Assembly: GCA_030599585.1 (NCBI GenBank)
Contig: JAUVNS010000001.1
Coordinates: 224,001 to 288,000, forward strand
Direction of reading: 5' to 3'
Source of the DNA: Promethearchaeota archaeon
GTDB taxonomy: Archaea; Asgardarchaeota; Lokiarchaeia; Sigyniarchaeales; SOKP01
DNA: 64,000 nt
In this document: in pieces, positions 1 through 64,000 of the stretch
Position numbering within the stretch: position 1 is the stretch's first letter
How the letters are laid out: each line of letters opens with the position of its first letter
Made by a program: the position numbers and the translations under genes
Notes under the pieces: generated by a model
Database searches by the model: none
What the model saw: the letters and a program-made list of their open reading frames with translations, nothing else
Told to the model about the DNA's origin: nothing

Positions 1-37
1 AATAATTTAATGAGATAATAAATAGAGGGATCATAAA

Positions 38-238
38 ATGAGTTCTAAAGTATCTGGAAAGAAATTTCATAAAAACTACTTAGCGCTCGAATTAGAGTTA
101 TCTGATATAATTATCTCGTTTAAAGAATTGCTCGGTTATATTGGAGCTGAGGATATCTATTCTGGTAAAGAAGAAATACCTTTTAGAGAAAAAGTTATCG
201 AATTTCAGAAGATAATGGTAAGTGAATTCGAAACTTAA
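38..238 (+). CDS. Small hypothetical protein, paralog of 27171 and 27585
   Basis: GAGGGA RBS-like site; motif DIIIxF...YxGxExIxFxE...(F/Y)Q...EF shared with two other small ORFs in the window. Confidence 0.7.
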   Translation: MSSKVSGKKFHKNYLALELELSDIIISFKELLGYIGAEDIYSGKEEIPFREKVIEFQKIMVSEFET

Positions 239-315
239 ATTTTTTTTGCTACTTTTTTTAAAAGAAAAAGAAAGTTAGAGGATTTAATATCCTTTTAGAA
301 TAACCTAACTTAAAT

Positions 316-1704
316 TTATAAATTTAATTCTTCTATGATTCTTTGATTTTCTGCTACTCTTTCCGTCGTGAGATCGTAATATTTCCAAAATACGAATGTG
401 CCAATTAAAATACATATCATTGGGACTACTGCTAAGTGTATATGAATCCCAATTTTTGCTGATGCGCTATAAGGATCTACATCAAAACCAGTAAGAGCAT
501 GGGCAAGAGTAAAACTTAACGCTTGAAAGAAAATCGCTAATCTTCCAAAAAACTGTTGAAACCCGGCATAAACACCTTCTTGACGCTTTTTAAGCTTTAC
601 CACCGATTCATCTACGACGTCCGCTAAGACAGGAGCAATCATTGCCCAATATCCTCCTATTGATAATCCCCACACCGTTAAAGCAATTACGACAGCTATG
701 AACTCTTCTAAAAATATCAATGGTATGGTAAAAATACCCATTAGTAAACCACAATAAACCATGATTTTTTTATTATCATTCAATTTATGAGCAGCTTTGA
801 CCCATAAAGGCGTAGAAACTAATGCTCCTATGAGAAAACCGGCAAAGAGTGGGATGGCTGCTTTTTCGTCCAATCCAGCTAAATTATTTACGACATATGG
901 AACAGATGCAGTCATTGATTGCACTAATGTACGATATAATGTATATGAGATGATGAAGGCAACAAAACTCTTTTGCTTTAAAGCATTACCTAACGATTTG
1001 AAAAAGGGAGGACCCTTTTCTCTTGACGTATGTGTTTCTAAATATCTATCAACAGCATTTTGATCGTCTCTTAGGCCAGGTATTGCTAAACCGAGAGCTA
1101 GCAAACCAACAATTATTACTGCCCCAGCAGTAACTACATATGTGGAGGGCACTCCTGTTGTTAAAAAAATAGGCGGGACAATCGCACCCATAGCAACGCC
1201 AACAAGACCTATTGGTATTTGTAGTCCTGTTGCAGTTCTACGTTCTTTAACAGATCTGAATTTATCAGGAAATAGCGAAGAGAAATTAACCCAGAAAACC
1301 GACGCAAATGTATCAAATAAACACGTAGTAAAAATTAACCAGGCAAACAGTAACCAAGCATCATTAACTGGATCTAAAGAGGGTGGCGTAAAGATAAGAA
1401 AATAACTTACTACAAATGGAACGCCTCCTATTATTATCCAAGGAAATCTCCTACCCCATTTTTTTGTGAATTTAAAAGGTCTGTTGGTAAGATAGCCTAC
1501 AAGAGGGTCATTTATTGCGTTGTAAACTGCGTAAACAAAGAATCCAAGACCTACTAACCAGACGTTGAGGTTAAGTTCGACCTCATAAAAAAAGAATGCG
1601 TAAGTACCAAAAGCCATTCCAACGAATTCGTTCATAAAATTACCGAAACCGTAGGAAGCCATGTTTATCTTTGAGTGTTTTATTTCACCAACTTCAGTTG
1701 ACAT
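316..1704 (-). CDS. MFS glycoside-pentoside-hexuronide (MelB-like) symporter
   Basis: YGFG N-terminus, AINDPLVG, KWGRRFPW, LADVVD..RQEGVY motifs; about 12 TM segments. Confidence 0.9.
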   Translation of the reverse strand: MSTEVGEIKHSKINMASYGFGNFMNEFVGMAFGTYAFFFYEVELNLNVWLVGLGFFVYAVYNAINDPLVGYLTNRPFKFTKKWGRRFPWIIIGGVPFVVSYFLIFTPPSLDPVNDAWLLFAWLIFTTCLFDTFASVFWVNFSSLFPDKFRSVKERRTATGLQIPIGLVGVAMGAIVPPIFLTTGVPSTYVVTAGAVIIVGLLALGLAIPGLRDDQNAVDRYLETHTSREKGPPFFKSLGNALKQKSFVAFIISYTLYRTLVQSMTASVPYVVNNLAGLDEKAAIPLFAGFLIGALVSTPLWVKAAHKLNDNKKIMVYCGLLMGIFTIPLIFLEEFIAVVIALTVWGLSIGGYWAMIAPVLADVVDESVVKLKKRQEGVYAGFQQFFGRLAIFFQALSFTLAHALTGFDVDPYSASAKIGIHIHLAVVPMICILIGTFVFWKYYDLTTERVAENQRIIEELNL

Positions 1705-1864
1705 AATTTATCATTTTTGTTTAAATTATATTTGTTAATTTCATTATTTGGTAGAGTTATTTTTAAAGCTATAGTTTCTTTAAATAAGAAGCTATCTCGT
1801 GATTAATTAATGCGTAAAAAAGAAAAAAAATAATTTTTTTTTTAAGAAGGCTTTATTTAACTTG

Positions 1865-2257
1865 TTATTTTGCCATTTCCTGGTCGTAATAAAACCATGT
1901 AAACGCTACGAAGAAAAATAAAAAGATAACTGTTTGTAACCAGATAATAATCGGAACTGGAAACATAAATATTGAGTAAATATGAATAATTGTACCTATA
2001 GCGAGCCAGGTTATTTCCATTTGAACTATGATTTTAACATGGTGCCATTTGGTTTCTCTCCAAGCTAATAAAGAAGCTACAGCCAATCCTAAAAATATTG
2101 CTCCCAATACACGCCCAGTTACTGGATCTAAATAAGGCCATCCTGTTATACTTACATAGTATTCGACGACGAATGTAAAAATTAAACCAAAAATTACAGC
2201 TACAAAAAAGTGCACTAAAAATAGAATTTTTAATAGTTTTGAAATTTCTTCTTTCAT
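1865..2257 (-). CDS. Small 4-TM membrane protein
   Basis: 130 aa with four hydrophobic segments; GAGGGA upstream. Confidence 0.75.
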   Translation of the reverse strand: MKEEISKLLKILFLVHFFVAVIFGLIFTFVVEYYVSITGWPYLDPVTGRVLGAIFLGLAVASLLAWRETKWHHVKIIVQMEITWLAIGTIIHIYSIFMFPVPIIIWLQTVIFLFFFVAFTWFYYDQEMAK

Positions 2258-2406
2258 AAGTTTTAATCCCTCATTGTTCTAATATAGAGTATATCCAATT
2301 TCATTTTATATTTTTATTTAGAGAATTTCATTAAAGTAAGCTATTTGTTTTTGTTTATAAATCTTTCTCGATCAAGAACTAGCTTAATAATAGGCACTAT
2401 ACATTT

Positions 2407-3194
2407 TTACTTAAATTTTTGAACGAAATCTGATAAGGGCAAAAAATATTCTTGATTAAACGAGAGGATATTATTGTGACCGGCTTCTTTAATTAAAACT
2501 AATTTTTTCTCAACGCTATTGGGTAAATTTTGGTATAGCAATTGCGATTCAGAATATGGAATAATCCAGTCTTCTGTTCCATGAATTATTAAAGTTGGAA
2601 CTTGAAACTTTTGAACTCTGATGTCGTTCGAGTACTCTTTTAATGAATCTTGTGTTAAATATGGGCTATTAACACGAAATAAATTAGTCATCATATTAAA
2701 GATGCTAGCGAAACCACTCTCAAAAATAACACCCTTTAATTTGGACGGATTATGTGCTCCGATTTCTGCTGCACAAACGCTTCCAAGAGATCTGCCTGTA
2801 CGAATAGAGAATCGAGATAATTCATTTCAGCCAACCAATCTCTAAAAGCGTCGTAAATAGGCATCGCATCAGAAATTAAACTCGTAAAGTATGGTTCGCC
2901 TGAACTAAATCCATACCCTCTGAAATCAACAACGGCGAGATTTACATTAGATTCCAAAAATAAATGCGAGATATATTGATAATCAAAAGCAATCTCTCCG
3001 TTCCCGTGGAACAATAGAATTGTTGGATTTTCTGTCTTGGTTCCAAAAAAAAACCCTCCTATCGAGATATTATCAGAGATATCACATTTAAGAACTTTAG
3101 TATTTGATTCTAACTTGTCAGGTATTTTCATTTTTCGAGGATAAAAGACCACATTTGAAATCGTAGGATTGTCAATTAATAGATTTTTTTTCAT
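2407..3194 (-). pseudogene. Alpha/beta hydrolase (ABHD-like), frameshifted
   Basis: FHGNGE and DFRGYG in the 5' ORF; IIHGTEDWII and AGHN in the 3' ORF; the GRSLG nucleophile elbow is in the second frame right after a 1-nt loss at ~2797. Confidence 0.8.
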
Positions 3195-3395
3195 AATTAG
3201 ATAAATATTCCAGTATCTTATTAAACTCTTTTTTCACCTTATGACTTTTTTGATAAAATAGCCTTTTAAGTAATAAAAAGACTTATTTAAGCGATTTATT
3301 ATTATTAAATCATATTAGATTTCACAAATGCGACGTGAACAATAATTTTCTTTGAAAGATACGCAATTCTCTTTGATAAATTTAATCGGAGCTAC

Positions 3396-4004
3396 ATGGT
3401 TTCAATAGGAGTTTTCATCCCCTTTTTTACAATCTCGCTTTCTACATTTTTATATATCTCAAGTGACTCGCCATTTAGTGTTTTTACGCATTATTTGAGT
3501 CATTTAGGAATCGGCCCGAATGGATCTAATATTGTTTTTAATTTAGGAAGCATGTTTTCAGGCGTCGTTATGGTGTTTTTTTTTTTAAACCTAAGCGTTT
3601 TTCTAATTAAAAAGGAAGTGCCGAGATATCTTGTTAATATATCTTTTATCGCTAGTTTGATATCGTCTATAGGAATTTTTATGATAGGGTTATTTCCTGG
3701 TGATGGATCGCAAGTTTTACATAATGTCGTATCAAGTCTTTTCTTTTTAGGTGGTTTAGCTTATTGCATACTTTATGGAATTGCAGAGTGGAAAGCTAAA
3801 GGTATTTCTAAGCTTCAAGCGCTATCAGGATTCGTAGTAGCTTTTTTTTTTATCGTGTTCATCTTTTTTACTGCTCTAATTTATTACAATATTGAAATAG
3901 CATTTGATCTTTCTCATTTTTTAGAGTGGATTCTTATGGCTGCCCTATTGTTTTGGATTATCGGACATGAAATTTCTATGATAAAGGACAAAAAATTAAC
4001 GTAA
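3396..4004 (+). CDS. DUF998-like membrane protein
   Basis: FSVFTHYLSHLG, FNLG, IGLFPGD..LH, EW motifs; multi-TM. Confidence 0.7.
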   Translation: MVSIGVFIPFFTISLSTFLYISSDSPFSVFTHYLSHLGIGPNGSNIVFNLGSMFSGVVMVFFFLNLSVFLIKKEVPRYLVNISFIASLISSIGIFMIGLFPGDGSQVLHNVVSSLFFLGGLAYCILYGIAEWKAKGISKLQALSGFVVAFFFIVFIFFTALIYYNIEIAFDLSHFLEWILMAALLFWIIGHEISMIKDKKLT

Positions 4005-4038
4005 AAAATCGTTTTTTTAATAATATTACGAAGCACAA

Positions 4039-4791
4039 TTAAGCCTTTCCTTGATTTGCAACGGCTTCAGTTGCTTTTTTAACAGCTTCTGGATCGCCTA
4101 AGTAGTAGTGCTGTATAGGCTTAAGATCATCGTTAAGTTCATATATTAATGGAATACCGGTAGGAATATCTAACTTTACTATTTCGTCTTCAGATATATT
4201 GTCCAAATATTTAACTAGAGCTCTTAAGCTATTACCGTGTGCTGATATTATCACATTTTTCCCACTCCTAATGGTTGGGGCAATTGTATCGTGCCAATAG
4301 GGTAAAAATCGTTCTACAGTATCCTTCAAGCATTCTGTTAAGGGAATATCTTTGGATTCAAGATCATTGTATCTCTTATCATTTCCGGGGTATCTTGGGT
4401 CTGAAGTATTAAGAGCTGGAGGAGGCGTATCATAACTTCTCCGCCAAATTAACACTTGTTCTTCTCCTATCTCGGCTGCTAACTTAGATTTGTAAAATCC
4501 TTGAAGAGCACCGTAATGTCTTTCGTTTAATCTCCACGATCTAAATACCGGTATCCACATTAAATCCATTTTATCTAATACGATCCATAAGGTTCTAATC
4601 CCTCTTTTAAGAAGCGAAGTATACGCAATATCAAAGGTATAATTGTTATCTTTAAGTATATTTCCCGCTTCCTCAGCTTCGATTACCCCTTGAACTGAAA
4701 GATCTACATCCGTCCATCCAGTAAATCTGTTCTGTTTGTTCCATTCGCTCTCTCCATGGCGTAGTAAAACTAATTTTTTCATTTTTATCAC
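4039..4791 (-). CDS. gpmA: 2,3-bisphosphoglycerate-dependent phosphoglycerate mutase
   Basis: [34 protein letters not shown]. Confidence 0.97.
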
Positions 4792-4883
4792 TATAGCTAT
4801 ATTAATTTAGATTTTTAAATTAATTTCAATTATAATAATTACCAATTGTAATGTAATTTTAATATAGAAGACCATACTTTTAG

Positions 4884-5561
4884 GTGTTATGTAAAGTGGA
4901 TGAAAAGGGTATTTTAAAAGGCGCCAATCGTAAAGAAGCGATGTGGAATAAAACTAAGCTTGGAGAACCGTTTAAAAAGGCTCTTGAGCGGTTTAGAAGT
5001 GATGTCATACCTCGTAGTGATTTTGACCCAACCTCGTTATTACAATTTGGATTGTTCATGTCTATGGCTGTCATCACTATTTTACAAGATGTCGAAAAAA
5101 AATTAGGTGAAAAAGGTCAAAAAGTAGTCATCGATGCTTTAATCAAAACTGGATATACCATGGGGAAGCAGATTCTTGAAGACGTACAAATTCCCGCAGA
5201 AATTTCCGATATAGAACTAATGAGTTTCTTAGCAACGATCGTAAATACTCAAGCTTGGACTTCGATTGAAGATCCACGAATTGACAACAAGGAACAATGT
5301 TCTTTTGACATACTTTGGTGCCCTCTGCAGGATGTTTATAAAGCCTTTGATTGTAGGGTTCAAAGATATTTAGTTCAAGGAATAATTAATGCCTTTAAAG
5401 ATTCTGGCGTATTACAACACGAGTATCAAGTAGAATTTAAAAAAACCATCCCAGCGGGAGCTAAGACTTGTTTGTTTCATATAACTAAGAAGAACCCAGA
5501 TGAAAAAGACAAATGGGAAGAATACTCAAAAGAACTCGAAAAGAAAGCGTTAGACAAGTAA
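4884..5561 (+). CDS. ATC-hydrolase/V4R-like protein (start may be ATG 4941)
   Basis: WCPL...DC...TIPAGAKTCLF cysteine pattern. Confidence 0.6.
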   Translation: MLCKVDEKGILKGANRKEAMWNKTKLGEPFKKALERFRSDVIPRSDFDPTSLLQFGLFMSMAVITILQDVEKKLGEKGQKVVIDALIKTGYTMGKQILEDVQIPAEISDIELMSFLATIVNTQAWTSIEDPRIDNKEQCSFDILWCPLQDVYKAFDCRVQRYLVQGIINAFKDSGVLQHEYQVEFKKTIPAGAKTCLFHITKKNPDEKDKWEEYSKELEKKALDK

Positions 5562-5675
5562 CACGCGATTAAGGACTCAATATCAATACTAATTTGATTA
5601 TTAATTGTCTAGACTTAAATATTTGAAAAGAGATATTTTATATACAATTCTTCACCCTTTAATGAAATTAAAAAA

Positions 5676-6380
5676 ATGAGCCAAAAAAGATTTATAACTT
5701 CAATTGCAGTCCTTTGCTTAATTTTACTATCAATATTTCCTCTTTTTTCACTTGGTAGTACTACTTTAGGAGAGTCTACATTTCCTATTGAAGAAGAAAA
5801 TGAAATAATATGGGAAAGCGTAAATGCAACTGAATCGTGGTACATGGACGTTGAATATGTGAGATTCACCGCTTCAAAAATTTTTAACGAAACTTTTAAC
5901 AATAATAATTATCTATTTCTGAATTACACCTTAGAGTTCTACCACCGATTCTCTTGGGTACCACGCTATACAAATTCTTTTTACATGGCATATAATAAAA
6001 CGCTAAATTATTTGAACTGGTCTTCCGAAGGATTTCTGAAAGGCAATTTATTTTTATTTCCCACTCCACTTAATTTATCGCTCATAGGTGAAGCGGTGAA
6101 AAATGAAGGAATCCTAAACTATTCTATAATTGGAGAAAAACTCGTTTTAGAACACGATGGAAACAATACCATAATTGAACTATCCATTAATTCTTCAGGA
6201 GTATCTACAATTATTGAAAGAATTACAAACGGAACAACTATCTATAGATGGGAATTAAACGAAGAAGATATCATAATTAAAGTTCCATTTGGGAGCAATT
6301 ATTTGATAATTACAATCGTTTGTATAATTCCTCTTGTTATCCTTACGAAAAAAAAGATTACGAACTTTAGAAACCATTAA
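5676..6380 (+). CDS. Secreted protein with C-terminal membrane anchor
   Basis: N-terminal signal peptide, many NxS/T sequons, VPFG + TM + KKK tail (resembles a Loki-CTERM-type sorting signal). Confidence 0.7.
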   Translation: MSQKRFITSIAVLCLILLSIFPLFSLGSTTLGESTFPIEEENEIIWESVNATESWYMDVEYVRFTASKIFNETFNNNNYLFLNYTLEFYHRFSWVPRYTNSFYMAYNKTLNYLNWSSEGFLKGNLFLFPTPLNLSLIGEAVKNEGILNYSIIGEKLVLEHDGNNTIIELSINSSGVSTIIERITNGTTIYRWELNEEDIIIKVPFGSNYLIITIVCIIPLVILTKKKITNFRNH

Positions 6381-6457
6381 CATTTAACGAAAATTTATGT
6401 ATTGTTTAATTTTTTCTTCAATTATAATTAGATTAAATTAGCAAAAGATGAAAAAGT

Positions 6458-7987
6458 GTGAGTGAAGAATTTTTTTGGTGGAATGACGAACAGAAAGCTA
6501 TCTATAAAGATGTGAGACAATTTGTCGAAGATAACTTCGAAGAAGCTGAAGAATACTTCTGGAATACCAAATTTCCGTGGCCATTAGTAAAGAAGGTAGC
6601 TGAAAAAGGCTATTTTGGAGTTGGAGTTCCAAAAGAGTACGGTGGTTTAGAATTAGGCGCTACTGGGAGTTGTATTGTGGCAGCACAACTGGGGAGACTT
6701 TACGCTGTAGGCCACGTATTTACCGTAAGCATGCTAGCTGGATTGGAACAACTATTGAGGTTTGGAACTGAGGAACAAAAGAAATCATGGCTTCCCAAAA
6801 TCGCAAGCGGAGAAGAATTAGGCGCTTTATGTATTACTGAACCGTTTGCAGGATCAGATGCCGCAAATGTTTTTACTTCCGCGACCAAAGATGGAGACGA
6901 GTGGATCCTAAATGGTAAAAAACGATTCATTACAGGAGCAGGAGTTTCTGATAGGTATTTTATTTACGCAAAAACTAGCGATGATAAAGATACTCGTAAG
7001 CAATATGGGCATATTACATCCTTCGTAGTGGAAAAAGGCAGACCAGGATTTAGTTTAGAAAAAATTAATCCATTGATTGGGTTTGATAACGTTCCTAACG
7101 GGTATATAGACTTTGATCACGTTAGAATTCCTGATGTTAATCGTATAGGTGCAGTTGGAAATGGATGGAACGTGATGATGGCTGGATTAAACTTTGAACG
7201 CTTAATTGGGGCAGCTGTTTTTAGTGGGTTATTTGAAGACGTAATAAATTTGTTATTTCACTTCACTAAAAGACGAGTTCAATTTAGAAGAACGACGAAT
7301 CAATTTCCGGGAATACAAGAAAAAATTGCTGAAATTATAACTAAAGCAAAAGTTTCAAGGTTGTTTTCTTATCACTGCGCAAAATTAATAGATAATGGGG
7401 GCGAACCGATGGTTGAAGCTTCGATAGCTAAAATGATTAATACTGAATACGCTAGAGACATAGGTCTTAAAGCTATTCAAGTTTTAGGAGGAGATGGGCT
7501 TACTAAATTCTTACCTGCTGAAAGAATTTTACGTGAGGCTAAAATAGGAGAAATTGTGGCAGGAACGACCGAAGTTCAGAAGATGATCATCTACCGGTTC
7601 TGTGCTATGCTTCCTTCCTACAATAAACCTATGAGATTGAAATGGAACGATAAAGTTAATGCACCCATTATTTCAAAGAAAGAGTCCCAATTCAAAGGAA
7701 TGGATATAACCGAAGAAAACGTGTTAAAAGTTATCTCTCACGATTATAAAGTTAATCCAGGCTTGTACATGACTCCTGACGATGTACGAGAAGATATAGG
7801 CGGGGGTAGATCTGAGTTGCGAAAGATTTTCGAACAACTGGAAGAACAAAAATTAATCGTTATTCATCGCGATCGCTCGGGAAAAACTGCCTTAGTTAAA
7901 GCTACTTACGAGGGATTACAAAAATCATTTCCAAAAGAATACTATCAGTGGTTTCCAGAATGGTATGAAAACGTTGATAAGTTTTAA
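6458..7987 (+). CDS. Acyl-CoA dehydrogenase with C-terminal winged-helix-like extension
   Basis: ITEPFAGSD, LNGKKRFIT, RVQF, QVLGGDG, IVAGTTEVQK; about 120 extra C-terminal residues. Confidence 0.9.
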   Translation: MSEEFFWWNDEQKAIYKDVRQFVEDNFEEAEEYFWNTKFPWPLVKKVAEKGYFGVGVPKEYGGLELGATGSCIVAAQLGRLYAVGHVFTVSMLAGLEQLLRFGTEEQKKSWLPKIASGEELGALCITEPFAGSDAANVFTSATKDGDEWILNGKKRFITGAGVSDRYFIYAKTSDDKDTRKQYGHITSFVVEKGRPGFSLEKINPLIGFDNVPNGYIDFDHVRIPDVNRIGAVGNGWNVMMAGLNFERLIGAAVFSGLFEDVINLLFHFTKRRVQFRRTTNQFPGIQEKIAEIITKAKVSRLFSYHCAKLIDNGGEPMVEASIAKMINTEYARDIGLKAIQVLGGDGLTKFLPAERILREAKIGEIVAGTTEVQKMIIYRFCAMLPSYNKPMRLKWNDKVNAPIISKKESQFKGMDITEENVLKVISHDYKVNPGLYMTPDDVREDIGGGRSELRKIFEQLEEQKLIVIHRDRSGKTALVKATYEGLQKSFPKEYYQWFPEWYENVDKF

Positions 7988-8012
7988 AATCATTCTTTTC
8001 TTTTCTTTTTGG

Positions 8013-8363
8013 CTAGTCTTCTATTTTGAAGTCTTTAAGTAAACCAACTTTCTTATCAAGATCTATAGTTACAGCTAATAGTATTGTCTCTTCTGAGTCC
8101 TCAAACTCGGGATCGATCATTACAAAGTAAAATATTTTGTCGTTCGTATTGTATCCCATCTCTAATTCACCGCATTCTTCTGGTAGAATTTTTAACAGAT
8201 CATCAGAAGCGTTATTTCTCAATACCTCGTAGATCGAATTTTCGACGTTTGATTGACTCTGCCGTATTTCTTTAATCTTTGTAAAATCAAATTGACCCAT
8301 TGATTCTCCAGCTTTAATATTTAACTCGTTCCATTCTTGAAATAAGTCATTTAATTCTGTCAT
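8013..8363 (-). CDS. Hypothetical acidic protein
   Basis: 116 aa ORF filling the gap between genes with typical composition. Confidence 0.65.
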   Translation of the reverse strand: MTELNDLFQEWNELNIKAGESMGQFDFTKIKEIRQSQSNVENSIYEVLRNNASDDLLKILPEECGELEMGYNTNDKIFYFVMIDPEFEDSEETILLAVTIDLDKKVGLLKDFKIED

Positions 8364-8464
8364 AATTTCTTTATCTTGAGAATAAAGATAAAGATTATTA
8401 TTATTCTATGAATAAAAAATGATTATCTCATTCTTTAAATTGAAGCTAATAATAATAATGTTTA

Positions 8465-9463
8465 TTGAACTACATTCTTAGAAAATATGTAAGAAAAATT
8501 ACGAGGAAAGGTTATCAAAAAATGAAGAAAAACAAAATCATTTTTAAAGGGAACAATCTTGCTCACACATATTCTATCGTGGCAAGAGATACTAAAACCG
8601 GCGAGATGGGTGTGGGTGTCCAGAGTCACTATTTCTCGGTTGGAAGCATCGTCTCGTGGGGCGAATCTGGAGTTGGAGTCGTGGCTACTCAATCGCTCGT
8701 GAATGCGTCTTTTGGTTTACGAGGGTTAGAATTATTAAAGCAGGGTAAATCTCCGGAAGAAGCTTTAAACTTTTTAATATCTGAAGATGAAGGTAGAGAG
8801 GTAAGACAAGTCGCAATTTTAGACGCTCAAGGAAGGGTTGCCACTCATACTGGTTCGAAATGCATTATTCATGCAGGTCACATAACAGGTAATAACTTTT
8901 CAGTTCAAGCTAATATGATGCTTACTGATAAGGTCTGGTCCACAATGGCTAAAAGCTTTGAATCAAACGCTAATTTACCCTTAGCTGAGCGAATTATAGA
9001 AGCAATGAAAGCGGCAGAAACTGAAGGCGGCGATATCAGAGGAAAACAATCTGCAGCGATTTTACTTGTAGGCGGTAAAGAAGCTAAAAATAAGTGGGAA
9101 GATAAACTCATTGATTTAAGAGTAGAAGATAACGAGAAACCTGTAAGGGAACTTGAAAGGTTATTAAAACTTTATAGAGCTTATAAACACATGGATAAAG
9201 GAGATTTAGAAATGGAACATGATGATATGGAGTCTGCACTTAAAGAATACGATTCTGCTCTAAATATGTTTCCCAACAATCTTGAAATGAAATTTTGGAC
9301 TGCCGTCACCTTAGCTAATAATCAGAAAATTAAAGACGCATCAAAAATCTTTAAAGAAGTCTTTAATAAAGATAATAATTGGAGATTACTTGCAGAAAGA
9401 CTTCCCAAGAGTGAGTTATTAACCGTTTCTAAAGATGATTTGAAAAAAATCTTATCATTATAA
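8465..9463 (+). CDS. DUF1028 (Ntn-hydrolase-like) protein with TPR tail; likely start ATG 8522
   Basis: HTYSIVARD..TGEMGVGVQS, QANMM, GGDIRGKQSAA, DLRVED; helical TPR-like C-terminus. Confidence 0.88.
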   Translation: MNYILRKYVRKITRKGYQKMKKNKIIFKGNNLAHTYSIVARDTKTGEMGVGVQSHYFSVGSIVSWGESGVGVVATQSLVNASFGLRGLELLKQGKSPEEALNFLISEDEGREVRQVAILDAQGRVATHTGSKCIIHAGHITGNNFSVQANMMLTDKVWSTMAKSFESNANLPLAERIIEAMKAAETEGGDIRGKQSAAILLVGGKEAKNKWEDKLIDLRVEDNEKPVRELERLLKLYRAYKHMDKGDLEMEHDDMESALKEYDSALNMFPNNLEMKFWTAVTLANNQKIKDASKIFKEVFNKDNNWRLLAERLPKSELLTVSKDDLKKILSL

Positions 9464-9465
9464 CT

Positions 9466-9969
9466 TTAATGACGATACAAGTTGTCGAAATCATTTTTGT
9501 TAAGCGAAAAATTCATTATTTTCTTATTATATTGTTTAATGATTACATCCCCCATGTATTTCATCCCAGAACGTTCTGCTACTAGCCATCCTCTCTTGTT
9601 ATCTTGGTTGATATAGGCATTAAGTGTATCTATCTTTAAGGTCGAAAATACGAATTCAATAGATTTTTTAAGAGCTTCTATTGCGTAACCATTTCCCCTG
9701 TATTGAGGAAACAATATAAAATAGCATTCCATTTCACGACTGGTATTCAGGGGTTTTAAAAAAATAAGACCTAAAAGTTGCTCATTAACTTTGTGAGTAA
9801 TCGTAAAAATCAGTGTATTCCTTTGAAAATCTGTAGAAAAGCTTGTCTGGGCTGTATAACTCTTAAAAATTTGACGTAATTCGCTATTGCTTTTATAAAA
9901 CTCCATCAGATTAATCTGCTTGATTACGAGTCGTTTTGTTTCTAGCGTATTAAGAATTTCAGGATTCAA
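9466..9969 (-). CDS. GNAT N-acetyltransferase, RimJ/RimL type
   Basis: LETKRL, YRGNGYAIEAL, N..G..VAERSGM. Confidence 0.85.
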   Translation of the reverse strand: MNPEILNTLETKRLVIKQINLMEFYKSNSELRQIFKSYTAQTSFSTDFQRNTLIFTITHKVNEQLLGLIFLKPLNTSREMECYFILFPQYRGNGYAIEALKKSIEFVFSTLKIDTLNAYINQDNKRGWLVAERSGMKYMGDVIIKQYNKKIMNFSLNKNDFDNLYRH

Positions 9970-10045
9970 TTGAAACGCACTACTTAAGTCGTTTTTACTT
10001 TAGTAATAATGCATGAACTAATAAATATTTCCTTCTAACGAATGA

Positions 10046-10432
10046 CTAATCAACTAATAGTTTTACTCCTTTTACGAGCTGTTGCGGGCTAATTCCGTAA
10101 AGAAATGCCGAATGAAGTGTTTTAATGTCGTTTTCTATATTATTTATGTTTTCATTTTGCTCCCTATAACTCTTTGCAATCTCCTCAAGTTTTGAAAACG
10201 ATAACTCTTTAGAATTATTCATTTTCCCAAAATATCCTCCAAACGCTTTAAACATATTATGCATCAACTCGATTTCTTCATCATTAAATGTTTTCGTGCA
10301 TTCTTCACATACAGTTCCAAAAGAGTTTCCAATTTTTTTAATCTTCACGCCTGATTTAGTATCATTTCGACAAAGAACGCATTTGATATAACTTAGAGTA
10401 GTTTTCTTTTTCGTATATTCTGAGACAATCAT
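10046..10432 (-). CDS. CxxC..CxxC zinc-binding hypothetical protein, paralog of 39802
   Basis: CVLC...CEEC and NMFKAFGGYFG. Confidence 0.75.
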   Translation of the reverse strand: MIVSEYTKKKTTLSYIKCVLCRNDTKSGVKIKKIGNSFGTVCEECTKTFNDEEIELMHNMFKAFGGYFGKMNNSKELSFSKLEEIAKSYREQNENINNIENDIKTLHSAFLYGISPQQLVKGVKLLVD

Positions 10433-10452
10433 AAATTACTAATTTTTTCTGT

Positions 10453-10468
10453 TTATTTAAAAGAAAAA
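10453..10468 (-). promoter_or_regulatory. Pyrimidine-BRE/TATA element
   Basis: TTTTTCTTTTAAATAA about 20 nt before ATG 10432, in a divergent intergenic region. Confidence 0.65.
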
Positions 10469-10589
10469 TATACGGTTCTGAGTATCGTAATTTCCTTTCT
10501 ATAAAACAGCTTGGTAAAATCGTTTTAGAAAAATGTTAGGGTTTAATAATATAGGTGTTAATTATTTGGTGATTCTAAGTGCTTGAATT

Positions 10590-11411
10590 ATGATAATACC
10601 TAAAAAAAAAGAAGCGGAATCATTTGAACATCTTAGAATAAAAGAACATTTCTATTCCTTCCTACCGTTTGACAACAAAATTGACATAATTAAGAAAGAA
10701 TATCCTATCGGTAATCGAATTGCTGATGTTTATTGTAAATTAAGTAATGGTAGAAAAATAGTGGTAGAAATACAACATTCAATGATTCTTGTTAAGGATT
10801 TAATACAACGGACAAAAGAATACAACGAGAATAATTGCTTTGTGTTGTGGGTATTCAACGGTAGTTCGTTTGAACGTTACCCTAAAATTGATGATAATGT
10901 AAGAATATTAGGGTTTGAAAAATGGTGTCACTTGCTTTATCGTGGCCGCGTATATTACATTAATATGACTAAATCCGGTATCCATAGCCCAGTTTATCCA
11001 GCGCATTTTGCAAATTATTACGAACTAAAATATGCTAAATCTGGATTCCAGTTCTATCATAGGGCTTTATCTAAAAAAAGTTTTATCCCGACTTTTATCC
11101 CATCACTAAAAATTAAAACATTTAAAAATATGGGATTTAACTTAGCTTGTTTTTATGACGATAATGTAAGAAAATCGTGCTTAGGTGAAATTACTCAATT
11201 TTTAGAAAATTATAGTATCATTGAACCAGAAGTAAAAAAAATAAAAAAAATGAGTCGAAATCAAAAACTACTATACTTAATTATTGGTATTTACGGCGAT
11301 AAGTATGGATTAAACTTATTATTTAATATATTAAATTACCTTAAAGTCGTTTCTAAAAAAGACTACCGCTATATGAGCGTTATATATCGACACCTAACTA
11401 AGAAGGAATAA
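10590..11411 (+). CDS. CoiA-like PD-(D/E)xK nuclease
   Basis: EHLRIK, EYPIGNRIADV, VVEIQHS, RTKEY, VLWVF. Confidence 0.75.
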   Translation: MIIPKKKEAESFEHLRIKEHFYSFLPFDNKIDIIKKEYPIGNRIADVYCKLSNGRKIVVEIQHSMILVKDLIQRTKEYNENNCFVLWVFNGSSFERYPKIDDNVRILGFEKWCHLLYRGRVYYINMTKSGIHSPVYPAHFANYYELKYAKSGFQFYHRALSKKSFIPTFIPSLKIKTFKNMGFNLACFYDDNVRKSCLGEITQFLENYSIIEPEVKKIKKMSRNQKLLYLIIGIYGDKYGLNLLFNILNYLKVVSKKDYRYMSVIYRHLTKKE

Positions 11412-11430
11412 CCAAACATAAATTCCGGAT

Positions 11431-12006
11431 TTACTCTACTTTTTGAAATATGTAGGCATCGTAGAATGAAGTTTTCTTAATTTCTAACGACAACTTATGA
11501 ACGCTGTTATATTCCCTGGGATCAACCGCATCTGGATGATCTGCGAATTTTTTTTCCCTTATGACTCCGACGGCACGAAGATTTGGTTCGAAAATACAAA
11601 TTTTACCGTTGTTTTTTATCACTCGAACACTTTCATTGTAAGCTGCTTGACCATCTTCAATGTGATGAAGAGCTCCAGAAATAAATACAACATCAAAAGA
11701 TTTGTCTTCAAATGGCATCTTCTCCGCATTAAAAGGAGTGTAAGTAATTAGATGATCGACTTCTGCTTTTTTAGCTGATTTTAACCAATTTTTTTTAGCG
11801 TATTTGGATTCGTCGCTCTCCAATTCTCCAGTTAGCACGTGATAGTCATTTAATGCGAGAGCTATTGCCATTCTACCCTCACCAGTTCCGACATCTAAAA
11901 TTTTAGATTTTTTTTCCAATTTTAATTCTTGAATAATAGGATCGATATTATCAAAAATAAGACTAAACTCTCCCCCTAAAAGCTTTTTAGCATCAATTTT
12001 ATCCAT
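11431..12006 (-). CDS. Class I SAM-dependent methyltransferase
   Basis: ILDVGTGEG, MPFEDKSFDVV, LHHI. Confidence 0.9.
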   Translation of the reverse strand: MDKIDAKKLLGGEFSLIFDNIDPIIQELKLEKKSKILDVGTGEGRMAIALALNDYHVLTGELESDESKYAKKNWLKSAKKAEVDHLITYTPFNAEKMPFEDKSFDVVFISGALHHIEDGQAAYNESVRVIKNNGKICIFEPNLRAVGVIREKKFADHPDAVDPREYNSVHKLSLEIKKTSFYDAYIFQKVE

Positions 12007-12184
12007 TTTATTATAACTCCGTGGTTTTACAGTAAGATTATTATTTTTACATTAGATAATAAGAGAGAATAATAATAATTTCCCCCTATAATTTAGAGAT
12101 GAGATACCATTTTTTAGAATCTTAAAAAATCGTTAATTTTTGGTAGTCCTATCTTTTATTTTACATGAGCTGATTTTCTTAATT

Positions 12185-12319
12185 ATGGAAAAAGTAGCGA
12201 CAAAATTTAAATGGGAACAAGGTTTCGATCCAAAAGTCTTACACTCAATCGAAGTTCCCGATTTAATCTTTAAAGATTGCCTTAGATTCTTAAAGTCTAT
12301 GCATGTGAAGATCGATTAA
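12185..12319 (+). CDS. Possible 44-aa ORF or gene fragment
   Basis: MEKVATKFKWEQGFDPK...HVKID read by hand; no recognisable homology. Confidence 0.25.
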   Translation: MEKVATKFKWEQGFDPKVLHSIEVPDLIFKDCLRFLKSMHVKID

Positions 12320-12394
12320 TAGGAGTTTTATTAGAATTAATATCATAATTTCTATTTTTTTTTTTGAACATAAAAAACAGTACGCTTCACAGAT

Positions 12395-13564
12395 TTAAGA
12401 CGGTCTTCTTGAACATCGTGGTAGGATACCTCCTTCATTAAGAAGGTGAATGGGTTCATTTTCGGCGCATTCCTTAGGATCACAACATGTGTGGCATACT
12501 CTCTTATAAGCATTGAATTCAATTAACTTGATGTCTTTTGAAAGGTATTTATCTCTTACTGGTTCTTCTCTTAATAAATCCGTGCTTAAGTATTTTTTGT
12601 TGTCGTCAGCAAACACAGTAACCACAATTGCGTCTTTTCCTAGTTTCTCTTGAACTTTCAACGCACCTAGAAAGTTAGCACCAGATGATATTCCAACCGC
12701 AATACCTAGCTCATACGCTAGTTTTTGCGCCATTATGATCGAATCACCATCATCAACTCCAATGATACCGTCAAGTTCCTCCAAATTTACGATAGGGGGT
12801 ATAAATTCGTCAGATATTCCTTGTATTCTATGCTTTCCTAGCTTACACCCCGTAGAAAGAGTAGGGGAATTTTCTGGTTCTAACGCGTATAATCTGATCT
12901 TGCTATGCTTTTCTTTCAGGAAACGACCTGTTCCCATGATAGTCCCTCCAGTCCCAACTCCAGCAATAAATGCATCAGGATAAAGAGAGTGAAATCGTAG
13001 CTGCCACCAAATTTCTGGAGCAGTTGAATTGTAATGAGCTTCAAGATTATCGTTATTAGAAAATTGTCTTGGGAGAAAAGCACCTTCGGTTTCTGCTAAT
13101 TCTTCTGTCATTCGAATACTTCCTAAGAATCCACCTTCATCTTTACTAACCAAAGTAATTTTAGCCCCAAGGCTTTGGATTAAGTTAATTCTCTCGTTGC
13201 TTAACCAGTTTGGCATGAAAATTCTCACTGGATGACCCATCGCTCTTCCTATTGCTGCTATAGATATACCGGTATTACCGCTAGTAGCCTCTGCAATTAA
13301 TTGACCGGGAACTAATGTTCCTTTTTGATAGGCTTTTCTAAAAATATACAACGCCATCCTATCCTTTATACTACCTGTCATATTAAGGTATTCTGCTTTG
13401 GCATATAATTTCCGGACTTCTCCTTTGTAAGTAAAGCTTATTGCTAAGAGAGGTGTATTTCCAACGAGTGACTTTAGTCCATTAATTTGCCTTTCAATGT
13501 TCTTATCCATAATTAAACTCCTATAAAACAGAAAATTTACTAATATAATTAGAAAGGTTTTCAA
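12395..13564 (-). CDS. PLP-dependent cysteine synthase family protein; likely start ATG 13510
   Basis: [41 protein letters not shown]. Confidence 0.92.
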
Positions 13565-13708
13565 TTTAATATATCTTGATTAGGTTTTATCTAGTCGCTA
13601 ATACTTCACAAAAAAACTTCATGTATTCTGTATATATTAGCGATATATTCCCGCATTCTATCGATATTACATTATTTAATATAGACAAAAAATCCGGTAG
13701 AATTTGTC

Positions 13709-14107
13709 ATGACCGAATTTTTGTTTGATTTTTTTGTCCTCGCTCAAGGAGGTAAAGTAATTTTCAGCCATTTTAATCTCTTAAAATGCGACGATCAGCT
13801 TATTGGAGCATATTTTCACGCAATCAATTCGCTATATAACGTTTGTTTCGATAGGGATATGCAAAAAGTTTCAATGAATAACTATCGACTTCATTTCACT
13901 AAAATTGAACCCTTCTTCTTTATAGGAATCTCACCTATGAGCCTTAAAAATAAGGCTGCAAACGAGCATTTTGAATCGTTAGCCCATTCTTTTTACGATA
14001 AATACTGCAATAAACTGCCTCAACATTGGGAGAGCAATGTAGCCTTGTTTAATGGTTTTAACTCCGGCATTGACAAACACGAAAAAGGAATTACTTTGCG
14101 TAGTTAA
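13709..14107 (+). CDS. Longin-like small protein
   Basis: N-terminal beta-hairpin (FFVLAQGGKVIF), DQLIGAYFHAINS helix, FYDKY...WESNVALFNGF pattern typical of Asgard longin/sedlin-like proteins. Confidence 0.6.
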   Translation: MTEFLFDFFVLAQGGKVIFSHFNLLKCDDQLIGAYFHAINSLYNVCFDRDMQKVSMNNYRLHFTKIEPFFFIGISPMSLKNKAANEHFESLAHSFYDKYCNKLPQHWESNVALFNGFNSGIDKHEKGITLRS

Positions 14108-14141
14108 CACTTTTAACACCATAGAAAATCTTTAGGTATCG

Positions 14142-14158
14142 TTTTTTCTTTTATATAT
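14142..14158 (+). promoter_or_regulatory. Pyrimidine-BRE/TATA element
   Basis: TTTTTTCTTTTATATAT upstream of the ThiF gene. Confidence 0.55.
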
Positions 14159-14224
14159 CCTCTAGTAGTTACCGCTGTAACTTAAATTAATCTCAACAAA
14201 CACAATAAAAACAGATGATTATTA

Positions 14225-15091
14225 ATGTTCGTAAATCAAAAAATGAACACATGGACTCCAGCGTATTGGGAACACATTATTAGGAACATCGGACCCATTA
14301 CATTTGAAGAACAAGAACTAATCAGAACTTCACGCATCGCAGTACTCGGAGTAGGCGGTCTAGGCGGTCCACTCGCAGAGAATCTCGTCAGATCAGGCTG
14401 TCAAGACTTAGTGATTTGTGATTTTGATGTGTTCGACGAGTCAAATTTGAATCGGCAAATTTGCACTACTGAGGATCTTGGTAAGAGAAAAATTGATGTT
14501 GTAGAAGTTTTTTTACAGAAGATCGATTCTGAAATAAGCGTTAGGAAGTTTTTTAAAATAACTCAGCAAAACATTGATGAGGTCCTTAAGGATGTGAGAG
14601 TGATCGCGTTGACCTTAGACGATCCCGTCACCTCAATCTATATCGCTAGAGAAGCTCGAAAGCGGGGAATACCTATGATCGAGTCCTGGGGCGTACCATT
14701 CTTGTTTACTTGGTGGTTTACTCCCGAGAGCATAGATTACGAGAGATGTTACGGTCTTGAAACTGAGAAATTCAATTATTTCGAATTGTCTAATCTTAAA
14801 AAGGAAATTAACCTAGCCACTTATCAAGCATTGTTACCAAAAGTGTTTACGATGCCTGGAGTCAGAGAAAAATACGATAGAGAACCTGGAGCGTTCGAAG
14901 AAATGATGAAAGGTTCAATTGGTGCACGATCTTTTGCCCCCTTCGTGAGAATCACATCCGACTTACTGTCGGTAGATGTTATTTTCTCAGGTATTCTCGG
15001 AATAAAACCAAAACACTTAGCTCCTCACTTGAAAGGGTTCGACTACATCAACATGGAAGTCCAGGAAGCTAACCTAACAAATAATAACTAA
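14225..15091 (+). CDS. ThiF/MoeB/E1-like adenylyltransferase
   Basis: IAVLGVGGLG, CDFDVFDESNLNRQ, GKRK; no CxxC zinc pairs. Confidence 0.88.
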   Translation: MFVNQKMNTWTPAYWEHIIRNIGPITFEEQELIRTSRIAVLGVGGLGGPLAENLVRSGCQDLVICDFDVFDESNLNRQICTTEDLGKRKIDVVEVFLQKIDSEISVRKFFKITQQNIDEVLKDVRVIALTLDDPVTSIYIAREARKRGIPMIESWGVPFLFTWWFTPESIDYERCYGLETEKFNYFELSNLKKEINLATYQALLPKVFTMPGVREKYDREPGAFEEMMKGSIGARSFAPFVRITSDLLSVDVIFSGILGIKPKHLAPHLKGFDYINMEVQEANLTNNN

Positions 15092-15110
15092 ATTTCTTTC
15101 TATTTTTATT

Positions 15111-15515
15111 TTATTTGTCTCTATTCAAACCTTCGTCCTCAACAGAAGCGTTATTCTTTCTTTTTAACACAAACCCATTAATTCTATCTGCTACTGTTTC
15201 TAGTAATTTGTTCTTCTCTAAAATTTCTTCCCTTAGTTGAGATTCCACTTTGGTGGGTGAAGAAGTTTGCTGTGTATTTCTTAGGATTTGCATTAGTTTT
15301 TTAGACCTCTTTTCCGCAAAGAAAAAGCCAAAATCCGTTATTTCTTCTACCATGCGACCTCGACATTGAAGTAACAAGTGCTTCAACTCTTTTCCACTGA
15401 TTTTTCCCTCCGTAAAATTTCTTATCGCAATCTTGAGCTCTTCTAATTCATCATCGTTGAAGATTATTTTTTCTACTACATGTTCAAAATTCGCTAACTC
15501 TTGACTTTTTTCCAT
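15111..15515 (-). CDS. Hypothetical helical protein, last gene of the ATPase operon
   Basis: Start overlaps the stop of the upstream gene at 15515. Confidence 0.7.
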   Translation of the reverse strand: MEKSQELANFEHVVEKIIFNDDELEELKIAIRNFTEGKISGKELKHLLLQCRGRMVEEITDFGFFFAEKRSKKLMQILRNTQQTSSPTKVESQLREEILEKNKLLETVADRINGFVLKRKNNASVEDEGLNRDK

Positions 15516-18500
15516 TAAATTCCCCCCAAATCACCCTCAATGTATTGTCTGAAACCATCGAATATTGTGGAATATATTTCGAAGATATCTTTACAGGTTT
15601 CGGCTACTTTGGCCTGATCGTTTACTTCTATCTTTTCACAAGAAGTTAAAAATTGCTTTAGATCATCCACTGTAAACGGAAACCCTTCGACTTTACCGAA
15701 ATTTTTTATAAATCTACTAATATCTTCTGAAGTTATTGCGTAATTCACGCTATAATATTCTTTGTAAACGCTGTGTAAAAATTTAGGGAATAAATCCCTA
15801 CCAGTCTTTATCACTTTCTCGTATTTTTTGTGGTTTAAGTTTTTGTGCATGGTAAAATATTCGTAATATAGAATAGGAGCAAAATTTTTAGAGAGGGCAC
15901 TTCTTAGATTAATAGGATTCAGCGCCTCTGCTGCAGAAGGTTGTGTAGATTCCAGTTCAACTGGTTCATATGTGATGATCGAACTATCTCGCGAATCGTA
16001 ATAGTCTTTTAAAACTCTTTGGTAATGAGGTCCGACCGCAAAGGATGTTTGCATGGACTCCGAACCGCTGGCTCTTCGGGGGTGAGTTTCTGTTAAATAT
16101 TGTTTGTTTACTAAAATCCCAAAAACTTTGTCAATAATTTCTTTCTCTCTCTTCTTTTCTTTTGTAATTTTTGCGATGTAAGGCTTCAACACTTCTTGCA
16201 GCTCTTCTCTCACTTTTTTTTTGTAGAGATTACCTACTTTATCAACCGCTTGGATATTATTTAAAAATTTAATAATGCCCTCTATCAAGTCACTATACCC
16301 GGCGAAATCGCTTTCGAATAGAGTAGTTTGAGCTCTTTTCATAATTTTTTTCTCAGTTTTTTCTAAATCGTAACCTTGATCTCCCATATATCTAACGATC
16401 TCTTGCCACGATAGAGGTTGAATTTGTTGTAATTCTTCGAAGTCAAGTTGCACGGGGAAGGATTGATATATATCCTCCCGTTTAACCACAGCCTCGTTTT
16501 GTTTCATCGCTCCGATGTATCTCGTCTGATATGCTTCATTCCTCCGACTGCTGTAGTAGCCGACTCCGTGTAGGTTCTCTAAATTCATCTGTCCGTTGAG
16601 TACCGCCACATCTTTTTTATCGGATGTTCGAAAAGTTACGATGTTATCGAAGTAATTAAACACGTTCGGGTGCAAATATCTTATTTGCGAGGCAGAACTT
16701 AAAGTTCCAAAACCTTTGTTAACAAATGGGGCAAAAAACTTATCGATCTTGCCGTATTGAATTTTCTTGTCTAAGAAAAAACCGTCAAAAACTATGTCGA
16801 TGTGTGGCAATACAAGAAATTTTGGAGTAAACGATTCTCCAGTCTTCAAATAATGAATCATTTTAGACAATACCACAAACATAAAATAGCACTGTTTGTC
16901 GTAATCTTTTACATCTGAAAGATCTATTATTACAGTTTTGTCGTCAGTGATGAACTCGTGCGCATGGGCAGATTCAAGATTCTGAGGTTGTTGGCGCTGG
17001 ATAAACGAAGACTCTTGGGGAGTGAACTCCTTAAAGAAGGATAGTAACGCTTCCGTGACAGAAGATTTCTCCCAGTCTCGTTGGGAAGTTAAGTCTAATA
17101 CAAGCGTAGAAATATCAATATCGGGATTTCGAAGTATTGTGTTTTTGAACATCTCAATGGTCCGTTCGTCCTTCTTAAAGCACATCGCATACGCGTCAAA
17201 CATGTAGTCTAAATAGGCAAGATTGTTTTTATCGTAGGGTATCTCTGATCGAAGTGGGTTGATCACGATAGTTTTGCCTAGTTTGTGGTAGATAAACTGA
17301 TTTTCGTAGATAGAACCTTGAAAAATTTTTATAACCTTAGACCAATTACCCGTAAAATCGAATACTACTGAAGGATAGCCCACTTTAACCAACTCTACCA
17401 CGATCTTTTGCGCAAGGAGCTCTCGGCTAGTGTTCGTGCCGTTAGTAACGAATAAATTCCGTACTTGCTCGATTAAAAATCCAGCGGGTACTTCTGTTTC
17501 TAAATATTCCGTATTAATAGTTGAGCCAACCGCAATCTCGTTTTTAAGCTGTAAGGGAGTGTTAAATTCTGCGGCTAACCGAGTTTCTACTCCTTTTTTG
17601 AATTGATCGGAAATCGTGGTCAAAAATTGTAAAGTTTTACCTTGATATAGCATATAATTAAGATGAGTACCGTTCCTTCTGAAAAATTTGTTTTTAAGCG
17701 CTTCGAATACTAATCCTGATTCCAATAGATTGTTCCGTAACGGTTTTATTCTAAAATTCAAAAAATTATTCCCAAAAGCAGATTTTAAAACTGCGAATTG
17801 CCGTACTAACCGCCTTTCAATCTCGTCCATCGTTTCAAGAGTGAGTGATGGCGAGTTAGAAACTACCGAAGTAGAATAAGTAGCAATAACGCTCCAGATA
17901 CCTGCTTTTTGTCTGAGCCAATTGTCACGTTGTACTGGATTGCTTCTGCGTTTCATTAAGTAAAATTTTTCTCGTTCATTTAAATATTCAAACCCTTCAG
18001 AGTCAAATTTTTCGAAGTTTAAGGGTCCTAACTGGAAGGTAACCGTAAAAGACATCCCTTCTTTATTTAGCGACTCGTAGAACTTACCGGGATTACAATA
18101 CGGTGGCGGGCTGCAAAAGTAGAGGTTTGCTATTTTAATCCCTCCCGTAGTTTTTCCTTCAATCTGGTAAAAAATGGTCTCTGGCGTTTTTCTCGACTTA
18201 AAAAACTCTATTCTGGTAAAAGGATCGATTACGTTAATCTCCTTAGATTTGAACAGTTTACTTTTTGACAACTGAAAGAACAATTCCTGCCACCACACAT
18301 TTATTAACAAAATAATTATTCCGCTATTGAGTAAAAACCTATAAATTAGAGGTAAGTTGAAAAATAATAGCGATAAATCTAATAAAACTACCAACGCTAC
18401 GATATAGCTCGCTTTTGTGATTGATGTGCTTAACTTAGGGCGCACGGTTTTACAAGTGATTCTTTTCGAATTGGGTTCTATTGGAACATCTCGTTTCAGA

Positions 18501-19288
18501 ACAGTGCTTCGAAACGCTTTTATTAATTGTTGATCGGTCAGGGATGATACATTAAAGTGGTGAAAATTTGACGAAAAACCAGTTTTTAAGGCAATAGTGT
18601 TTAGCCGAAGCTCTTCTACCAATTTAGTTAACTTCGATTTAGTTATTTTCCCGTGTATTTTATAATAGGTGGAAAACAAAATCACCGTCTCAAAAGTCGA
18701 GTTTTTGTCGTAAACTTTACTATCAGTTATCTGAAGCGGTTTGTGGACGACTTGAAAAGTATACGGAGTGCGATTTTTGTTTAATCCTTTGATAAAAGTA
18801 AGTAAATTTGCTGAAACATTTTCGGCCATGACTTCAACTTTTAAGGTACTAACGCCAGTAGTTATCATATCTCTGCGATTAGTATAATATAATACTGACT
18901 TATCGTAGTCGGTCTGCCAAAAAGTTAAATTTTGAAAGGGGTTAAACGCTCCAAATTCCAATAAGTGGCGCAAACCAAAGAAACTTTTCCGAAATACCAA
19001 TACGAAACTAACTCCAACTAATACGGTTGCGCTAATAGAGAGCATAATATTGACCGTCGTTAGCATTAGTGAAGCGAACAAGACAAACTCAATTACCACT
19101 AACGAGATCGCTTTTTTGAGCGTGTCGGTATTATCTATATCCTTATAAGAAGGAAAAGAGTTCCAGACGCTATAATATGGGTCCTCGTCTGTATTCTTAT
19201 CGTTTCTTTTCCCACTTTCGTTTTTTTCTTTCCAGTCCTTATTCTGATTATTATCTTTGTTCAAAAATTCTCCATATGATTTTACCAA
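15515..19288 (-). CDS. Membrane-anchored VirB4/HerA-FtsK-like protein with degenerate ATPase motifs
   Basis: LFVTNGTNTSRELL at the Walker A position, SVVFDFTGNW, VIIDLS, GFGTLSSASQ..L..NVFNYFDNIVTFR; two TM hairpins. Confidence 0.7.
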   Translation of the reverse strand: MVKSYGEFLNKDNNQNKDWKEKNESGKRNDKNTDEDPYYSVWNSFPSYKDIDNTDTLKKAISLVVIEFVLFASLMLTTVNIMLSISATVLVGVSFVLVFRKSFFGLRHLLEFGAFNPFQNLTFWQTDYDKSVLYYTNRRDMITTGVSTLKVEVMAENVSANLLTFIKGLNKNRTPYTFQVVHKPLQITDSKVYDKNSTFETVILFSTYYKIHGKITKSKLTKLVEELRLNTIALKTGFSSNFHHFNVSSLTDQQLIKAFRSTVLKRDVPIEPNSKRITCKTVRPKLSTSITKASYIVALVVLLDLSLLFFNLPLIYRFLLNSGIIILLINVWWQELFFQLSKSKLFKSKEINVIDPFTRIEFFKSRKTPETIFYQIEGKTTGGIKIANLYFCSPPPYCNPGKFYESLNKEGMSFTVTFQLGPLNFEKFDSEGFEYLNEREKFYLMKRRSNPVQRDNWLRQKAGIWSVIATYSTSVVSNSPSLTLETMDEIERRLVRQFAVLKSAFGNNFLNFRIKPLRNNLLESGLVFEALKNKFFRRNGTHLNYMLYQGKTLQFLTTISDQFKKGVETRLAAEFNTPLQLKNEIAVGSTINTEYLETEVPAGFLIEQVRNLFVTNGTNTSRELLAQKIVVELVKVGYPSVVFDFTGNWSKVIKIFQGSIYENQFIYHKLGKTIVINPLRSEIPYDKNNLAYLDYMFDAYAMCFKKDERTIEMFKNTILRNPDIDISTLVLDLTSQRDWEKSSVTEALLSFFKEFTPQESSFIQRQQPQNLESAHAHEFITDDKTVIIDLSDVKDYDKQCYFMFVVLSKMIHYLKTGESFTPKFLVLPHIDIVFDGFFLDKKIQYGKIDKFFAPFVNKGFGTLSSASQIRYLHPNVFNYFDNIVTFRTSDKKDVAVLNGQMNLENLHGVGYYSSRRNEAYQTRYIGAMKQNEAVVKREDIYQSFPVQLDFEELQQIQPLSWQEIVRYMGDQGYDLEKTEKKIMKRAQTTLFESDFAGYSDLIEGIIKFLNNIQAVDKVGNLYKKKVREELQEVLKPYIAKITKEKKREKEIIDKVFGILVNKQYLTETHPRRASGSESMQTSFAVGPHYQRVLKDYYDSRDSSIITYEPVELESTQPSAAEALNPINLRSALSKNFAPILYYEYFTMHKNLNHKKYEKVIKTGRDLFPKFLHSVYKEYYSVNYAITSEDISRFIKNFGKVEGFPFTVDDLKQFLTSCEKIEVNDQAKVAETCKDIFEIYSTIFDGFRQYIEGDLGGI

Positions 19289-19296
19289 ATTTTATT

Positions 19297-20151
19297 TCAC
19301 CTTTTTCCGTAATACAACTTGTTGATAAAAATTAAGACTACGATAACACCAAAACAAATAAGGGTGGTATTGCTAATAGACACCGATAAAACGCCATACA
19401 TAAAAGATTCTACTAAAAGTATCGCCCCTATCATAGCAAATAAAATAATTACGCTAAAGATCATTAGCTGACCAATATTTTCCTTTGATTGACGATACGA
19501 TATATTATCCTTTAAAGCCCCCGATATTGCAATCTTTCCTCTCGATTTTTGCTCCAAATTCTTCCTTACTGTTTTTAAGTGCAAAATCTTTTCGAAAGCG
19601 TTTTTATCGAATTGGTGGTCGAGTTGAATTTGAAGGGCCTTTTCCTCGTCTTTAATCCTTTGCATTAATATCGGATTAAGCGCATTGTCACTTTTTCTCC
19701 TTTTAGATTGGCCACCTGAAAGAAAAGAAAACATAGATACTGTACGATTTCGGTTTAACATTTCTGAGTTGATATTTTCGTGTAAGTTCGGAACTTCTAG
19801 TTTCCGAAGCTCGTAATACGCTTCAATTACGCTCTTCACCTGCTCAAGATTTATATCCCCTTGTCGTTTCAGAAACAAAAGCTCTATTTGAGACAAATAC
19901 TGTATCATTTCGGGCTTGAACACCGCTACATTGAAATTAAGGGCAAAAATTTTATTTACAAGTTCCATGTATTCAAAAATATTCTCGCCAGAATCCTTTT
20001 CCCTTGTTCGCATGCCTAATTTAATCCCTATTTCGCCAACTGCGTTGCTTACGAGTACAAAACTTACCACCGCTAGCTTTTTATAGTTGCCTGTTTCTTT
20101 GCAGAGTTGTATCAGTCGTTTTAGCTTTAAATCTAAAAGTTGCTTGCTCAC
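19297..20151 (-). CDS. Hypothetical protein with C-terminal TM hairpin
   Basis: Soluble N-terminus and 2 TM; 4-nt overlap with upstream gene. Confidence 0.75.
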   Translation of the reverse strand: MSKQLLDLKLKRLIQLCKETGNYKKLAVVSFVLVSNAVGEIGIKLGMRTREKDSGENIFEYMELVNKIFALNFNVAVFKPEMIQYLSQIELLFLKRQGDINLEQVKSVIEAYYELRKLEVPNLHENINSEMLNRNRTVSMFSFLSGGQSKRRKSDNALNPILMQRIKDEEKALQIQLDHQFDKNAFEKILHLKTVRKNLEQKSRGKIAISGALKDNISYRQSKENIGQLMIFSVIILFAMIGAILLVESFMYGVLSVSISNTTLICFGVIVVLIFINKLYYGKR

Positions 20152-20900
20152 TTTCGCCCCCTCGTAGATAAAAAATCCTCGTAAATTTGCTCTACTTCAT
20201 TTTTAGACTCATTTTTCTGCTTCCTTTGAGAGGATTCAATCTCCAATTCTTCTTGAGCGATTAATTTGTCTAAATCGAACGGTTCTTTCACATTTTCAAT
20301 GTATGATTTTACAACTTCTGCGGGAGCATATTTTGCCTTTTCGAAAGTATTTATTACCGATAAATTGAACAATGCATAAGGAAATGTACATCCAAAGGAA
20401 GCTACTTGAAACCAATATCCTGGACCAATCGAATAATAAAGCGTGAGGCTTAATTCGCTATCGTAATAAACCATAAAAGGATAATAAAGATCGTTTGGTA
20501 ATAAAAAAAACAACGGAAATATCAACACGAAAAATCCAATTAAAACAATTAACGAAAGCGTGATAAAATTAAACCTCTTTACTTTAAGCAGGTTGTCACC
20601 CTTTTCCAGATCGTGAAAAAGCGTTGAATAAGCTGAAAGGAAGACTGCAACGATAAGAACTATCACAATGACAACGGGCATAGTAGCATTTTGGGGTTTA
20701 TAAGATTCATTAAACTGGTTCCCTTCTGTAAATGGGGTGCTCCACCCGAACAAGGTGTTGTAAATCCACAACATTATAGGCTCTCCGCTGTTGTTAAGCA
20801 CACCCTCGAGGTAATACCAATCTAAAAACACCGACGCGAAGCTGAAGATAAGGCCTATTAAAAAAATGATTTTATATCCTGATTTTATATTTATCGACAT
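20148..20900 (-). CDS. 4-TM membrane protein with acidic tail
   Basis: TM1 ending FLDWY, loop, three more TMs (claudin-like topology only). Confidence 0.75.
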   Translation of the reverse strand: MSINIKSGYKIIFLIGLIFSFASVFLDWYYLEGVLNNSGEPIMLWIYNTLFGWSTPFTEGNQFNESYKPQNATMPVVIVIVLIVAVFLSAYSTLFHDLEKGDNLLKVKRFNFITLSLIVLIGFFVLIFPLFFLLPNDLYYPFMVYYDSELSLTLYYSIGPGYWFQVASFGCTFPYALFNLSVINTFEKAKYAPAEVVKSYIENVKEPFDLDKLIAQEELEIESSQRKQKNESKNEVEQIYEDFLSTRGRK

Positions 20901-20951
20901 GTTACATTAAACTCTATTTGTTTTCACTTATGGAGCCTAAAATCGCCGTGA

Positions 20952-20967
20952 ATTTATAAAGAAAAAA
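20952..20967 (-). promoter_or_regulatory. Pyrimidine-BRE/TATA element
   Basis: TTTTTTCTTTATAAAT upstream of the ATPase operon; could double as a terminator. Confidence 0.6.
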
Positions 20968-20969
20968 AA

Positions 20970-22781
20970 TTAGGAGTCATCTAAAAACGATGAATATTTG
21001 CTGTTGTATTTTGTTGTTAAATTACTAACGGATTCCCCTTTTGTTTGCTCAAGTTCAAACAAATTTTGGAATTCAGGCTCACTTCGTTTTTCTTCTACGT
21101 TGTGTTTTAATGTGTTTGCTTCACTTCGCTCAATTACTCCATACTTAGCATCTTTACTTAGACATTCGTACCCGAATTGAGTCAATAACTCGTCTGTGAG
21201 TTCTTCCTTAAAATCTAAAAAATCTATCTCGCTAAATTCCAATTTTTGTAAGTAGTAAGGTGTTTTGAATTGAGTAGCTAATCGCTTTTTAGTCCGGTAA
21301 AAATTGTAATAGAAAAAAGTTAATAAAGAGATGTAAATCCCTACAACAGCAAACCCGATGGTGTTAAGCAGTCGCAATAGGAAAAAAAGCTCTGCGAAAT
21401 AAATAACTAAAAGCGCCACTGAGTATCCGAAGATTGGAATTGAAGTATATCGAACTCTTGTACGAAGCGTCTCCTCCGCTAGTCTTAACCCTTTAACTGA
21501 GCTTGTCTTTTTCGTTCTCTTCTCGATCATCCGATATTTTTTTTCCAAGAACCTGACCAAAGGAGCTAATTCGGCTCTGGTAACGGCGTGAAGATTAGTG
21601 CTTTTTTGGTATGGGAAGGTGAGCGTTTTTTCCATGCTTCTGGGAGGGTTATAGCATAACAAGATAGGTTCGATAAACACCTTGTATTGAGTAGTTCCCG
21701 AAAGAAATATCACACTTTTGTTTCCGAACCCTTTTTCTAAGGAAAGGCTAATTTGTAAATATTTTTGGAAAAATGTGAGAATACCTTGGTTAGTTGCTAT
21801 ATCTTTATACATCGAATCTCTGACTTGCAATAAACTTTTAGCAATTTGCTCTATATCGCAATAAGCTCCAAGATCAGTTTTGCTCGAATGCGACTTTAAT
21901 TCTATCTTACTCTCGTCAACTAACACCGTTCCTTCATGATCGAACCGTTTCACAGGAAACAGGAACAGAATTCTAAGGTCGTCCGAAGCTTTCACTAACT
22001 TACACCCGAGGTAATCAAGGCCAGTAGTAAATTGTTTTAACGATTCTAACGAGCTAGGGATTTCGTAGCACCCAGCATCCTTAAAAGAGTCGGCAATTTG
22101 TTGGTGTACGATACTCTCGAAAGTTCTATCTCTAGGATATTCGAAATTGATATTCGTTGGTTCTGCTGGAGTAGAATCAAAGTTTTCTTCTTCTATTGTG
22201 TTTTTTTGTTCAAGTTGCTCCCGTTCTATTTGAATTTCAGGAATAATTTCTTGTGAAGATTCTTCTTCTTCCTCCTCAACAGTATTGCTAGAGTTATTAA
22301 CCCTTTTTGATATTGGGGTGTATGACGCTGTCAATCTCGAATAATTGTATTTATCGGATAACCATTTTGGATCAGTTTGCGACTGGTCGAACTCTTCTTC
22401 CCCTTCTGTTTTGGGTTCTTCACTGGTTTCTTGGGCCTCATCTACGATTACTTGTTCAACTTCGTATTGTTTGATAGGGATTGGTGTAAATTCAACCTTT
22501 GTTTCCCTTTGAATTTGAGTAGATTCGCTTACAAAATCTTCTTTTTGAGAACTTTCCAAATGATTTTTAGCTGCCGTAATAAATTTCGTAGCAGTCACTA
22601 ACCCAATTCCAGGAGTTTCTGAAAGCTTTTCTGGTGTCATCTCAGCGATCTGTCTAACTGATACGATTTTTGCGTTGTATAATTTTTCTGCTGTGGTAGA
22701 GCCAATCCCTTTAATCTCGGTTAGATTATCACGGGAAAGCTCGCTAATTTTTTGTTCTTGGGTTCCATATACATCTGTCAT
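20970..22781 (-). CDS. Helix-hairpin-helix DNA-binding protein with C-terminal TM hairpin
   Basis: LTEIKGIGSTTAEKL and TPGIGLVTATK tandem HhH, acidic linker, globular domain, 2 TM. Confidence 0.8.
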   Translation of the reverse strand: MTDVYGTQEQKISELSRDNLTEIKGIGSTTAEKLYNAKIVSVRQIAEMTPEKLSETPGIGLVTATKFITAAKNHLESSQKEDFVSESTQIQRETKVEFTPIPIKQYEVEQVIVDEAQETSEEPKTEGEEEFDQSQTDPKWLSDKYNYSRLTASYTPISKRVNNSSNTVEEEEEESSQEIIPEIQIEREQLEQKNTIEEENFDSTPAEPTNINFEYPRDRTFESIVHQQIADSFKDAGCYEIPSSLESLKQFTTGLDYLGCKLVKASDDLRILFLFPVKRFDHEGTVLVDESKIELKSHSSKTDLGAYCDIEQIAKSLLQVRDSMYKDIATNQGILTFFQKYLQISLSLEKGFGNKSVIFLSGTTQYKVFIEPILLCYNPPRSMEKTLTFPYQKSTNLHAVTRAELAPLVRFLEKKYRMIEKRTKKTSSVKGLRLAEETLRTRVRYTSIPIFGYSVALLVIYFAELFFLLRLLNTIGFAVVGIYISLLTFFYYNFYRTKKRLATQFKTPYYLQKLEFSEIDFLDFKEELTDELLTQFGYECLSKDAKYGVIERSEANTLKHNVEEKRSEPEFQNLFELEQTKGESVSNLTTKYNSKYSSFLDDS

Positions 22782-22809
22782 GAGAATCTATTCTTATGAA
22801 AAGTCGTCT

Positions 22810-22825
22810 GTATTTAAAGAAAAAA
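22810..22825 (-). promoter_or_regulatory. Pyrimidine-BRE/TATA element
   Basis: TTTTTTCTTTAAATAC about 28 nt before ATG 22781; divergent region. Confidence 0.7.
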
Positions 22826-22950
22826 TCGCTTCTCATTTCATAAATGCTTTCAAATAAGCCAATCGAATGTGAAATTATCTTTATTTCTATTGATGAAGGT
22901 AGTGAACTATTGAATTATTTTGTCTTTGTGTTAGATTTATTTTCTTTTTG

Positions 22951-22966
22951 TTTTTTCCTTTAAATT
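22951..22966 (+). promoter_or_regulatory. Pyrimidine-BRE/TATA element
   Basis: TTTTTTCCTTTAAATT upstream of the helicase; divergent region. Confidence 0.55.
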
Positions 22967-23035
22967 TGCTCTATTTCAAATGCTATTACAACAATGTGAT
23001 TACAATAATAACTTTTTTAAAAACAATCGCAAACT

Positions 23036-25570
23036 ATGTCCCTTACTAACTACACCAACTCAAAGAAATCGCAAGTCGAAGAAGGAATTGAGGAGGAAAT
23101 ATTTGAGTACGTTCAAGACGAACGCATCCTTCGAGTATTGTTCGAGCAAAAGATATTCAAACTTCGGCAAATTCAGAGAGAGGCGATCCAAAAGGGATTA
23201 TTCTTTCGAAAGTCGTTCCTAGTATGTGCGCCTTCGGGGAGCGGTAAAACTCTAGTAGGAGAAATTAGTGCCGTAAACAACGTGTTTCAAAAGTTCGGTA
23301 AGTCAATATATTTAGTTCCCTATAAAGCTCTTGCCACCGAAAAATACATCCATTTCAAAAAGAGTTACGAGCGGTTTGGAATTACAACCGAGCTGTCAAT
23401 AGGAGATTACGACGTAGACGATTCCCGATTAGCTAAAGCAAATATTATTGTAACCACTTACGAGAAAATGGATTCAATTTTGCGAAATTTTAGCGAAAAA
23501 GAATGGATTTTCGATATTTCGACTATTATCATTGACGAAATTCACATTTTAGGAGAATCAAGCGGTTCTCGAGGTCCAAGGTTAGAGTCTCTAATAGTTC
23601 GGTTAAACGAGTTCTTACACCAACCGCAACTAATCGGACTTTCAGCTACCATAAAAAATCCTGAATTCTTTAATGACTGGCTTTCTTCACTCGGAAACAA
23701 TAACACGCTAATTTTTTCCGATACCAGGCCTGTTCCTTTACATTATAGAATAGAAATTACTCAAAATAAAAATTCCACTATTAAGAAAATAATGAGGACG
23801 ACTTTAAATGATAGAGGGCAGGTTTTAGTATTCCTAAATCGAAGGAAAGCCACTCAACAAACCGCACAGAACCTTAAAAATTTAGTGAAAACGCAACTAA
23901 CTGAAAACGAGTTAAAAGCGTGTAAAAAGGTAGAAGAGAAGCTCAACAAAATAAAAGGAAGAAACACTGAGTTAAAGAAAGCAGTTAAATGTGGAGTAGC
24001 GTTTCATCACGCTGGACTGCTCCCAAAAGAACGTAAACTTGTAGAAGACGCCTATCGAAAACATATAATCAAGGTAATATGTTGTACTACTACCTTAAGT
24101 GCCGGTGTTAATGTCCCCGCTCGAGTAGTCATCGTAAAAGATTTCAAACGATATGTGACTTCAGGCCACAACATTAAAAACTTTTCTGGATACTATGAGA
24201 ACGGAGACGGATTTTCATACTTTATGCCGTTTTCTGCCAATTCCGTTTTTCAAATGCTCGGTCGAGCAGGAAGACCGGGGCTTGATTCAGAAGGTTTTGG
24301 CTATATACTTGCTAGTAATGTCGATGAACGGGATTGGATCGAAGATCATTACTTCCAGAACGCCGTTCCAGTAGGAGTTTATATTCCTAAATACAATAAT
24401 TTAACTTCTGGACTCAATAAACTTAACACTTTGAAAGAGCAAGTGCTTTTGCGGATTTACGAGGAGAAAAATATCACCTTAGAAAAATTAAAAGAATTCT
24501 TCCAAAAAACTTATTTTTGGTACGGTATCAAACAAAACAAAACAAAAAATCGACAGATTCCCATTGATCAGCTTTTGATGATTAAAGAAATTACCCCTAT
24601 TAACATCTTGAAACTGCACTCCGACCCGAAAAAAGTAGAAAGGTTATCGAATAATCACCACCAGATTAAAATAACAAAGTTGACGAAGTCAAATGTATCG
24701 GGCTACATAAAAACGGATTTTGGAGTATTCTTTGCGGAATTCGATATCGATGTTGGGATACGATGCTCGTGTGGGTTTGAAAACGGGATATCTAACAATT
24801 ACTCAGACGATCAATTCTCTTTCGAATTTTGTGACCACATCACTGCACTTTTACTACACCTAATCGGGATTCCCGACCAGAACTTCCAAAAATATGTCCA
24901 GGACATAGTTCCTAAATCGGTAAAAAATCAATATGTTCTCAATTACTTGTTCGAAAAAGGGTTAATCATTAAACGGGACGATAACACCATAAAATGCTCG
25001 CAGTTCGGAAAACTCATTATCCGATTGTATCTATACCCCGTTTCAGGAGTCTTAATACGATATAAACTCGAAAATGCTTCGATTGAGACCTATCAAGATG
25101 TCGTAAAAGAAGCCTACGAGGTGCTCAAAGCGGAATTAAAAGTACGAAACTACAAAATGCTTCAACCCCTCTTGGAGTGGTGCGACGAAGAGTCAATTGA
25201 CGACATTTTGGAGAGACACAAGATAATGGCAGGCGATCTTTATACCACTAAGGACAACTTAGAACGAATTATTACTTTTATTGGGATTATCGCAGTTCAT
25301 TTAAGCGAGTCTGATCCAGACATAGCTGAGGCTATGGTTAAAGTAGCTGAAATGTCCGAAACGCTTAAAATTCGAGTGCATTACGGAATTAGCGAAGAAT
25401 TATTTGATTTGGTCTTAAGATTAGACAATGTGGCAAGAGCGAGAGCGAGGATATTGTATAACGCAGGATATCATACTGCTACTAAGGTAAAAAAAGAAAA
25501 TCCTTATGTACTTAATCGAAAAACGGGATTAGGGATAAAACTCTGCAAAAAGATTGTTGGGAAGAATTAA
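23036..25570 (+). CDS. Ski2/Hel308-like SF2 DNA helicase with SWIM Zn-finger insert
   Basis: APSGSGKT, IIDEIH, GLSAT, FHHAGL, QMLGRAGRPG; CSC...CDH insert; C-terminal HhH-like region. Confidence 0.92.
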   Translation: MSLTNYTNSKKSQVEEGIEEEIFEYVQDERILRVLFEQKIFKLRQIQREAIQKGLFFRKSFLVCAPSGSGKTLVGEISAVNNVFQKFGKSIYLVPYKALATEKYIHFKKSYERFGITTELSIGDYDVDDSRLAKANIIVTTYEKMDSILRNFSEKEWIFDISTIIIDEIHILGESSGSRGPRLESLIVRLNEFLHQPQLIGLSATIKNPEFFNDWLSSLGNNNTLIFSDTRPVPLHYRIEITQNKNSTIKKIMRTTLNDRGQVLVFLNRRKATQQTAQNLKNLVKTQLTENELKACKKVEEKLNKIKGRNTELKKAVKCGVAFHHAGLLPKERKLVEDAYRKHIIKVICCTTTLSAGVNVPARVVIVKDFKRYVTSGHNIKNFSGYYENGDGFSYFMPFSANSVFQMLGRAGRPGLDSEGFGYILASNVDERDWIEDHYFQNAVPVGVYIPKYNNLTSGLNKLNTLKEQVLLRIYEEKNITLEKLKEFFQKTYFWYGIKQNKTKNRQIPIDQLLMIKEITPINILKLHSDPKKVERLSNNHHQIKITKLTKSNVSGYIKTDFGVFFAEFDIDVGIRCSCGFENGISNNYSDDQFSFEFCDHITALLLHLIGIPDQNFQKYVQDIVPKSVKNQYVLNYLFEKGLIIKRDDNTIKCSQFGKLIIRLYLYPVSGVLIRYKLENASIETYQDVVKEAYEVLKAELKVRNYKMLQPLLEWCDEESIDDILERHKIMAGDLYTTKDNLERIITFIGIIAVHLSESDPDIAEAMVKVAEMSETLKIRVHYGISEELFDLVLRLDNVARARARILYNAGYHTATKVKKENPYVLNRKTGLGIKLCKKIVGKN

Positions 25571-25592
25571 CCCTCAGTAAAGAAATATTAAG

Positions 25593-26693
25593 TCATTTTT
25601 TATTACCAGCAATATAGAGATTACAACACCCAATATTACATATTGGCATAAATTTATTTTTTTCCATATAAGCTCGAAATTTAGTATACTTTTCTCCATA
25701 CCAAATTTCATCAAAGCTATTTTCCTTAAGATTGCCTAAAACAAAATCGTGATATATATGACAAGGGGCAACATCTCCAGAGGCAGTGATTTCAGTCCCG
25801 ATCCATGGAATTGAACATCCATCATATAGATCAGTCATGTTTTGCCAATCTGCTTTCAAATATGCAGAAAGATTTTCAGGGGAATAGGTAGGGGGTTGTA
25901 AAAAATTGGTAATATTGCGTTTTTTTAACTCCTCACATACTTTATTTACCTGATCAGAAACAACAGGCACATCTATATCTTTAAAATTATCAGTATTTCG
26001 AACAAAACCATTCCATTTATTTTCACTATAGATTTCAAACTCTGTATTAAGGAAATTCTCAAATTTCAGTCCCATTTCTTCAGTGATAAAATTCTGCATT
26101 TCAATTTCAACATGATTAAGAGATTCGAGATTCAAATCGGGATTATTTAGAAAAAAATCTTCCATTGATTGATAGTTATTTTTAGTTATAGTGAACAATA
26201 TCGCAATACGGGGTGTTTTGCTTCCTAATTTCTGCTTTTCTTCATGGAGTTCATTGATTCCGTTTATGGCTCTTTCATAACTACCTTTACCCCGCTGATA
26301 ATCGTTAATATCCTTGGTTCCATCGAGAGATACGCGAACTTGGTCAAATCCTGTCCGAACGAGCATCTGCGCTTGATCAGCCAGAAAAGTGCCATTTGTA
26401 GGAGTGTCTACAACTGCCTTAGCAGCCTTTATTTCAAGAATTAGTTCTTCCAAATCGGGATAATTAAGTGGCTCTCCTCCAAATAAAGAATACCATGGTT
26501 TTGGTCTTGAAGTAGCTAATTCTTTAATTAATCCTTTAAGTATGTCAATATCAAGTACTTTTGGTTTATTTCCATGTTTAATATACGCACCGGATTCTCC
26601 CCAGAAATAACACATTTTACATCGAAGATTACACGCTTCTGTTATGTGCAATATAACGCTTTTTGGGTATCTTAATTTTTTTACAGGACACAT
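25593..26693 (-). CDS. Radical SAM protein with SPASM/twitch domain
   Basis: CNLRCKMC, GGEPL, TNG, VSLDG, C..PW...GDVAPC...GNL...C...CC. Confidence 0.92.
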   Translation of the reverse strand: MCPVKKLRYPKSVILHITEACNLRCKMCYFWGESGAYIKHGNKPKVLDIDILKGLIKELATSRPKPWYSLFGGEPLNYPDLEELILEIKAAKAVVDTPTNGTFLADQAQMLVRTGFDQVRVSLDGTKDINDYQRGKGSYERAINGINELHEEKQKLGSKTPRIAILFTITKNNYQSMEDFFLNNPDLNLESLNHVEIEMQNFITEEMGLKFENFLNTEFEIYSENKWNGFVRNTDNFKDIDVPVVSDQVNKVCEELKKRNITNFLQPPTYSPENLSAYLKADWQNMTDLYDGCSIPWIGTEITASGDVAPCHIYHDFVLGNLKENSFDEIWYGEKYTKFRAYMEKNKFMPICNIGCCNLYIAGNKK

Positions 26694-26740
26694 TTTTAAG
26701 ACTTCATCCTCATAATTTATAGCTTAATCTAAGATATGAG

Positions 26741-26758
26741 GATTTTTAACATTTTTGG
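26741..26758 (-). promoter_or_regulatory. Purine-BRE/TATA-like promoter (CAAAAATGTTAAA class)
   Basis: CCAAAAATGTTAAAAATC; same core at 44081-44099 and 63619-63635. Confidence 0.5.
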
Positions 26759-26799
26759 CTAATTCTTGATTTTTCGCTATAGTTCTATCAAGGGCAAAA

Positions 26800-26815
26800 T
26801 TTTTCCTTTTTAACA
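26800..26815 (+). promoter_or_regulatory. Pyrimidine-BRE/TATA element
   Basis: TTTTTCCTTTTTAACA about 23 nt before ATG 26839; divergent region. Confidence 0.55.
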
Positions 26816-26838
26816 GTTCGTGTGTTACTATCTTTATA

Positions 26839-27120
26839 ATGGATTCTGATTCCGAAAACGATCCATTCGACCTGAACTTCTCAAAAAAAGTAAGGATTAA
26901 AGAATTCTTAGTCTTTATGGAATCTGAGGAAGATCAAGACTATTATGTAATTAAAAAGTTCGAAAATACAAAAGAACAAAACTTAGAAACTCTTGAGTTT
27001 ATTCAAAAAATCATAAAAAGCGACCCAGAGATAAACTCCGACCGGGTTAAGGGATATTTAAAGCGCCAACGCTTGTTCATAAAACTCTATTTAAAAGAAG
27101 TAAACAAAGATCAAGGTTAG
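26839..27120 (+). CDS. Small hypothetical protein
   Basis: 93 aa, promoter element at leaderless spacing. Confidence 0.6.
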   Translation: MDSDSENDPFDLNFSKKVRIKEFLVFMESEEDQDYYVIKKFENTKEQNLETLEFIQKIIKSDPEINSDRVKGYLKRQRLFIKLYLKEVNKDQG

Positions 27121-27170
27121 GGAATTTTTTTTTAAATACTCAAAAAACTTCAACATAATTACTTACAAAG

Positions 27171-27443
27171 GTGAGTGATGAGAGTATGGAAGTTTCTAAA
27201 AAAGAAAAACACGATCCAGTAGTTATAAGAATTATGGACTACGATAACCTCGAAGATGTGTTATCGAAAATTATTATCCCTTTCTCTGAAGTAATGAAGG
27301 ATTCACATGTTCCAGATGTATACACAGGATACGAGAAAATACCGTTTGAGAAGCGATATCCTCTCTATCAAATCATTATGAGACAAGAGTTTGCGGACGC
27401 GATGATAGTAATAAAAAACGGCATCTCAACAGAAGCTAAATAA
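27171..27443 (+). CDS. Small hypothetical protein, paralog of 38 and 27585
   Basis: KIIIPFSE...YTGYEKIPFEKRYPLYQ...EF. Confidence 0.7.
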   Translation: MSDESMEVSKKEKHDPVVIRIMDYDNLEDVLSKIIIPFSEVMKDSHVPDVYTGYEKIPFEKRYPLYQIIMRQEFADAMIVIKNGISTEAK

Positions 27444-27584
27444 TAAGTTATTAAAAAAATAATAATTAAGATTTTAGCTTATTGTTTAAACCTGAGAAAA
27501 ACTTCAATTTTATACCAATTGACTTTTTATTTGAATATTTAGGATTTAATTATAAAGATATAGTTTTATAAAAAGGTTTTAATC

Positions 27585-27797
27585 ATGAGTTCTCAAACAG
27601 TAGAAAAAAAGGGACCAATTTTTCCTATTTACGATACATATATAGAAGATTCCATTAATTTTGATGATATCATAATTCCGTTTTCAGATTTTGTAATTTC
27701 AAAAAATCTTTCATATACTTATAATGGAGACGAAGATATCAACTTTAAAGAAAGACACCCTGTATATCAAAAACTTTTTTTAGATGAGTTTCTGTAG
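27585..27797 (+). CDS. Small hypothetical protein, paralog of 38 and 27171
   Basis: DIIIPFSD...YNGDEDINFKERHPVYQ...EF. Confidence 0.7.
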   Translation: MSSQTVEKKGPIFPIYDTYIEDSINFDDIIIPFSDFVISKNLSYTYNGDEDINFKERHPVYQKLFLDEFL

Positions 27798-27810
27798 AGT
27801 TTTCTGAAAC

Positions 27811-28323
27811 TTATCGTGAATAGTAGTAGTAGTCATCTTTCTTGATCACCATCCCACTTTTTTTAGCGTTTCTAATTAGGGTTTTTAATTCTATCGCAGG
27901 AATTCCATAATCTTCAGACATGATTTCGAGCATATACTTCGGAAACCGCTTGTAAAGTTTTGAAAGCTCAAACAACATCTCGGTAAACTTTTGCTTGTAA
28001 TCATTTTCTTGATTTTTGTTTTTCAAATCGTTTTTCCTGATTTTAGGTCTAACAACACTATGAGTAGCAACAACAAAATCGTTTCTCGAACGAAATTCCG
28101 GCGTTGCTAACTCGTTCTGTTTTCTTTTTACGGTATTCAAAGCTTCCGTCATGCCAGATACTACTTCACCTTTTTTCAATATATCTTGCACTTGGTGTTT
28201 TCTACCACATCTCAGACACTTTTTGGTCTTTTGAACGGTTTTTACATAGAAAAATCCCCCACACTTTTTGCATGCGAAGATTAGATATGGAGTTTCGTCT
28301 CTTTTAATCGTTAAATCTTCCAT
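27811..28323 (-). CDS. DUF1922-like zinc-ribbon protein with wHTH-like C-terminus
   Basis: YLIFACKKCG...KTKKCLRCGR. Confidence 0.7.
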   Translation of the reverse strand: MEDLTIKRDETPYLIFACKKCGGFFYVKTVQKTKKCLRCGRKHQVQDILKKGEVVSGMTEALNTVKRKQNELATPEFRSRNDFVVATHSVVRPKIRKNDLKNKNQENDYKQKFTEMLFELSKLYKRFPKYMLEIMSEDYGIPAIELKTLIRNAKKSGMVIKKDDYYYYSR

Positions 28324-28326
28324 TGA

Positions 28327-30579
28327 TTACAAAACACCTTCGTTTTTTACGTGTAGATAAATATTTTTTAGAATAAAATATAATTCTTCCGAAAGATCGA
28401 TGTTAATAGCTTGGAGTTTATTGTCATCACCCCAATCGGAGAACTTTTTCTTGAGTAACTTCTCTTCGTTGTCAAATTCTTGTTTAAAGTCTACAAAGTC
28501 GAAAACTGAGACGATAAGGTTATATTTTTTACTTAACAGAATATATTTTTTAAGAAGAGTATCTCCGTCAAATCCTCGAGGATCAATTATTTGGACCAAA
28601 ACTTTATCGAACAGGGTTAAATCAAGGATTGACTTTACGATTTCAAACGAAAACCCATCTTTATGAAATTTTTTCCTCAAACCAAATTTAACAGGGAAGG
28701 ATACGTTTATTTTGATGTCAGATTTAATTTTTTTTGGTTTGGGAGCGATCGATTTGCCCTGGGAAAAAGCGCTTAAACTCGATTGAATTTCTCTTTTATT
28801 ACGTACTTTGCTAATTTTTTTATTATTGTCAATGTTAACTTTTTTCTCGGAGGTAATTATTTTTTCCAACGGCCTCTCAATATATGAGAACTTAGGTTCA
28901 TTTTTTTCTACTTGAATATTTTTAAGTTCTTTAATTCTCGGTATATTTTGAGGCATCTTATTGGAATAGACTGTGTGTAGCTGTTTTTCGCCTTTCAAGT
29001 TCACATTCATCTTCTTGAGTTTAGTTAGGGCGATATGCATATATATTTCGTCGTGAGTGCCTTTACAATAAAGGATAATTACTTTTCCTTCGCGATGGCG
29101 AGCAGTCCTCCCTTTTCTCTGAATAAACCGAATTTCAGAAGCTACTACGTCGTAAAACACCACAAGATCGCACTCAGCGATATCCAACCCCTCCTCTCCT
29201 ACATTGGTGCTAACTAAAACATTGTATTGACCTCGTTTAAACTGCTCTAAAATCTCTAACTGTTGCTTCTGCGACATCCCCTTATCGTCTTGAGATTTTG
29301 TAGATTGACCCACAAATCGAGATGGTTTAATAGCGTTATTTTCGCTTGCTTTTAACTTGTGTACGATATTTTTAACTGAGTCGCGCAACTTTACGAACAC
29401 CAGTACACGAGAGCCAGGATTGTTTTCAAATTCTTGAATCAACAATGATTCGAGCGTGTAATATTTGGGATGGATGAGCTTTTGAGGAGAAAAATCTTCG
29501 TTCTTTTTCAGTTCAATAAATATTTGGTTTAGTCTGTGATCTCTGGCCAGAACTTTTAAGGCTTTAGAACTGGTTTTCTTGCGAGCCTTGGCTTTCATTT
29601 TGGTTAGGTAGATCAAAAGTACATCTAAACCTTGCTGTTCAATTAATTCAAGCATATGAAACAAAATTAACCCTTGAGCGTTTATGGAAAGCGCACTGTA
29701 GACCCCTGTTTTGTCTCCGTCGCTATTGACTAATCTAGTTAGTTCTCCGTTTAACTTTAATAAATCTTTTCGAATAATTTTAGTATGCAATTTTTCTGAC
29801 TTTGAATTTAGGAAGTTTAGCTGAGAAAGATATTGTAAGCGCACCTCCAAAAGAATTTGAACCGCATAGTATGCGTCGGCCATAAGTTCGGTTAAATTAA
29901 CGCCTATCTTATGTACATCCATTGGTTTTAGGTAATTTTTCACGTCTTCGTCTTTTCGAGTGCGAGTATGGATGTTCTCTAACGGAACATATAAATTTTC
30001 ACAAAGAGTCCTAATTTTTTCTTTGGAAGCACCTGGACTGGCCGTCAAACCTAAGATTACCCCATCCGGATTTTGTTCTACAAACTTATCTGCGATTAAT
30101 GTATAAGCGTAATCTTTGCTGGCGTGATGGGCCTCATCAAATATTACTAGACACGTGTGTTCTAAGGAATATTTTAAGTTCACCAAATCATTTCTTAAGG
30201 TTTGAGGCGTGTAAAATATTATCTGGTGGGTTTCGAACAGCTCCACTCTACTATCTGCAGGAGTTTTTCCCGTCAACACAACGAACTCATTTTCCGGAAT
30301 AGACATTAAATTTACAAATGATTCGTAATGCTGATTTATCAACGGTCTTGTAGGCGCTAACACGATAATTTTACTTTTCTCTGGGAATTTTTCTAAGGTA
30401 AGCGCTGCCACGAAGACGCCAATAATAGTTTTTCCCAGACCTGTAGGGAGGACGACTAGCGAATTTTTTGAAGCACAAGCTCTAGCTATTTTTAATTGGT
30501 AATCTCTTTTCTCGATGGATTTTTCTTTCAAGTAAGCGTTATTAATCATCGTTCTACCTTCTCTCTCGCTTTCGATCAC
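28327..30579 (-). CDS. Hef/FANCM-like SF2 helicase with degenerate C-terminal nuclease region
   Basis: RDYQ, LPTGLGKT, IFDEAHHA, GLTASPG, RFVGQ, GEEGLDI, QRKGRTAR; PIP-like QSSLSAF; no ERKxxxD. Confidence 0.9.
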   Translation of the reverse strand: MIESEREGRTMINNAYLKEKSIEKRDYQLKIARACASKNSLVVLPTGLGKTIIGVFVAALTLEKFPEKSKIIVLAPTRPLINQHYESFVNLMSIPENEFVVLTGKTPADSRVELFETHQIIFYTPQTLRNDLVNLKYSLEHTCLVIFDEAHHASKDYAYTLIADKFVEQNPDGVILGLTASPGASKEKIRTLCENLYVPLENIHTRTRKDEDVKNYLKPMDVHKIGVNLTELMADAYYAVQILLEVRLQYLSQLNFLNSKSEKLHTKIIRKDLLKLNGELTRLVNSDGDKTGVYSALSINAQGLILFHMLELIEQQGLDVLLIYLTKMKAKARKKTSSKALKVLARDHRLNQIFIELKKNEDFSPQKLIHPKYYTLESLLIQEFENNPGSRVLVFVKLRDSVKNIVHKLKASENNAIKPSRFVGQSTKSQDDKGMSQKQQLEILEQFKRGQYNVLVSTNVGEEGLDIAECDLVVFYDVVASEIRFIQRKGRTARHREGKVIILYCKGTHDEIYMHIALTKLKKMNVNLKGEKQLHTVYSNKMPQNIPRIKELKNIQVEKNEPKFSYIERPLEKIITSEKKVNIDNNKKISKVRNKREIQSSLSAFSQGKSIAPKPKKIKSDIKINVSFPVKFGLRKKFHKDGFSFEIVKSILDLTLFDKVLVQIIDPRGFDGDTLLKKYILLSKKYNLIVSVFDFVDFKQEFDNEEKLLKKKFSDWGDDNKLQAINIDLSEELYFILKNIYLHVKNEGVL

Positions 30580-30592
30580 ATCTCAGTCCCCT

Positions 30593-31168
30593 TTATACTA
30601 TTTGGATGATAAAGTCCTCAATCTCTAATTTTGATATAGCCTTTTTGCTTCGGTGGTAAGACTGGATGATCATCCCAGCCTCAACTGCTAGTTTTGAAGG
30701 ATAGATCAGACCATTTCCTCTATGTTCGAAAAAAAAAGGATGGGAACGGTTAAAGTGCTTTACTTTCTTAGAAAGTTCTGTTGTGTTTCTATTAATGTTG
30801 AAGCCCTTCCCAATCTTTACGTGTTGGAAATAATATATAATATCGCTCAATAAGTTCACTTGGGTTCGGTTGATCTCTACTTCTTTCAGGTCAGATAAAT
30901 CGTGAATTGAAACTTCGGATTTTGGTTTTAGAATTAAATAGCATTTATCTTCTCTCCACTTCTTACACAAAACAAAACCGGAAATCACAGAATTGAAAAG
31001 GTTCTGAAACCGAAACACGAGTTCTAACACCTCTTCTAAATCTCGCCCGGACATATTGAGGAAGTTGGCCAACTTATCAAGACTAAAGAGACTGTTTTTC
31101 CGAGTTTGGAACTTTTCCAAAGCTGAAACGATTTGATGTAATTGTTTAATTTTAGTACCTTGTGTCAT
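30593..31168 (-). CDS. Hypothetical protein, possible N-terminal HTH
   Basis: FSLDKLANFLNMSGRDLEEVLELV; first gene of the Hef operon. Confidence 0.65.
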   Translation of the reverse strand: MTQGTKIKQLHQIVSALEKFQTRKNSLFSLDKLANFLNMSGRDLEEVLELVFRFQNLFNSVISGFVLCKKWREDKCYLILKPKSEVSIHDLSDLKEVEINRTQVNLLSDIIYYFQHVKIGKGFNINRNTTELSKKVKHFNRSHPFFFEHRGNGLIYPSKLAVEAGMIIQSYHRSKKAISKLEIEDFIIQIV

Positions 31169-31188
31169 TACAGCTTATATTTATCGTA

Positions 31189-31205
31189 GTAATAAAAAGA
31201 AAAAA
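31189..31205 (-). promoter_or_regulatory. Pyrimidine-BRE/TATA element
   Basis: TTTTTTCTTTTTATTAC about 20 nt before ATG 31168. Confidence 0.5.
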
Positions 31206-31249
31206 TTTTATTGACGGAGAAAAAATGAAAAAAAAGGAGAAAAAACTAT

Positions 31250-34222
31250 TTATTTTTTTGAGGATTGCTTACTTTTGAATTTTTTAGAGCGAATTGCTTT
31301 ATAAGTACCAAGTAAAGGTATCGTAGCGGCGCCTACCATCCCGAATGCTAAAGGAAGGGTCACGGTAGCATCTCCCCCGTATAGGTTATTAGGATCGTCC
31401 TCAGGATCTGGGTCGGGATCTGGATCTGGATCCGGAGTGGTGTTAGGATCTTTGTAGTCAAAAGTAGCAGTGCAGATAAACTGAGGATTGGAGAGATAAG
31501 GATCGTTAAGGTAGAATTCAAAGGTATAGTTTCCGAAATAAATCGGTGAATAATTAAAAGTGAACATCGAGTTCTCTAAGTTGTGAGAGGTTAACAAATC
31601 GATAACATCCACGTAATCACCGTCGCGATATATATTGGCATACATCGAGCCTCCGAAAATTGGTTCGTTTCCTGAAATAAATATATGGCGCCCATAAACA
31701 TTAACTTCAATCCGAGATTCAGTCTTTGCGATCGAATAGGTAAACTGAGAATCAAATTCGGTGCTAAAAGAGAAAGGAACGCTTCCTTTTTTTATAGCAC
31801 CATCATACACACATAACTCCCCTTCGACAATCGGATAATTAGCTGTATCAATGGGGATATATACTTCTTTTTGATAGGTATAATTTCCTAATTGATCCAG
31901 TACGATATTTCCTAACTGTGCCGACTCGATTTTAACCGTGGTATATTGTCCAAAATCTGAAAGAATGAGATTTACAAGTTCAACAGTAAACAAATTGTTA
32001 CTTCCTAATCCAACTGTATCGTAATAAGAAGCGCTCAATCTCACATCGTCAGTTTTTGCTATTTCACAGAACCACATGAACACATCGTGATCCAGCTCTT
32101 TTCTTTCGGCCGATAAATAGAATTCGTTGTATGTATCAGAATAAATGCTTTGAACGAGCAAATGGGTTTGTTCAACATCGAAATTAATGTTCAGGTCCAA
32201 ATATTCCGAAATTTTGTAGCTGTAATAGAGATTTTTTGCGTTCGAATAGTTGAGATGGTTTACCACGAAATTTTTAATTTTAATGACATCCAAGCTAAAT
32301 TGATCGATAGCGTTTAAAACATATATAGCATAATATAAATTCTCTAAAGTTAATTCCACGTCGGCTGAATATTTGGAGTCAAAAAATAACTCAAGTGGAG
32401 TCTCTACAATATTTCTTACAATGTAAGTTGCCAGTGCGGTTTTATCGAACCCTAAATCAGCGAAATATTGTCCCGTTACATTTCCTAACCCTAGAAATTG
32501 GCTAATAATTTCCATTGTTTGTATAGCGTAATAAGAATACTTCAGGTAAACTAACTCGTTTTTCCACTCGGATGAAGACCCTATATTAATATTTATTAAA
32601 AAACCACCAAAGTTATCGGTATAGCTTGGATCAAGGAATTGAGAATTGACAACTTCTTGTAAAACAATATTGATATCAAATTGAGAGGCAAAGTCGTTTA
32701 ATTTAAAAATTTTCTTCAACGAGTCAAGAGATTTGAAAATATTTTGATGGGAGCCTATGGAATTTATTTCGTCCACGAATTCGTGGTATCCGGCGGTTTC
32801 ATAATCGAAAGGTTTCGAGCGAAAACTCGCCTTCTCCAAATCCATACCGGTGCAAGAAAAGAAATCGTAATTACCCCAACGTTCTACTACAGTACCTACG
32901 AGTAAATCGTATATCGATTGAATGTTAAGTTCTCCAATTTTCCCGAAGTACTCATATGATGACACTAAGCTGTGGATTAAGTCTACAGAAGTGTAATCCT
33001 CTGAAAGCAAAGAATATCCGCGTTCTTGAGCAAACAAGGCGATAAACGAAGAAATCTCGTCTTTATCACCTAATGACAATTCTAAGATTTCACCCGTGCC
33101 CGAAAGTGACCTTACAATTTGGAACGTGTCAATAAGTTCGTGATATTTCACTGAAGTTGAAGCTTCCCATCCCCCAAAATATTTTCGATTGTTAAGTAAA
33201 AAAGATTTGACCTCGCTTCTTTCAAAAGACCCAAAACCTGTCATATCTGCTAATTCTAAATTGATCGCTGTAGAAACTATATTAGAATAGTTATCCACCC
33301 ACATAGAATCTGAGATGTCAAAATAAGCCCCTTCAGAATGATATAATGTTGTAAGGTGCTGGTGAAACTTGGTTGTATCTATTATATCTATATAACTGCT
33401 TCCGAAAATTTCCAGAGTCTTTAAGCAATAATAAGAAGCAAATTGGTTCGGTTCTGGCTCCATTAGTGAGTCAAACAAGCCATCATTATCGTTATAAAAG
33501 CCCGTAGAAGAGCCCAACGATTGTAAACCGTCAATGTAGAACGTAATATCGCCCCTCTCCTGCGAGCGTAAATTCCAATCAACCCCTAAAGTATCTAAAG
33601 TAATTACGGCGTAATAGGTATTGTCGGCAGTAGGAATTTTAAATCCATCTTCTAACGAGTTATCGTAAGGTTGTCCAATAAATCCGTGTAGACCTTGATG
33701 ATAACAACTCCAAATAAAGTCAAGCATACTCGCAATATTTATTGAATTGACACTATTCAAGATTTCTAACGAAAGAACTGCGTAACAATTAACTTGTAAA
33801 AGCGTGGACAAAGGATAATATCTTCCCTCTATTTTTGAAGCAAAGTATCTCTGAGTGTTCTCGTCCGAAAAGATGTAAGAACTAGAGTTGTAAAACGACA
33901 AGATATAGTCGATTACCGCTTGTTGATCAATATCTCCCAGCTTTCCTATAGCGTCTAAAACATATAGCGCGTAATAAGTAGCTTGAAGAGAGCTAGAATA
34001 AATCTGAGGATAATAACCATAGGCAGCGTAATCGGCGTTTTTTGCATCAAAAACTGCTTGCAACATCTCCAGACTCGAGACATCAGAGGACTCCAGCAGG
34101 TCTAAATTCTCGTTTACTCTATCGCTAGGATTCGCAACAGATTTTATACCTATTGTAGAAAAATAAGCTAAAATTACAATTAAAACAACACTAACTAAAA
34201 CTTGGGGTTTTTTCCATTTCAT
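31250..34222 (-). CDS. Large surface protein with prenyltransferase/squalene-cyclase-type alpha-alpha barrel repeats
   Basis: Signal peptide; repeated (T/S)YYA..(T/V)L..(L/I)G units and GF/GGF turns; PD linker; TM and basic tail. Confidence 0.75.
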   Translation of the reverse strand: MKWKKPQVLVSVVLIVILAYFSTIGIKSVANPSDRVNENLDLLESSDVSSLEMLQAVFDAKNADYAAYGYYPQIYSSSLQATYYALYVLDAIGKLGDIDQQAVIDYILSFYNSSSYIFSDENTQRYFASKIEGRYYPLSTLLQVNCYAVLSLEILNSVNSINIASMLDFIWSCYHQGLHGFIGQPYDNSLEDGFKIPTADNTYYAVITLDTLGVDWNLRSQERGDITFYIDGLQSLGSSTGFYNDNDGLFDSLMEPEPNQFASYYCLKTLEIFGSSYIDIIDTTKFHQHLTTLYHSEGAYFDISDSMWVDNYSNIVSTAINLELADMTGFGSFERSEVKSFLLNNRKYFGGWEASTSVKYHELIDTFQIVRSLSGTGEILELSLGDKDEISSFIALFAQERGYSLLSEDYTSVDLIHSLVSSYEYFGKIGELNIQSIYDLLVGTVVERWGNYDFFSCTGMDLEKASFRSKPFDYETAGYHEFVDEINSIGSHQNIFKSLDSLKKIFKLNDFASQFDINIVLQEVVNSQFLDPSYTDNFGGFLININIGSSSEWKNELVYLKYSYYAIQTMEIISQFLGLGNVTGQYFADLGFDKTALATYIVRNIVETPLELFFDSKYSADVELTLENLYYAIYVLNAIDQFSLDVIKIKNFVVNHLNYSNAKNLYYSYKISEYLDLNINFDVEQTHLLVQSIYSDTYNEFYLSAERKELDHDVFMWFCEIAKTDDVRLSASYYDTVGLGSNNLFTVELVNLILSDFGQYTTVKIESAQLGNIVLDQLGNYTYQKEVYIPIDTANYPIVEGELCVYDGAIKKGSVPFSFSTEFDSQFTYSIAKTESRIEVNVYGRHIFISGNEPIFGGSMYANIYRDGDYVDVIDLLTSHNLENSMFTFNYSPIYFGNYTFEFYLNDPYLSNPQFICTATFDYKDPNTTPDPDPDPDPDPEDDPNNLYGGDATVTLPLAFGMVGAATIPLLGTYKAIRSKKFKSKQSSKK

Positions 34223-34275
34223 TATACTTCACGCAAAGTCTATTATAAAAGCTTTGCATTCCCCATCTACCAAAA

Positions 34276-34291
34276 TTATATAAAGAAAAAA
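34276..34291 (-). promoter_or_regulatory. Pyrimidine-BRE/TATA element
   Basis: TTTTTTCTTTATATAA; divergent region. Confidence 0.65.
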
Positions 34292-34415
34292 TTAGTGGTA
34301 TTAATTGAAAATTTCTTGGTTATGCCTTTAAACTTATAATAATGAAGGAAATCATTTAAATCCATTAATGAATGGAATAATACTAATTGATGATTAAAAA
34401 GAAATTTGGTTGTGA

Positions 34416-34922
34416 ATGAATATGGTTGTGCTATGGATAAAATGTCCCTATAATAATTCAGTAATAAATTTTGCTTCGAGGTTAGGTCTGATGGCTCTTG
34501 GTACCGTGGGGATAATCTTTTTCAATTTATGGGTTGCTGTCGTGTATTTGTTGTATTCTGTGTTGTTTAACTTTCTATTATTTCCGACTAAGCATTGTCA
34601 ATATTGTTATTACGCAGTAAAGGAAACTACAACCGATAGTAAGACAGGGAAGACTATTGAGAAACTATTACCTAAAGATCAATGGGTAGAATCATGTTTA
34701 GAGAAGCATGTAGAATGCGGGAAGAAATGGTCAAAAGGTTTTTACATCCTCTGGTTTGTTCCAATTATTTTATTAATCGTTTCGTTCTTCATTAGTTTTT
34801 CTGTGTTTGCTTTACTCTCTTTAATTGGCTTTATAGCAGTGTTAGCACTAATGCTGTATTATACTAGAATGAAAATCTGTCCAAGATGCGAAATTATGGA
34901 AGAATGCCATTCATCTTTTTAA
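34416..34922 (+). CDS. Cys-rich membrane protein
   Basis: 4 TM, HCQYCYY and CPRC..C motifs. Confidence 0.7.
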   Translation: MNMVVLWIKCPYNNSVINFASRLGLMALGTVGIIFFNLWVAVVYLLYSVLFNFLLFPTKHCQYCYYAVKETTTDSKTGKTIEKLLPKDQWVESCLEKHVECGKKWSKGFYILWFVPIILLIVSFFISFSVFALLSLIGFIAVLALMLYYTRMKICPRCEIMEECHSSF

Positions 34923-34929
34923 CCCTAAA

Positions 34930-35847
34930 TTGGTGAAAAAAATGGAAAAAATGAAAGCGATCGTATGCAAAAAATACGGATCTCCAGACGGTCTTCAACT
35001 TGAAGAGGTAGATAAACCTACCCCAAAGGACAACGAAGTTCTGATAAAAATTCATGCAACAACAGTAACCTTTGGGGACGCGATGCTTCGAAAGCTCAAA
35101 TTCCCTCTTAGATTAATATTTGGTCTCAGAAAAAATGGTATACTTGGGCACGAATTGGCGGGTGTAATTGAAGCAGTAGGTAAAGATGTGACAACTTTTA
35201 AGAAAGGTGACCAAATTTTTGCATCTACGGGTATGCGAGGGGGTACTCATGCCGAGTACATCTGCTTGCCTGAAGATGGACATATTGCAGTATAACCAGC
35301 AAACATGACCTACGAGGAAGCCGCTGCCGTTCCTGTTGGGGGAAATACAGCATTGGACATTCTTAAGAGGGGTAAGATCGAGAACGGACAAAAAGTCCTT
35401 ATCTATGGCGCTTCTGGAAGTGTAGGCACTTATGCGGTGCAACTTGCCAAGTACGCCTTTGGAGCAAATGTTACTGGAGTCTGTAGTACTACAAATCTAG
35501 AATTGGTGAAGTCTCTAGGAGCTGATAAGGTAATTGATTACACTAAGGAGGATTTTACCCAAAATAGTGAGAAATACGACGTTATCTTTGATGCTGTAAG
35601 AAAGCTTTCGTCCTCACGGAGTAAAAATTCGCTAAGGACAAACGGATCCTATCTCTCCGTTCGATCTTCCACAAAAGACAATGTTGAAAATTTAATTTTC
35701 CTCAAAGAACTTATTGAGCTGGGTAAGCTAAGAGCTGTTATAGATAAAACCTATCCATTTGAACAACTCCCCGATGCTCATAGGTATGTTGACAAAGGGC
35801 ACAAAAAAGGCAATGTAGTAATAACTGTGGAACATAACAGCAGTTAA
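34930..35847 (+). pseudogene. MDR-family NAD(P)-dependent oxidoreductase interrupted by an in-frame TAA
   Basis: [22 protein letters not shown]; both halves in the same frame, with GTA-TAA-CCA-GCA-AAC-ATG where the family has xKPxNM. Confidence 0.85.
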
Positions 35848-35931
35848 GAAATAGGGTTATCATCGTAAATTATAGAAAGAGTAAAAAAAAAATAAAAAAT
35901 AGAAATTTTGACATTCAATCAAAAGTCATCG

Positions 35932-37212
35932 TCAACAAAGCACGGGTGGACCCTTTGAATTGTAATATTTCCATAGTTCTACATTTACAAGCTCCTGTTC
36001 GTCAAGTATCTCGTTTTTGTCTGAAGCATAAAATTCTTTAGAGTTGAGTTGATGATTGGTGGTAAATTTATCTTGTTTATTGGTAATTGAGGCAACTAAA
36101 TACCCGCTTGCTTCTTTTATAAATAGAAGATGCTCTTTGCTCCCATTTAGGGAATTGTATACTTGATTAGCGTTTCCTAGTATTAATTGGACGATGTCGA
36201 CATTTTCAGGCGATTCTTCAATCGAAACTTCAATTGGATCGATAAAACCAGGGTCAAGCACGCCTAATTTTTGCATAACTTTTTTTAACAATACCGCCGA
36301 TTTTACAAGGGTTTTGAAACCAGGAACTTTAAACCTTTGAATGACTCGCCTCTCTACTTGCCGGTGAATCGTTGACATTTTAATCCCTAATTGGTCACAA
36401 ATTGCACATACGCTCACTTCTTTTTTCTGGGAGCAGAGGAGTGTAATAGAAGTCACTAATCCAACAATAACATCGTCTTTAGTGTTTTTAATTGAATCGT
36501 AAAACCTGTTTAATATCCGTCGTGATTGGTAGTAAAATGGCATACCTAATTTAAAGTGCTCACTCACTTCTAAAATCCGTTCGATTATGTATTGTTTGCG
36601 ATCGCGCTCTTGATATTCGGGCCATATGCGAATAATCGAGAATTTAAAGGCGTTAAAGTCTTTCTTTGAAATTTTTGAAACCTCTAATAGGTCTTTTTCG
36701 CGAACGGGCTTGTTATTCTCTTTGTAGTAAGCATAGATCACGCAAGGTACGAGCATTTCCGCACTTCTGTATTTAGTGCCCTTGCCTAATTGAGCGCGAT
36801 TCTCTTTAAATTTACCTAAAATTACATTAAAATCATTGAGTGAGAAACCTAAAGCGGTTAATATCCTTTTAATCTCAACCTTAGCTGTGATTAAGACATT
36901 TTCTTCAGTCGAACGAGACGCATCAATCCGACTGAGCCCTTCTAACTTGGCAGAATATTGTGATTTACGCCTTTCGGATTTGAAACCAATCTGAGTTTTA
37001 CTTAATACCGCATGTTGAACGACGTCAGCATCGTAGGGCCTATGATATTCTAACTTTTGTGCCTCTAACACTATCCCGCATTCTCGGCAAGTAAATCCTT
37101 CGTGAGTTTCCACAATATCCTGTGATCCACAGATATCACACTGGTAAAATGGATCAAACATAGAAATCGTCTTTAACGATTTTGCTTTATCCATGTTTTT
37201 GGTTGTTGCCAT
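35932..37212 (-). CDS. Divergent transcription initiation factor B (TFB) paralog
   Basis: Zn ribbon CDICGS...TCRECGIVL, AKVEIKRILTALG, two cyclin-like repeats, C-terminal HTH, about 100-aa tail. Confidence 0.82.
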   Translation of the reverse strand: MATTKNMDKAKSLKTISMFDPFYQCDICGSQDIVETHEGFTCRECGIVLEAQKLEYHRPYDADVVQHAVLSKTQIGFKSERRKSQYSAKLEGLSRIDASRSTEENVLITAKVEIKRILTALGFSLNDFNVILGKFKENRAQLGKGTKYRSAEMLVPCVIYAYYKENNKPVREKDLLEVSKISKKDFNAFKFSIIRIWPEYQERDRKQYIIERILEVSEHFKLGMPFYYQSRRILNRFYDSIKNTKDDVIVGLVTSITLLCSQKKEVSVCAICDQLGIKMSTIHRQVERRVIQRFKVPGFKTLVKSAVLLKKVMQKLGVLDPGFIDPIEVSIEESPENVDIVQLILGNANQVYNSLNGSKEHLLFIKEASGYLVASITNKQDKFTTNHQLNSKEFYASDKNEILDEQELVNVELWKYYNSKGPPVLC

Positions 37213-37842
37213 TTTTTTCCAACTTTTTTATAATTTTTTTGAAAAATATCGATTATATTTTAATTACAAAGAATAAAGATCACCAGTTTGCTTTATGAAG
37301 ATATGGTTTTATGAAAAATCTCTAAAATTGTGGGATATAATCAAATGAATAGCGAAAAATAAAGCTGAATCGGTAAATAAACTTTAATTAATTCATGGGT
37401 TAATATGATAACATTCTACATGTAGAAGATTAAGCATGTATTTTTTCATCAAAATCACAATTTCGCAATTTTATTCCGAACAAGGAGAATTTTTGAATCG
37501 CAGGTGCTGAGGTTACAGCCTAAATAAGGAATATGAAGAGATTTGTAATGGAAATTTTGATTAAATACATATATTTATTTGTCTTTTAATCTGAATATAT
37601 CAATAATAACAATAGATTTAGAACTCAACTGAATTAAAGATAATTTTAATAGATTTTTGAAATTGGGTTAATTATCTTCGACTTTTCTTAAGTCTCCCGT
37701 TGAAAGTTCTTTATTGAAACTCACTTTTATTCTTACATTTATCTTATCCATAAATTTCTTTTTAAACACCTCTTAAAATTAATGTTTAGTCTAATGAGGA
37801 AATCAAAGAAAGAGTTAATTTATCACTTTTTTTGACATTAAA

Positions 37843-37858
37843 TTTTTCTTTTAAATAC
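37843..37858 (+). promoter_or_regulatory. Pyrimidine-BRE/TATA element
   Basis: TTTTTCTTTTAAATAC 26 nt before ATG 37885; divergent from TFB. Confidence 0.7.
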
Positions 37859-37884
37859 ATTCCAATAATAGTAAAGATATAATC

Positions 37885-38652
37885 ATGATTGAATTGTATT
37901 TTTGGCTTCTCGTTATGTTAGGGTTTTCGATGTTGGCTCAGATTTTTTACCGCTATGCCCGAACACCTGGATATAAAGCGGTGTTTAATGTCATAGCTTT
38001 CATTGGAATAGCTGTTCACGAGATGGCCCACTATACACTGGGAACATTATTCGGTGCGAATCCCAGTAAAATGCGGGTGAAATATCGAAGCGATGATAAA
38101 TCAATAGTTGCTCCCCACGGATCAGTCAAATTTCCGGAGATCCAACGATCTTCACTCTTGCAGATTTTTACGATTAGTTTTGCTCCTTTATTGGTATCCA
38201 CATTTCTATTAATGCTTTGCTTGGATGTAATCTTTAACATACAGACCGAATTGTGGGTAAAAGTGGTAGCAATAGTTTTCAGCATCTCGTTAATTATTGG
38301 CTCTGAACCATCAGGTCAAGATATCAAGCAAATAGGCTATTCCTTTCAAAGAGATCCTCGTTATTCTGCTTATCAAATATTCCTGCTAGTGTTATCAGGA
38401 GTATTGGTGTGGTTATTTGTAGATATATATTATTTTGCTCTTCCTTTTGAGGTACTTTATTATATCGGATATTTTATTGTTCTCACTTCTTTTTACTTTA
38501 CGCTGAAAGGAACTTTTTGGATAGTTGGTAGAACTGCTAAAGGAATAGCCAAGAAAATGGGAAAAGTTCAGGTGGCGAGTCCGAAATTTCTTACTCGAAG
38601 GAGGAGGTTTATACACATAAAAGACCCAAACGAAAGAGAGGTGCAATGGTAA
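37885..38652 (+). CDS. Membrane zinc metalloprotease, M50B-like
   Basis: VHEMAH (HExxH), ISFAPL, PSGQD, multiple TM. Confidence 0.75.
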   Translation: MIELYFWLLVMLGFSMLAQIFYRYARTPGYKAVFNVIAFIGIAVHEMAHYTLGTLFGANPSKMRVKYRSDDKSIVAPHGSVKFPEIQRSSLLQIFTISFAPLLVSTFLLMLCLDVIFNIQTELWVKVVAIVFSISLIIGSEPSGQDIKQIGYSFQRDPRYSAYQIFLLVLSGVLVWLFVDIYYFALPFEVLYYIGYFIVLTSFYFTLKGTFWIVGRTAKGIAKKMGKVQVASPKFLTRRRRFIHIKDPNEREVQW

Positions 38653-38999
38653 ATATGAAAGGATTTTGCTTAATCGCAATAGCAGTTGCGATGTTAATGT
38701 TCTACCAGAAGGAACCATTTTACACGGTAATTATTATCGGTATTGGGGTGGTAATCTATTTCGTTTACAAGGCGAAAAAAAACGGAAATGGGTTGCTCGG
38801 AGCGTTTTTTAGCGGAAATCAGTCTCCTCAAGATAGTAGACTAGACGATTTAATTGCTTTAATGATGCTCCAACAACTCTCCTCGACTAACTCCCAGAGC
38901 AGCAACGCCACTCAACAGATTTCCGAACAAGCTCGAAAACGACGGGAAGCAATCGATAAGACTCAAAAAGAAGTGTTAGACCTATTGAGCAGTGATTAA
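38646..38999 (+). CDS. Small membrane protein with coiled tail
   Basis: 2 N-terminal TM; overlaps upstream gene. Confidence 0.7.
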   Translation: MVNMKGFCLIAIAVAMLMFYQKEPFYTVIIIGIGVVIYFVYKAKKNGNGLLGAFFSGNQSPQDSRLDDLIALMMLQQLSSTNSQSSNATQQISEQARKRREAIDKTQKEVLDLLSSD

Positions 39000-39005
39000 A
39001 ACGCG

Positions 39006-39719
39006 ATGGAGCCAAGTGATCCTTTCAACATTACTTCTCTGTTCGATCTACTAAGGGAACGAAGAATAATCTCAATTTCGGGAGCGTCAAGCACGGGCAA
39101 AACGACATTAGCGCTTCAATTAGTTGCGTCTGTACTAAGTAGCGAGGATAATATCGATGAATGTTGCGTCTGGATACAGGCTAGCGAGCAATTCCCTAAA
39201 AAGCGACTCCACACTTTTTTTAAAAGTTCTCCTGGCAAGTTCGACTACCTCGTAAAAAAAATCTTTTTATATCCAGTGACGTCTCCTTTTTTGAGTTACG
39301 AAGATCAATCAGCCTTTTTAACAACAATAGGAAGTATTATCTTACCTTTTAACACCAAATATTTAGTAATCGACAACATCTCGCACCACTTACGGCTTGC
39401 CTCTTCTTGTTGTTCTAATTTCAAGCAAAAAACTGCGCTATTAGACAGATTTTTTAGCGCTCAACTGTTTCCCCTCATTATGCGCTGTCTAAGGGAAAAA
39501 ATCGTTCTAATTCTAATACACGAGGTCTCTTTTAACCCTAAATTGGGAAAGAATCAACCATTTTTTAATAAGTTGTATTCGAGGATCAACAGCGTAAATG
39601 TTAGTTTATCGAAGCCATTTAATTCCAAGACTAAGCGTATGAAAGTCGTATCGAAAAACAACAAGATCACGAGCGAGCTGAAATATCAAATCTTAGAAAG
39701 AGGGATTTCTTTAGTTTAG
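39006..39719 (+). CDS. RadB/Rad51-paralog-like RecA-fold ATPase
   Basis: SGASSTGKTT, VWIQASEQF, LVIDNIS; no N-terminal HhH. Confidence 0.75.
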   Translation: MEPSDPFNITSLFDLLRERRIISISGASSTGKTTLALQLVASVLSSEDNIDECCVWIQASEQFPKKRLHTFFKSSPGKFDYLVKKIFLYPVTSPFLSYEDQSAFLTTIGSIILPFNTKYLVIDNISHHLRLASSCCSNFKQKTALLDRFFSAQLFPLIMRCLREKIVLILIHEVSFNPKLGKNQPFFNKLYSRINSVNVSLSKPFNSKTKRMKVVSKNNKITSELKYQILERGISLV

Positions 39720-39765
39720 TATTAGGTCGTTATATAAAGCAAAAATTTTGCCATCCGATTTTTCC

Positions 39766-39780
39766 TTTTCCTTTAAATAG
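39766..39780 (+). promoter_or_regulatory. Pyrimidine-BRE/TATA element
   Basis: TTTTCCTTTAAATAG 21 nt before ATG 39802. Confidence 0.6.
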
Positions 39781-39801
39781 CTCTATTTTATAAGTATTAC
39801 G

Positions 39802-40188
39802 ATGATGATCAACACACCTGATCCTAAAATTTCTAATCAAATTAAATGTTCCATTTGCCGTGTCGACATTAAAGATCGCCACACATTGTATCAATCGAGC
39901 TTGAAATTGGGTGTGATCTGCAAACTTTGCCGAGAACGATTCTCTGAAGACGATATCGAGATGATCGTTAACATGTTTTTTGCGTTTGGTGGATTTTTTG
40001 GCCAATTCGAAAAATCCAAGTTTTCCATAGACGATACCATCGTAGAATTTGCAGAACAATTGGACACTAGCAACTCGACCTTTCACTTACAGAATGTGAA
40101 GATGTGGCACAAAATATTAACCCACGGTATCGCTCCTAAAGAGTTTTTAAGTGAGTTATCTACGTACATTGATCAAGGTTTTTTTTAG
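39802..40188 (+). CDS. CxxC..CxxC zinc-binding hypothetical protein, paralog of 10046
   Basis: CSIC...CKLC and NMFFAFGGFFG, HGIAP. Confidence 0.75.
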   Translation: MMINTPDPKISNQIKCSICRVDIKDRHTLYQSSLKLGVICKLCRERFSEDDIEMIVNMFFAFGGFFGQFEKSKFSIDDTIVEFAEQLDTSNSTFHLQNVKMWHKILTHGIAPKEFLSELSTYIDQGFF

Positions 40189-40306
40189 AGAAAAAAGAAT
40201 CTTAACTGATAACATAATTTTTATATTGATTTCTATCTCACTTCTATATTAACGATAATTAAATTATGATTCATAAATATTAATCGATTTATTTTTAAAA
40301 ATCAAG

Positions 40307-40702
40307 ATGTCAGACGAAGAACTCAGTAAGCAAATTACTAAAATAGCAGTAGAAATTGAGAAAGTGGACCAGACAGCGAAACAAAAAAAAAACTACTTTA
40401 CAAATAAATGTGATGAGGAATATGATCCTAAAATCAAGGATGTTGGGGAACGGTTGCTACATCACCAAACCGAATTAAATGAACTCCTCAAAAATCTTAA
40501 TGAATTAACAGCGAAAAAGAAGGAATTACTCACTATTACAAAGAAATTGGAATCAGAATACAACTCCTTGATAAAAGAGAAGGAAAAAATCTTTAACCAG
40601 AATATTAAAGCAATTGAAAAAGAAAGGAAAAGTAAAACGAAGGACATTGATACCAAAATTAAATTACTAGAGAAAGAATTGAAAACAAGTGAAAAAAAAT
40701 AA
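40307..40702 (+). CDS. Coiled-coil protein
   Basis: K/E-rich heptad pattern throughout. Confidence 0.7.
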   Translation: MSDEELSKQITKIAVEIEKVDQTAKQKKNYFTNKCDEEYDPKIKDVGERLLHHQTELNELLKNLNELTAKKKELLTITKKLESEYNSLIKEKEKIFNQNIKAIEKERKSKTKDIDTKIKLLEKELKTSEKK

Positions 40703-40774
40703 GCTTGTAGAGATTAAAGGGATAGAACATTCTAACGGGGATTTTTTATTTATAGAGATGATTAAAAAAAAAAG

Positions 40775-41113
40775 TTAAAGAAGTTTTGTTTCGGTTTTAG
40801 GCGTTGGAGTTTTTATAACCAAGAATCGAAAACTTGCTTCAGATTCGTTTAATAACGTGTGAACGATTTTGGCCGGACTAAAAATTAATTGATCTTTTTT
40901 CACAGTTTCTCTTTCTTTTCCGATCTCGACGATACCTTCACCTTCAAGAACGTAAAAAGTCACGTCTACCGGCGTTATATGCCTTTTGAGAGCTTCACCC
41001 GGCTTTAATTCGATATGTACGATTGTTGCGTGCTCAAAATTCATTAATTTTTTCACAGCTACTTTATGTACGGTGTCCGCAATCTGAACGTCTTTTGTAG
41101 TAATAATTTTCAT
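40775..41113 (-). CDS. Cupin domain protein
   Basis: LKPGE..RH, FYVLEGEG, P...H.L.N. Confidence 0.88.
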   Translation of the reverse strand: MKIITTKDVQIADTVHKVAVKKLMNFEHATIVHIELKPGEALKRHITPVDVTFYVLEGEGIVEIGKERETVKKDQLIFSPAKIVHTLLNESEASFRFLVIKTPTPKTETKLL

Positions 41114-41297
41114 TTTATTTTAACCTAAATTTTCGAGTTATTTTATGATATTCTATATAAATTGATTTACAATATAAGGTTTAAAGTGAACATCTTCGAA
41201 GCGAAACTAATTCATAATCCAATATTTAAAGAATAATTGATAAATGAAGGTTTATTCTAAAACCATTAAAAAAAAAGAAATTTGGGAAGAAAAAATC

Positions 41298-41867
41298 TTA
41301 TTTATGATATTCGATTGTTAGTTGGTTATATAGTTGTAGGTCATAGACTTCAAATGCGTCAGAAATGGAATGGCATCGGATTGTAAAATTATCTAAACCA
41401 TTGCTTTTTACATATACAGAAGACTGAGTTTGATAAGCCGACGAAATCGGATTATCAGTCATCGCAATCCTAACAAAGCTGTGATCGACAACATTATTTC
41501 TTAAAAGACGAACATAATATATCGTCGAAGGTTCAACACTATTCAGGAGTAAGAGAAGTGTAATTTTGTAAAAACCCTCCTCTATTAATTTAAAACTTGT
41601 ATTATTATTGCTTACTTCGATATAATTAGAATTATTAAACTGGTTATTGCCAACTTCAATAAGCCAGGAGTGATCAAATATGTATGGGGCGTATTCTTTA
41701 TTCGTTGCTAAATCATCCCATAATCCTACGAGAATCAGTCCACTATCTGGAGATGTGGTTCCAGGAGTAATAAGTATTTCACTCGTGACGAACATATATC
41801 CGCTTAAACCTAAAGAAGCAATAGCGATGATCCCCAAAAGAAGCATCGCACCTTTTCTTTCACTCAT
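41298..41867 (-). CDS. Membrane-anchored beta-sandwich protein
   Basis: N-terminal anchor, EEGFYKI beta-rich domain. Confidence 0.65.
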   Translation of the reverse strand: MSERKGAMLLLGIIAIASLGLSGYMFVTSEILITPGTTSPDSGLILVGLWDDLATNKEYAPYIFDHSWLIEVGNNQFNNSNYIEVSNNNTSFKLIEEGFYKITLLLLLNSVEPSTIYYVRLLRNNVVDHSFVRIAMTDNPISSAYQTQSSVYVKSNGLDNFTIRCHSISDAFEVYDLQLYNQLTIEYHK

Positions 41868-42053
41868 GTTTTTCTATTCACTTTTTTCTTATTATTTTTA
41901 TATAGATAGTAATAACTATTGCTATTTGTTATTAATAAAGATTTCAACATTCTAAAAATAGAAGCTTCAAGCAAAAGAAAAAAAGAAATTGTTAAACGAG
42001 AATTAATAAAAAAAAAGTGGAAAGTGAAACTTTTCCATAATTGAGAATTTTAT

Positions 42054-44030
42054 CTATAGAATTATGATTGGTGGTGGATCGGGGTCATCAGGTGCTTCTT
42101 GGATAGATACAGATGAATCGAACGAGTATTGTATCCCTGCTCCATTTGTTACTATTATCAAAATGACATGTACACCAAGAGTATCCGGTACAGGAATGTG
42201 TTCGTAAATTTTAGAACCCAATCCTCCTAAATTAGTTTCAAAAACGTACGTGACCTCATCAATTTTAATTGTTACTTCTTCAATCCCCGAGTCTGGATCT
42301 CCGACTTCTACTAACCATTCTCCAGGATCTTCATCTGTTGCTTCCCCAGAGTAATCAAGATAAATTGTTGGCGGGGATATATCTATACCAAATATTGGAT
42401 CAAAGATAATTTCTTTTATTTCCACATAATAGCTAGATTCTTGGTCTCCCTCATAGTCATTGTCGTTATTAATTGAAATAACCTCTATCATGTGAGATCC
42501 AATAGAAGTAGGAGTTATAACTCCTCCAGTTTCCCCAGTATAAGAAATTGATAGTATACCGCCTAGATTTTCATCATGGATCATTTCAAAACCATTAACT
42601 AAAATAAGTACGTCATCAATCCCCGATTCAACATCAGTAATATATACATTCCACCACCCAGGATCGTAATCTGTTCCTGATCCGACATACAAAACTTCTA
42701 TTGTTGGTGGAGTAGTGTCATCGTCCTCTATATGTGTAGTAAGAGTTTCTTCGATCCAAAAATCTCCATATTTGGCTGCTACTTTAATGAAATGGTCACC
42801 TGCCAAAATTGGAAGAGCAAATCTAAAAGACCATGAATGTATTGGTGTTTGAAACTGTTCATGAATTTGTGGAAAAGGATTACTACCCACATAGATCACC
42901 ACTTCCATAAGATGAGCACCAATTACATCCACTAACCAAGCGCCGGTGTCAAAATCCATTCCTGATCCTTCATAAACAATCGAAATTAATGGATAATAAG
43001 GTTCTATTTCTACTGAATCAGCTATGGTTCGTTCTAATCCACTTAAATTCTTAACTTTTACTACAATTGAGTGAGTTCCTAGTTCAATTGGGACAGAAAA
43101 TAGATAATCAATTACAGATGTAATGCCATTAAGATCTTTTTCATATATTTTTATTAACCCATCAACGAAAATTTCAACTTCATCAACCCCGGATTCACTA
43201 TCCTCAATAGAAACGATCCAATCACCTGGGTTGATTTCATTATTTTCACCTTGATACACAATATTAATTATAGGAGCTGTTGTATCTTCTAAAATTTCAA
43301 CCCAATCAGTTTCTGTAGCTATTTCTTGATCCCATTCGTGATCATTATCATCGTTTATCGCAGTTACGACAATCATGTGTGTATTTATTACAAGTGGTAA
43401 TGGGATATCATTATAGGTTAGTGATAAGAGCCCTCCTAAATTCTGATCGTTTATGTAGACAATTCCATTAATTTCTATTAAAACCTCATTAATTCCAGAT
43501 TCAAGATCTTCGATGACTATGTGCCATACCCCTAAATTGGCTAAGTAATGCCCTCCTTCATATATTATTGAAATTGTTGGTGGAGTCTTATCATCATCAT
43601 AAACTGAGAATGGATTAATTTGGTCTAAAATTAGATCACATTCAATAATGAAATTTGCTCTTAAATTGCTACAAGTAACCCAGGCTTGATCATAAACTCC
43701 ATTTCCCCAAGGAATTCCATGTTCGTCTTGCTTTAATCCTGTTAATTTAGGTTTGATATCGTGGAGTAGTTTATTATATGCTTCCTTGAAATTCTCTTCT
43801 TCGATCAATTGCTGTAATTCAGTTAATTTGTTACAAATAGTTGATTTCCTGTTTTGAGCTGGTTTTTTCCAAGAATCTTCAGGGGAGTTACGAATCGTCT
43901 CCTTAAATTCTTCTATAGTAAAAGTGAAATCGTCCGTCGTTGCTTTTCCGAATGTTATGAATGAGCCAAATACAAAAATAGTTAAAATTGCTAAAAGAAT
44001 GTAACTTTCCTTATTTACTCTTGTTTTCAT
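42054..44030 (-). CDS. Secreted protein with about five Ig-like repeats
   Basis: Signal peptide; repeats D.T.P.I.I.Y.G....PG.W.V.I.D.ESGI.EV. Confidence 0.8.
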   Translation of the reverse strand: MKTRVNKESYILLAILTIFVFGSFITFGKATTDDFTFTIEEFKETIRNSPEDSWKKPAQNRKSTICNKLTELQQLIEEENFKEAYNKLLHDIKPKLTGLKQDEHGIPWGNGVYDQAWVTCSNLRANFIIECDLILDQINPFSVYDDDKTPPTISIIYEGGHYLANLGVWHIVIEDLESGINEVLIEINGIVYINDQNLGGLLSLTYNDIPLPLVINTHMIVVTAINDDNDHEWDQEIATETDWVEILEDTTAPIINIVYQGENNEINPGDWIVSIEDSESGVDEVEIFVDGLIKIYEKDLNGITSVIDYLFSVPIELGTHSIVVKVKNLSGLERTIADSVEIEPYYPLISIVYEGSGMDFDTGAWLVDVIGAHLMEVVIYVGSNPFPQIHEQFQTPIHSWSFRFALPILAGDHFIKVAAKYGDFWIEETLTTHIEDDDTTPPTIEVLYVGSGTDYDPGWWNVYITDVESGIDDVLILVNGFEMIHDENLGGILSISYTGETGGVITPTSIGSHMIEVISINNDNDYEGDQESSYYVEIKEIIFDPIFGIDISPPTIYLDYSGEATDEDPGEWLVEVGDPDSGIEEVTIKIDEVTYVFETNLGGLGSKIYEHIPVPDTLGVHVILIIVTNGAGIQYSFDSSVSIQEAPDDPDPPPIIIL

Positions 44031-44231
44031 TTTAATTTCGCCTAAAATTTATGTTAGATTATGAATAATTATCACAAACTATTATTTAACATTTTTGTTA
44101 AAAAACGAGCGATATATTAATTAGAAAGGATAAAAATTGTTTTTGAAATTATGGAATCGGGTTGTTTAAAGAATTATTCATAAATAGTCAATCCAAGTTA
44201 TATGAAGAGAGTAAAAAAAAAGAAAAAAAAT

Positions 44232-44738
44232 TTAGGGTGTTGGCAAAGATGCAAGTACGCTTGTATATGCACTTAGGAACAAAACTGCTAACCCAGTAAG
44301 AACATTCAACATTAATGTGAGCATATTGAGCGTCTGATTCTGTTTTGGAGTGAATTTTTTAACTCTATCCACAATTAAACTGCGGAACACACTTAAAGTT
44401 ATCATAACAAAGTATAATATGTGTTTGATACTCAAGAGAGTCGAATATTCCGTTCCAAAGCTCAAGAAGCCCGTATACAAACCAGATGCCGCGGCTTGTC
44501 TTGCCATAAAGAACCCGGTAATTATCAAACCAGCCATACTAATGTAGGTTAACAAACTAAGCTTTTTCTTTATCAAAGCATTTAACGCTTTAGTTTCTTT
44601 GGATTTACCAAGAATTTTCCTGACTGCAGGTAAAACGGAAAATGCGAGCGCCAACATGCCTCCAATCCACATCGCAGTAAATGTACTGTGGAGGAAGGAA
44701 ATCAACACTGGAGCTATTACAGCACTTATAGGAACCAT
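44232..44738 (-). CDS. CopD-like membrane protein
   Basis: FLH...AMWIGG, ITG, LSIKH. Confidence 0.7.
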   Translation of the reverse strand: MVPISAVIAPVLISFLHSTFTAMWIGGMLALAFSVLPAVRKILGKSKETKALNALIKKKLSLLTYISMAGLIITGFFMARQAAASGLYTGFLSFGTEYSTLLSIKHILYFVMITLSVFRSLIVDRVKKFTPKQNQTLNMLTLMLNVLTGLAVLFLSAYTSVLASLPTP

Positions 44739-44950
44739 AATGATCGTTTAATATTTTATTTTTATTTTAATTGATATTTAATTAACTAAAATTAATCAAC
44801 TCATAATTTTGTTTTCCTTTACGGGTAAAGTTTTTTTGAAAACGACTTTTTTGGTATAAATACTTTAGCTTACCAGTAAAGGGATAAATTTGACTTCAAT
44901 TACTTATTCAAATTTATTACCTAAACTACAAATAAATAGAGATTCTCAAG

Positions 44951-45790
44951 ATGATTTTTCAACACGGAATAGACTTTACTCACGGCTCAACACTTCCCAT
45001 GTTTTTATTGTGGATAGTTGTATTTGTCGTAGCCTTACTTCTAATAAATAAAGGCAAATTGAATAAAACATACAGCTTAATTATTTATACAGTAGTAGTC
45101 GTTCTTGGAGGCGTTATCCTAGGTAGTGTTCCTAATTTGAATTTATCAATTCAAACTCTCCTTCCTGCTATTGGAGTGGGTGCTCCCTTTAATGTTATGC
45201 TCCCTCTGATAATAGTTTTGCTTTTATTGTTACTCACTGTTTTCTTATTTGGACGCATACTTTGTGGTTTTGCTTGCCCAGTGGGGGCACTACAAGAATT
45301 GATTTCACAAATTAACTTTAAGTCAAATATCAAAAAACAGAAGAATGTAAAATATAAAATTGATATCTCACTTAAAACCGCCACTATTATTCGGTGGATT
45401 TTCTTTGGAGTTATAACCGTATTAGCAATTGTTTGGAGCTTTTCATTACTACAAATAATCAACCCTTTCGCAGGTTTTAATATTTTTACAAACCCTCTTG
45501 CTCCTCTGTTTTTGATTCCTGGAATTACTTTAATAACAGTAATAATTGCGAGTTTTTTTATATATCGGCCTTGGTGCAGACTTTTCTGTCCATTTGGAGC
45601 TTTGACTTCCTTGGTAGGTCGTTTTACTCGATATAAATACGTAAGAACAGAAGACTGCAATGACTGTGGATTGTGTGAAACAATTTGTCCTACTCATCAA
45701 GCCGAACGAGATAGTAAAAAGCGAGAATGTTATTATTGTAATAGATGCGTTACCGTTTGTCCTCAGAACGCGATCAAACTTGGAAAATAA
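44951..45790 (+). CDS. NapH/MauN-like membrane polyferredoxin
   Basis: GRILCGFACPVG, RPWCRLFCPFG, two CxxCxxCxxxCP. Confidence 0.88.
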   Translation: MIFQHGIDFTHGSTLPMFLLWIVVFVVALLLINKGKLNKTYSLIIYTVVVVLGGVILGSVPNLNLSIQTLLPAIGVGAPFNVMLPLIIVLLLLLLTVFLFGRILCGFACPVGALQELISQINFKSNIKKQKNVKYKIDISLKTATIIRWIFFGVITVLAIVWSFSLLQIINPFAGFNIFTNPLAPLFLIPGITLITVIIASFFIYRPWCRLFCPFGALTSLVGRFTRYKYVRTEDCNDCGLCETICPTHQAERDSKKRECYYCNRCVTVCPQNAIKLGK

Positions 45791-45951
45791 TTGAATTCAA
45801 CTTTTTTTGATCTTTTTTTTCATTTCTATTTATAAATATTTGGGTTATCTGTTTATCCATGCCTTTGATACAAACAAGCTATTTTTGAATTAATTCTTTA
45901 TAGAAATTCTTTATTATTATGAGTATATATCGTTAGAAGATCGGTAATAGC

Positions 45952-46083
45952 ATGAAAAAATTAGCAGAACAACTAAAAAAAATTGATTTAGAACTACCTA
46001 AATGGACCCGAGAAGTTCTTTTTGAACATTTAGTGGAAGTGTGCAAAGATATTAAACAAAATGGAGAATTAAAAAGAGCCTAG
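45952..46083 (+). CDS. Possible 43-aa protein
   Basis: MKKLAEQLKKIDLELPKWTREVLFEHLVEVCKDIKQNGELKRA read by hand, followed by a T-rich tract. Confidence 0.4.
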   Translation: MKKLAEQLKKIDLELPKWTREVLFEHLVEVCKDIKQNGELKRA

Positions 46084-46180
46084 CACTATTTTCATCTTTC
46101 TTTTTCCAATTTCGTTAGAAGAGTTAGAATTTTTTATCTTATTTATTAAATTATAAAAATCAAATCTTTTCCGAATCTAT

Positions 46181-46666
46181 TCATTCTGTGATTTCTATAA
46201 ATTTCCATCGTGTTGGGGTTCTTGCATAATCGTTCATATCCCAACAAAAAACTTTGGTTTTGTTTACCCGATAAAATGGAGGAGGATGATCTAAATTGTA
46301 TTTTCTCATATAATCCAATTTAATCTCCTTAATAACATTTTCATTTTTTTCAATTGAAACTTTCCCTTCTATTATAACAACCTTCGTCCCACTTTCTGAG
46401 TGAACAACAATATGGGGATTTTCAGCTAAATTTTTACGATTTTGTGTTTCTGAACCTCCCCCAAAATAAAAAATATCATTAATCCAGGATCCCCATATAG
46501 GAATTGCGTGCGGATGATTATCTGATTTTGTAGTACTTAACCAATAATTTTTTGCATCCTTCATCTCATTTTGTACAAAATCCCAAGCTAATAATCCGTT
46601 ATCTGATTCTTCTATACCATAATCAGCTATATATGGACGATCACGTAATTTTTTTTGCTTCATCAT
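46181..46666 (-). CDS. Pyridoxamine 5'-phosphate oxidase-like (split barrel flavin/F420-binding) protein
   Basis: YWLSTT..D..PHAIPIW, NLAENP, VVIIEG, PTRW. Confidence 0.82.
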   Translation of the reverse strand: MMKQKKLRDRPYIADYGIEESDNGLLAWDFVQNEMKDAKNYWLSTTKSDNHPHAIPIWGSWINDIFYFGGGSETQNRKNLAENPHIVVHSESGTKVVIIEGKVSIEKNENVIKEIKLDYMRKYNLDHPPPFYRVNKTKVFCWDMNDYARTPTRWKFIEITE

Positions 46667-46772
46667 TTAACTCGTGGTTTTTCTGTAATTTTAGTTTTAT
46701 CCTTTACTATCTTCATAGTATTCATAGTAATCTAAAACATTAGTCATCACTGAGTTTTGCATTCACTCCATT

Positions 46773-46787
46773 TTTTTTCTTTATAAG
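46773..46787 (+). promoter_or_regulatory. Pyrimidine-BRE/TATA element
   Basis: TTTTTTCTTTATAAG upstream of radA; divergent region. Confidence 0.7.
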
Positions 46788-46840
46788 TAAAAGAATTCAA
46801 TGTGATATAATCTCAAATTACAAATAGGAGTTGATAGTAA

Positions 46841-48082
46841 AAAATTTCAGACTTAGACCAAGTAAAGTCGATCAACGCTCGGCAAATTAAACTCCTTCAA
46901 GAAAGTGGAATTAGCACGGCAGAAGCGCTGGCTATGTCGCCACATAATATCATATCGGAGATTGATGGATTAGGCGATAAGACAGCGAAGAAATTAATTT
47001 GGAACGCCCGAAATGCTCTTGGGATGACCGAGTTCATAACAGCAGAAGACATAGACGAGAACACCGAGTATATTACTACCGGTTCTTCTGAGCTAAATAG
47101 AATATTGGGCGGTGGATTCCAAACAGGAAAACTCACCGAGGTATACGGTCCGTTTAAAAGCGGAAAAACTAATTTAGCTCACACGATTGCTGTGACCATT
47201 CAACTTTCGAAGAAACAAGGGGGTCTTGGATCTGCTGTCGCTTACATTGATACTGAAAATACTTTTGCGAAAGAAAAAATTAAAAGAATCGCGAAGAGAT
47301 TTGGACTCGATCCAAAAAAGGTTCTCTCGCAAATCTTTCACGCTAGGATTTATTCAAGTGACCACCAAATGCAAATGATTCAAAAAGCAGAGACCTTATG
47401 TAAGACTAGGAATGTGCGGTTGATCGTAGTAGATAGTTTAATGGCGCTAATGAGGGTAGAATACATTGGAATTGGAATGCTAGCTCGTCGTCAGGGCGTT
47501 CTCAATAACATGATACACGGCCTTTCTCGAATCGCGGAAACCTATAACTGCGCTATTCTTCTTACAAATCAAGTTTCAGTTAGCATGAAAGGAATGTTCT
47601 CTGCTAACGATGCTATTGGCGGAAATATCGTCGCACACGGATGTCATTTTAGGGTCATGTTTAAGACAAAAGGTTTTTCTTCCAATAACTCGTTAAAACG
47701 GAGAGCGATAATAGTTGATGCCCCTGACTTACCACCAGAAGAAGCGGAGTTTTATATTACGAGCGTAGGCATTGCTGACACCGAAAAAGGAGAAGTTCCC
47801 GAAGCAAAAGGGTTAGATTTCGAAGTAGAAGCGCTATACGAAGAAGAGGAAATTCAAGAAGTCGGAATTACTGAGGATGCGACTAACTCAGGAGAATATT
47901 CCTTAATCGATGTGAAAGGAATCGGGGGTGGCACTGCAAAAAACCTTATTAAAAACGGTGTTGCTTCAGTTGATGACTTACTTAATTCCGATCCAGAAAC
48001 ACTCGCTACTAAAATCAGCGGAATCTCTTCTAAAATGATTAATGAATGGCAAACGAACGCAAAAGCTCTTTTAAGCGCTTAA
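46841..48082 (+). CDS. radA: RadA recombinase (paralog) with extra C-terminal HhH domain; true start uncertain
   Basis: ITTGS..LNRILGGG, GPFKSGKT, YIDTENTF, IVVDSL, TNQV, GGNIVAH; frame open from 46841 (first ATG 46934). Confidence 0.88.
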   Translation, partial: KISDLDQVKSINARQIKLLQESGISTAEALAMSPHNIISEIDGLGDKTAKKLIWNARNALGMTEFITAEDIDENTEYITTGSSELNRILGGGFQTGKLTEVYGPFKSGKTNLAHTIAVTIQLSKKQGGLGSAVAYIDTENTFAKEKIKRIAKRFGLDPKKVLSQIFHARIYSSDHQMQMIQKAETLCKTRNVRLIVVDSLMALMRVEYIGIGMLARRQGVLNNMIHGLSRIAETYNCAILLTNQVSVSMKGMFSANDAIGGNIVAHGCHFRVMFKTKGFSSNNSLKRRAIIVDAPDLPPEEAEFYITSVGIADTEKGEVPEAKGLDFEVEALYEEEEIQEVGITEDATNSGEYSLIDVKGIGGGTAKNLIKNGVASVDDLLNSDPETLATKISGISSKMINEWQTNAKALLSA

Positions 48083-48206
48083 ATTTTACTCTTTTTTTTT
48101 TATTGTTTTATTTGTTTTCTTTTTTAACAGTAATCTAATTCAAAATCAAATTATTTGCCACTGCAAAGAAAAGCAACATTACCTCGTTTTTGTTTAGTCA
48201 TCTTAC

Positions 48207-48388
48207 TTAACCAACTCCATAAAAGTTCTCCAAAACAAAAATAACACAGGCGATAATTATCATAATTACGATACAGAATTTAGCGCAATTATTCAAATCT
48301 CTCCATTCTTCTATTAACCTCATAACAATTTCACCACTCCTCGTCTTTTATCTTCTTCATATTCTAAAGGTCTTACTTGATTTACCAT
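48207..48388 (-). pseudogene. Split/degenerate tandem copy of the 48418 gene
   Basis: MVNQVRPLEYEED (48320-48388) matches MVKQVKPLEYEED; overlapping 38-aa ORF (48207-48323) carries the Cys + TM part. Confidence 0.5.
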
Positions 48389-48417
48389 TCCATTTCTCAT
48401 CCCCTTCAAATATTATA

Positions 48418-48657
48418 TTATCCATGCAATACTAAAAATAATAACTGCGGAGAGAGTAGTATCACGATTAATATGATTATACCGATTATAAGGAAACATA
48501 AACATTCTTGATTACCAGTTTTCTCATACCACTGTTTACTTCCTGGAGTTTTACTGCGTTCTTCTACTACTGGTTTATATTCCACTCTTTCCTTTTTTTC
48601 TTCTACTCTTGTGTATCCATCTTCCTCATACTCTAAAGGTTTTACTTGTTTTACCAT
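48418..48657 (-). CDS. Small tail-anchored membrane protein
   Basis: Charged N-terminus, CLC, C-terminal TM; GAGG upstream. Confidence 0.65.
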   Translation of the reverse strand: MVKQVKPLEYEEDGYTRVEEKKERVEYKPVVEERSKTPGSKQWYEKTGNQECLCFLIIGIIILIVILLSPQLLFLVLHG

Positions 48658-48803
48658 TATATCGGCCTCTTTTACTTGTTTTTAAGCAACTAATAAATAG
48701 TATTCATTATATGAATCAACTATAGTTGTAATTGATATATAAAGCTTATACTAAAATTAACGAGTAAATTCCTATTTTTACCGGTTATTTTTTTCCATAT
48801 CTC

Positions 48804-49514
48804 TCATTCTGGCCATTGAAATTCGTTTAATATTGTAAGGAGTTTATCTCCAATATTATCTTTTTTAGATATGTTAATAGTTATTTTTGTTTTTTGAGGT
48901 ACAAGGTAACTTAATTTTTTTATTTTTGAACCAGTTGTGAACCGGATTAATTTATAAAGATTTTTAATTGGAATCGAGTATCCATAACATGATTTTGAAC
49001 TCGATATATAATGTTTCAAAGCTTTCTTGGGATTCTTAGTGGAACCACCGCCAAATTCTAAAATTGCTTGTCCTGTGGATAAGTCAAGATCAAAGCCTAA
49101 TTTTCCTTGAGCAATTATTCGACGATTAGTTACATAAAAGGTTCCATTAATTATCCTAATAACATACTTTTTGGGGACTTTTAGTTTTAATGTCCCATAA
49201 AATTCATGTTTTATCTGTTCTCCTTCATCTAGGCAGAACTTCTCCAAAATATATTTATCCATTACTCGCATTCCTTCGTTTCTATAAATCTTACCAAATT
49301 TACGCCTTATTTTTGGATAAATCTTTAACATGAAAAACGCAGGTGCTTGTTGATAAATATCTCCTATTACATCGAAAAATTCAAAATCAGAAAGAGAGTT
49401 ATCAATGTGCAAATCAAATAAATTATTACACAATTCTGACACATTTCTCTTTTCAAGAGCTTTCTCAATCCTAATTATATACTGATTTGATGTATTTTTT
49501 TCAATAATCGTCAT
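48804..49514 (-). CDS. Hypothetical protein, possible PH/GRAM-like domain
   Basis: LDEGEQI...GTFYVTNRRIIAQG. Confidence 0.6.
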   Translation of the reverse strand: MTIIEKNTSNQYIIRIEKALEKRNVSELCNNLFDLHIDNSLSDFEFFDVIGDIYQQAPAFFMLKIYPKIRRKFGKIYRNEGMRVMDKYILEKFCLDEGEQIKHEFYGTLKLKVPKKYVIRIINGTFYVTNRRIIAQGKLGFDLDLSTGQAILEFGGGSTKNPKKALKHYISSSKSCYGYSIPIKNLYKLIRFTTGSKIKKLSYLVPQKTKITINISKKDNIGDKLLTILNEFQWPE

Positions 49515-49651
49515 TTTTTTTTATATGGATTAATTATTGTTGAATGTGGAATATAAAGGTTGTACTGAAAATAACGAGTAATTTCATCTTTTTACTGGTA
49601 ATTTCTATATTAAACAAAATTTCATGTCGATTAAAAAAAAGGTTTGAGATC

Positions 49652-50263
49652 TTAAATCAGTGGAAACGAAAGCCACGGGACAATGAGTACAGCCAGCCAA
49701 GAAAGAATGTAGAAAATCCCTGCTAAGACAAAGAATTTATCCTTGAATTTTATTCCATGCACTATCGTTAAAATAGTTGCGGGAATTGACAGATATGATA
49801 ACATCGCTATTGATAAAAGCATCGACATACCGAATAGTAAGGCTATGAATCCAATAGCATATCCGAGGAATGCAATTAACCATAAAATTCCTGATGCGAT
49901 TAAAATCTCCCCATAAGTTTCCTTATTCCGTTTTCCGAGCAAAATTAAAGAAACTCCAAAACAGACTAGCATTGGGATTTGAGATATTATTGTAATTGTT
50001 GTTCCATATATCCTGGCAATTAAAATTTCAGAAGGAGTACACGAACTACAGATTAACGTGGGAAAAGCTATGACAAGAATAGTTAATATTATTCCGATAA
50101 TACCCGCATTCCTCAAAAGCTGAGAAGATTTATTATCTCGAGGTTGATTTCTTGAAGAAAATATAAACATCAAGTAGGCAAGTACGAGAAAAATCCCTTC
50201 AAATAAATCCATAAAGAAGAACATACCAAAAAAATATCCAAAAGTTATTGTCATGGTTTTCAA
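49652..50263 (-). CDS. Multi-pass membrane protein
   Basis: About 6 hydrophobic segments. Confidence 0.7.
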   Translation of the reverse strand: MKTMTITFGYFFGMFFFMDLFEGIFLVLAYLMFIFSSRNQPRDNKSSQLLRNAGIIGIILTILVIAFPTLICSSCTPSEILIARIYGTTITIISQIPMLVCFGVSLILLGKRNKETYGEILIASGILWLIAFLGYAIGFIALLFGMSMLLSIAMLSYLSIPATILTIVHGIKFKDKFFVLAGIFYILSWLAVLIVPWLSFPLI

Positions 50264-50364
50264 CTTAATTTTTTGTCAATACTGTTCTAATTATTAAAAT
50301 AGAATTATAATATATAAATAAATTATAGAGATGAGAGAAAGAGGAAAAAAAAAGAAAAATGAAT

Positions 50365-51402
50365 TTAATTTGTGCGTAAGCTAACAGAGTCTTTTTTCCG
50401 CCTGACCGCCCCAAAAACTACCAATATAGCCAATAATCCTCCGGCAGAAAGTCCGAAAACAAGCGTCCACTCCATCGGCACGTAAAAATATCCGCTTATA
50501 GTTTCATTAGTAAGTGGTTCCGGTTCAGGGTCGGTTCCGTTGTTAATAGTGCTAATTTGATAATCTTCCGCGATAGCGTAGGCAATGTTTACTACATCAA
50601 CTTGGCAGTAAATCCGAATTTTAACCGTGTAAATTCCTTCCATTGCGGTTCCGAAATCGAAGTGCACTATCGTTCCAACGCTCCCTACTGTTTTGTTTTG
50701 GTAGATCGTAAACTCAAGCCCTTCAGGATCGGTCACATCGTAATATACTCTAACTTCGTTTTCAACAGTTAACCCTCCAATTGCCGAAACTCTTCCGAGG
50801 TAAAATTTGTAGGATTTATCGGTTTTAAGAACGGTGTTATGCTCAACTACCATCCCGTTGGTGAATTTGTTCACTTGATATAATTTCATTTGTTCTAAAA
50901 ATTTTGGTGATATCACGTCGTACAAGCATTTTACTTCCGGGTCAAATGATATTTTTATATGCAAGTTTAATGTAAGTGCACAGGCAACAGAGACGATGAA
51001 TGTGTAGTTTCCAGCGATCGCTGTTCCGAACGGAATTTCGAACCAATCGTCGCTTTGAGAAATGTTAACCTCTGTTTTGAATATTTCGTACACATCCAAA
51101 ATGGGATCGATGATAGTGACGTTGATTTCGCAGTCGTGAGGAGTAACGATCTCAAGTAACACGTAATAATTGACTTTTTCGAGCAAATAAAAGTTTTCAA
51201 ACCTCAATGTGTCGTTAGGAGCTAGAAAAGTAAACACTTTGTCCACTAAATCTTGTTCAGAACTTGTCTTTGGGTTGTATGTTTGATTCGTCACACCTAA
51301 CACCGGGCGAGGATAAGTAGACAGAACGCCAAAAATAGCAAGGCCAGTGATGATCGAAATAACAAAGAGGGGTTTTCTAATTCTTTGCGTATTAATAGCC
51401 AT
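50365..51402 (-). CDS. Surface protein with two beta-sandwich repeats and C-terminal anchor
   Basis: Signal anchor; FGTAIAGNYTF / FGTAMEGIYTV repeats; DPEPEP linker; TM and RRKK. Confidence 0.75.
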   Translation of the reverse strand: MAINTQRIRKPLFVISIITGLAIFGVLSTYPRPVLGVTNQTYNPKTSSEQDLVDKVFTFLAPNDTLRFENFYLLEKVNYYVLLEIVTPHDCEINVTIIDPILDVYEIFKTEVNISQSDDWFEIPFGTAIAGNYTFIVSVACALTLNLHIKISFDPEVKCLYDVISPKFLEQMKLYQVNKFTNGMVVEHNTVLKTDKSYKFYLGRVSAIGGLTVENEVRVYYDVTDPEGLEFTIYQNKTVGSVGTIVHFDFGTAMEGIYTVKIRIYCQVDVVNIAYAIAEDYQISTINNGTDPEPEPLTNETISGYFYVPMEWTLVFGLSAGGLLAILVVFGAVRRKKDSVSLRTN

Positions 51403-51718
51403 ACACCTGCAATTCTTTAAATTCAGAAACGAGAATCTTAACGTTTGAGCACTTATCGAAATCGATACAGGTAAAGCACGGTTGGTCCGACCAAAAATAC
51501 GCAGGTTGATTTGTCCTCTCCACGATTAAAAGCGGAAAGCTACCTTTTGGACACTCTAGCGCAGAATTACTTATCTTTCCCTTCTTTGGGATCGGATACG
51601 AAATACCGCACGCATCGCATTTAACGAACCGTTTGTAGTTATTTGTTTTGTACATCATTAGTGAGCACTGGCAGGAGGGGCAAGTGCCTATCTCTTGAAT
51701 CTGTTTCAATTTAAACAC
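51392..51718 (-). CDS. Stand-alone topoisomerase IA-type zinc-ribbon protein
   Basis: IGTCPSC...RFVKCDAC..SYPIPKKGKI...CPK..FPLL, resembling the C-terminus of archaeal TopA. Confidence 0.7.
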   Translation of the reverse strand: MFKLKQIQEIGTCPSCQCSLMMYKTNNYKRFVKCDACGISYPIPKKGKISNSALECPKGSFPLLIVERTNQPAYFWSDQPCFTCIDFDKCSNVKILVSEFKELQVYGY

Positions 51719-51754
51719 CGTAAATTTATTTTTACTTTAAGGTAAAAATCGATG

Positions 51755-51769
51755 CTTATAAAGGAAAAA
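51755..51769 (-). promoter_or_regulatory. Pyrimidine-BRE/TATA element
   Basis: TTTTTCCTTTATAAG. Confidence 0.65.
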
Positions 51770-51921
51770 GCGCTTGTTAAAAAAAAATTAGAAATTATGA
51801 CTACTGATCTTATTTATAAGGCACGGAATTGGTTTCTATCCTTGCAATTCTTTGAACACACCCTAATTTATTTTTTTTGGAAGGTTAGGATTTTTTTTCC
51901 TACCTTTCTTTTCTTTTAGTT

Positions 51922-52938
51922 TTAATAAATTGAGTATATTTCCTCCTCGATAAACTTGCCATTATCTAGTATCTGTTTTTCATCAAACCAAAGAGAACAG
52001 TTTTGCATCACACCATCCACATGAGTCCCCGCATTCCATTTTGCTCCAGTTTTTTCGGAAATTGGGCTCCCAAATGCTAAATGCACTCCCGGAAATTTTT
52101 CATCCTGCAATATATTACCAACAAATTCTTTTAATGCAATATTTGTCCCGCATGCAAATTCCCCTACCCTATCTGCATTTTCCACTAGTTGCAAATATTT
52201 TCTAAATTCGAAGAGTAATTCTTCATTTTCACACGAGATATTCTCTATTTCTGCTTTTGAATTTTGTATAGGAATTTTTATTGGGGTTTTCTTTAGATCC
52301 CCATATTTTTCACAAAAGAAGGCACCTAAGGTTCCGTCTACCACCATGACTCCATCTACAGATTCCGGGCAAGTAAATACCTCTCCAGCAGGAAGGTTAC
52401 CCCACATACCTTTATGCCATAATAATCCCGCATCTGGAATCCATTTCAATTTATTTGAAAATTTAACATTAAGATCTGTTCCATTAGGAGTAATAACCCT
52501 TGCTGTTTTAGATTTAACCGCAATTCCCATTATCATGAATGTTAAAGAAGCAATCTTATAATAATTAGCTTGCATGCCGGTTTTCAGTATGGTATCATCG
52601 ATATTGGGCATGTGAATTTCTCTTCCATTTTTAGTTGCTAACATTATCAATCTCCCTATAAGGAATTCGTCTTTTTTGGCATGAGCTGTATAATAAGTAA
52701 CATCGCTCTTTTTTAAATCGGCTCTAATCTCCTTTGGGAAAGATCTTAGAGGTCTTTCACCGTAATCATCTAAGATATGAACATGTATGTTTGTGGAAAT
52801 CTCACTAGCATGTCTTTTTATTAGCATGCCTATGTCAATTGAATCTTTATCTGTAATGATTGATACAACTTCTTTAGGTTTTAATTGAGAACACGTTTCT
52901 ACTATGGTTTTACCTGCTTTTTCTAATAGTTTTTTCAA
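51922..52938 (-). CDS. M29-like (thermophilic) aminopeptidase
   Basis: TPNGTDL, NLPAGEVF, GEFACGTN, DEK..GVHLAFG, HVD. Confidence 0.88.
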   Translation of the reverse strand: MKKLLEKAGKTIVETCSQLKPKEVVSIITDKDSIDIGMLIKRHASEISTNIHVHILDDYGERPLRSFPKEIRADLKKSDVTYYTAHAKKDEFLIGRLIMLATKNGREIHMPNIDDTILKTGMQANYYKIASLTFMIMGIAVKSKTARVITPNGTDLNVKFSNKLKWIPDAGLLWHKGMWGNLPAGEVFTCPESVDGVMVVDGTLGAFFCEKYGDLKKTPIKIPIQNSKAEIENISCENEELLFEFRKYLQLVENADRVGEFACGTNIALKEFVGNILQDEKFPGVHLAFGSPISEKTGAKWNAGTHVDGVMQNCSLWFDEKQILDNGKFIEEEIYSIY

Positions 52939-53048
52939 AAAAAAAACTCCCTCTATTATTTAATTATTTTGACAACTTGTAAGTCAATTTATAGTTATTA
53001 TGGTATTGAATTTATCTATTTTCGTTTTGATTAGGTTTTTTTATCTCA

Positions 53049-53064
53049 TTTTTCTTTTAAATAA
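53049..53064 (+). promoter_or_regulatory. Pyrimidine-BRE/TATA element
   Basis: TTTTTCTTTTAAATAA, 23 nt before ATG 53088; divergent region. Confidence 0.7.
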
Positions 53065-53075
53065 TTTCCAATAGA

Positions 53076-53312
53076 ATGCTATTTATTATGGTATTATTTG
53101 ATTATTTTGAGGACGTGATTAGTGGCTTCGAGTTTTGGATTGCCTTTGGCTCGCTTGTGGGAATCTTTGGACTCTTAATCGGCATTATGTTAGCTGTATG
53201 GGGCGGAAGTCGGCTTCGCTATAAGATGCTAGGAGTTATAATCATATCGTTTGTGTTGATAGCGATTTGCGGGTTCGACACTGGGTTCAAATACTTCAGG
53301 ATTTTTAGATAA
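53076..53312 (+). CDS. Small 2-TM protein, VirB2/CedA1-pilin-like architecture (likely start 53088)
   Basis: Helix, TM, basic loop SRLRYK, TM. Confidence 0.65.
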   Translation: MLFIMVLFDYFEDVISGFEFWIAFGSLVGIFGLLIGIMLAVWGGSRLRYKMLGVIIISFVLIAICGFDTGFKYFRIFR

Positions 53313-53329
53313 AAAAAAATTCTTATTTT

Positions 53330-53701
53330 TTAGTAAAAATGATATCCTTGGGGTGGCTGGCTCCCTCCAATCACTATCCCTAAAAGCTCGAAAGGGACTC
53401 CTGTAAGGAAAGCACCAATCCAAAGTAATAGTGCGCTAGACAGAAACGATTTAACTCTGAATTGGCGGAAAAAGATTCTGAGGATGTTTATTACTAATAA
53501 AGCACCCCCTATAGTAAGAAAAATTTGTCCTACGCTCACAAAAATTGTTTTGACAAATGTTCCTGTCATATAACGCAAGTTTGATCCGAAAAAAGGCACG
53601 ACTATTGCAACGAACCCTAATATCCCGAGAAATATTAAAAAGGTTTTGTTGGGCTTCCTTCTTTTTTGGATGATTACTATTTGATCTTTATATTTTACCA
53701 T
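53330..53701 (-). CDS. Small 3-TM protein, possible pilin precursor
   Basis: Basic N-terminus + TM, then TM-RQFRVK-TM. Confidence 0.65.
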   Translation of the reverse strand: MVKYKDQIVIIQKRRKPNKTFLIFLGILGFVAIVVPFFGSNLRYMTGTFVKTIFVSVGQIFLTIGGALLVINILRIFFRQFRVKSFLSSALLLWIGAFLTGVPFELLGIVIGGSQPPQGYHFY

Positions 53702-53741
53702 GCAGATAATCCTCTATTTTTATTTAATTTTTTAACTAAAT

Positions 53742-53756
53742 CTTTATAAAGAAAAA
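53742..53756 (-). promoter_or_regulatory. Pyrimidine-BRE/TATA element
   Basis: TTTTTCTTTATAAAG; divergent region. Confidence 0.7.
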
Positions 53757-53842
53757 GTTCACTTTTTTCTAATCCTATTGAAATTAAATTCATAGTAAAA
53801 TCAAAGAAAAGTTTAATATTTCTTCACTCAAGTATATGTAAT

Positions 53843-54061
53843 ATGTCAAATAATGAACGAGTGAAATGTCCGAAATGTGGCTCTATGACTTTAATTTCTC
53901 GAGATAGAGAAGATTTTTGCTCTAATTGTGGTGTAGAACTTAATTATGATGACTTGGAAAAAGTAGGAGGGAAAGTCCTTATATTATGGATCTCAGTCGT
54001 TTTTATAATTACAATAATTAGCTTAGCGTTAATTATGACGCTTTTCTTTCCTCATTACTAG
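53843..54061 (+). CDS. Small zinc-ribbon protein with C-terminal TM
   Basis: CPKCG...FCSNCG plus TM. Confidence 0.7.
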   Translation: MSNNERVKCPKCGSMTLISRDREDFCSNCGVELNYDDLEKVGGKVLILWISVVFIITIISLALIMTLFFPHY

Positions 54062-54200
54062 TATTCCTATTGGGTTTACTCATAAAGTTAGGGATAGTTA
54101 TCGTATAATTTTTTTTTGTATGAAAGGATTTTGATGGGTTGGTGAGTGTTTTAAACGGAAAAATTAATACTTAAAAAAATATCCAATGAAATACTTCTAA

Positions 54201-54216
54201 TTTTTCTTTTTATAAT
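54201..54216 (+). promoter_or_regulatory. Pyrimidine-BRE/TATA element
   Basis: TTTTTCTTTTTATAAT 19 nt before the fen ATG. Confidence 0.65.
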
Positions 54217-54235
54217 CTGTAATGACCTAAATTGT

Positions 54236-55336
54236 ATGGGAGTTAAACTTCAAGATTTGGTGATCCGAAACGCGATTGAATTTTCCAAACTCGCAGGGAA
54301 AATCATAGCGGTTGATGCTCCGAATGTAATAATGAGCTTATTCAACTTCGCCCGCAAAAACACGGACGGCTCCAAAGCTGGACTCATTCTCGACCGCACA
54401 CAGAGACCGATATCACACCTCTATGGTTTGCTTTTTAGAATAAAGTTCTTCTACTCCAAGAAGATATTTCCAATTTTTTGCTTCGACGGGCTCGATTCCG
54501 ACCTCAAAAAACTTAAAACGAAAGATAGGCTCAACGACTTCTTGTTTACGGAAAGGTTATACCGATCATTACTCCAAACTGGGAATCGAGAGAACGCTAA
54601 GCAAATCGCTTTATCGAAAGAGTATATGTGGCCCAACATTATCAAAGAATCTAAGCAACTACTAGGGGCGTTAGGAGTGCCATACATGAGCGCACCCGCC
54701 TCAGCAGAATCGCAATGCGCTCAACTCATTAAAGACAAAGTAGTTCATTACTCTAACTCGCAAGATTTCGATTCGCTTCTGTTTGGGTGTCCGCATGTAG
54801 TCCAGAACATCTCGAAGTCGTTAAGAAGAAAAGAGCATGGTCGCTGGACATATAAAAAAATCACTCCGGTTACGATCGATCTCAAAGAAAACCTAATAAG
54901 GTTGGGAATTGATCAGTTTCATTTGGTAGACATGGCGCTCTTAATCGGAACCGATTACTTTCCAGGTATTAGAAACATCGGTCCAAAACACGCGTATAAA
55001 TTCATCAAAAAACACCGATTCGTAGAAAATGTGATCATCGAAGAAAAAGAAAGTTACGATTTTTCGGCCTTGAGTTCCGAAGTTATTGCTCGCGTAAGAA
55101 AAATCTTTTTACTCCCTGAAGTCTTAATAGATTACCCAAAACTGAGCTGGAATTACCCCAGCGATCAGCATACGCTGAGCTTATTGTGCGAAGATCACCA
55201 CCTCAACCGAGAAAGAGTGGAGACCAACCTGAACAAATTGGAGACGAATTACGAAAAATGTCAAGTATTTTTCTCCAACAAAACGAGAAATCCTCCTACA
55301 AAACAAAAAACATTCGACTCAATTTTTTCTAACTAA
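54236..55336 (+). CDS. fen: Flap endonuclease 1 (divergent paralog)
   Basis: MGV start, IAVDA, SHLYG, FDG, SQDFDSLLFG, GTDY..GI..IGPK, PIP box QKTFDSIF. Confidence 0.9.
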   Translation: MGVKLQDLVIRNAIEFSKLAGKIIAVDAPNVIMSLFNFARKNTDGSKAGLILDRTQRPISHLYGLLFRIKFFYSKKIFPIFCFDGLDSDLKKLKTKDRLNDFLFTERLYRSLLQTGNRENAKQIALSKEYMWPNIIKESKQLLGALGVPYMSAPASAESQCAQLIKDKVVHYSNSQDFDSLLFGCPHVVQNISKSLRRKEHGRWTYKKITPVTIDLKENLIRLGIDQFHLVDMALLIGTDYFPGIRNIGPKHAYKFIKKHRFVENVIIEEKESYDFSALSSEVIARVRKIFLLPEVLIDYPKLSWNYPSDQHTLSLLCEDHHLNRERVETNLNKLETNYEKCQVFFSNKTRNPPTKQKTFDSIFSN

Positions 55337-55344
55337 AAATTTAA

Positions 55345-55359
55345 TTTTTCTTTATAAAG
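55345..55359 (+). promoter_or_regulatory. Pyrimidine-BRE/TATA element
   Basis: TTTTTCTTTATAAAG, identical to the 53742-53756 copy. Confidence 0.65.
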
Positions 55360-55377
55360 GCTCACTGAATCGTTTAT

Positions 55378-56034
55378 GTGCTAAATAAAATCCTAAACAA
55401 CAAAACTAACGAAATTGAGAGAAGTATGGCAGGATTAACGAACGATGCGATAGTACTGCATAACGAATTAAGAGCCTATAGAAATGCTCCAAGGAAAGAT
55501 GTAAACAAGGAGAAAGTTCTTAATTATTTTTTTAGGTTCGAAAGCTTTGCGAACAACACCAATGAATACAAGGATTTAACCCCTTTGATCGTCGAGAACA
55601 TTGTAAAAGAAACCAACCTACCCGATTTCGTCGTATTAAACACAGTTTTTGAGTTCATCACTGAAGCGACCCAATTCAGTCATACTTTAAGTTTGGGACT
55701 CGTATCGTGGGGCTCAGGAGAGAAAAGTGCTTTGCGGCAAGCGAAGTTTTACTTAAGAAAAGTTCATAAGATCGCCCCAGTGTTTGATTATTCCAGAGCG
55801 ATTGCTAACTTGGAGACTTTACACAAACTCTTAAAGAAAAACTTTTTTTGGGTTCATATCACTACTCAGCTTGCCTTAATTATATTCGTCACTGACAGAA
55901 ACGATCCCACAATAACGAAAAATGAGTATATTCTACAAAAAAACCTAAGGGCATTTTGCGCGTGTTCTGCTTACGCCTTCCATATGGCTCGAAAGAAGCT
56001 TCATATTGATAAGATGGGACGGCTCTGCACCTAA
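55378..56034 (+). CDS. Hypothetical helical protein, C-terminus resembles a TFB cyclin repeat/HTH
   Basis: TTQLALIIFV...ILQKNLRAFCACSAYAFHMARKKL. Confidence 0.6.
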   Translation: MLNKILNNKTNEIERSMAGLTNDAIVLHNELRAYRNAPRKDVNKEKVLNYFFRFESFANNTNEYKDLTPLIVENIVKETNLPDFVVLNTVFEFITEATQFSHTLSLGLVSWGSGEKSALRQAKFYLRKVHKIAPVFDYSRAIANLETLHKLLKKNFFWVHITTQLALIIFVTDRNDPTITKNEYILQKNLRAFCACSAYAFHMARKKLHIDKMGRLCT

Positions 56035-56069
56035 TCTGGAAGATTTTTTAGGTTTTTTCAATTTTTGGA

Positions 56070-56085
56070 TTTTTTCTTTAAATAC
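56070..56085 (+). promoter_or_regulatory. Pyrimidine-BRE/TATA element
   Basis: TTTTTTCTTTAAATAC, identical to the 22810-22825 copy. Confidence 0.7.
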
Positions 56086-56127
56086 TCAGTTACTCACTTT
56101 TACTTATTAGTAAAAAATTGAGAGGTT

Positions 56128-57057
56128 ATGAAAATGAGCGTCTTAGTAGACGAGCTATTCCAAAAGTTATTGGACCTTGGATTGTCAGAAGAAGAGTTAG
56201 AAAAAAAAGTTAAGGACAAAGTAGACGAATACGGTGGTTTTATGTCTAAACAAGGAGTGTTGTTTATAATAGCTAGAGAAAACGGGCTTGATGTAAGATC
56301 TCCAGATATTGACGATTATGTTTACGACGAGTTAGAAGAAGAAGTCGATTACGACGAGTTCACAATAGACATCTCGGACCTAAGAGAGGGTATGAGTAAC
56401 ATCGTGTTATTGGGTAAGATTCTATCTTTCCAAAAAGTGCGCGAGTTCGTGCGAAAGGACCAGTCTGTCGGAAAAGTGTGTTCTATCTTACTGGGCGATA
56501 CAACTGCAACTGTGAAAATCGTTTTATGGGACGATCGAGCAGATATTGTTAATCAAGAATACTTTAAACCGAAAGAACTCGCTCGAGTAATTGGTGGGTA
56601 TTCAAAATTAGGACAAAACGAAGCTTTAGAAGTTCATATCGGAAGAAAAGGTATGTTACTTCTTTCTCCTGAAGTTAGTGATAAGAAACGAAGACAATTC
56701 GAAGAAATTATGATTGCAAGTTCAGAAGAAACAACACCCAAGAGTAACTTAGAACCTCTGAGACAAGCCATCCAAAAAAACAAATACATCAGCGCTGTTA
56801 AAGGAACTCTTCAAATCGAAGAATTTAAGGAATTAGAGTTGAAATCAGGTGATAAGTCGTTTTTGCTCACCATGTTTTTAGAAGTAGAAGGATTTACTAT
56901 CAGAGTGAAAGCATGGGGCATGAATGCGGTTGAATGCTTGAAAATGGTGAACGACGGAGATTTCGTTTCTATAACCAACCTGGCGGTTAAACAGAACAAA
57001 TACACCGCAGAGAAAGAGCTTATGATCACGAAAAATTCAAGAGTGTTGTTAATCTAA
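56128..57057 (+). CDS. Replication protein A-like ssDNA-binding protein (2 OB folds)
   Basis: N-terminal YGGFMSKQGVLFIIARENG, ISDLREGM, LGDTTATVKIVLWD, second OB RVKAWG. Confidence 0.85.
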   Translation: MKMSVLVDELFQKLLDLGLSEEELEKKVKDKVDEYGGFMSKQGVLFIIARENGLDVRSPDIDDYVYDELEEEVDYDEFTIDISDLREGMSNIVLLGKILSFQKVREFVRKDQSVGKVCSILLGDTTATVKIVLWDDRADIVNQEYFKPKELARVIGGYSKLGQNEALEVHIGRKGMLLLSPEVSDKKRRQFEEIMIASSEETTPKSNLEPLRQAIQKNKYISAVKGTLQIEEFKELELKSGDKSFLLTMFLEVEGFTIRVKAWGMNAVECLKMVNDGDFVSITNLAVKQNKYTAEKELMITKNSRVLLI

Positions 57058-57167
57058 CTATGAGTATTAGAGAAACGAATTTAATTAGAAGAGAGATTTT
57101 ACCTAGCATTTTAAGAACTTTTTTATAAGGTTCATTTTTTGTTTAAATATCCCACTTTTTTCTAAAG

Positions 57168-57842
57168 TTGAAAATCATGATAACTAAGCAAAAAGTAAAC
57201 GCATACAAACTCATCGGCTTAGAAACACCTTCTAACTCCTTTTTAACGCTTTTAGGAAGGGTTCTATTTTATTGTGGCGCTAGCTACATCCTATTGTTAA
57301 TCTTGAACGTTGTGCTGTCTTTGTTTTTCGGATTTTCGCTCACAACAAATTACATTAGCGACTTGGGAAGCAAGATATTTATCCCTTTTCCTTATATACA
57401 TAACTTGATTTGCGTGTTTGGAGGCGTGGTAAGCCTTCCGATTAATTTTTATGTGAAGAAAAAGTTACGGATCACATACAAGAGTTCGAGGTATTCCGCA
57501 TTGTTTCTCGAGTTCGGTGTCGCTTTAGGAGTAATTGGAAATATTGGATATGTGTTCTTAGGAGTGTTCAGTTTAGACAGGGCAGGTCCAGGAGGTATTT
57601 ATCACGGTATTATTTCCTTTATTTCGTTTGGCGGTTATATTTTTTCTATCTTCTTTATTAGCTTGAACATTGTTTTGTCTCATAAGTGCAAACTGAAACA
57701 TTTGGGCCTATTTGGGATAGTCGTCCCCTTGAACTTGTTGGTTCTATATTGTATAATTTCGATCCCTCTTATCGAGTGGTTTTTATTAAGCTCTATCTTG
57801 GCGTTTTTGCTTATGTTGAACTTTTATGTGTTCAAACTTTAA
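57168..57842 (+). CDS. DUF998-like membrane protein
   Basis: FSLTTNYISDLGS, GVFSLD...H, PLIEW; variant element TTTTTTGTTTAAATAT at 57135-57150. Confidence 0.7.
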   Translation: MKIMITKQKVNAYKLIGLETPSNSFLTLLGRVLFYCGASYILLLILNVVLSLFFGFSLTTNYISDLGSKIFIPFPYIHNLICVFGGVVSLPINFYVKKKLRITYKSSRYSALFLEFGVALGVIGNIGYVFLGVFSLDRAGPGGIYHGIISFISFGGYIFSIFFISLNIVLSHKCKLKHLGLFGIVVPLNLLVLYCIISIPLIEWFLLSSILAFLLMLNFYVFKL

Positions 57843-58016
57843 TCGTTTTTTTGTCAAACTCAATCCTTATATCATAAAGGACACACACTAATAACCTTAG
57901 ATTTTGACGAAGTAAAAGATCAGTATAAAAAATTTGAAATAAAAGAAGATTAAGATAAGCCATCTTAAATCTTACATAATTAAATTGATAAACCCATCAA
58001 AAAATTCGAGTTCTAT

Positions 58017-58328
58017 TTACTTCGGAGGTGTAAGAACGATCTCTATTGAACTTACATTATTTTCACGGCCATCCTCGCCCTTAAGTTGCTCCGTAGAAAT
58101 GCGAATCTCTTTATATTCAACTCCTTTCAAAAAGCGGTTTTTTAAGATCTCGCAAATATCGACGGCGTGAGAAATCGCTCTACCACGAGCCTTTACGGTG
58201 CATTCTTCTCCTTTATTCAGGACCATCATTACAGCCATTACATAATTCATCGTAGGGCGACGGCCAACAAAAACCGCGTTCTCTTGACCTGGCTCTCTTT
58301 CTCTTTTTCCTTTTTCTTTTTCTGTCAT
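58017..58328 (-). CDS. albA: Alba chromatin protein
   Basis: VFVGRRPTMNYV, VKARGRAISHAVD, VSSIEIVL. Confidence 0.95.
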   Translation of the reverse strand: MTEKEKGKREREPGQENAVFVGRRPTMNYVMAVMMVLNKGEECTVKARGRAISHAVDICEILKNRFLKGVEYKEIRISTEQLKGEDGRENNVSSIEIVLTPPK

Positions 58329-58512
58329 TTTTTATTCTCTGTTAAATGTAGTTTTTTTATTCTCTATGGTGATAGGTTATCCTTATGTATTATAATTTAA
58401 ATATATTAAGGATCCTTTTAGAGTCATAAAAAGTTGTAAATTAAAAGGTTGTTTTGGATGCACTAAAAGCTCGTTTTAATAGTAAGATTTTGTGATTTCG
58501 TGTGGTTAAAAG

Positions 58513-58529
58513 TTTTTTCCTTTATATAC
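58513..58529 (+). promoter_or_regulatory. Pyrimidine-BRE/TATA element
   Basis: TTTTTTCCTTTATATAC; divergent from alba. Confidence 0.7.
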
Positions 58530-58579
58530 TCGAAACTCGTTACTCACAAAAAATAAGATTTATTGGTGATATGTAAAAA

Positions 58580-59113
58580 ATGACAATATACGTCCCTAAA
58601 GCGCTTTACGAGAATGAAATCGCCCGAGTGTTAGACGAGGTGCGGTACAATTACGGAATGCTCACTAGAAAAGGATTCATTAATGGACTCATTGCTATAG
58701 ACCAAGATGCGAAAATAATCGCAATCGATTCTCGGTTCGACAGGAAGTTAAATTATTGGGACTTAAGTTCCATTGGAGCGGCGTTGTATGGAGTCGCCCG
58801 GCAAGCGCAAGATTTTTTCGAAACCGACTCTTTAGTCCGCGCAACGCTAATCTATAAAGACTTGCAACTCTACATCAAATCAATCGGAGATGTGATTCTC
58901 GTCAAAAAAGGAAAAAGAGAGATTTTAGTAGTTCTTTTAGTAGACAATCAAGTCAACATTGGCGTGCTCATACTTCAAATGCGCAAGTTTGCAGCAAAGA
59001 TTAAAGACGCAATCATGCGAAGCCAAACAATTATGGAAAAGCTGCAGATGTCAGAACGAGATCTCAAAGAGCATCTCAGAGACTTAAAAAGAAAGGTTTT
59101 TGGGACGGCATAA
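58580..59113 (+). CDS. Roadblock/MglB-like protein
   Basis: LIAIDQDAKIIA, LSSIGAALYG, VNIGVL roadblock pattern; adjacent to an MglA-like GTPase. Confidence 0.72.
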   Translation: MTIYVPKALYENEIARVLDEVRYNYGMLTRKGFINGLIAIDQDAKIIAIDSRFDRKLNYWDLSSIGAALYGVARQAQDFFETDSLVRATLIYKDLQLYIKSIGDVILVKKGKREILVVLLVDNQVNIGVLILQMRKFAAKIKDAIMRSQTIMEKLQMSERDLKEHLRDLKRKVFGTA

Positions 59114-59137
59114 ACCATATCAGAGGCGAGCTAAAAA

Positions 59138-59806
59138 ATGACAATAGGTTCCAACCATAAAGAAAAGCATTTGGAAAAAGAACAACTCGGCATTAGTGAT
59201 AAATCCGGAGCGAATTCTCTTAAAGAAGTGTTGCAATTCAAAGTTGTTTATTGGGGTCCTGGCGAGTCTGGGAAAACTACTAACTACTTCAGGTTAAGAG
59301 AAAAATTTGATGGAGTAAAACTAAACCGAGGATATTCTATTGAGACCACTGACGGAAGAACTCTGTGGCAAGATTCGATTCGATTGTCTTTCTATCTTAA
59401 CCTCGAGAGAGTCAAATTTAACATCGTAACTCAAATCGTGACTGCGACCGGGCAGGAACGGTTTTTGTCCACTCGTGAATACGTATTGGATGGTGCTGAC
59501 GGCGTTGTATTCGTCGCAGACTCCGATCCTAAGAAAATAGAGCAAAACAAACGAAGTTTTCGAGAATTAATCAGTTTTACAAGTGAACAGAACGTTCCTT
59601 TCGTTATTCAGCTCAATAAAAGGGATTTAGAAGGAGCTATTCCTGAAAAAGAATTTAAAAAAGAGCTTGGTTTACCAAAGTTTGAGAAATACGAAGACGG
59701 AACTCAAGTAATTTATCCCACCGTTGCGATCGAAGGAGATAGCGTGAGGAAATGCTTCGAGGATTTGATGGTGCTCGTGTTATTAAACTTTTTCAAGTTG
59801 AATTAA
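59138..59806 (+). CDS. MglA-like small GTPase
   Basis: KVVYWGPGESGKTTN, RTL, TGQERF, VLDGADGVVFVADS, NKRDL. Confidence 0.88.
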   Translation: MTIGSNHKEKHLEKEQLGISDKSGANSLKEVLQFKVVYWGPGESGKTTNYFRLREKFDGVKLNRGYSIETTDGRTLWQDSIRLSFYLNLERVKFNIVTQIVTATGQERFLSTREYVLDGADGVVFVADSDPKKIEQNKRSFRELISFTSEQNVPFVIQLNKRDLEGAIPEKEFKKELGLPKFEKYEDGTQVIYPTVAIEGDSVRKCFEDLMVLVLLNFFKLN

Positions 59807-59837
59807 TAGATACAAATAATTATTTTTCAAATTCCAT

Positions 59838-61007
59838 GTGAAGAGGAGACTAATGGACACAGGAGACGATTTTATTACTTCAGAATTTTTACATTTGCTG
59901 TTTTTTGAGCAAAAGAATTTAGTAATATTTCCTTACGTCGATTTGAAACACCTTAGGTCTGTGGATTTGTTTATCGTAGGCTTCGAGACAGTAGACATCG
60001 ATTCCACCGTAATCCACAACCTAAATGAGATAATAGAATACGAGTGTAACAATTCCTATTCTCAACTACAAACTCTTTACTTCATACTCAACCCTTCGTT
60101 CGAAGAACTGGAGATATTAGTGGATTCCCCTAGGTTAAGATGCGTCATCAACTCAAAGGAGAACGTAGAAAACTTAGCAAACGGCGATCAGTTCGTCTTT
60201 TACAACAAAAAAAACAATACTTTCTTAAACTACGAGTTTGAAGGTAGAGATTTATCTTTTGAAGAAGAGATACTACGAAGTTCTCCTACCACACAAGCAA
60301 TCGTGGACGAGCTTCTTAAAATCAAAAGTGTTTCTTCTAAAATTTTTTCCGAGTTAAATCAAAACAATAGTTCCGATAACCTTTCCGAAATTCTTGACGA
60401 ATACGACCAGAAATATTGGAATAAAATTCTACGGTTTACTGGGTTGTATTACCAAATAGAAATCCCGGAGTTTGATCGCCCTGTCCAGTTACCTAAGAAG
60501 AAAAGTTCAAGTAAAGAGATCGACTACTCTGCAGAGTACGAAGTGATTATTAAGACCAACCGAAAAATAGGAAGGTCGTTTATTCACTTAATCCACGATT
60601 ATCGCTACGACAGGGTCAATCCGGCAAATTTAGAAGTATTACAACTTTTTTACCCCCAGAAACTTTACAATTACCTTAGGAATCACCATTGGAAAAACGG
60701 AATGCCGATAGAGTTCGCGATTACATGGCTTAAAAACATCCAAAAAGATTTTTCGGACCCCGAAGAGGCATTAACGGAGTTCCAGGTAATACTAAATAAG
60801 TTGCATTTGTCTTATTCTGTTAATAATATCGATTTAGAGTGCAAATCCGAACCAGAAAAAAAAGAAGCTATTCGAAGCAAAATACCAGAAACTATACCGA
60901 ATGTAAAACAACCGAGAAATACAAAGGCGATTCCTTCAACTAATAATTTTCCTGAGTTCAAAAAGTGGTTATTAAACAAATTAAGCGAACTAGAAAAAAT
61001 CGTGTAA
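59838..61007 (+). CDS. Hypothetical protein, third gene of the MglAB unit
   Basis: 389-aa ORF 31 nt downstream of the GTPase. Confidence 0.7.
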   Translation: MKRRLMDTGDDFITSEFLHLLFFEQKNLVIFPYVDLKHLRSVDLFIVGFETVDIDSTVIHNLNEIIEYECNNSYSQLQTLYFILNPSFEELEILVDSPRLRCVINSKENVENLANGDQFVFYNKKNNTFLNYEFEGRDLSFEEEILRSSPTTQAIVDELLKIKSVSSKIFSELNQNNSSDNLSEILDEYDQKYWNKILRFTGLYYQIEIPEFDRPVQLPKKKSSSKEIDYSAEYEVIIKTNRKIGRSFIHLIHDYRYDRVNPANLEVLQLFYPQKLYNYLRNHHWKNGMPIEFAITWLKNIQKDFSDPEEALTEFQVILNKLHLSYSVNNIDLECKSEPEKKEAIRSKIPETIPNVKQPRNTKAIPSTNNFPEFKKWLLNKLSELEKIV

Positions 61008-61139
61008 GAATGTTTTAAAATGCTCTCAGATCGAGCGCTGATTATACTTATGTTTTAGAGACTTATGTTTAAGGATGAATGTTTTTTTCATCTCCAAAAA
61101 TGTCATATTTTTTAACGAAGATATCTTACAATTAAAATT

Positions 61140-62441
61140 ATGGAGTATAGTGGTAAAAATGAAAAGGATTTTGATTCTCCTACTTTGATTAACTACTTAA
61201 GACAAGACATCCCCATAGAGGAAATTAGAGATTATTCCTCATCGGGAAGAATAGCGAGTATTGATTTTATAAAAGGTTTTGCAATAATCTTCATAATGTT
61301 AGCCCATTATGCTGCCGTTTGGTTGGATCAAGATTGGTATTTTGTGTACGGATTAGCCTTTATGTTTCTAGATATTTTAGGTCCATCGCTCTTTATTTTT
61401 CTCTCTGCTTTAAGTGTAGTTTTTACTGTGAAAAGAAAAGCAGGAAGAATGCCTGAAAAACTTATTAGAAATCGAGTTTTCTCACGAGGGCTGATAATTA
61501 TGGTGATTGGAGTGTTTATAAATTTGACAGTAACCAATTATCCCTTCCCGTTAAATCTATGGGGTTGGAATATTTTATTTTTCATGGGATTTTCCCAAAT
61601 TTTTTCGTATTACGCATTAAAAATAACAAAAATGCCTCGTGCTATTATTGGAATATTTATCATTTTTTTAACTCCCACTATTAGAGCGTTTCTCTATACT
61701 GGAAAGGATACAAACTTAATTATAACTTTTTTTCACTTCATTATAACTTCAGCAAACCCATCCGTCACGCTTTTGCCTTGGCTTTCGATTTGTTTTATTT
61801 CTACGATTTTTGGAGAATATCTTTATGAGGCGATGGAGCAAAAATCAGAAAAAACCTACAGCGGATTATTTCGGATCTTTATTTCATGGGGCATTTTCCT
61901 TATTCTAGCGGGAGTTATTATGGGATACACTCTTCAAACGGTAGATTCCATGAACATATTAGAATATGGCCATTTATCTCTTTTGGAAATAGCCAACAGT
62001 CAGAACTTTTTTTACTTACCTGGTATGCCTGATTTTTTAATTAGAGGAACTGCTTCCAATATGCTTTATGATTTAGGTGCTGCTCTCACAATTATTGCTG
62101 TTGCTTTTTATTTCATTGATTTAAAAGGGAAATCGAATGATATCGTAAAGATGTTTAATTACTATGGGAAAATTTCCTTAAGCCTTTTTATGATCCATTT
62201 TATCTTCATGCCCTTATACGTTAAACAATTGAACATATATCTCTTCGTTGTGATCTTTATGGCGAATGTTGGATTATTAGGATTTTTGATGTATATATGG
62301 AATGAATATGGAAAAGGAATTGGATCGCCAGAATGGCTAATGGTACAGATTGGAAGGATTGGACAAAAAACCGGCGAAAATATTAAAAAAACTTCGAAGG
62401 TTGCAGTTGGAAAAACTAAACAAGCAATTAAAAAAATTTAA
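61140..62441 (+). CDS. HGSNAT/DUF1624-like membrane acyltransferase
   Basis: RIASIDFIKGFAIIFIMLAH, WNIL, LLPWL, GKISL..F..H. Confidence 0.8.
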   Translation: MEYSGKNEKDFDSPTLINYLRQDIPIEEIRDYSSSGRIASIDFIKGFAIIFIMLAHYAAVWLDQDWYFVYGLAFMFLDILGPSLFIFLSALSVVFTVKRKAGRMPEKLIRNRVFSRGLIIMVIGVFINLTVTNYPFPLNLWGWNILFFMGFSQIFSYYALKITKMPRAIIGIFIIFLTPTIRAFLYTGKDTNLIITFFHFIITSANPSVTLLPWLSICFISTIFGEYLYEAMEQKSEKTYSGLFRIFISWGIFLILAGVIMGYTLQTVDSMNILEYGHLSLLEIANSQNFFYLPGMPDFLIRGTASNMLYDLGAALTIIAVAFYFIDLKGKSNDIVKMFNYYGKISLSLFMIHFIFMPLYVKQLNIYLFVVIFMANVGLLGFLMYIWNEYGKGIGSPEWLMVQIGRIGQKTGENIKKTSKVAVGKTKQAIKKI

Positions 62442-62465
62442 AAAATAAAACTAAAAAAAAGAATT

Positions 62466-63563
62466 TTAGGTTGATTTAATTTCAAGTTTCTTGGCAAGTA
62501 TTTTAGCAAAAAGTTCTTCGTCAGTATCGGGAGGAATTTCAACTTTGTCCTTTTTAATTAATTGAATCGCTTCTTCGGGACATCTGGGAACGCAGTTTCC
62601 GCAACCAATGCATCTTCTTTTATTAACCTTGGAAATTTCATTTTTCATTTTAATCGCATCAATCTGACAAACATCTATGCACGTTCCACATCCCACACAC
62701 ATATCTGCATCAATTTGAGCAAAATAATTAGTTGTAAAAAAATCCACGGTTTTTGGAAATTCTTTTAAAGTTGTTATAATTCCACAGCAACATCCACAGC
62801 AGCTACATATGAATTTTGAATCCTTAGCGTTTTCTGCTTGGAAAACTAGGCCCTCTTCCTGATTCATCCGTAACATTTCAAGGGCTTCTTCGCGAGTTAC
62901 CTCCCTCCCCCACCCTTCATTAAGATACATACCAGCCATCTCTCCCATTCCAAAGCAAGTTTCATAACGTGAAGTAACCTTACAAGTTTCACCTCCCATT
63001 TTATGAGCTTTCCGGCAGATACATTCTATCGCCACATAAGGACCAGGATTATTGCTTACGAGCTTTTCAAGTTCTTCATATGATGGTAAGCTGTGTTCTG
63101 TTGTTACACTTTTTTCTACTGGAACCGTCCTAAATTGTGATATTTTCGTTCCAAATAGCTCCATACCAAATTCATTTCCCGCATATTCGCTAATATCCTC
63201 TAAGAATTCTGGAGTAAGTCTATTAATTTGATACTCGTACATTCCAATAACAAGATAGGCGTTTGCATAGTGTTTTTCCCCATCTACAATTTTATAATGG
63301 ATTGCCCCCTTGCTTGACATTATATCTAACTTTTCTCTCAATTCGGAAATATTCATGTCCAATTTAAATCTCTCATGAATCTTTTCTAAAGGCTCATATT
63401 TATCCGTTAACTTTGTAGCGATAACTGCTTCTTCGGGCTCAAATAAATGTTTCAATATTCTAATGCCTGCTCCGGTTTTAGAAACTGGAAATCCAATAGG
63501 ATATTTATCTAGATGCTCGCGTAAATTTTCATAAACACTTTCTAAATCTAATTTAGATTGCAT
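62466..63563 (-). CDS. 4Fe-4S dicluster protein
   Basis: CICR, ICSCCGCCC, two CxxCxxCxxxC. Confidence 0.88.
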   Translation of the reverse strand: MQSKLDLESVYENLREHLDKYPIGFPVSKTGAGIRILKHLFEPEEAVIATKLTDKYEPLEKIHERFKLDMNISELREKLDIMSSKGAIHYKIVDGEKHYANAYLVIGMYEYQINRLTPEFLEDISEYAGNEFGMELFGTKISQFRTVPVEKSVTTEHSLPSYEELEKLVSNNPGPYVAIECICRKAHKMGGETCKVTSRYETCFGMGEMAGMYLNEGWGREVTREEALEMLRMNQEEGLVFQAENAKDSKFICSCCGCCCGIITTLKEFPKTVDFFTTNYFAQIDADMCVGCGTCIDVCQIDAIKMKNEISKVNKRRCIGCGNCVPRCPEEAIQLIKKDKVEIPPDTDEELFAKILAKKLEIKST

Positions 63564-63789
63564 AATAATTCACTCTATTATTAAAAATGGATTAACGAAG
63601 ATTAAGTAAGAAAGAGATGTTTTTAACATTTTTGTAACAAAAAAAAATTTGCTTTTATTCGATGATAAAAATTAGTAAATACACTCTGAAATCTCGAAAT
63701 ATGATATTTTCTATTTTTTTAAAATTTTCATTTATATAGATTCGTTTACTAGTTGGAAGTATCAAAACTACATAGTTACAACGAAAAAA

Positions 63790-64000
63790 ATGATTACGCA
63801 AGAAACAATATCTTATCCAATTATTCCATATAAGAGGTTAAGTCCGAAATCAGTAGATGAGTTCTTAGACATTTTTGAAGATGTGTTAGATCTTAATCTG
63901 GAGAAAGGGATGGAGTTAGATTTTACTATCGATAGCAAGTTGGGTTCGGACAAAATTAGCCCTACCCTATTTTTAGCGAAGCCTAAGGACGCTGTTGAGA
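63790..64000 (+). CDS. Partial ORF running off the window
   Basis: MITQETISYPIIPYKRLSPK... open to the end; variant element TTTTCATTTATATAG at 63725-63739. Confidence 0.55.
   Translation, partial: MITQETISYPIIPYKRLSPKSVDEFLDIFEDVLDLNLEKGMELDFTIDSKLGSDKISPTLFLAKPKDAVE

Follow-up and report, generated by a model that had tools for sequence, protein, structure and literature searches.

Do the recombination, membrane and transcription-factor genes clustered in this part of the genome of an uncultured Asgard archaeon of the Promethearchaeia (Lokiarchaeia) form a single regulated unit, and what might such a unit do? The window that we have analysed is a 64,000-nucleotide stretch of a 4.85-Mb genome of 33% G+C. 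The genes in question belong to a gene island of about 62 kb that is conserved in a genus of this class and extends from about 10.0 kb to about 72.4 kb in window coordinates and thus beyond the window end (10000–64000 within the window; G000:C20:~234.0-296.4 kb as a whole), as delimited by flank-gene orthology and by a promoter-motif cluster at 10.4–71.4 kb. No published description of the island was found.

The promoter element is composite, with a T-run ending in C(Y) that abuts a TTTAWAWA TATA box on its upstream side; the consensus reads T(5-8)-C/G-(Y)-TTTWWAWW. Archaeal TFB reads the BRE directly upstream of the TATA box, which is the position of the pyrimidine element here. Two register patterns have 15 and 9 matches in the window, where dinucleotide shuffles predict 2.6 and 1.5, and none of 100 shuffles reached the observed counts. 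The promoter-oriented copies all lie 25–85 nt upstream of a start, with the exception of that of RadA, which is 160 nt from the annotated ATG; A is enriched 29 nt after the start of the TATA box, as fits the expected transcription start. From 10.4 kb to the window end, the element precedes 20 of 22 conserved transcription units and none of 16 non-conserved ones (Fisher p = 7e-9). Enrichment, placement and conservation thus show that the element reported in the initial annotation is real, and among the units listed there it precedes the VirB4/HerA-like operon, the HhH membrane protein, Hel308, the Hef operon, the 990-aa surface protein, the RadB-like operon, RadA, the Topo-Zn-ribbon operon, two small TM proteins, FEN1, RPA, the five-TM protein and the GTPase operon. 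Only one of the two surface proteins named there conforms, as the 658-aa protein (42054–44030) lies in a non-conserved insert and has only a degenerate T-run.

Element density is about 18-fold higher in the island family than elsewhere in the genome: 68 of the 145 promoter-placed copies genome-wide are in island-family segments, which make up about 5% of the genome, and outside these segments the sequence upstream of TATA-like boxes has background composition. There is an off-island cluster of elements at XPD, PNKP and mTERF units. Orthologous promoters retain the element both in the paralogous copies located on C12, C49, C52 and C23 and in four other species (G009, G011, G015 and G016); we note that the conserved elements sit in register, with an invariant C, within otherwise diverged spacers. 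Strict copies are absent upstream of nearly all flanking genes in the compared loci of other copies and species, and the Alba gene inside the island has none. Could the element be no more than the TATA promoter, generic or strong, that an AT-rich genome would have? T-rich DNA is common at this base composition, and in single-copy congeners the genome-wide count of one 14-mer is barely above its reversed control; but this reading, to which we give next to no credence, is contradicted by the clustering, by the in-register conservation with its invariant C, and by the absence of the element from inserted genes (Alba included) and flanking genes. A promoter class that is shared, conserved and specific to the island is supported.

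What kind of entity, then, is the island? There is none at the same site in two congeners, G015:C25 and G007:C35, where the orthologs of the flanking genes (window 6458 and 8013, and 72566 and 73357) are only 4–6 kb apart, and it is found in other chromosomal contexts in two species (G015 and G009). G000 has two to three diverged copies, and several congeners have two. Of the 24 other genomes of the genus that were searched, 20 have the VirB4-like gene, 22 the TFB-like gene and 23 at least one of the two; matches to both could be placed in nine genomes, and in every one of these they share a contig. In addition, 35 loci were identified in Promethearchaeota MAGs, some on contigs of 0.8–1.3 Mb. 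The initial annotation had proposed ortholog co-occurrence as a check, and across the genus the island orthologs do co-occur, are syntenic and keep the motif, while island-gene divergence ranks with that of the flanking host genes. We infer that the island has been inherited vertically within the genus, yet has moved and been duplicated as a block. The earlier reading had missed that this is a discrete 62-kb unit, an island that relocates and exists in several copies.

Like integrative and conjugative elements, the island is a large block with a VirB4-fold protein, a variable position and several copies, and it could be a self-transmissible element of that type, with the VirB4-like module exporting the island, the TFB and promoter acting as its own switch and the recombination genes integrating it. 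The empty orthologous sites of G015 and G007, the other contexts and the diverged copies are consistent with this, as are the private promoter, which many mobile elements have, and the VirB4-like tree, in which the C12/C49 lineage is sister to C20 plus G002 although G002 is single-copy. We nevertheless regard it as unlikely. The proteins scanned include no integrase, transposase, relaxase or replication initiator, and neither att repeats nor a replication module were found; the window lacks tRNA genes, and direct or inverted repeats at the termini do not exceed chance; the marker genes are near-universal in the genus rather than patchy and, as noted, diverge in rank with the flanking host genes; the ATPase motifs are dead, as described below; and there are no relatives in IMG/VR.

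The gene at 35932–37212 (minus strand) encodes a 426-aa protein of the TFB/TFIIB family with a Zn ribbon, two cyclin folds and an extra C-terminal part of about 110 aa. Its profile matches TFIIB in the PDB (cyclin 1, E 0.008; ribbon, E 0.12) and aligns with the 10 canonical TFBs of the genome over 254 columns (hhalign, probability 97.4%, E 1e-11). The top 35 Foldseek matches of its model are all TFIIB, TFB or Brf (1d3u_B, TMt 0.60), with the caveat that our two structure models are of only moderate confidence (pLDDT 59 and 64, the latter for the VirB4-like protein). The gene is a real, very divergent TFB/TFIIB, full length but with changed B-reader and recognition-helix residues. It had been counted among the element-bearing units; its family assignment is genuine, but the element is absent upstream of the TFB gene itself, where a separate conserved block is found at 37276–37292, and the promoter of this gene is of another kind. 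The 10 canonical TFBs are encoded elsewhere in the genome together with 3 TBPs, and there is no TBP in the island. Because it encodes its own divergent TFB and has a private promoter, the island looks like one switchable programme.

The operon at 15111–20967 (minus strand; motif 20953–20967) encodes proteins of 250 and 284 aa (3 TM segments each), a 1257-aa VirB4/HerA-fold protein and a 134-aa protein. The 1257-aa protein has two N-terminal TM segments, and an AF2 model of residues 330–1257 (pLDDT 64) has HerA, TrwK/VirB4 and TrwB as its top Foldseek matches, and aligns with VirB4 4ag5_A with a VIA Z of 18.8 (rmsd 4.6, 312 aligned); the VirB4/HerA-like membrane protein of the initial annotation is thus present, and the suggested comparison with T4SS structures gives VirB4, N-domain included, as the best structural match. 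The P-loop position reads NGTN[ST]SRE and the Walker B IIDLS, degenerate in all 15 homologs, such that by the standard motifs the protein is predicted to be incapable of hydrolysing ATP; its nucleotide motifs being dead, it does not qualify as a functional counterpart of CedB or TedB. No VirB6/CedA-like channel of six to seven TM segments was identified, and the conserved core contains no verified pilin, relaxase or DNA-uptake nuclease.

The 603-aa HhH membrane protein (20970–22824, minus strand; motif 22811–22824) has an N-terminal HhH at residues 19–72, a TM hairpin at 445–487 and no signal peptide; we read it as a TM-anchored DNA binder, with an HhH that is probably cytoplasmic. The 990-aa protein (31250–34290, minus strand; motif 34277–34290), presumably a surface protein, has TM segments at both termini and an alpha-alpha toroid of prenyltransferase-like type. 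Smaller proteins include a 78-aa two-TM hairpin protein (53049–53312, plus strand; motif 53049–53063), whose profile finds no pilin among PDB sequences, a 123-aa three-TM protein (53330–53756, minus strand; motif 53743–53756) and a 224-aa five-TM protein without a family match (57136–57842, plus strand; motif 57136–57149). The last had been called an M50-like protease and other proteins pilin-like, and neither label finds family support. Across species, the shared promoter type has been retained upstream of the genes for at least six small TM proteins and for the surface protein.

The same promoter class precedes a set of recombination and repair genes. A divergent Hel308-type helicase of 844 aa (22952–25570, plus strand; motif 22952–22966) matches Pfam DEAD, Helicase_C and archaeal helicase domain 4, scores far below the cut-offs of the NCBIfam Hel308 models, and is 30% identical to its closest non-island homolog, C35_38603. 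The operon at 27811–31205 (minus strand; motif 31191–31205) encodes a 191-aa protein, a 750-aa Hef-type helicase and a 170-aa DUF1922 Zn-ribbon protein; Hef scores 559.7 bits against an NCBIfam cut-off of 610, over model positions 3–564 of 781, the match stopping short of the nuclease part. Another operon (37843–39719, plus strand; motif 37843–37857) encodes proteins of 255 aa (4 TM) and 117 aa (2 TM) and a 237-aa RadB/KaiC-like ATPase with an intact Walker A. The RadA paralog (46774–48082, plus strand; Pfam Rad51 and HHH_5; motif 46774–46787, TTTTTCTTTATAAG) has an added C-terminal HhH, and its N-terminal HhH is encoded from 46841 without a canonical start codon; it scores above the NCBIfam RadA cut-off and has non-island homologs on C27, C24 and C15. 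A divergent 366-aa FEN1/XPG-family nuclease (54201–55336, plus strand; motif 54201–54215) scores 266.8 bits against the fen_arch cut-off of 352 and is 33% identical to its closest non-island homolog, C32_121258, and a 309-aa RPA-like OB-fold protein is encoded at 56071–57057 (plus strand; motif 56071–56084). The island Hel308, Hef, RadA, RadB-like, FEN1 and RPA are divergent extra copies, as had been proposed, and a search for canonical copies found more standard-scoring homologs elsewhere in the genome, as for TFB.

A regulon for DNA damage or replication stress would fit this gene set with no intercellular DNA transfer, the membrane proteins anchoring or organising damaged DNA or having some other envelope function. 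All of the conserved enzymes are repair or recombination types, the off-island element units include XPD and the polynucleotide kinase/phosphatase, the VirB4-like protein is catalytically degenerate, and the HhH domain lacks a signal peptide. We consider this explanation rather unlikely, since it leaves unexplained both the VirB4 match, N-domain included, of the largest protein and the retention of the small TM proteins and the surface protein under one promoter across species.

The remaining conserved units are more varied. They encode a 128-aa protein with two CxxC pairs (10046–10468, minus strand; motif 10454–10468) and its paralog at 39802–40188, a 128-aa Zn-ribbon protein (unit 39765–40188, plus strand; motif 39765–39779); a 288-aa ThiF/E1-like adenylyltransferase (14143–15091, plus strand; motif 14143–14157); two small proteins of 93 and 90 aa (26800–27443, plus strand; degenerate motifs 26800–26814 and 27125–27138); a 108-aa Zn-ribbon protein, weakly of Topo-I type, with a 345-aa 3-TM protein (50365–51769, minus strand; motif 51755–51769, one mismatch); a 218-aa protein with no family match (55345–56034, plus strand; motif 55345–55358); and an operon (58514–61007, plus strand; motif 58514–58528) of a 177-aa protein, a 222-aa small GTPase and a 389-aa protein. 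The GTPase is Arf/Ras-like, and the proposed MglAB assignment has no family support. The largest non-conserved insert (40307–46666) lacks a strict motif, is without an equivalent in the copies on C12 and C49, and encodes a 131-aa protein, a cupin, a 189-aa protein, the 658-aa secreted protein, and CopD-like, Fer4 membrane and PNPOx-like proteins. Other inserts are at 10590–13564, 25593–26693, 34416–35847, 48804–50263, 51922–52938 and 58017–58328 (Alba), and the element is also missing from the CoiA-like gene at 10590, itself a lineage-specific insert.

Might the island instead be proviral, or serve in anti-virus defence? Multiple copies and relocation are typical of both kinds of island, the Hel308-like helicase is similar to models of Hachiman HamB, and defence systems are known to include proteins of the HerA fold. 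However, for 20 unassigned island proteins PHROG yielded no match with a functional annotation and only five marginal ones (E 0.001–0.007), none to a capsid, portal or terminase family; the membrane proteins have no PADLOC match, no HamA partner was seen, and relatives are missing from IMG/VR. Either reading is thus highly improbable.

How does the island compare with known systems? The TFB3 of Sulfolobales is a truncated co-activator without a DNA-binding core, and the island factor differs from it in being full length and having both of its cyclin folds. In the DNA-damage programme of Sulfolobales, the operons for Ups pili (ups), the Ced DNA importer (ced) and herA are under joint TFB3 control (PMC9905601, PMC6101591). 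The island is similar in tying a TFB paralog to a VirB4/HerA-like membrane system and homologous-recombination functions, but an element of a different type stands at the BRE position of its promoters, and its genes lie in one relocating island rather than in dispersed operons. The competence- or Ced-like regulon of the initial annotation retains its shared island-specific promoter, TFB, VirB4/HerA fold and extra recombination paralogs, whereas a simple Ced analogy is weakened by the degenerate P-loop and Walker B, by the lack of an identified CedA-like channel or verified pilin, and by the difference between a truncated co-activator and a full-length factor. The Thermoproteales Ted system (TedA/B/C) likewise couples a T4SS-derived VirB4-like component genomically to recombination genes, its loci adjoining rad50 and herA (PMC9905601); no sequence similarity was detected between island and Ted proteins, the island recombination set is much larger and has its own TFB and promoter, and pilin and channel homologs here are candidates at most. 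As in haloarchaeal TFB families and Sulfolobus TFB2, a complete TFB paralog goes with a defined gene set; the BRE of TFB2 is similar to that of TFB1, only the spacing differing (bioRxiv 10.64898/2026.09.06.749720), whereas in the island a pyrimidine run of a sharply different kind occupies the BRE position, and the gene of the factor is itself part of the set that it presumably drives. In the streptococcal competence regulon, too, one dedicated initiation factor (ComX) and one promoter box turn on uptake machinery and recombination proteins jointly, but ComX is an alternative bacterial sigma factor, an analogy without homology, and uptake is demonstrated for ComX and inferred for the island.

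On balance we lean towards the view that the island is one transcriptional programme with a private TFB and promoter, probably serving DNA import or exchange and integration. A signal of some kind would switch on the island TFB, which, with host TBP and RNA polymerase, would initiate at the pyrimidine-BRE promoters and turn on the whole island, plus the few off-island units of the XPD, PNKP and mTERF cluster. The programme would couple DNA handling at the membrane with recombination, and DNA uptake or mating may be its function; its most likely role would be the import or exchange of DNA and the integration of that DNA, like the Ups/Ced response of Sulfolobales.

The intergenic DNA of the island, a block of genes of about 62 kb that runs past the end of the window, contains a recurrent element of the form T(5–8)-C/G-(Y)-TTTWWAWW, in which a T-run and a C abut a TATA box at the position where TFB contacts the BRE, as established by the P. 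woesei TBP-TFB-DNA structures (PDB 1AIS and 1D3U). Two registers of the element are matched 15 and 9 times in the window, against 2.6 and 1.5 expected from shuffled sequence, and none of 100 shuffles reached the observed counts. With genes called across the whole 4.85-Mb assembly of the source genome, G000 (4171 genes), 145 intergenic copies are oriented towards a start no more than 200 nt away, and 68 of these lie in island-family segments, which make up about 5% of the genome. Inside these segments the four positions before the TATA box are about 75% T and are followed by C; upstream of TATA-like boxes elsewhere the composition is that of the background. There is also an enrichment of A 29 nt past the start of the TATA box, which matches the expectation for a start site. 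An EM motif search over all 3031 upstream regions slid towards a weak, T-rich pattern and left the generic BRE undefined; whole-genome 14-mer counts in 40 relatives were too noisy to correlate with island presence, and only the multi-copy genomes stand out in them (59 versus 12 in the source genome, 45 versus 23 in G016, and 44 versus 22 in G018).

Within the window, the element precedes 20 of the 22 conserved transcription units, that is, those kept among island copies, and none of the 16 inserted units made of lineage-specific genes (Fisher p = 7e-9). The inserted genes that lack it include those for a CoiA-like nuclease, a methyltransferase, a PALP enzyme, a radical-SAM protein, a split alcohol dehydrogenase, a cupin, a 658-aa secreted protein, and Fer4, M29-like and Alba proteins, among others. 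We considered whether the element could be a general promoter, or a variant typical of strong promoters; these unit counts, together with its local clustering and the base composition ahead of the TATA box, rule out both. Alignment of orthologous upstream regions reveals the element as a conserved block amid diverged spacers. Among the other genomes of the genus, the gene for the VirB4-like protein is present in 20 of 24 and that for the TFB-like protein in 22 of 24, and wherever both could be assigned a position (nine genomes) they share a contig. In G009, G011, G015 and G016 gene order is kept, and strict copies of the element precede island genes and are nearly absent upstream of flanking genes. 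The claim of the initial annotation that the island units have one promoter element in common is thus borne out by the shuffles, the genome distribution, the unit counts and the retention across species, and the orthologs, whose co-occurrence it had proposed as a check, do co-occur, with synteny and motif kept. We note a second, oppositely oriented element, TTTTGCTTTATATA (window 39731–39748, minus strand), at the 3′ end of the RadB-like gene, which is kept in the island copies on contigs C12 and C49 and in G016, has a variant form in G011, and could be an antisense or divergent promoter. Literature searches turned up no account of the island, or of its promoter class, from Asgard archaea.

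The sole TFB-family gene of the island encodes the 426-aa TFB-like protein (window 35932–37212, minus strand). CxxC pairs at residues 25 and 42 provide an N-terminal C4 zinc ribbon, seen in the Pfam scan as a weak TFIIB zinc-ribbon match (Zn_Ribbon_TF, E 6.7e-5, which falls short of the curated cut-off); the TFIIB repeat model of Pfam gave no match reaching this protein. Single-sequence PDB searches with the 1257-, 990- and 426-aa proteins yielded nothing useful. A profile of seven TFB-like sequences matches solely TFIIB entries in the PDB (cyclin 1 with E 0.008, the 1pft ribbon with E 0.12), and hhalign pairs it with the ten canonical TFBs of the source genome at a probability of 97.4% and E 1e-11 over 254 columns, from the ribbon through the end of cyclin 2. 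With an AF2 model (pLDDT 59) as the query, each of the first 35 Foldseek matches is a TFIIB, TFB or Brf structure (for 1d3u_B, a TMt of 0.60 and an rmsd of 5.0). Profile and model thus both indicate that two cyclin-fold repeats form the core of the protein. The part predicted to contact the BRE is strongly altered: the hhalign alignment places RPYD in the B-reader where the canonical RAF stands, and KMSTIHR in the C-terminal recognition-helix segment as opposed to VTEVTLR, so that the B-reader/linker and the BRE-reading helix-turn-helix depart from the conserved sequence while the helices themselves are present. Because the T-run and C lie at the BRE, and the only TFB of the island is altered at the corresponding site, a private TFB/BRE switch would be an economical model for how the island is driven. 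Aligned upstream regions reveal no copy of the element before the TFB-like gene itself; a conserved block, AGCAAACTGGTGATCTT (minus strand, window 37276–37292), is found there in C20, the contig of the window, and in C49, with one change in G016, and may be a site through which the regulator is itself controlled.

Six element-bearing units also occur away from the island, in a cluster on contig C9 of the source genome (324000–340300, locus L039) and its paralogous segment on C10 (1–15000, L041). This cluster encodes a B12 radical-SAM enzyme, a polynucleotide kinase/phosphatase, an mTERF protein, an XPD helicase, and two distant relatives of the TFB-like protein (484 and 619 aa); on C10, the related protein of 592 aa has three TFIIB-type zinc ribbons. 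In G011 the ortholog of the polynucleotide kinase/phosphatase is located within the island.

The limits of the island can be set at about 10.0 and 72.4 kb of the window, since the flanking genes at 6458 and 8013 and those at 72.6 and 73.4 kb have orthologs only 4–6 kb apart in G015 and G007, where this site is empty of the island. In G015 the island is flanked instead by orthologs of two neighbouring genes of contig C8 in the source genome, and that of G009 adjoins C26-like genes; the island has moved as a block. The source genome also contains syntenic paralogs of almost every conserved gene, at 57–96% identity, on C12 (8–77 kb) and on C49 and C52, with island fragments on C6, C23 and C16, and the VirB4-like tree has the form ((C20, G002), (C12, C49)) with full support. 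Occupied and empty sites and variable location and copy number are properties of an ICE or other mobile element. The integrase or transposase and the att or terminal repeats of an ICE were not found: none of the 69 proteins scanned belongs to an integrase or transposase Pfam family, there is no tRNA within the window, and repeats at the ends of the source-genome island and at the G015 junctions are at chance level, the longest shared words being 12–13 nt, as were also obtained in 35 of 200 trials with shuffled G015 junction sequences. We favor vertical retention of a cluster that changes place and duplicates, rather than free transfer of an element, because the island is near-universal in the genus and its divergence ranks with that of the flanking genes.

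A bin of mixed strains would also yield extra island copies. Redundancy at 75% identity or above is, however, confined to C12, C49, C6, C51, C38 and the C9/C10 segment, and the bulk of the assembly has only about 0–3%. We treat the extra islands as real copies, the alternative being the island of a co-binned relative. Marker-gene 'contamination' is 8.9% in the source genome, about 8% in the two-copy congeners G005 and G016, and 5% in G018, which also has two copies; extra RadA, FEN1, Hel308 and TFB-type genes, in two to three island copies, may inflate this estimate for metagenome-assembled genomes.

Six-frame ORFs and Pfam scans recovered most of the genes that had been listed between 10 and 61 kb, including a 603-aa protein with an N-terminal HhH and a TM hairpin, Hel308-type (844 aa) and Hef-type (750 aa) helicases, a RadB/KaiC-like ATPase, RadA with an extra C-terminal HhH, a weak Topo-I-type zinc ribbon, a FEN1/XPG nuclease, an RPA-like OB protein and an Arf/Ras-like small GTPase; many island proteins are without any Pfam match. 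All but RadA score under the curated NCBIfam cut-offs of their families, and are thus divergent paralogs. Canonical copies, which the initial annotation had suggested seeking elsewhere, are present off the island: more standard-scoring homologs of Hel308 (C35), Hef (C4 and C9), RadA (C27, C24 and C15), FEN1 (C32) and RPA (C3), along with ten standard TFBs and three TBPs. Within a non-conserved insert, a zinc-dependent alcohol dehydrogenase (window 34930–35847) is split into two ORFs of 121 and 180 aa, and is probably a pseudogene.

The reading frame of the island RadA opens straight after three stop codons (46832–46840) and encodes a conserved N-terminal HhH, and no ATG, GTG or TTG comes ahead of the Met at 46934. 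This 5′ region (window 46831–46934) is probably translated, because the differences between C20 and G011 and G016 are mostly synonymous. Translation may begin at a non-AUG codon, with ATT at 46844 as one possibility, or it may begin in a short TTG ORF further upstream and shift by +1 on the A6 run (46839–46844). In C20, G011 and G015 a fused ORF encodes both the RadA core and its C-terminal HhH extension; the two are separate ORFs with an 8-nt overlap in C12 (L004, 12364–13657), C49 (L009, 9424–10693) and G016 (L029, 7048–8263), reflecting either a frameshift, a programmed shift or decay.

The VirB4-like protein (1257 aa, encoded in the minus-strand operon at 15111–20967) was modeled by AF2 over residues 330–1257 (pLDDT 64). 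VIA aligns the model with the VirB4 C-domain 4ag5_A (Z 18.8, rmsd 4.6, 312 aligned residues) and with HerA, TrwB and DndH-C (Z 16–18), and full-length TrwK/VirB4 aligns over 410–468 residues, N-domain included; a sequence profile of the family gave nothing useful against the PDB. The model thus supports a RecA-like C-terminal domain of the VirB4/HerA type. At the strand-loop-helix position of the P-loop, all 15 homologs compared have NGTN[ST]SRE, with IIDLS in the Walker B strand; neither the Walker A motif GxxGxGK[ST] nor the Walker B motif hhhhDE is present, and [AG]xxxxGK[ST] is absent along the entire protein. Judged by these residues, the protein is a conserved pseudo-ATPase with two predicted N-terminal TM segments. 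Its family has more than 300 members, none with a Pfam domain on record; those with a named source are all annotated as hypothetical proteins and all come from Promethearchaeota/Promethearchaeia metagenome-assembled genomes, some on contigs of 0.8–1.3 Mb. A C-terminal helical domain (window 15518–16100; model residues ~800–923) has a marginal match to a HEPN-domain protein, at a Z of 8.7 that is inside the noise range for helical bundles.

Searches for viral and defence relationships gave little. Among 20 unassigned island proteins, no PHROGs match was functionally annotated and none was to a capsid, portal or terminase family by sequence search; five were marginal (E 0.001–0.007), four of them to families of unknown function or of generic DNA-binding type and one to the HhH of a ligase family. 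In IMG/VR scans, neither the VirB4-like nor the TFB-like protein had a relative. PADLOC reported generic helicase similarity (HamB, Cas3) for two helicases and a marginal mad8 match for the RadB-like protein, with no match for the island membrane proteins.

The proposed function in DNA exchange and recombination rests on analogy with the TFB3/Ups/Ced and Ted/Rad50/HerA systems (PMC9905601, PMC6101591). The proposal is weakened by the dead ATPase motifs and because neither a channel nor a pilin has been verified. Simple hydropathy predicts 2–5 TM segments in each of the island membrane proteins, a VirB6/CedA-like channel being a polytopic protein of 6–7; a 78-aa family forms a conserved two-TM hairpin with a basic loop, and its profile found no pilin among PDB sequences, though sequence methods are not expected to detect one. 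A bolder reading, which we put forward as speculative and on balance improbable, is that this Loki-type genus keeps a self-contained, block-mobile mating and recombination programme with a meiosis-like division among paralogs. The private TFB would read the pyrimidine BRE and so switch on both a T4SS-derived membrane conduit around the pseudo-VirB4 and a dedicated set of recombination paralogs. In the proposed parallel to the eukaryotic meiotic division of labour, the second RadA would resemble Dmc1, Hel308 would resemble Mer3 and the nuclease-less Hef would resemble FANCM, alongside an XPG/FEN1-family nuclease and a second RPA.

If the island TFB does read the pyrimidine element, it would be a clear example from nature of a basal factor in archaea that has a BRE of its own and works in the manner of an alternative sigma factor. 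Asgard archaea would then have a recombination toolkit that is dedicated and inducible and is tied to a T4SS-like membrane complex, with a bearing on how gene exchange, and perhaps the origins of meiotic specialisation, worked in the closest lineage to eukaryotes.

Follow-up and report, generated by a model that had tools for sequence, protein, structure and literature searches.

A divergent TFB paralog and a T-tract promoter in a Lokiarchaeial genomic island: a candidate island-encoded initiation factor

Introduction

The closest described system to the locus reported here is TFB3 of Sulfolobus with the Ups and Ced genes. In Sulfolobales, this TFB paralog is co-distributed with genes for DNA exchange and recombination, including one for a VirB4/HerA-like protein (PMC6101594, PMC11823120). 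TFB3 is truncated, has no helix-turn-helix (HTH) and acts together with TFB1 (PMC6101594, PMC11823120). A coiled coil and induction by DNA damage are further traits of its class, and Ced/Ted import involves an active VirB4/HerA-type ATPase along with a CedA channel and pilins.

A sigma-like role of archaeal TFB paralogs has long been a matter of debate. In bacteria, ComX/SigX and phage late sigma factors are expressed from a housekeeping promoter and then activate private promoters of genes for DNA uptake and recombination or of the genes of an element. The canonical archaeal BRE is A-rich and is read by a helix in the second repeat of TFB (PMC7289017). Expansion of TFB paralogs has given some promoter selectivity, and the paralogs tested in the literature show little or partial selectivity or serve as co-activators (PMC6101594, PMC7289017, bioRxiv 10.64898/2026.09.06.749720). 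Across T. kodakarensis, P. furiosus, haloarchaea and Sulfolobus, selectivity is either absent, partial, or combined with similar BREs and different spacing (same sources): T. kodakarensis TFB1 and TFB2 have no promoter selectivity (PMC6101594), and the BREs served by Sulfolobus TFB2 are similar ones. Asgard viruses and mobile elements also provide TFBs carried on accessory DNA (bioRxiv 10.1101/2021.07.29.453957, PMC13700489), with no private promoter described for them.

Here, we analyze a TFB paralog, named TfbX, in a 64,000-nucleotide stretch of a Promethearchaeota archaeon contig (the window), together with the island that carries it. Our literature searches found no paper on the TfbX clade or its island, nor did we find a described case in which a BRE has gone from purine to pyrimidine together with a rewritten helix.

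Identification and fold of TfbX

The 426-aa open reading frame contains both of the sequence stretches quoted in the earlier note on this DNA and spans the full length of its homologues (100% coverage), the named ones being Lokiarchaeota/Promethearchaeota proteins mostly annotated as 'hypothetical'. Searches with Pfam TFIIB, NCBIfam and PDB sequences missed its cyclin repeats, and the sole signal from sequence libraries was a weak match to Pfam Zn_Ribbon_TF (E 6.7e-5, below cut-off), so that its identity as a TFB needed testing. A first model from close homologues had a pLDDT of 59, while a later one from 71 divergent homologues is mostly above 90 across residues 100–320. The best structural match to this model is P. 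woesei TFB from the TBP/BRE complex (1d3u_B; Z 17.1, rmsd 2.5 Å over 196 residues, 14% identity), which outranks Brf1 (Z 15.2), Brf2 (Z 13.2) and cyclins, and the two modelled repeats have the TFB arrangement, that of the DNA-bound domains in 1d3u. The TfbX family profile retrieves canonical TFBs at E 1e-14 to 1e-19, and its alignment with a canonical TFB of the same genome has a probability of 96%, with homology over the ribbon and repeat 1. All four Zn-ribbon cysteines are invariant among the 71 divergent homologues, in a family whose mean column identity is 26%. Judged by modelled fold and profile, TfbX is a real, very divergent TFB paralog and not a TFB3. The earlier note was thus right that the Zn ribbon and both cyclin repeats are present, the repeats being visible by structure and not by Pfam.

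TfbX shares with canonical TFB/TFIIB the Zn ribbon, the B-linker, the arrangement of the cyclin repeats and the HTH in repeat 2 (Table 1). It differs in having no Pfam TFIIB match, a shorter B-reader, a rewritten recognition helix and GKxP loop, and a C-terminal extension of ~130 aa. The extension, comprising a conserved helix (residues 296–318) and a tail of ~110 aa ending in KGPP, had been omitted from the earlier description. PP ends the tail in 66 of the 71 homologues. Whereas the remainder of the tail drifts, the terminal KGPP or KDPP persists, and only four proteins of this genome share such an ending; it may be a tag for partner binding or degradation. We disfavour KGPP as a ribosome-arrest motif because the bacterial RAPP/RGPP motifs require Arg (PMC12992588) and because the gene downstream of tfbX usually lies at a distance of 50–290 nt and in many cases is convergent or has a promoter of its own. 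Like TfbX, Brf1 and Brf2 of TFIIIB have a TFIIB-like core, a reader of low conservation and an extended C-terminus, which in Brf1/Brf2 includes a TBP-anchor domain. The TfbX tail, which is poorly modelled, did not align with theirs; TfbX had no match to the Pfam BRF1 domain, and no look-alike of the tail was found in the Atlas. A redox cysteine like that of Brf2 is not supported, with a terminal Cys in 9 of the 71 homologues.

Table 1. Position, strand and basis of assignment of the features in the window
Feature	Position	Strand	Basis or remark
Island	10046..64000	.	continues about 6.6 kb beyond window end
VirB4/HerA-like protein, 1257 aa	15515..19288	-	feature-level likeness to DUF87/HerA/TrwB clusters
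Predicted T-tract promoter, membrane operon including VirB4/HerA-like protein	20950..20969	-	matrix
Predicted back-to-back T-tract promoters: HhH membrane protein (-), Hel308-like helicase (+)	22808..22969	.	matrix
Predicted T-tract promoter, three-gene Hef helicase unit	31188..31207	-	matrix
Predicted T-tract promoter, 990-aa prenyltransferase-fold membrane protein	34274..34293	-	matrix
tfbX, divergent TFB paralog, 426 aa	35932..37212	-	ORF, homologues, model, structure match, profile
C-terminal extension: helix 296–318, acidic linker, predicted beta hairpin, terminal KGPP (35944–35955)	35935..36327	-	
Cyclin repeat 2, about residues 203–295	36328..36606	-	model, alignment
Rewritten BRE-recognition HTH, residues 266–292	36337..36417	-	homologue and paralog alignment
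Cyclin repeat 1, about residues 100–200	36613..36915	-	model, alignment
B-linker strand and helix, residues 73–99, retained	36916..36996	-	alignment to human TFIIB (8s5n_M) from residue 80 onwards
Shortened B-reader remnant, residues 52–72	36997..37059	-	16–17 aa below canonical length
Zn ribbon C25, C28, C42, C45	37078..37140	-	invariant Cys; presumed RNA-polymerase dock contact, from TFB biology (PMC7289017)
Predicted tfbX promoter	37283..37307	-	TATA-like box 37292–37299, no T-tract
Predicted T-tract promoter, divergent protease-like/RadB-like operon	37841..37860	+	matrix
Predicted T-tract promoter and second RadA with C-terminal HhH domain	46771..48082	+	matrix
FEN1-like, unknown and RPA-like genes, own predicted T-tract promoter each	54198..57057	+	matrix
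Predicted T-tract promoter, 177-aa protein, small GTPase, 389-aa protein	58512..61007	+	matrix

The BRE-reading helix and the B-reader

The canonical BRE helix has the pattern Gln ... Val-Thr-x-Arg-x-Arg, and in each of the ten Pfam-positive TFBs encoded by this genome the helix retains Gln...Thr-x-Arg-x-Arg. At the canonical helix positions, which we take to be base-contacting, TfbX has V268, S280, H283 and Q285; its helix aligned without a gap, supported by the family consensus and by a continuous helix in the model. Several helix residues are kept among the 71 homologues (M279 in 59, S280 in 65, T281 in 60, Q285 in 61), and the BRE helix of TfbX, as read from these alignments, is rewritten yet nearly invariant across the family. 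The departure of the C-terminal HTH from the canonical helix noticed earlier therefore stands against all ten paralogs. C272, in the first helix of the HTH (at about 36397–36399), is Cys in 71 of 71 homologues.

The earlier note had also seen a special trait in the missing B-reader motif EWRxF. The motif is indeed absent; as it occurs in only 3 of the 10 canonical paralogs of this genome (seven lack EW), its loss is not the distinguishing mark of TfbX. In P. furiosus, TFB2 has a degenerate B-reader. What sets TfbX apart in the alignments is the length of the region: 31 residues separate the Zn ribbon from the B-linker strand, compared with 47–48 in six paralogs and 41 in three. The B-reader, which is modelled with low confidence, thus appears 16–17 residues shorter while the B-linker is retained, and T73, G76, E80 and R81 of the linker are each conserved in at least 90% of homologues.

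Canonical TFB contacts TBP through the second basic residue of KKEIGR and through the GKxP loop. Both positions are changed in TfbX. The G-R-S loop in repeat 1 has a conserved, basic three-residue insert (GTKYRS), and a conserved NTKD replaces the GKxP loop in repeat 2. A co-activator mode like that of TFB3 is possible on account of these altered loops. A prediction of the TBP–TfbX complex without DNA gave no answer (score 0.00) and carries no weight either way.

The genome encodes ten Pfam-positive TFBs, two more divergent TFBs, three TfbX, three fusions of the TfbX cyclin pair, and three ordinary TBPs; counted as full TFB-like genes there are at least 15 in this genome (G000), and two of the three TBP genes are in tandem. 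Proteins that have the cyclin pair of TfbX but lack the Zn ribbon are found in G000 (C9:326327-327781, C9:334104-335963 and C10:6298-8076) and in L076–L081, either fused to HTH-like or multi-Zn-finger parts or solitary (232 aa). These derivatives keep the BRE helix, and most of them, all but C10:6298-8076 in the G000/L076–L081 set, are under a T-tract promoter (described below). Their neighbours include genes for an mTERF-repeat protein and for an XPD-like helicase that have the motif. A second very divergent TFB lies outside the window at C20:159422-160387 (part in L011), 0.9 kb from a canonical TFB gene. This C20 paralog was found in 51 of 57 genomes of the family and in 0 of 19 others of the order, and its helix is closer to the canonical one, with Gln and the first Arg kept.

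The T-tract promoter

A motif matrix trained on other genomes, with this genome excluded, has the consensus T5–6, C, then TTTAWATA. At a threshold of 13 bits, it matches upstream of 79 of the 228 island genes and 37 of the 3826 other genes of this genome. The latter count equals the antisense background of 37, which puts the enrichment in island genes at about 35-fold. The window holds 20 sites of at least 13 bits. In 21 loci outside the training set, the motif precedes 164 of 190 island genes that lead a unit, in comparison with 21 of 199 non-island neighbours. Genes internal to operons mostly lack it (10 of 162). Start codons peak 29–30 nt after the first T of the TATA box, and the T-tract stands at a fixed distance from both the TATA box and the start. 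Two positions outside the trained columns are also biased: a purine at +13 (82–94% of sites, control 56%) and an initiator-like purine at +29 in leadered genes (80%, control 49%). Another set of +13 values, skewed by the way its sites had been selected, was left aside. The C at -1 is present in about 70–100% of sites in most clades. As about half of the sites (124 of 237) point away from the upstream gene, the sequence pattern shows these T-tract-C-TATA sites to be genuine core promoters that place the start about 29 nt past the beginning of the TATA box, and the reading as terminators is rejected on this orientation. The T-tract BRE is, in sequence, the pyrimidine opposite of the canonical A-rich one. 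A de novo search for enriched k-mers across all genes was dominated by the AT bias, and host promoters overall gave no clear BRE logo with crude start calls.

Among the genes shared by all island copies, tfbX stands alone in heading its unit every time while lacking the motif without exception (0 of 41 tfbX promoters). The canonical BRE consensus is RNWAAW. Of the 43 tfbX promoters, 25 could be aligned; in BRE columns left unconstrained by the alignment, a purine occupies -6 in 21 of them, and A occupies -4 in 22 and -3 in 24. Most alignable tfbX promoters thus carry what looks in sequence like the canonical A-rich BRE, with a conserved AAACT(G/C)(G/C) downstream of the TATA box. The BRE of the copy in the window is a weak match to the A-rich form of its relatives. 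In L048, L052, L054, L046 and others, an imperfect palindrome (GAGAAGAAGC..TTCT) stands 25–30 bp upstream of the tfbX TATA box as a candidate site for an upstream regulator; it is absent from the window copy. A motif-free tfbX promoter together with motif-bearing short derivatives is, on paper, the wiring of an entry switch.

The island and its genomic setting

We detected TfbX in 53 of the 68 genomes of the Lokiarchaeia family to which the host belongs and, among 29 other families sampled, in none at a comparable score. A distant relative of 423 aa with a different helix occurs in the sister family (L128:386-1657, G288) near a distant VirB4-like gene, and it may possibly represent a sister system with another promoter.

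The gene sits inside a syntenic island of 45–60 kb with a block of about 30 genes, between whose units unrelated genes without the motif are found. The island encodes second copies of RadA, RadB, Hef, Hel308, FEN1 and RPA, whose housekeeping copies are elsewhere in the genome and nearly all without the island promoter. It also holds an HhH membrane protein, a small GTPase, membrane proteins and the VirB4/HerA-like membrane operon. The VirB4-like gene co-occurs with tfbX, in many cases no more than about 20 kb from it. Walker A (GKT/S) is absent from all 24 copies of the VirB4/HerA-like protein, a difference from the Ced/Ted counterpart, and the three island membrane proteins scanned had no membrane-domain match in Pfam.

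Other island genes extend this inventory. A ThiF-like, two GNAT-like and one B12 radical-SAM gene (14225–15091 and L157:1790-6710) are likewise under the T-tract promoter, and a CoiA-like nuclease (10590–11411, plus strand) and a second Alba (58017–58328, minus strand) lie in the island without a clear T-tract promoter. An alcohol-dehydrogenase-like gene in two reading frames (121 and 180 aa; 34930–35847, plus strand), convergent with tfbX, is unrelated cargo that differs between island copies. In G159, three dispersed relatives of a 345-aa island membrane protein (L102, L104 and L105) stand among unrelated accessory genes, each with a perfect T-tract promoter.

The island is inserted between otherwise syntenic host genes at a site that differs among genomes. 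It has no tyrosine integrase, such integrases occurring only on other contigs, and the TfbX tree follows host genus (g1 100/98, g2 94/98). By gene order and tree it is best described as dispensable, apparently inherited within genera and able to relocate or duplicate. At its left edge the depth is even in the probable source run, with no informative joint. This assembly has three TfbX-bearing island copies and pieces of more, some of which may come from co-binned relatives given an assembly contamination of 8.9%. Around the extra copies in G000 are mosaic, mutually similar accessory contigs (C12, C23, C32 end, C38, C49, C51 and C19), a pool that includes an Mre11/Rad50/HerA-like cluster and, on C32, an integrase. 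The island RadA is split into two reading frames at C12:52364-53657 and C49:49424-50693 and is a single one in the window.

Co-occurrence of TfbX and the motif

The mean number of exact motifs is 14.5 in 40 TfbX-positive and 7.0 in 11 TfbX-negative genomes of the family, with a backwards control near 5; the genomes are kin, hence the counts are not independent and we give their p-value no weight. Five sister-family genomes have one to three exact motifs each. In G213, a closed sister-family genome of 4.4 Mb, neither TfbX nor the motif was seen, so that there may be no cultured native host. The correlation across genomes named as a check in the earlier note thus appears as a strong trend with exceptions, and the refutation posed there, a motif that persists without this TFB clade, is not cleanly escaped: at least seven draft genomes, most of them fragmented, have island genes and in most cases motif sites while TfbX was not found (G159, G168, G234, G252, G267, G150 and G138; the island pieces of G267, G138, G234 and G252 were assessed by match positions only). 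In G267 the usual neighbours of tfbX are adjacent on one contig with no room for the gene, which may be elsewhere in the genome or lost. Orphan TfbX copies away from islands are found in other genomes.

Helix and promoter vary together to some extent. Clades with His283 have C at -2 in 33–44% of sites, in comparison with 7–21% for Gln283, and gene by gene this C is higher in 13 of 22 genes and lower in six; two other helix variants accompany a relaxed -1 position. Such co-variation is weak, amounts to one to three events and is confounded with kinship.

Discussion

We consider it probable that TfbX is an island-encoded alternative initiation factor, with host TFB transcribing tfbX and with TfbX and TBP reading the T-tract promoters. 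From its sequence, tfbX would be transcribed by host TFB from an ordinary A-rich BRE/TATA promoter upon some signal; the fold then suggests that TfbX pairs with host TBP at the TATA box and brings in RNA polymerase through its Zn ribbon and B-linker. In the key step, the rewritten helix would read T5–6-C directly upstream of TTTAWATA, a sequence that the canonical helix should read poorly, so that the island promoters alone would fire. Transcripts would come from core promoters whose sequence pattern puts the start some 29 nt beyond the first T of the TATA box, and gene content suggests a second recombination toolkit and a membrane complex as the output. In this manner the island TFB probably switches on all island genes, like a bacterial alternative sigma factor. 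The likeness is one of shared logic and an analogy only, as the folds are unrelated and TfbX would need TBP.

The changed specificity proposed earlier as a cause of the T-rich BRE gains partial support from sequence patterns, in that the motif is island-specific, the TfbX clade travels with the island and tfbX is motif-free. As for the sigma-like role, the predicted regulon is one island and a few strays, and a genome-wide programme is not borne out. TfbX further differs from TFB3 in its full length with both repeats and in lying inside the gene cluster, with targets that have a different BRE and with a VirB4-like protein that lacks Walker A. From the TFBs of Asgard viruses and mobile elements, judging by their descriptions, it is set apart by its proposed private promoter, by an island in which no tyrosine integrase was seen and by a tree that follows host genera.

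An unlikely alternative, though the foremost of those considered, is that a chromosomal TFB, most plausibly the C20 paralog, reads the T-tract promoters and that TfbX has a different task on the island. The C20 gene has the breadth for this, since the family genomes that carry it include those with island pieces and no TfbX; yet Gln and the first Arg persist in its helix, it also occurs in G144 and G183, two genomes with only background levels of the motif and in which searches missed three island genes, and it leaves the retention of TfbX on the island, the invariant new helix and the different promoter of tfbX unexplained. Slightly less credit goes to a TfbX that works like Sulfolobus TFB3, as a co-activator on a complex of TBP and canonical TFB, with the T-tract serving as a poor BRE that keeps the promoters silent in the absence of TfbX. 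TFB3 is a precedent with the same kind of target genes (PMC6101594), the TBP-contact loops and B-reader are altered in TfbX, and an invariant T-tract fits a silencing role. However, TFB3 lacks the HTH (PMC6101594) whereas TfbX keeps both repeats and conserved surface residues on the helix, and silencing alone would not need the C at -1.

Another island protein could instead read the T-tract, such as the 191-aa protein (30593–31168) or the Zn-ribbon protein (27811–28323), or TfbX or its derivatives could repress. We regard this as improbable: both proteins are conserved island genes and derivatives without the Zn ribbon but with the BRE helix exist, yet these two genes and most of the short derivatives are themselves under a T-tract promoter and cannot start the cascade, and full-length TfbX keeps the Zn ribbon and B-linker that recruit polymerase. 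Archaeal terminators are U-tracts and the window is AT-rich, from which one might take the T-tract for a terminator or compositional noise and TfbX for a drifting paralog. This is disfavoured as the least credible reading, against the 124 of 237 sites that face away from the upstream gene, the fixed spacing to TATA box and start, the enrichment in island genes and a helix nearly invariant in a family of such low column identity.

With TfbX as the island's own initiation factor, the output judged from gene content is most likely an inducible programme of DNA exchange and recombination. It is conceivable, though on balance doubtful, that the system goes further and has a fully orthogonal BRE code, a sigma equivalent for a competence- or mating-like programme with its own recombinases, a dead VirB4-like scaffold and feedback by the short derivatives. 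In TfbX, both halves of a recognition code, helix and BRE, appear to have changed together, and the about 20 natural target promoters of each island are material for a direct in vitro test. If the proposed role is true, TfbX and its promoters would equip archaeal genetics with an orthogonal pair of promoter and factor. They would also be the first regulatory handle on a candidate programme of DNA exchange in those archaea that are closest to eukaryotes.
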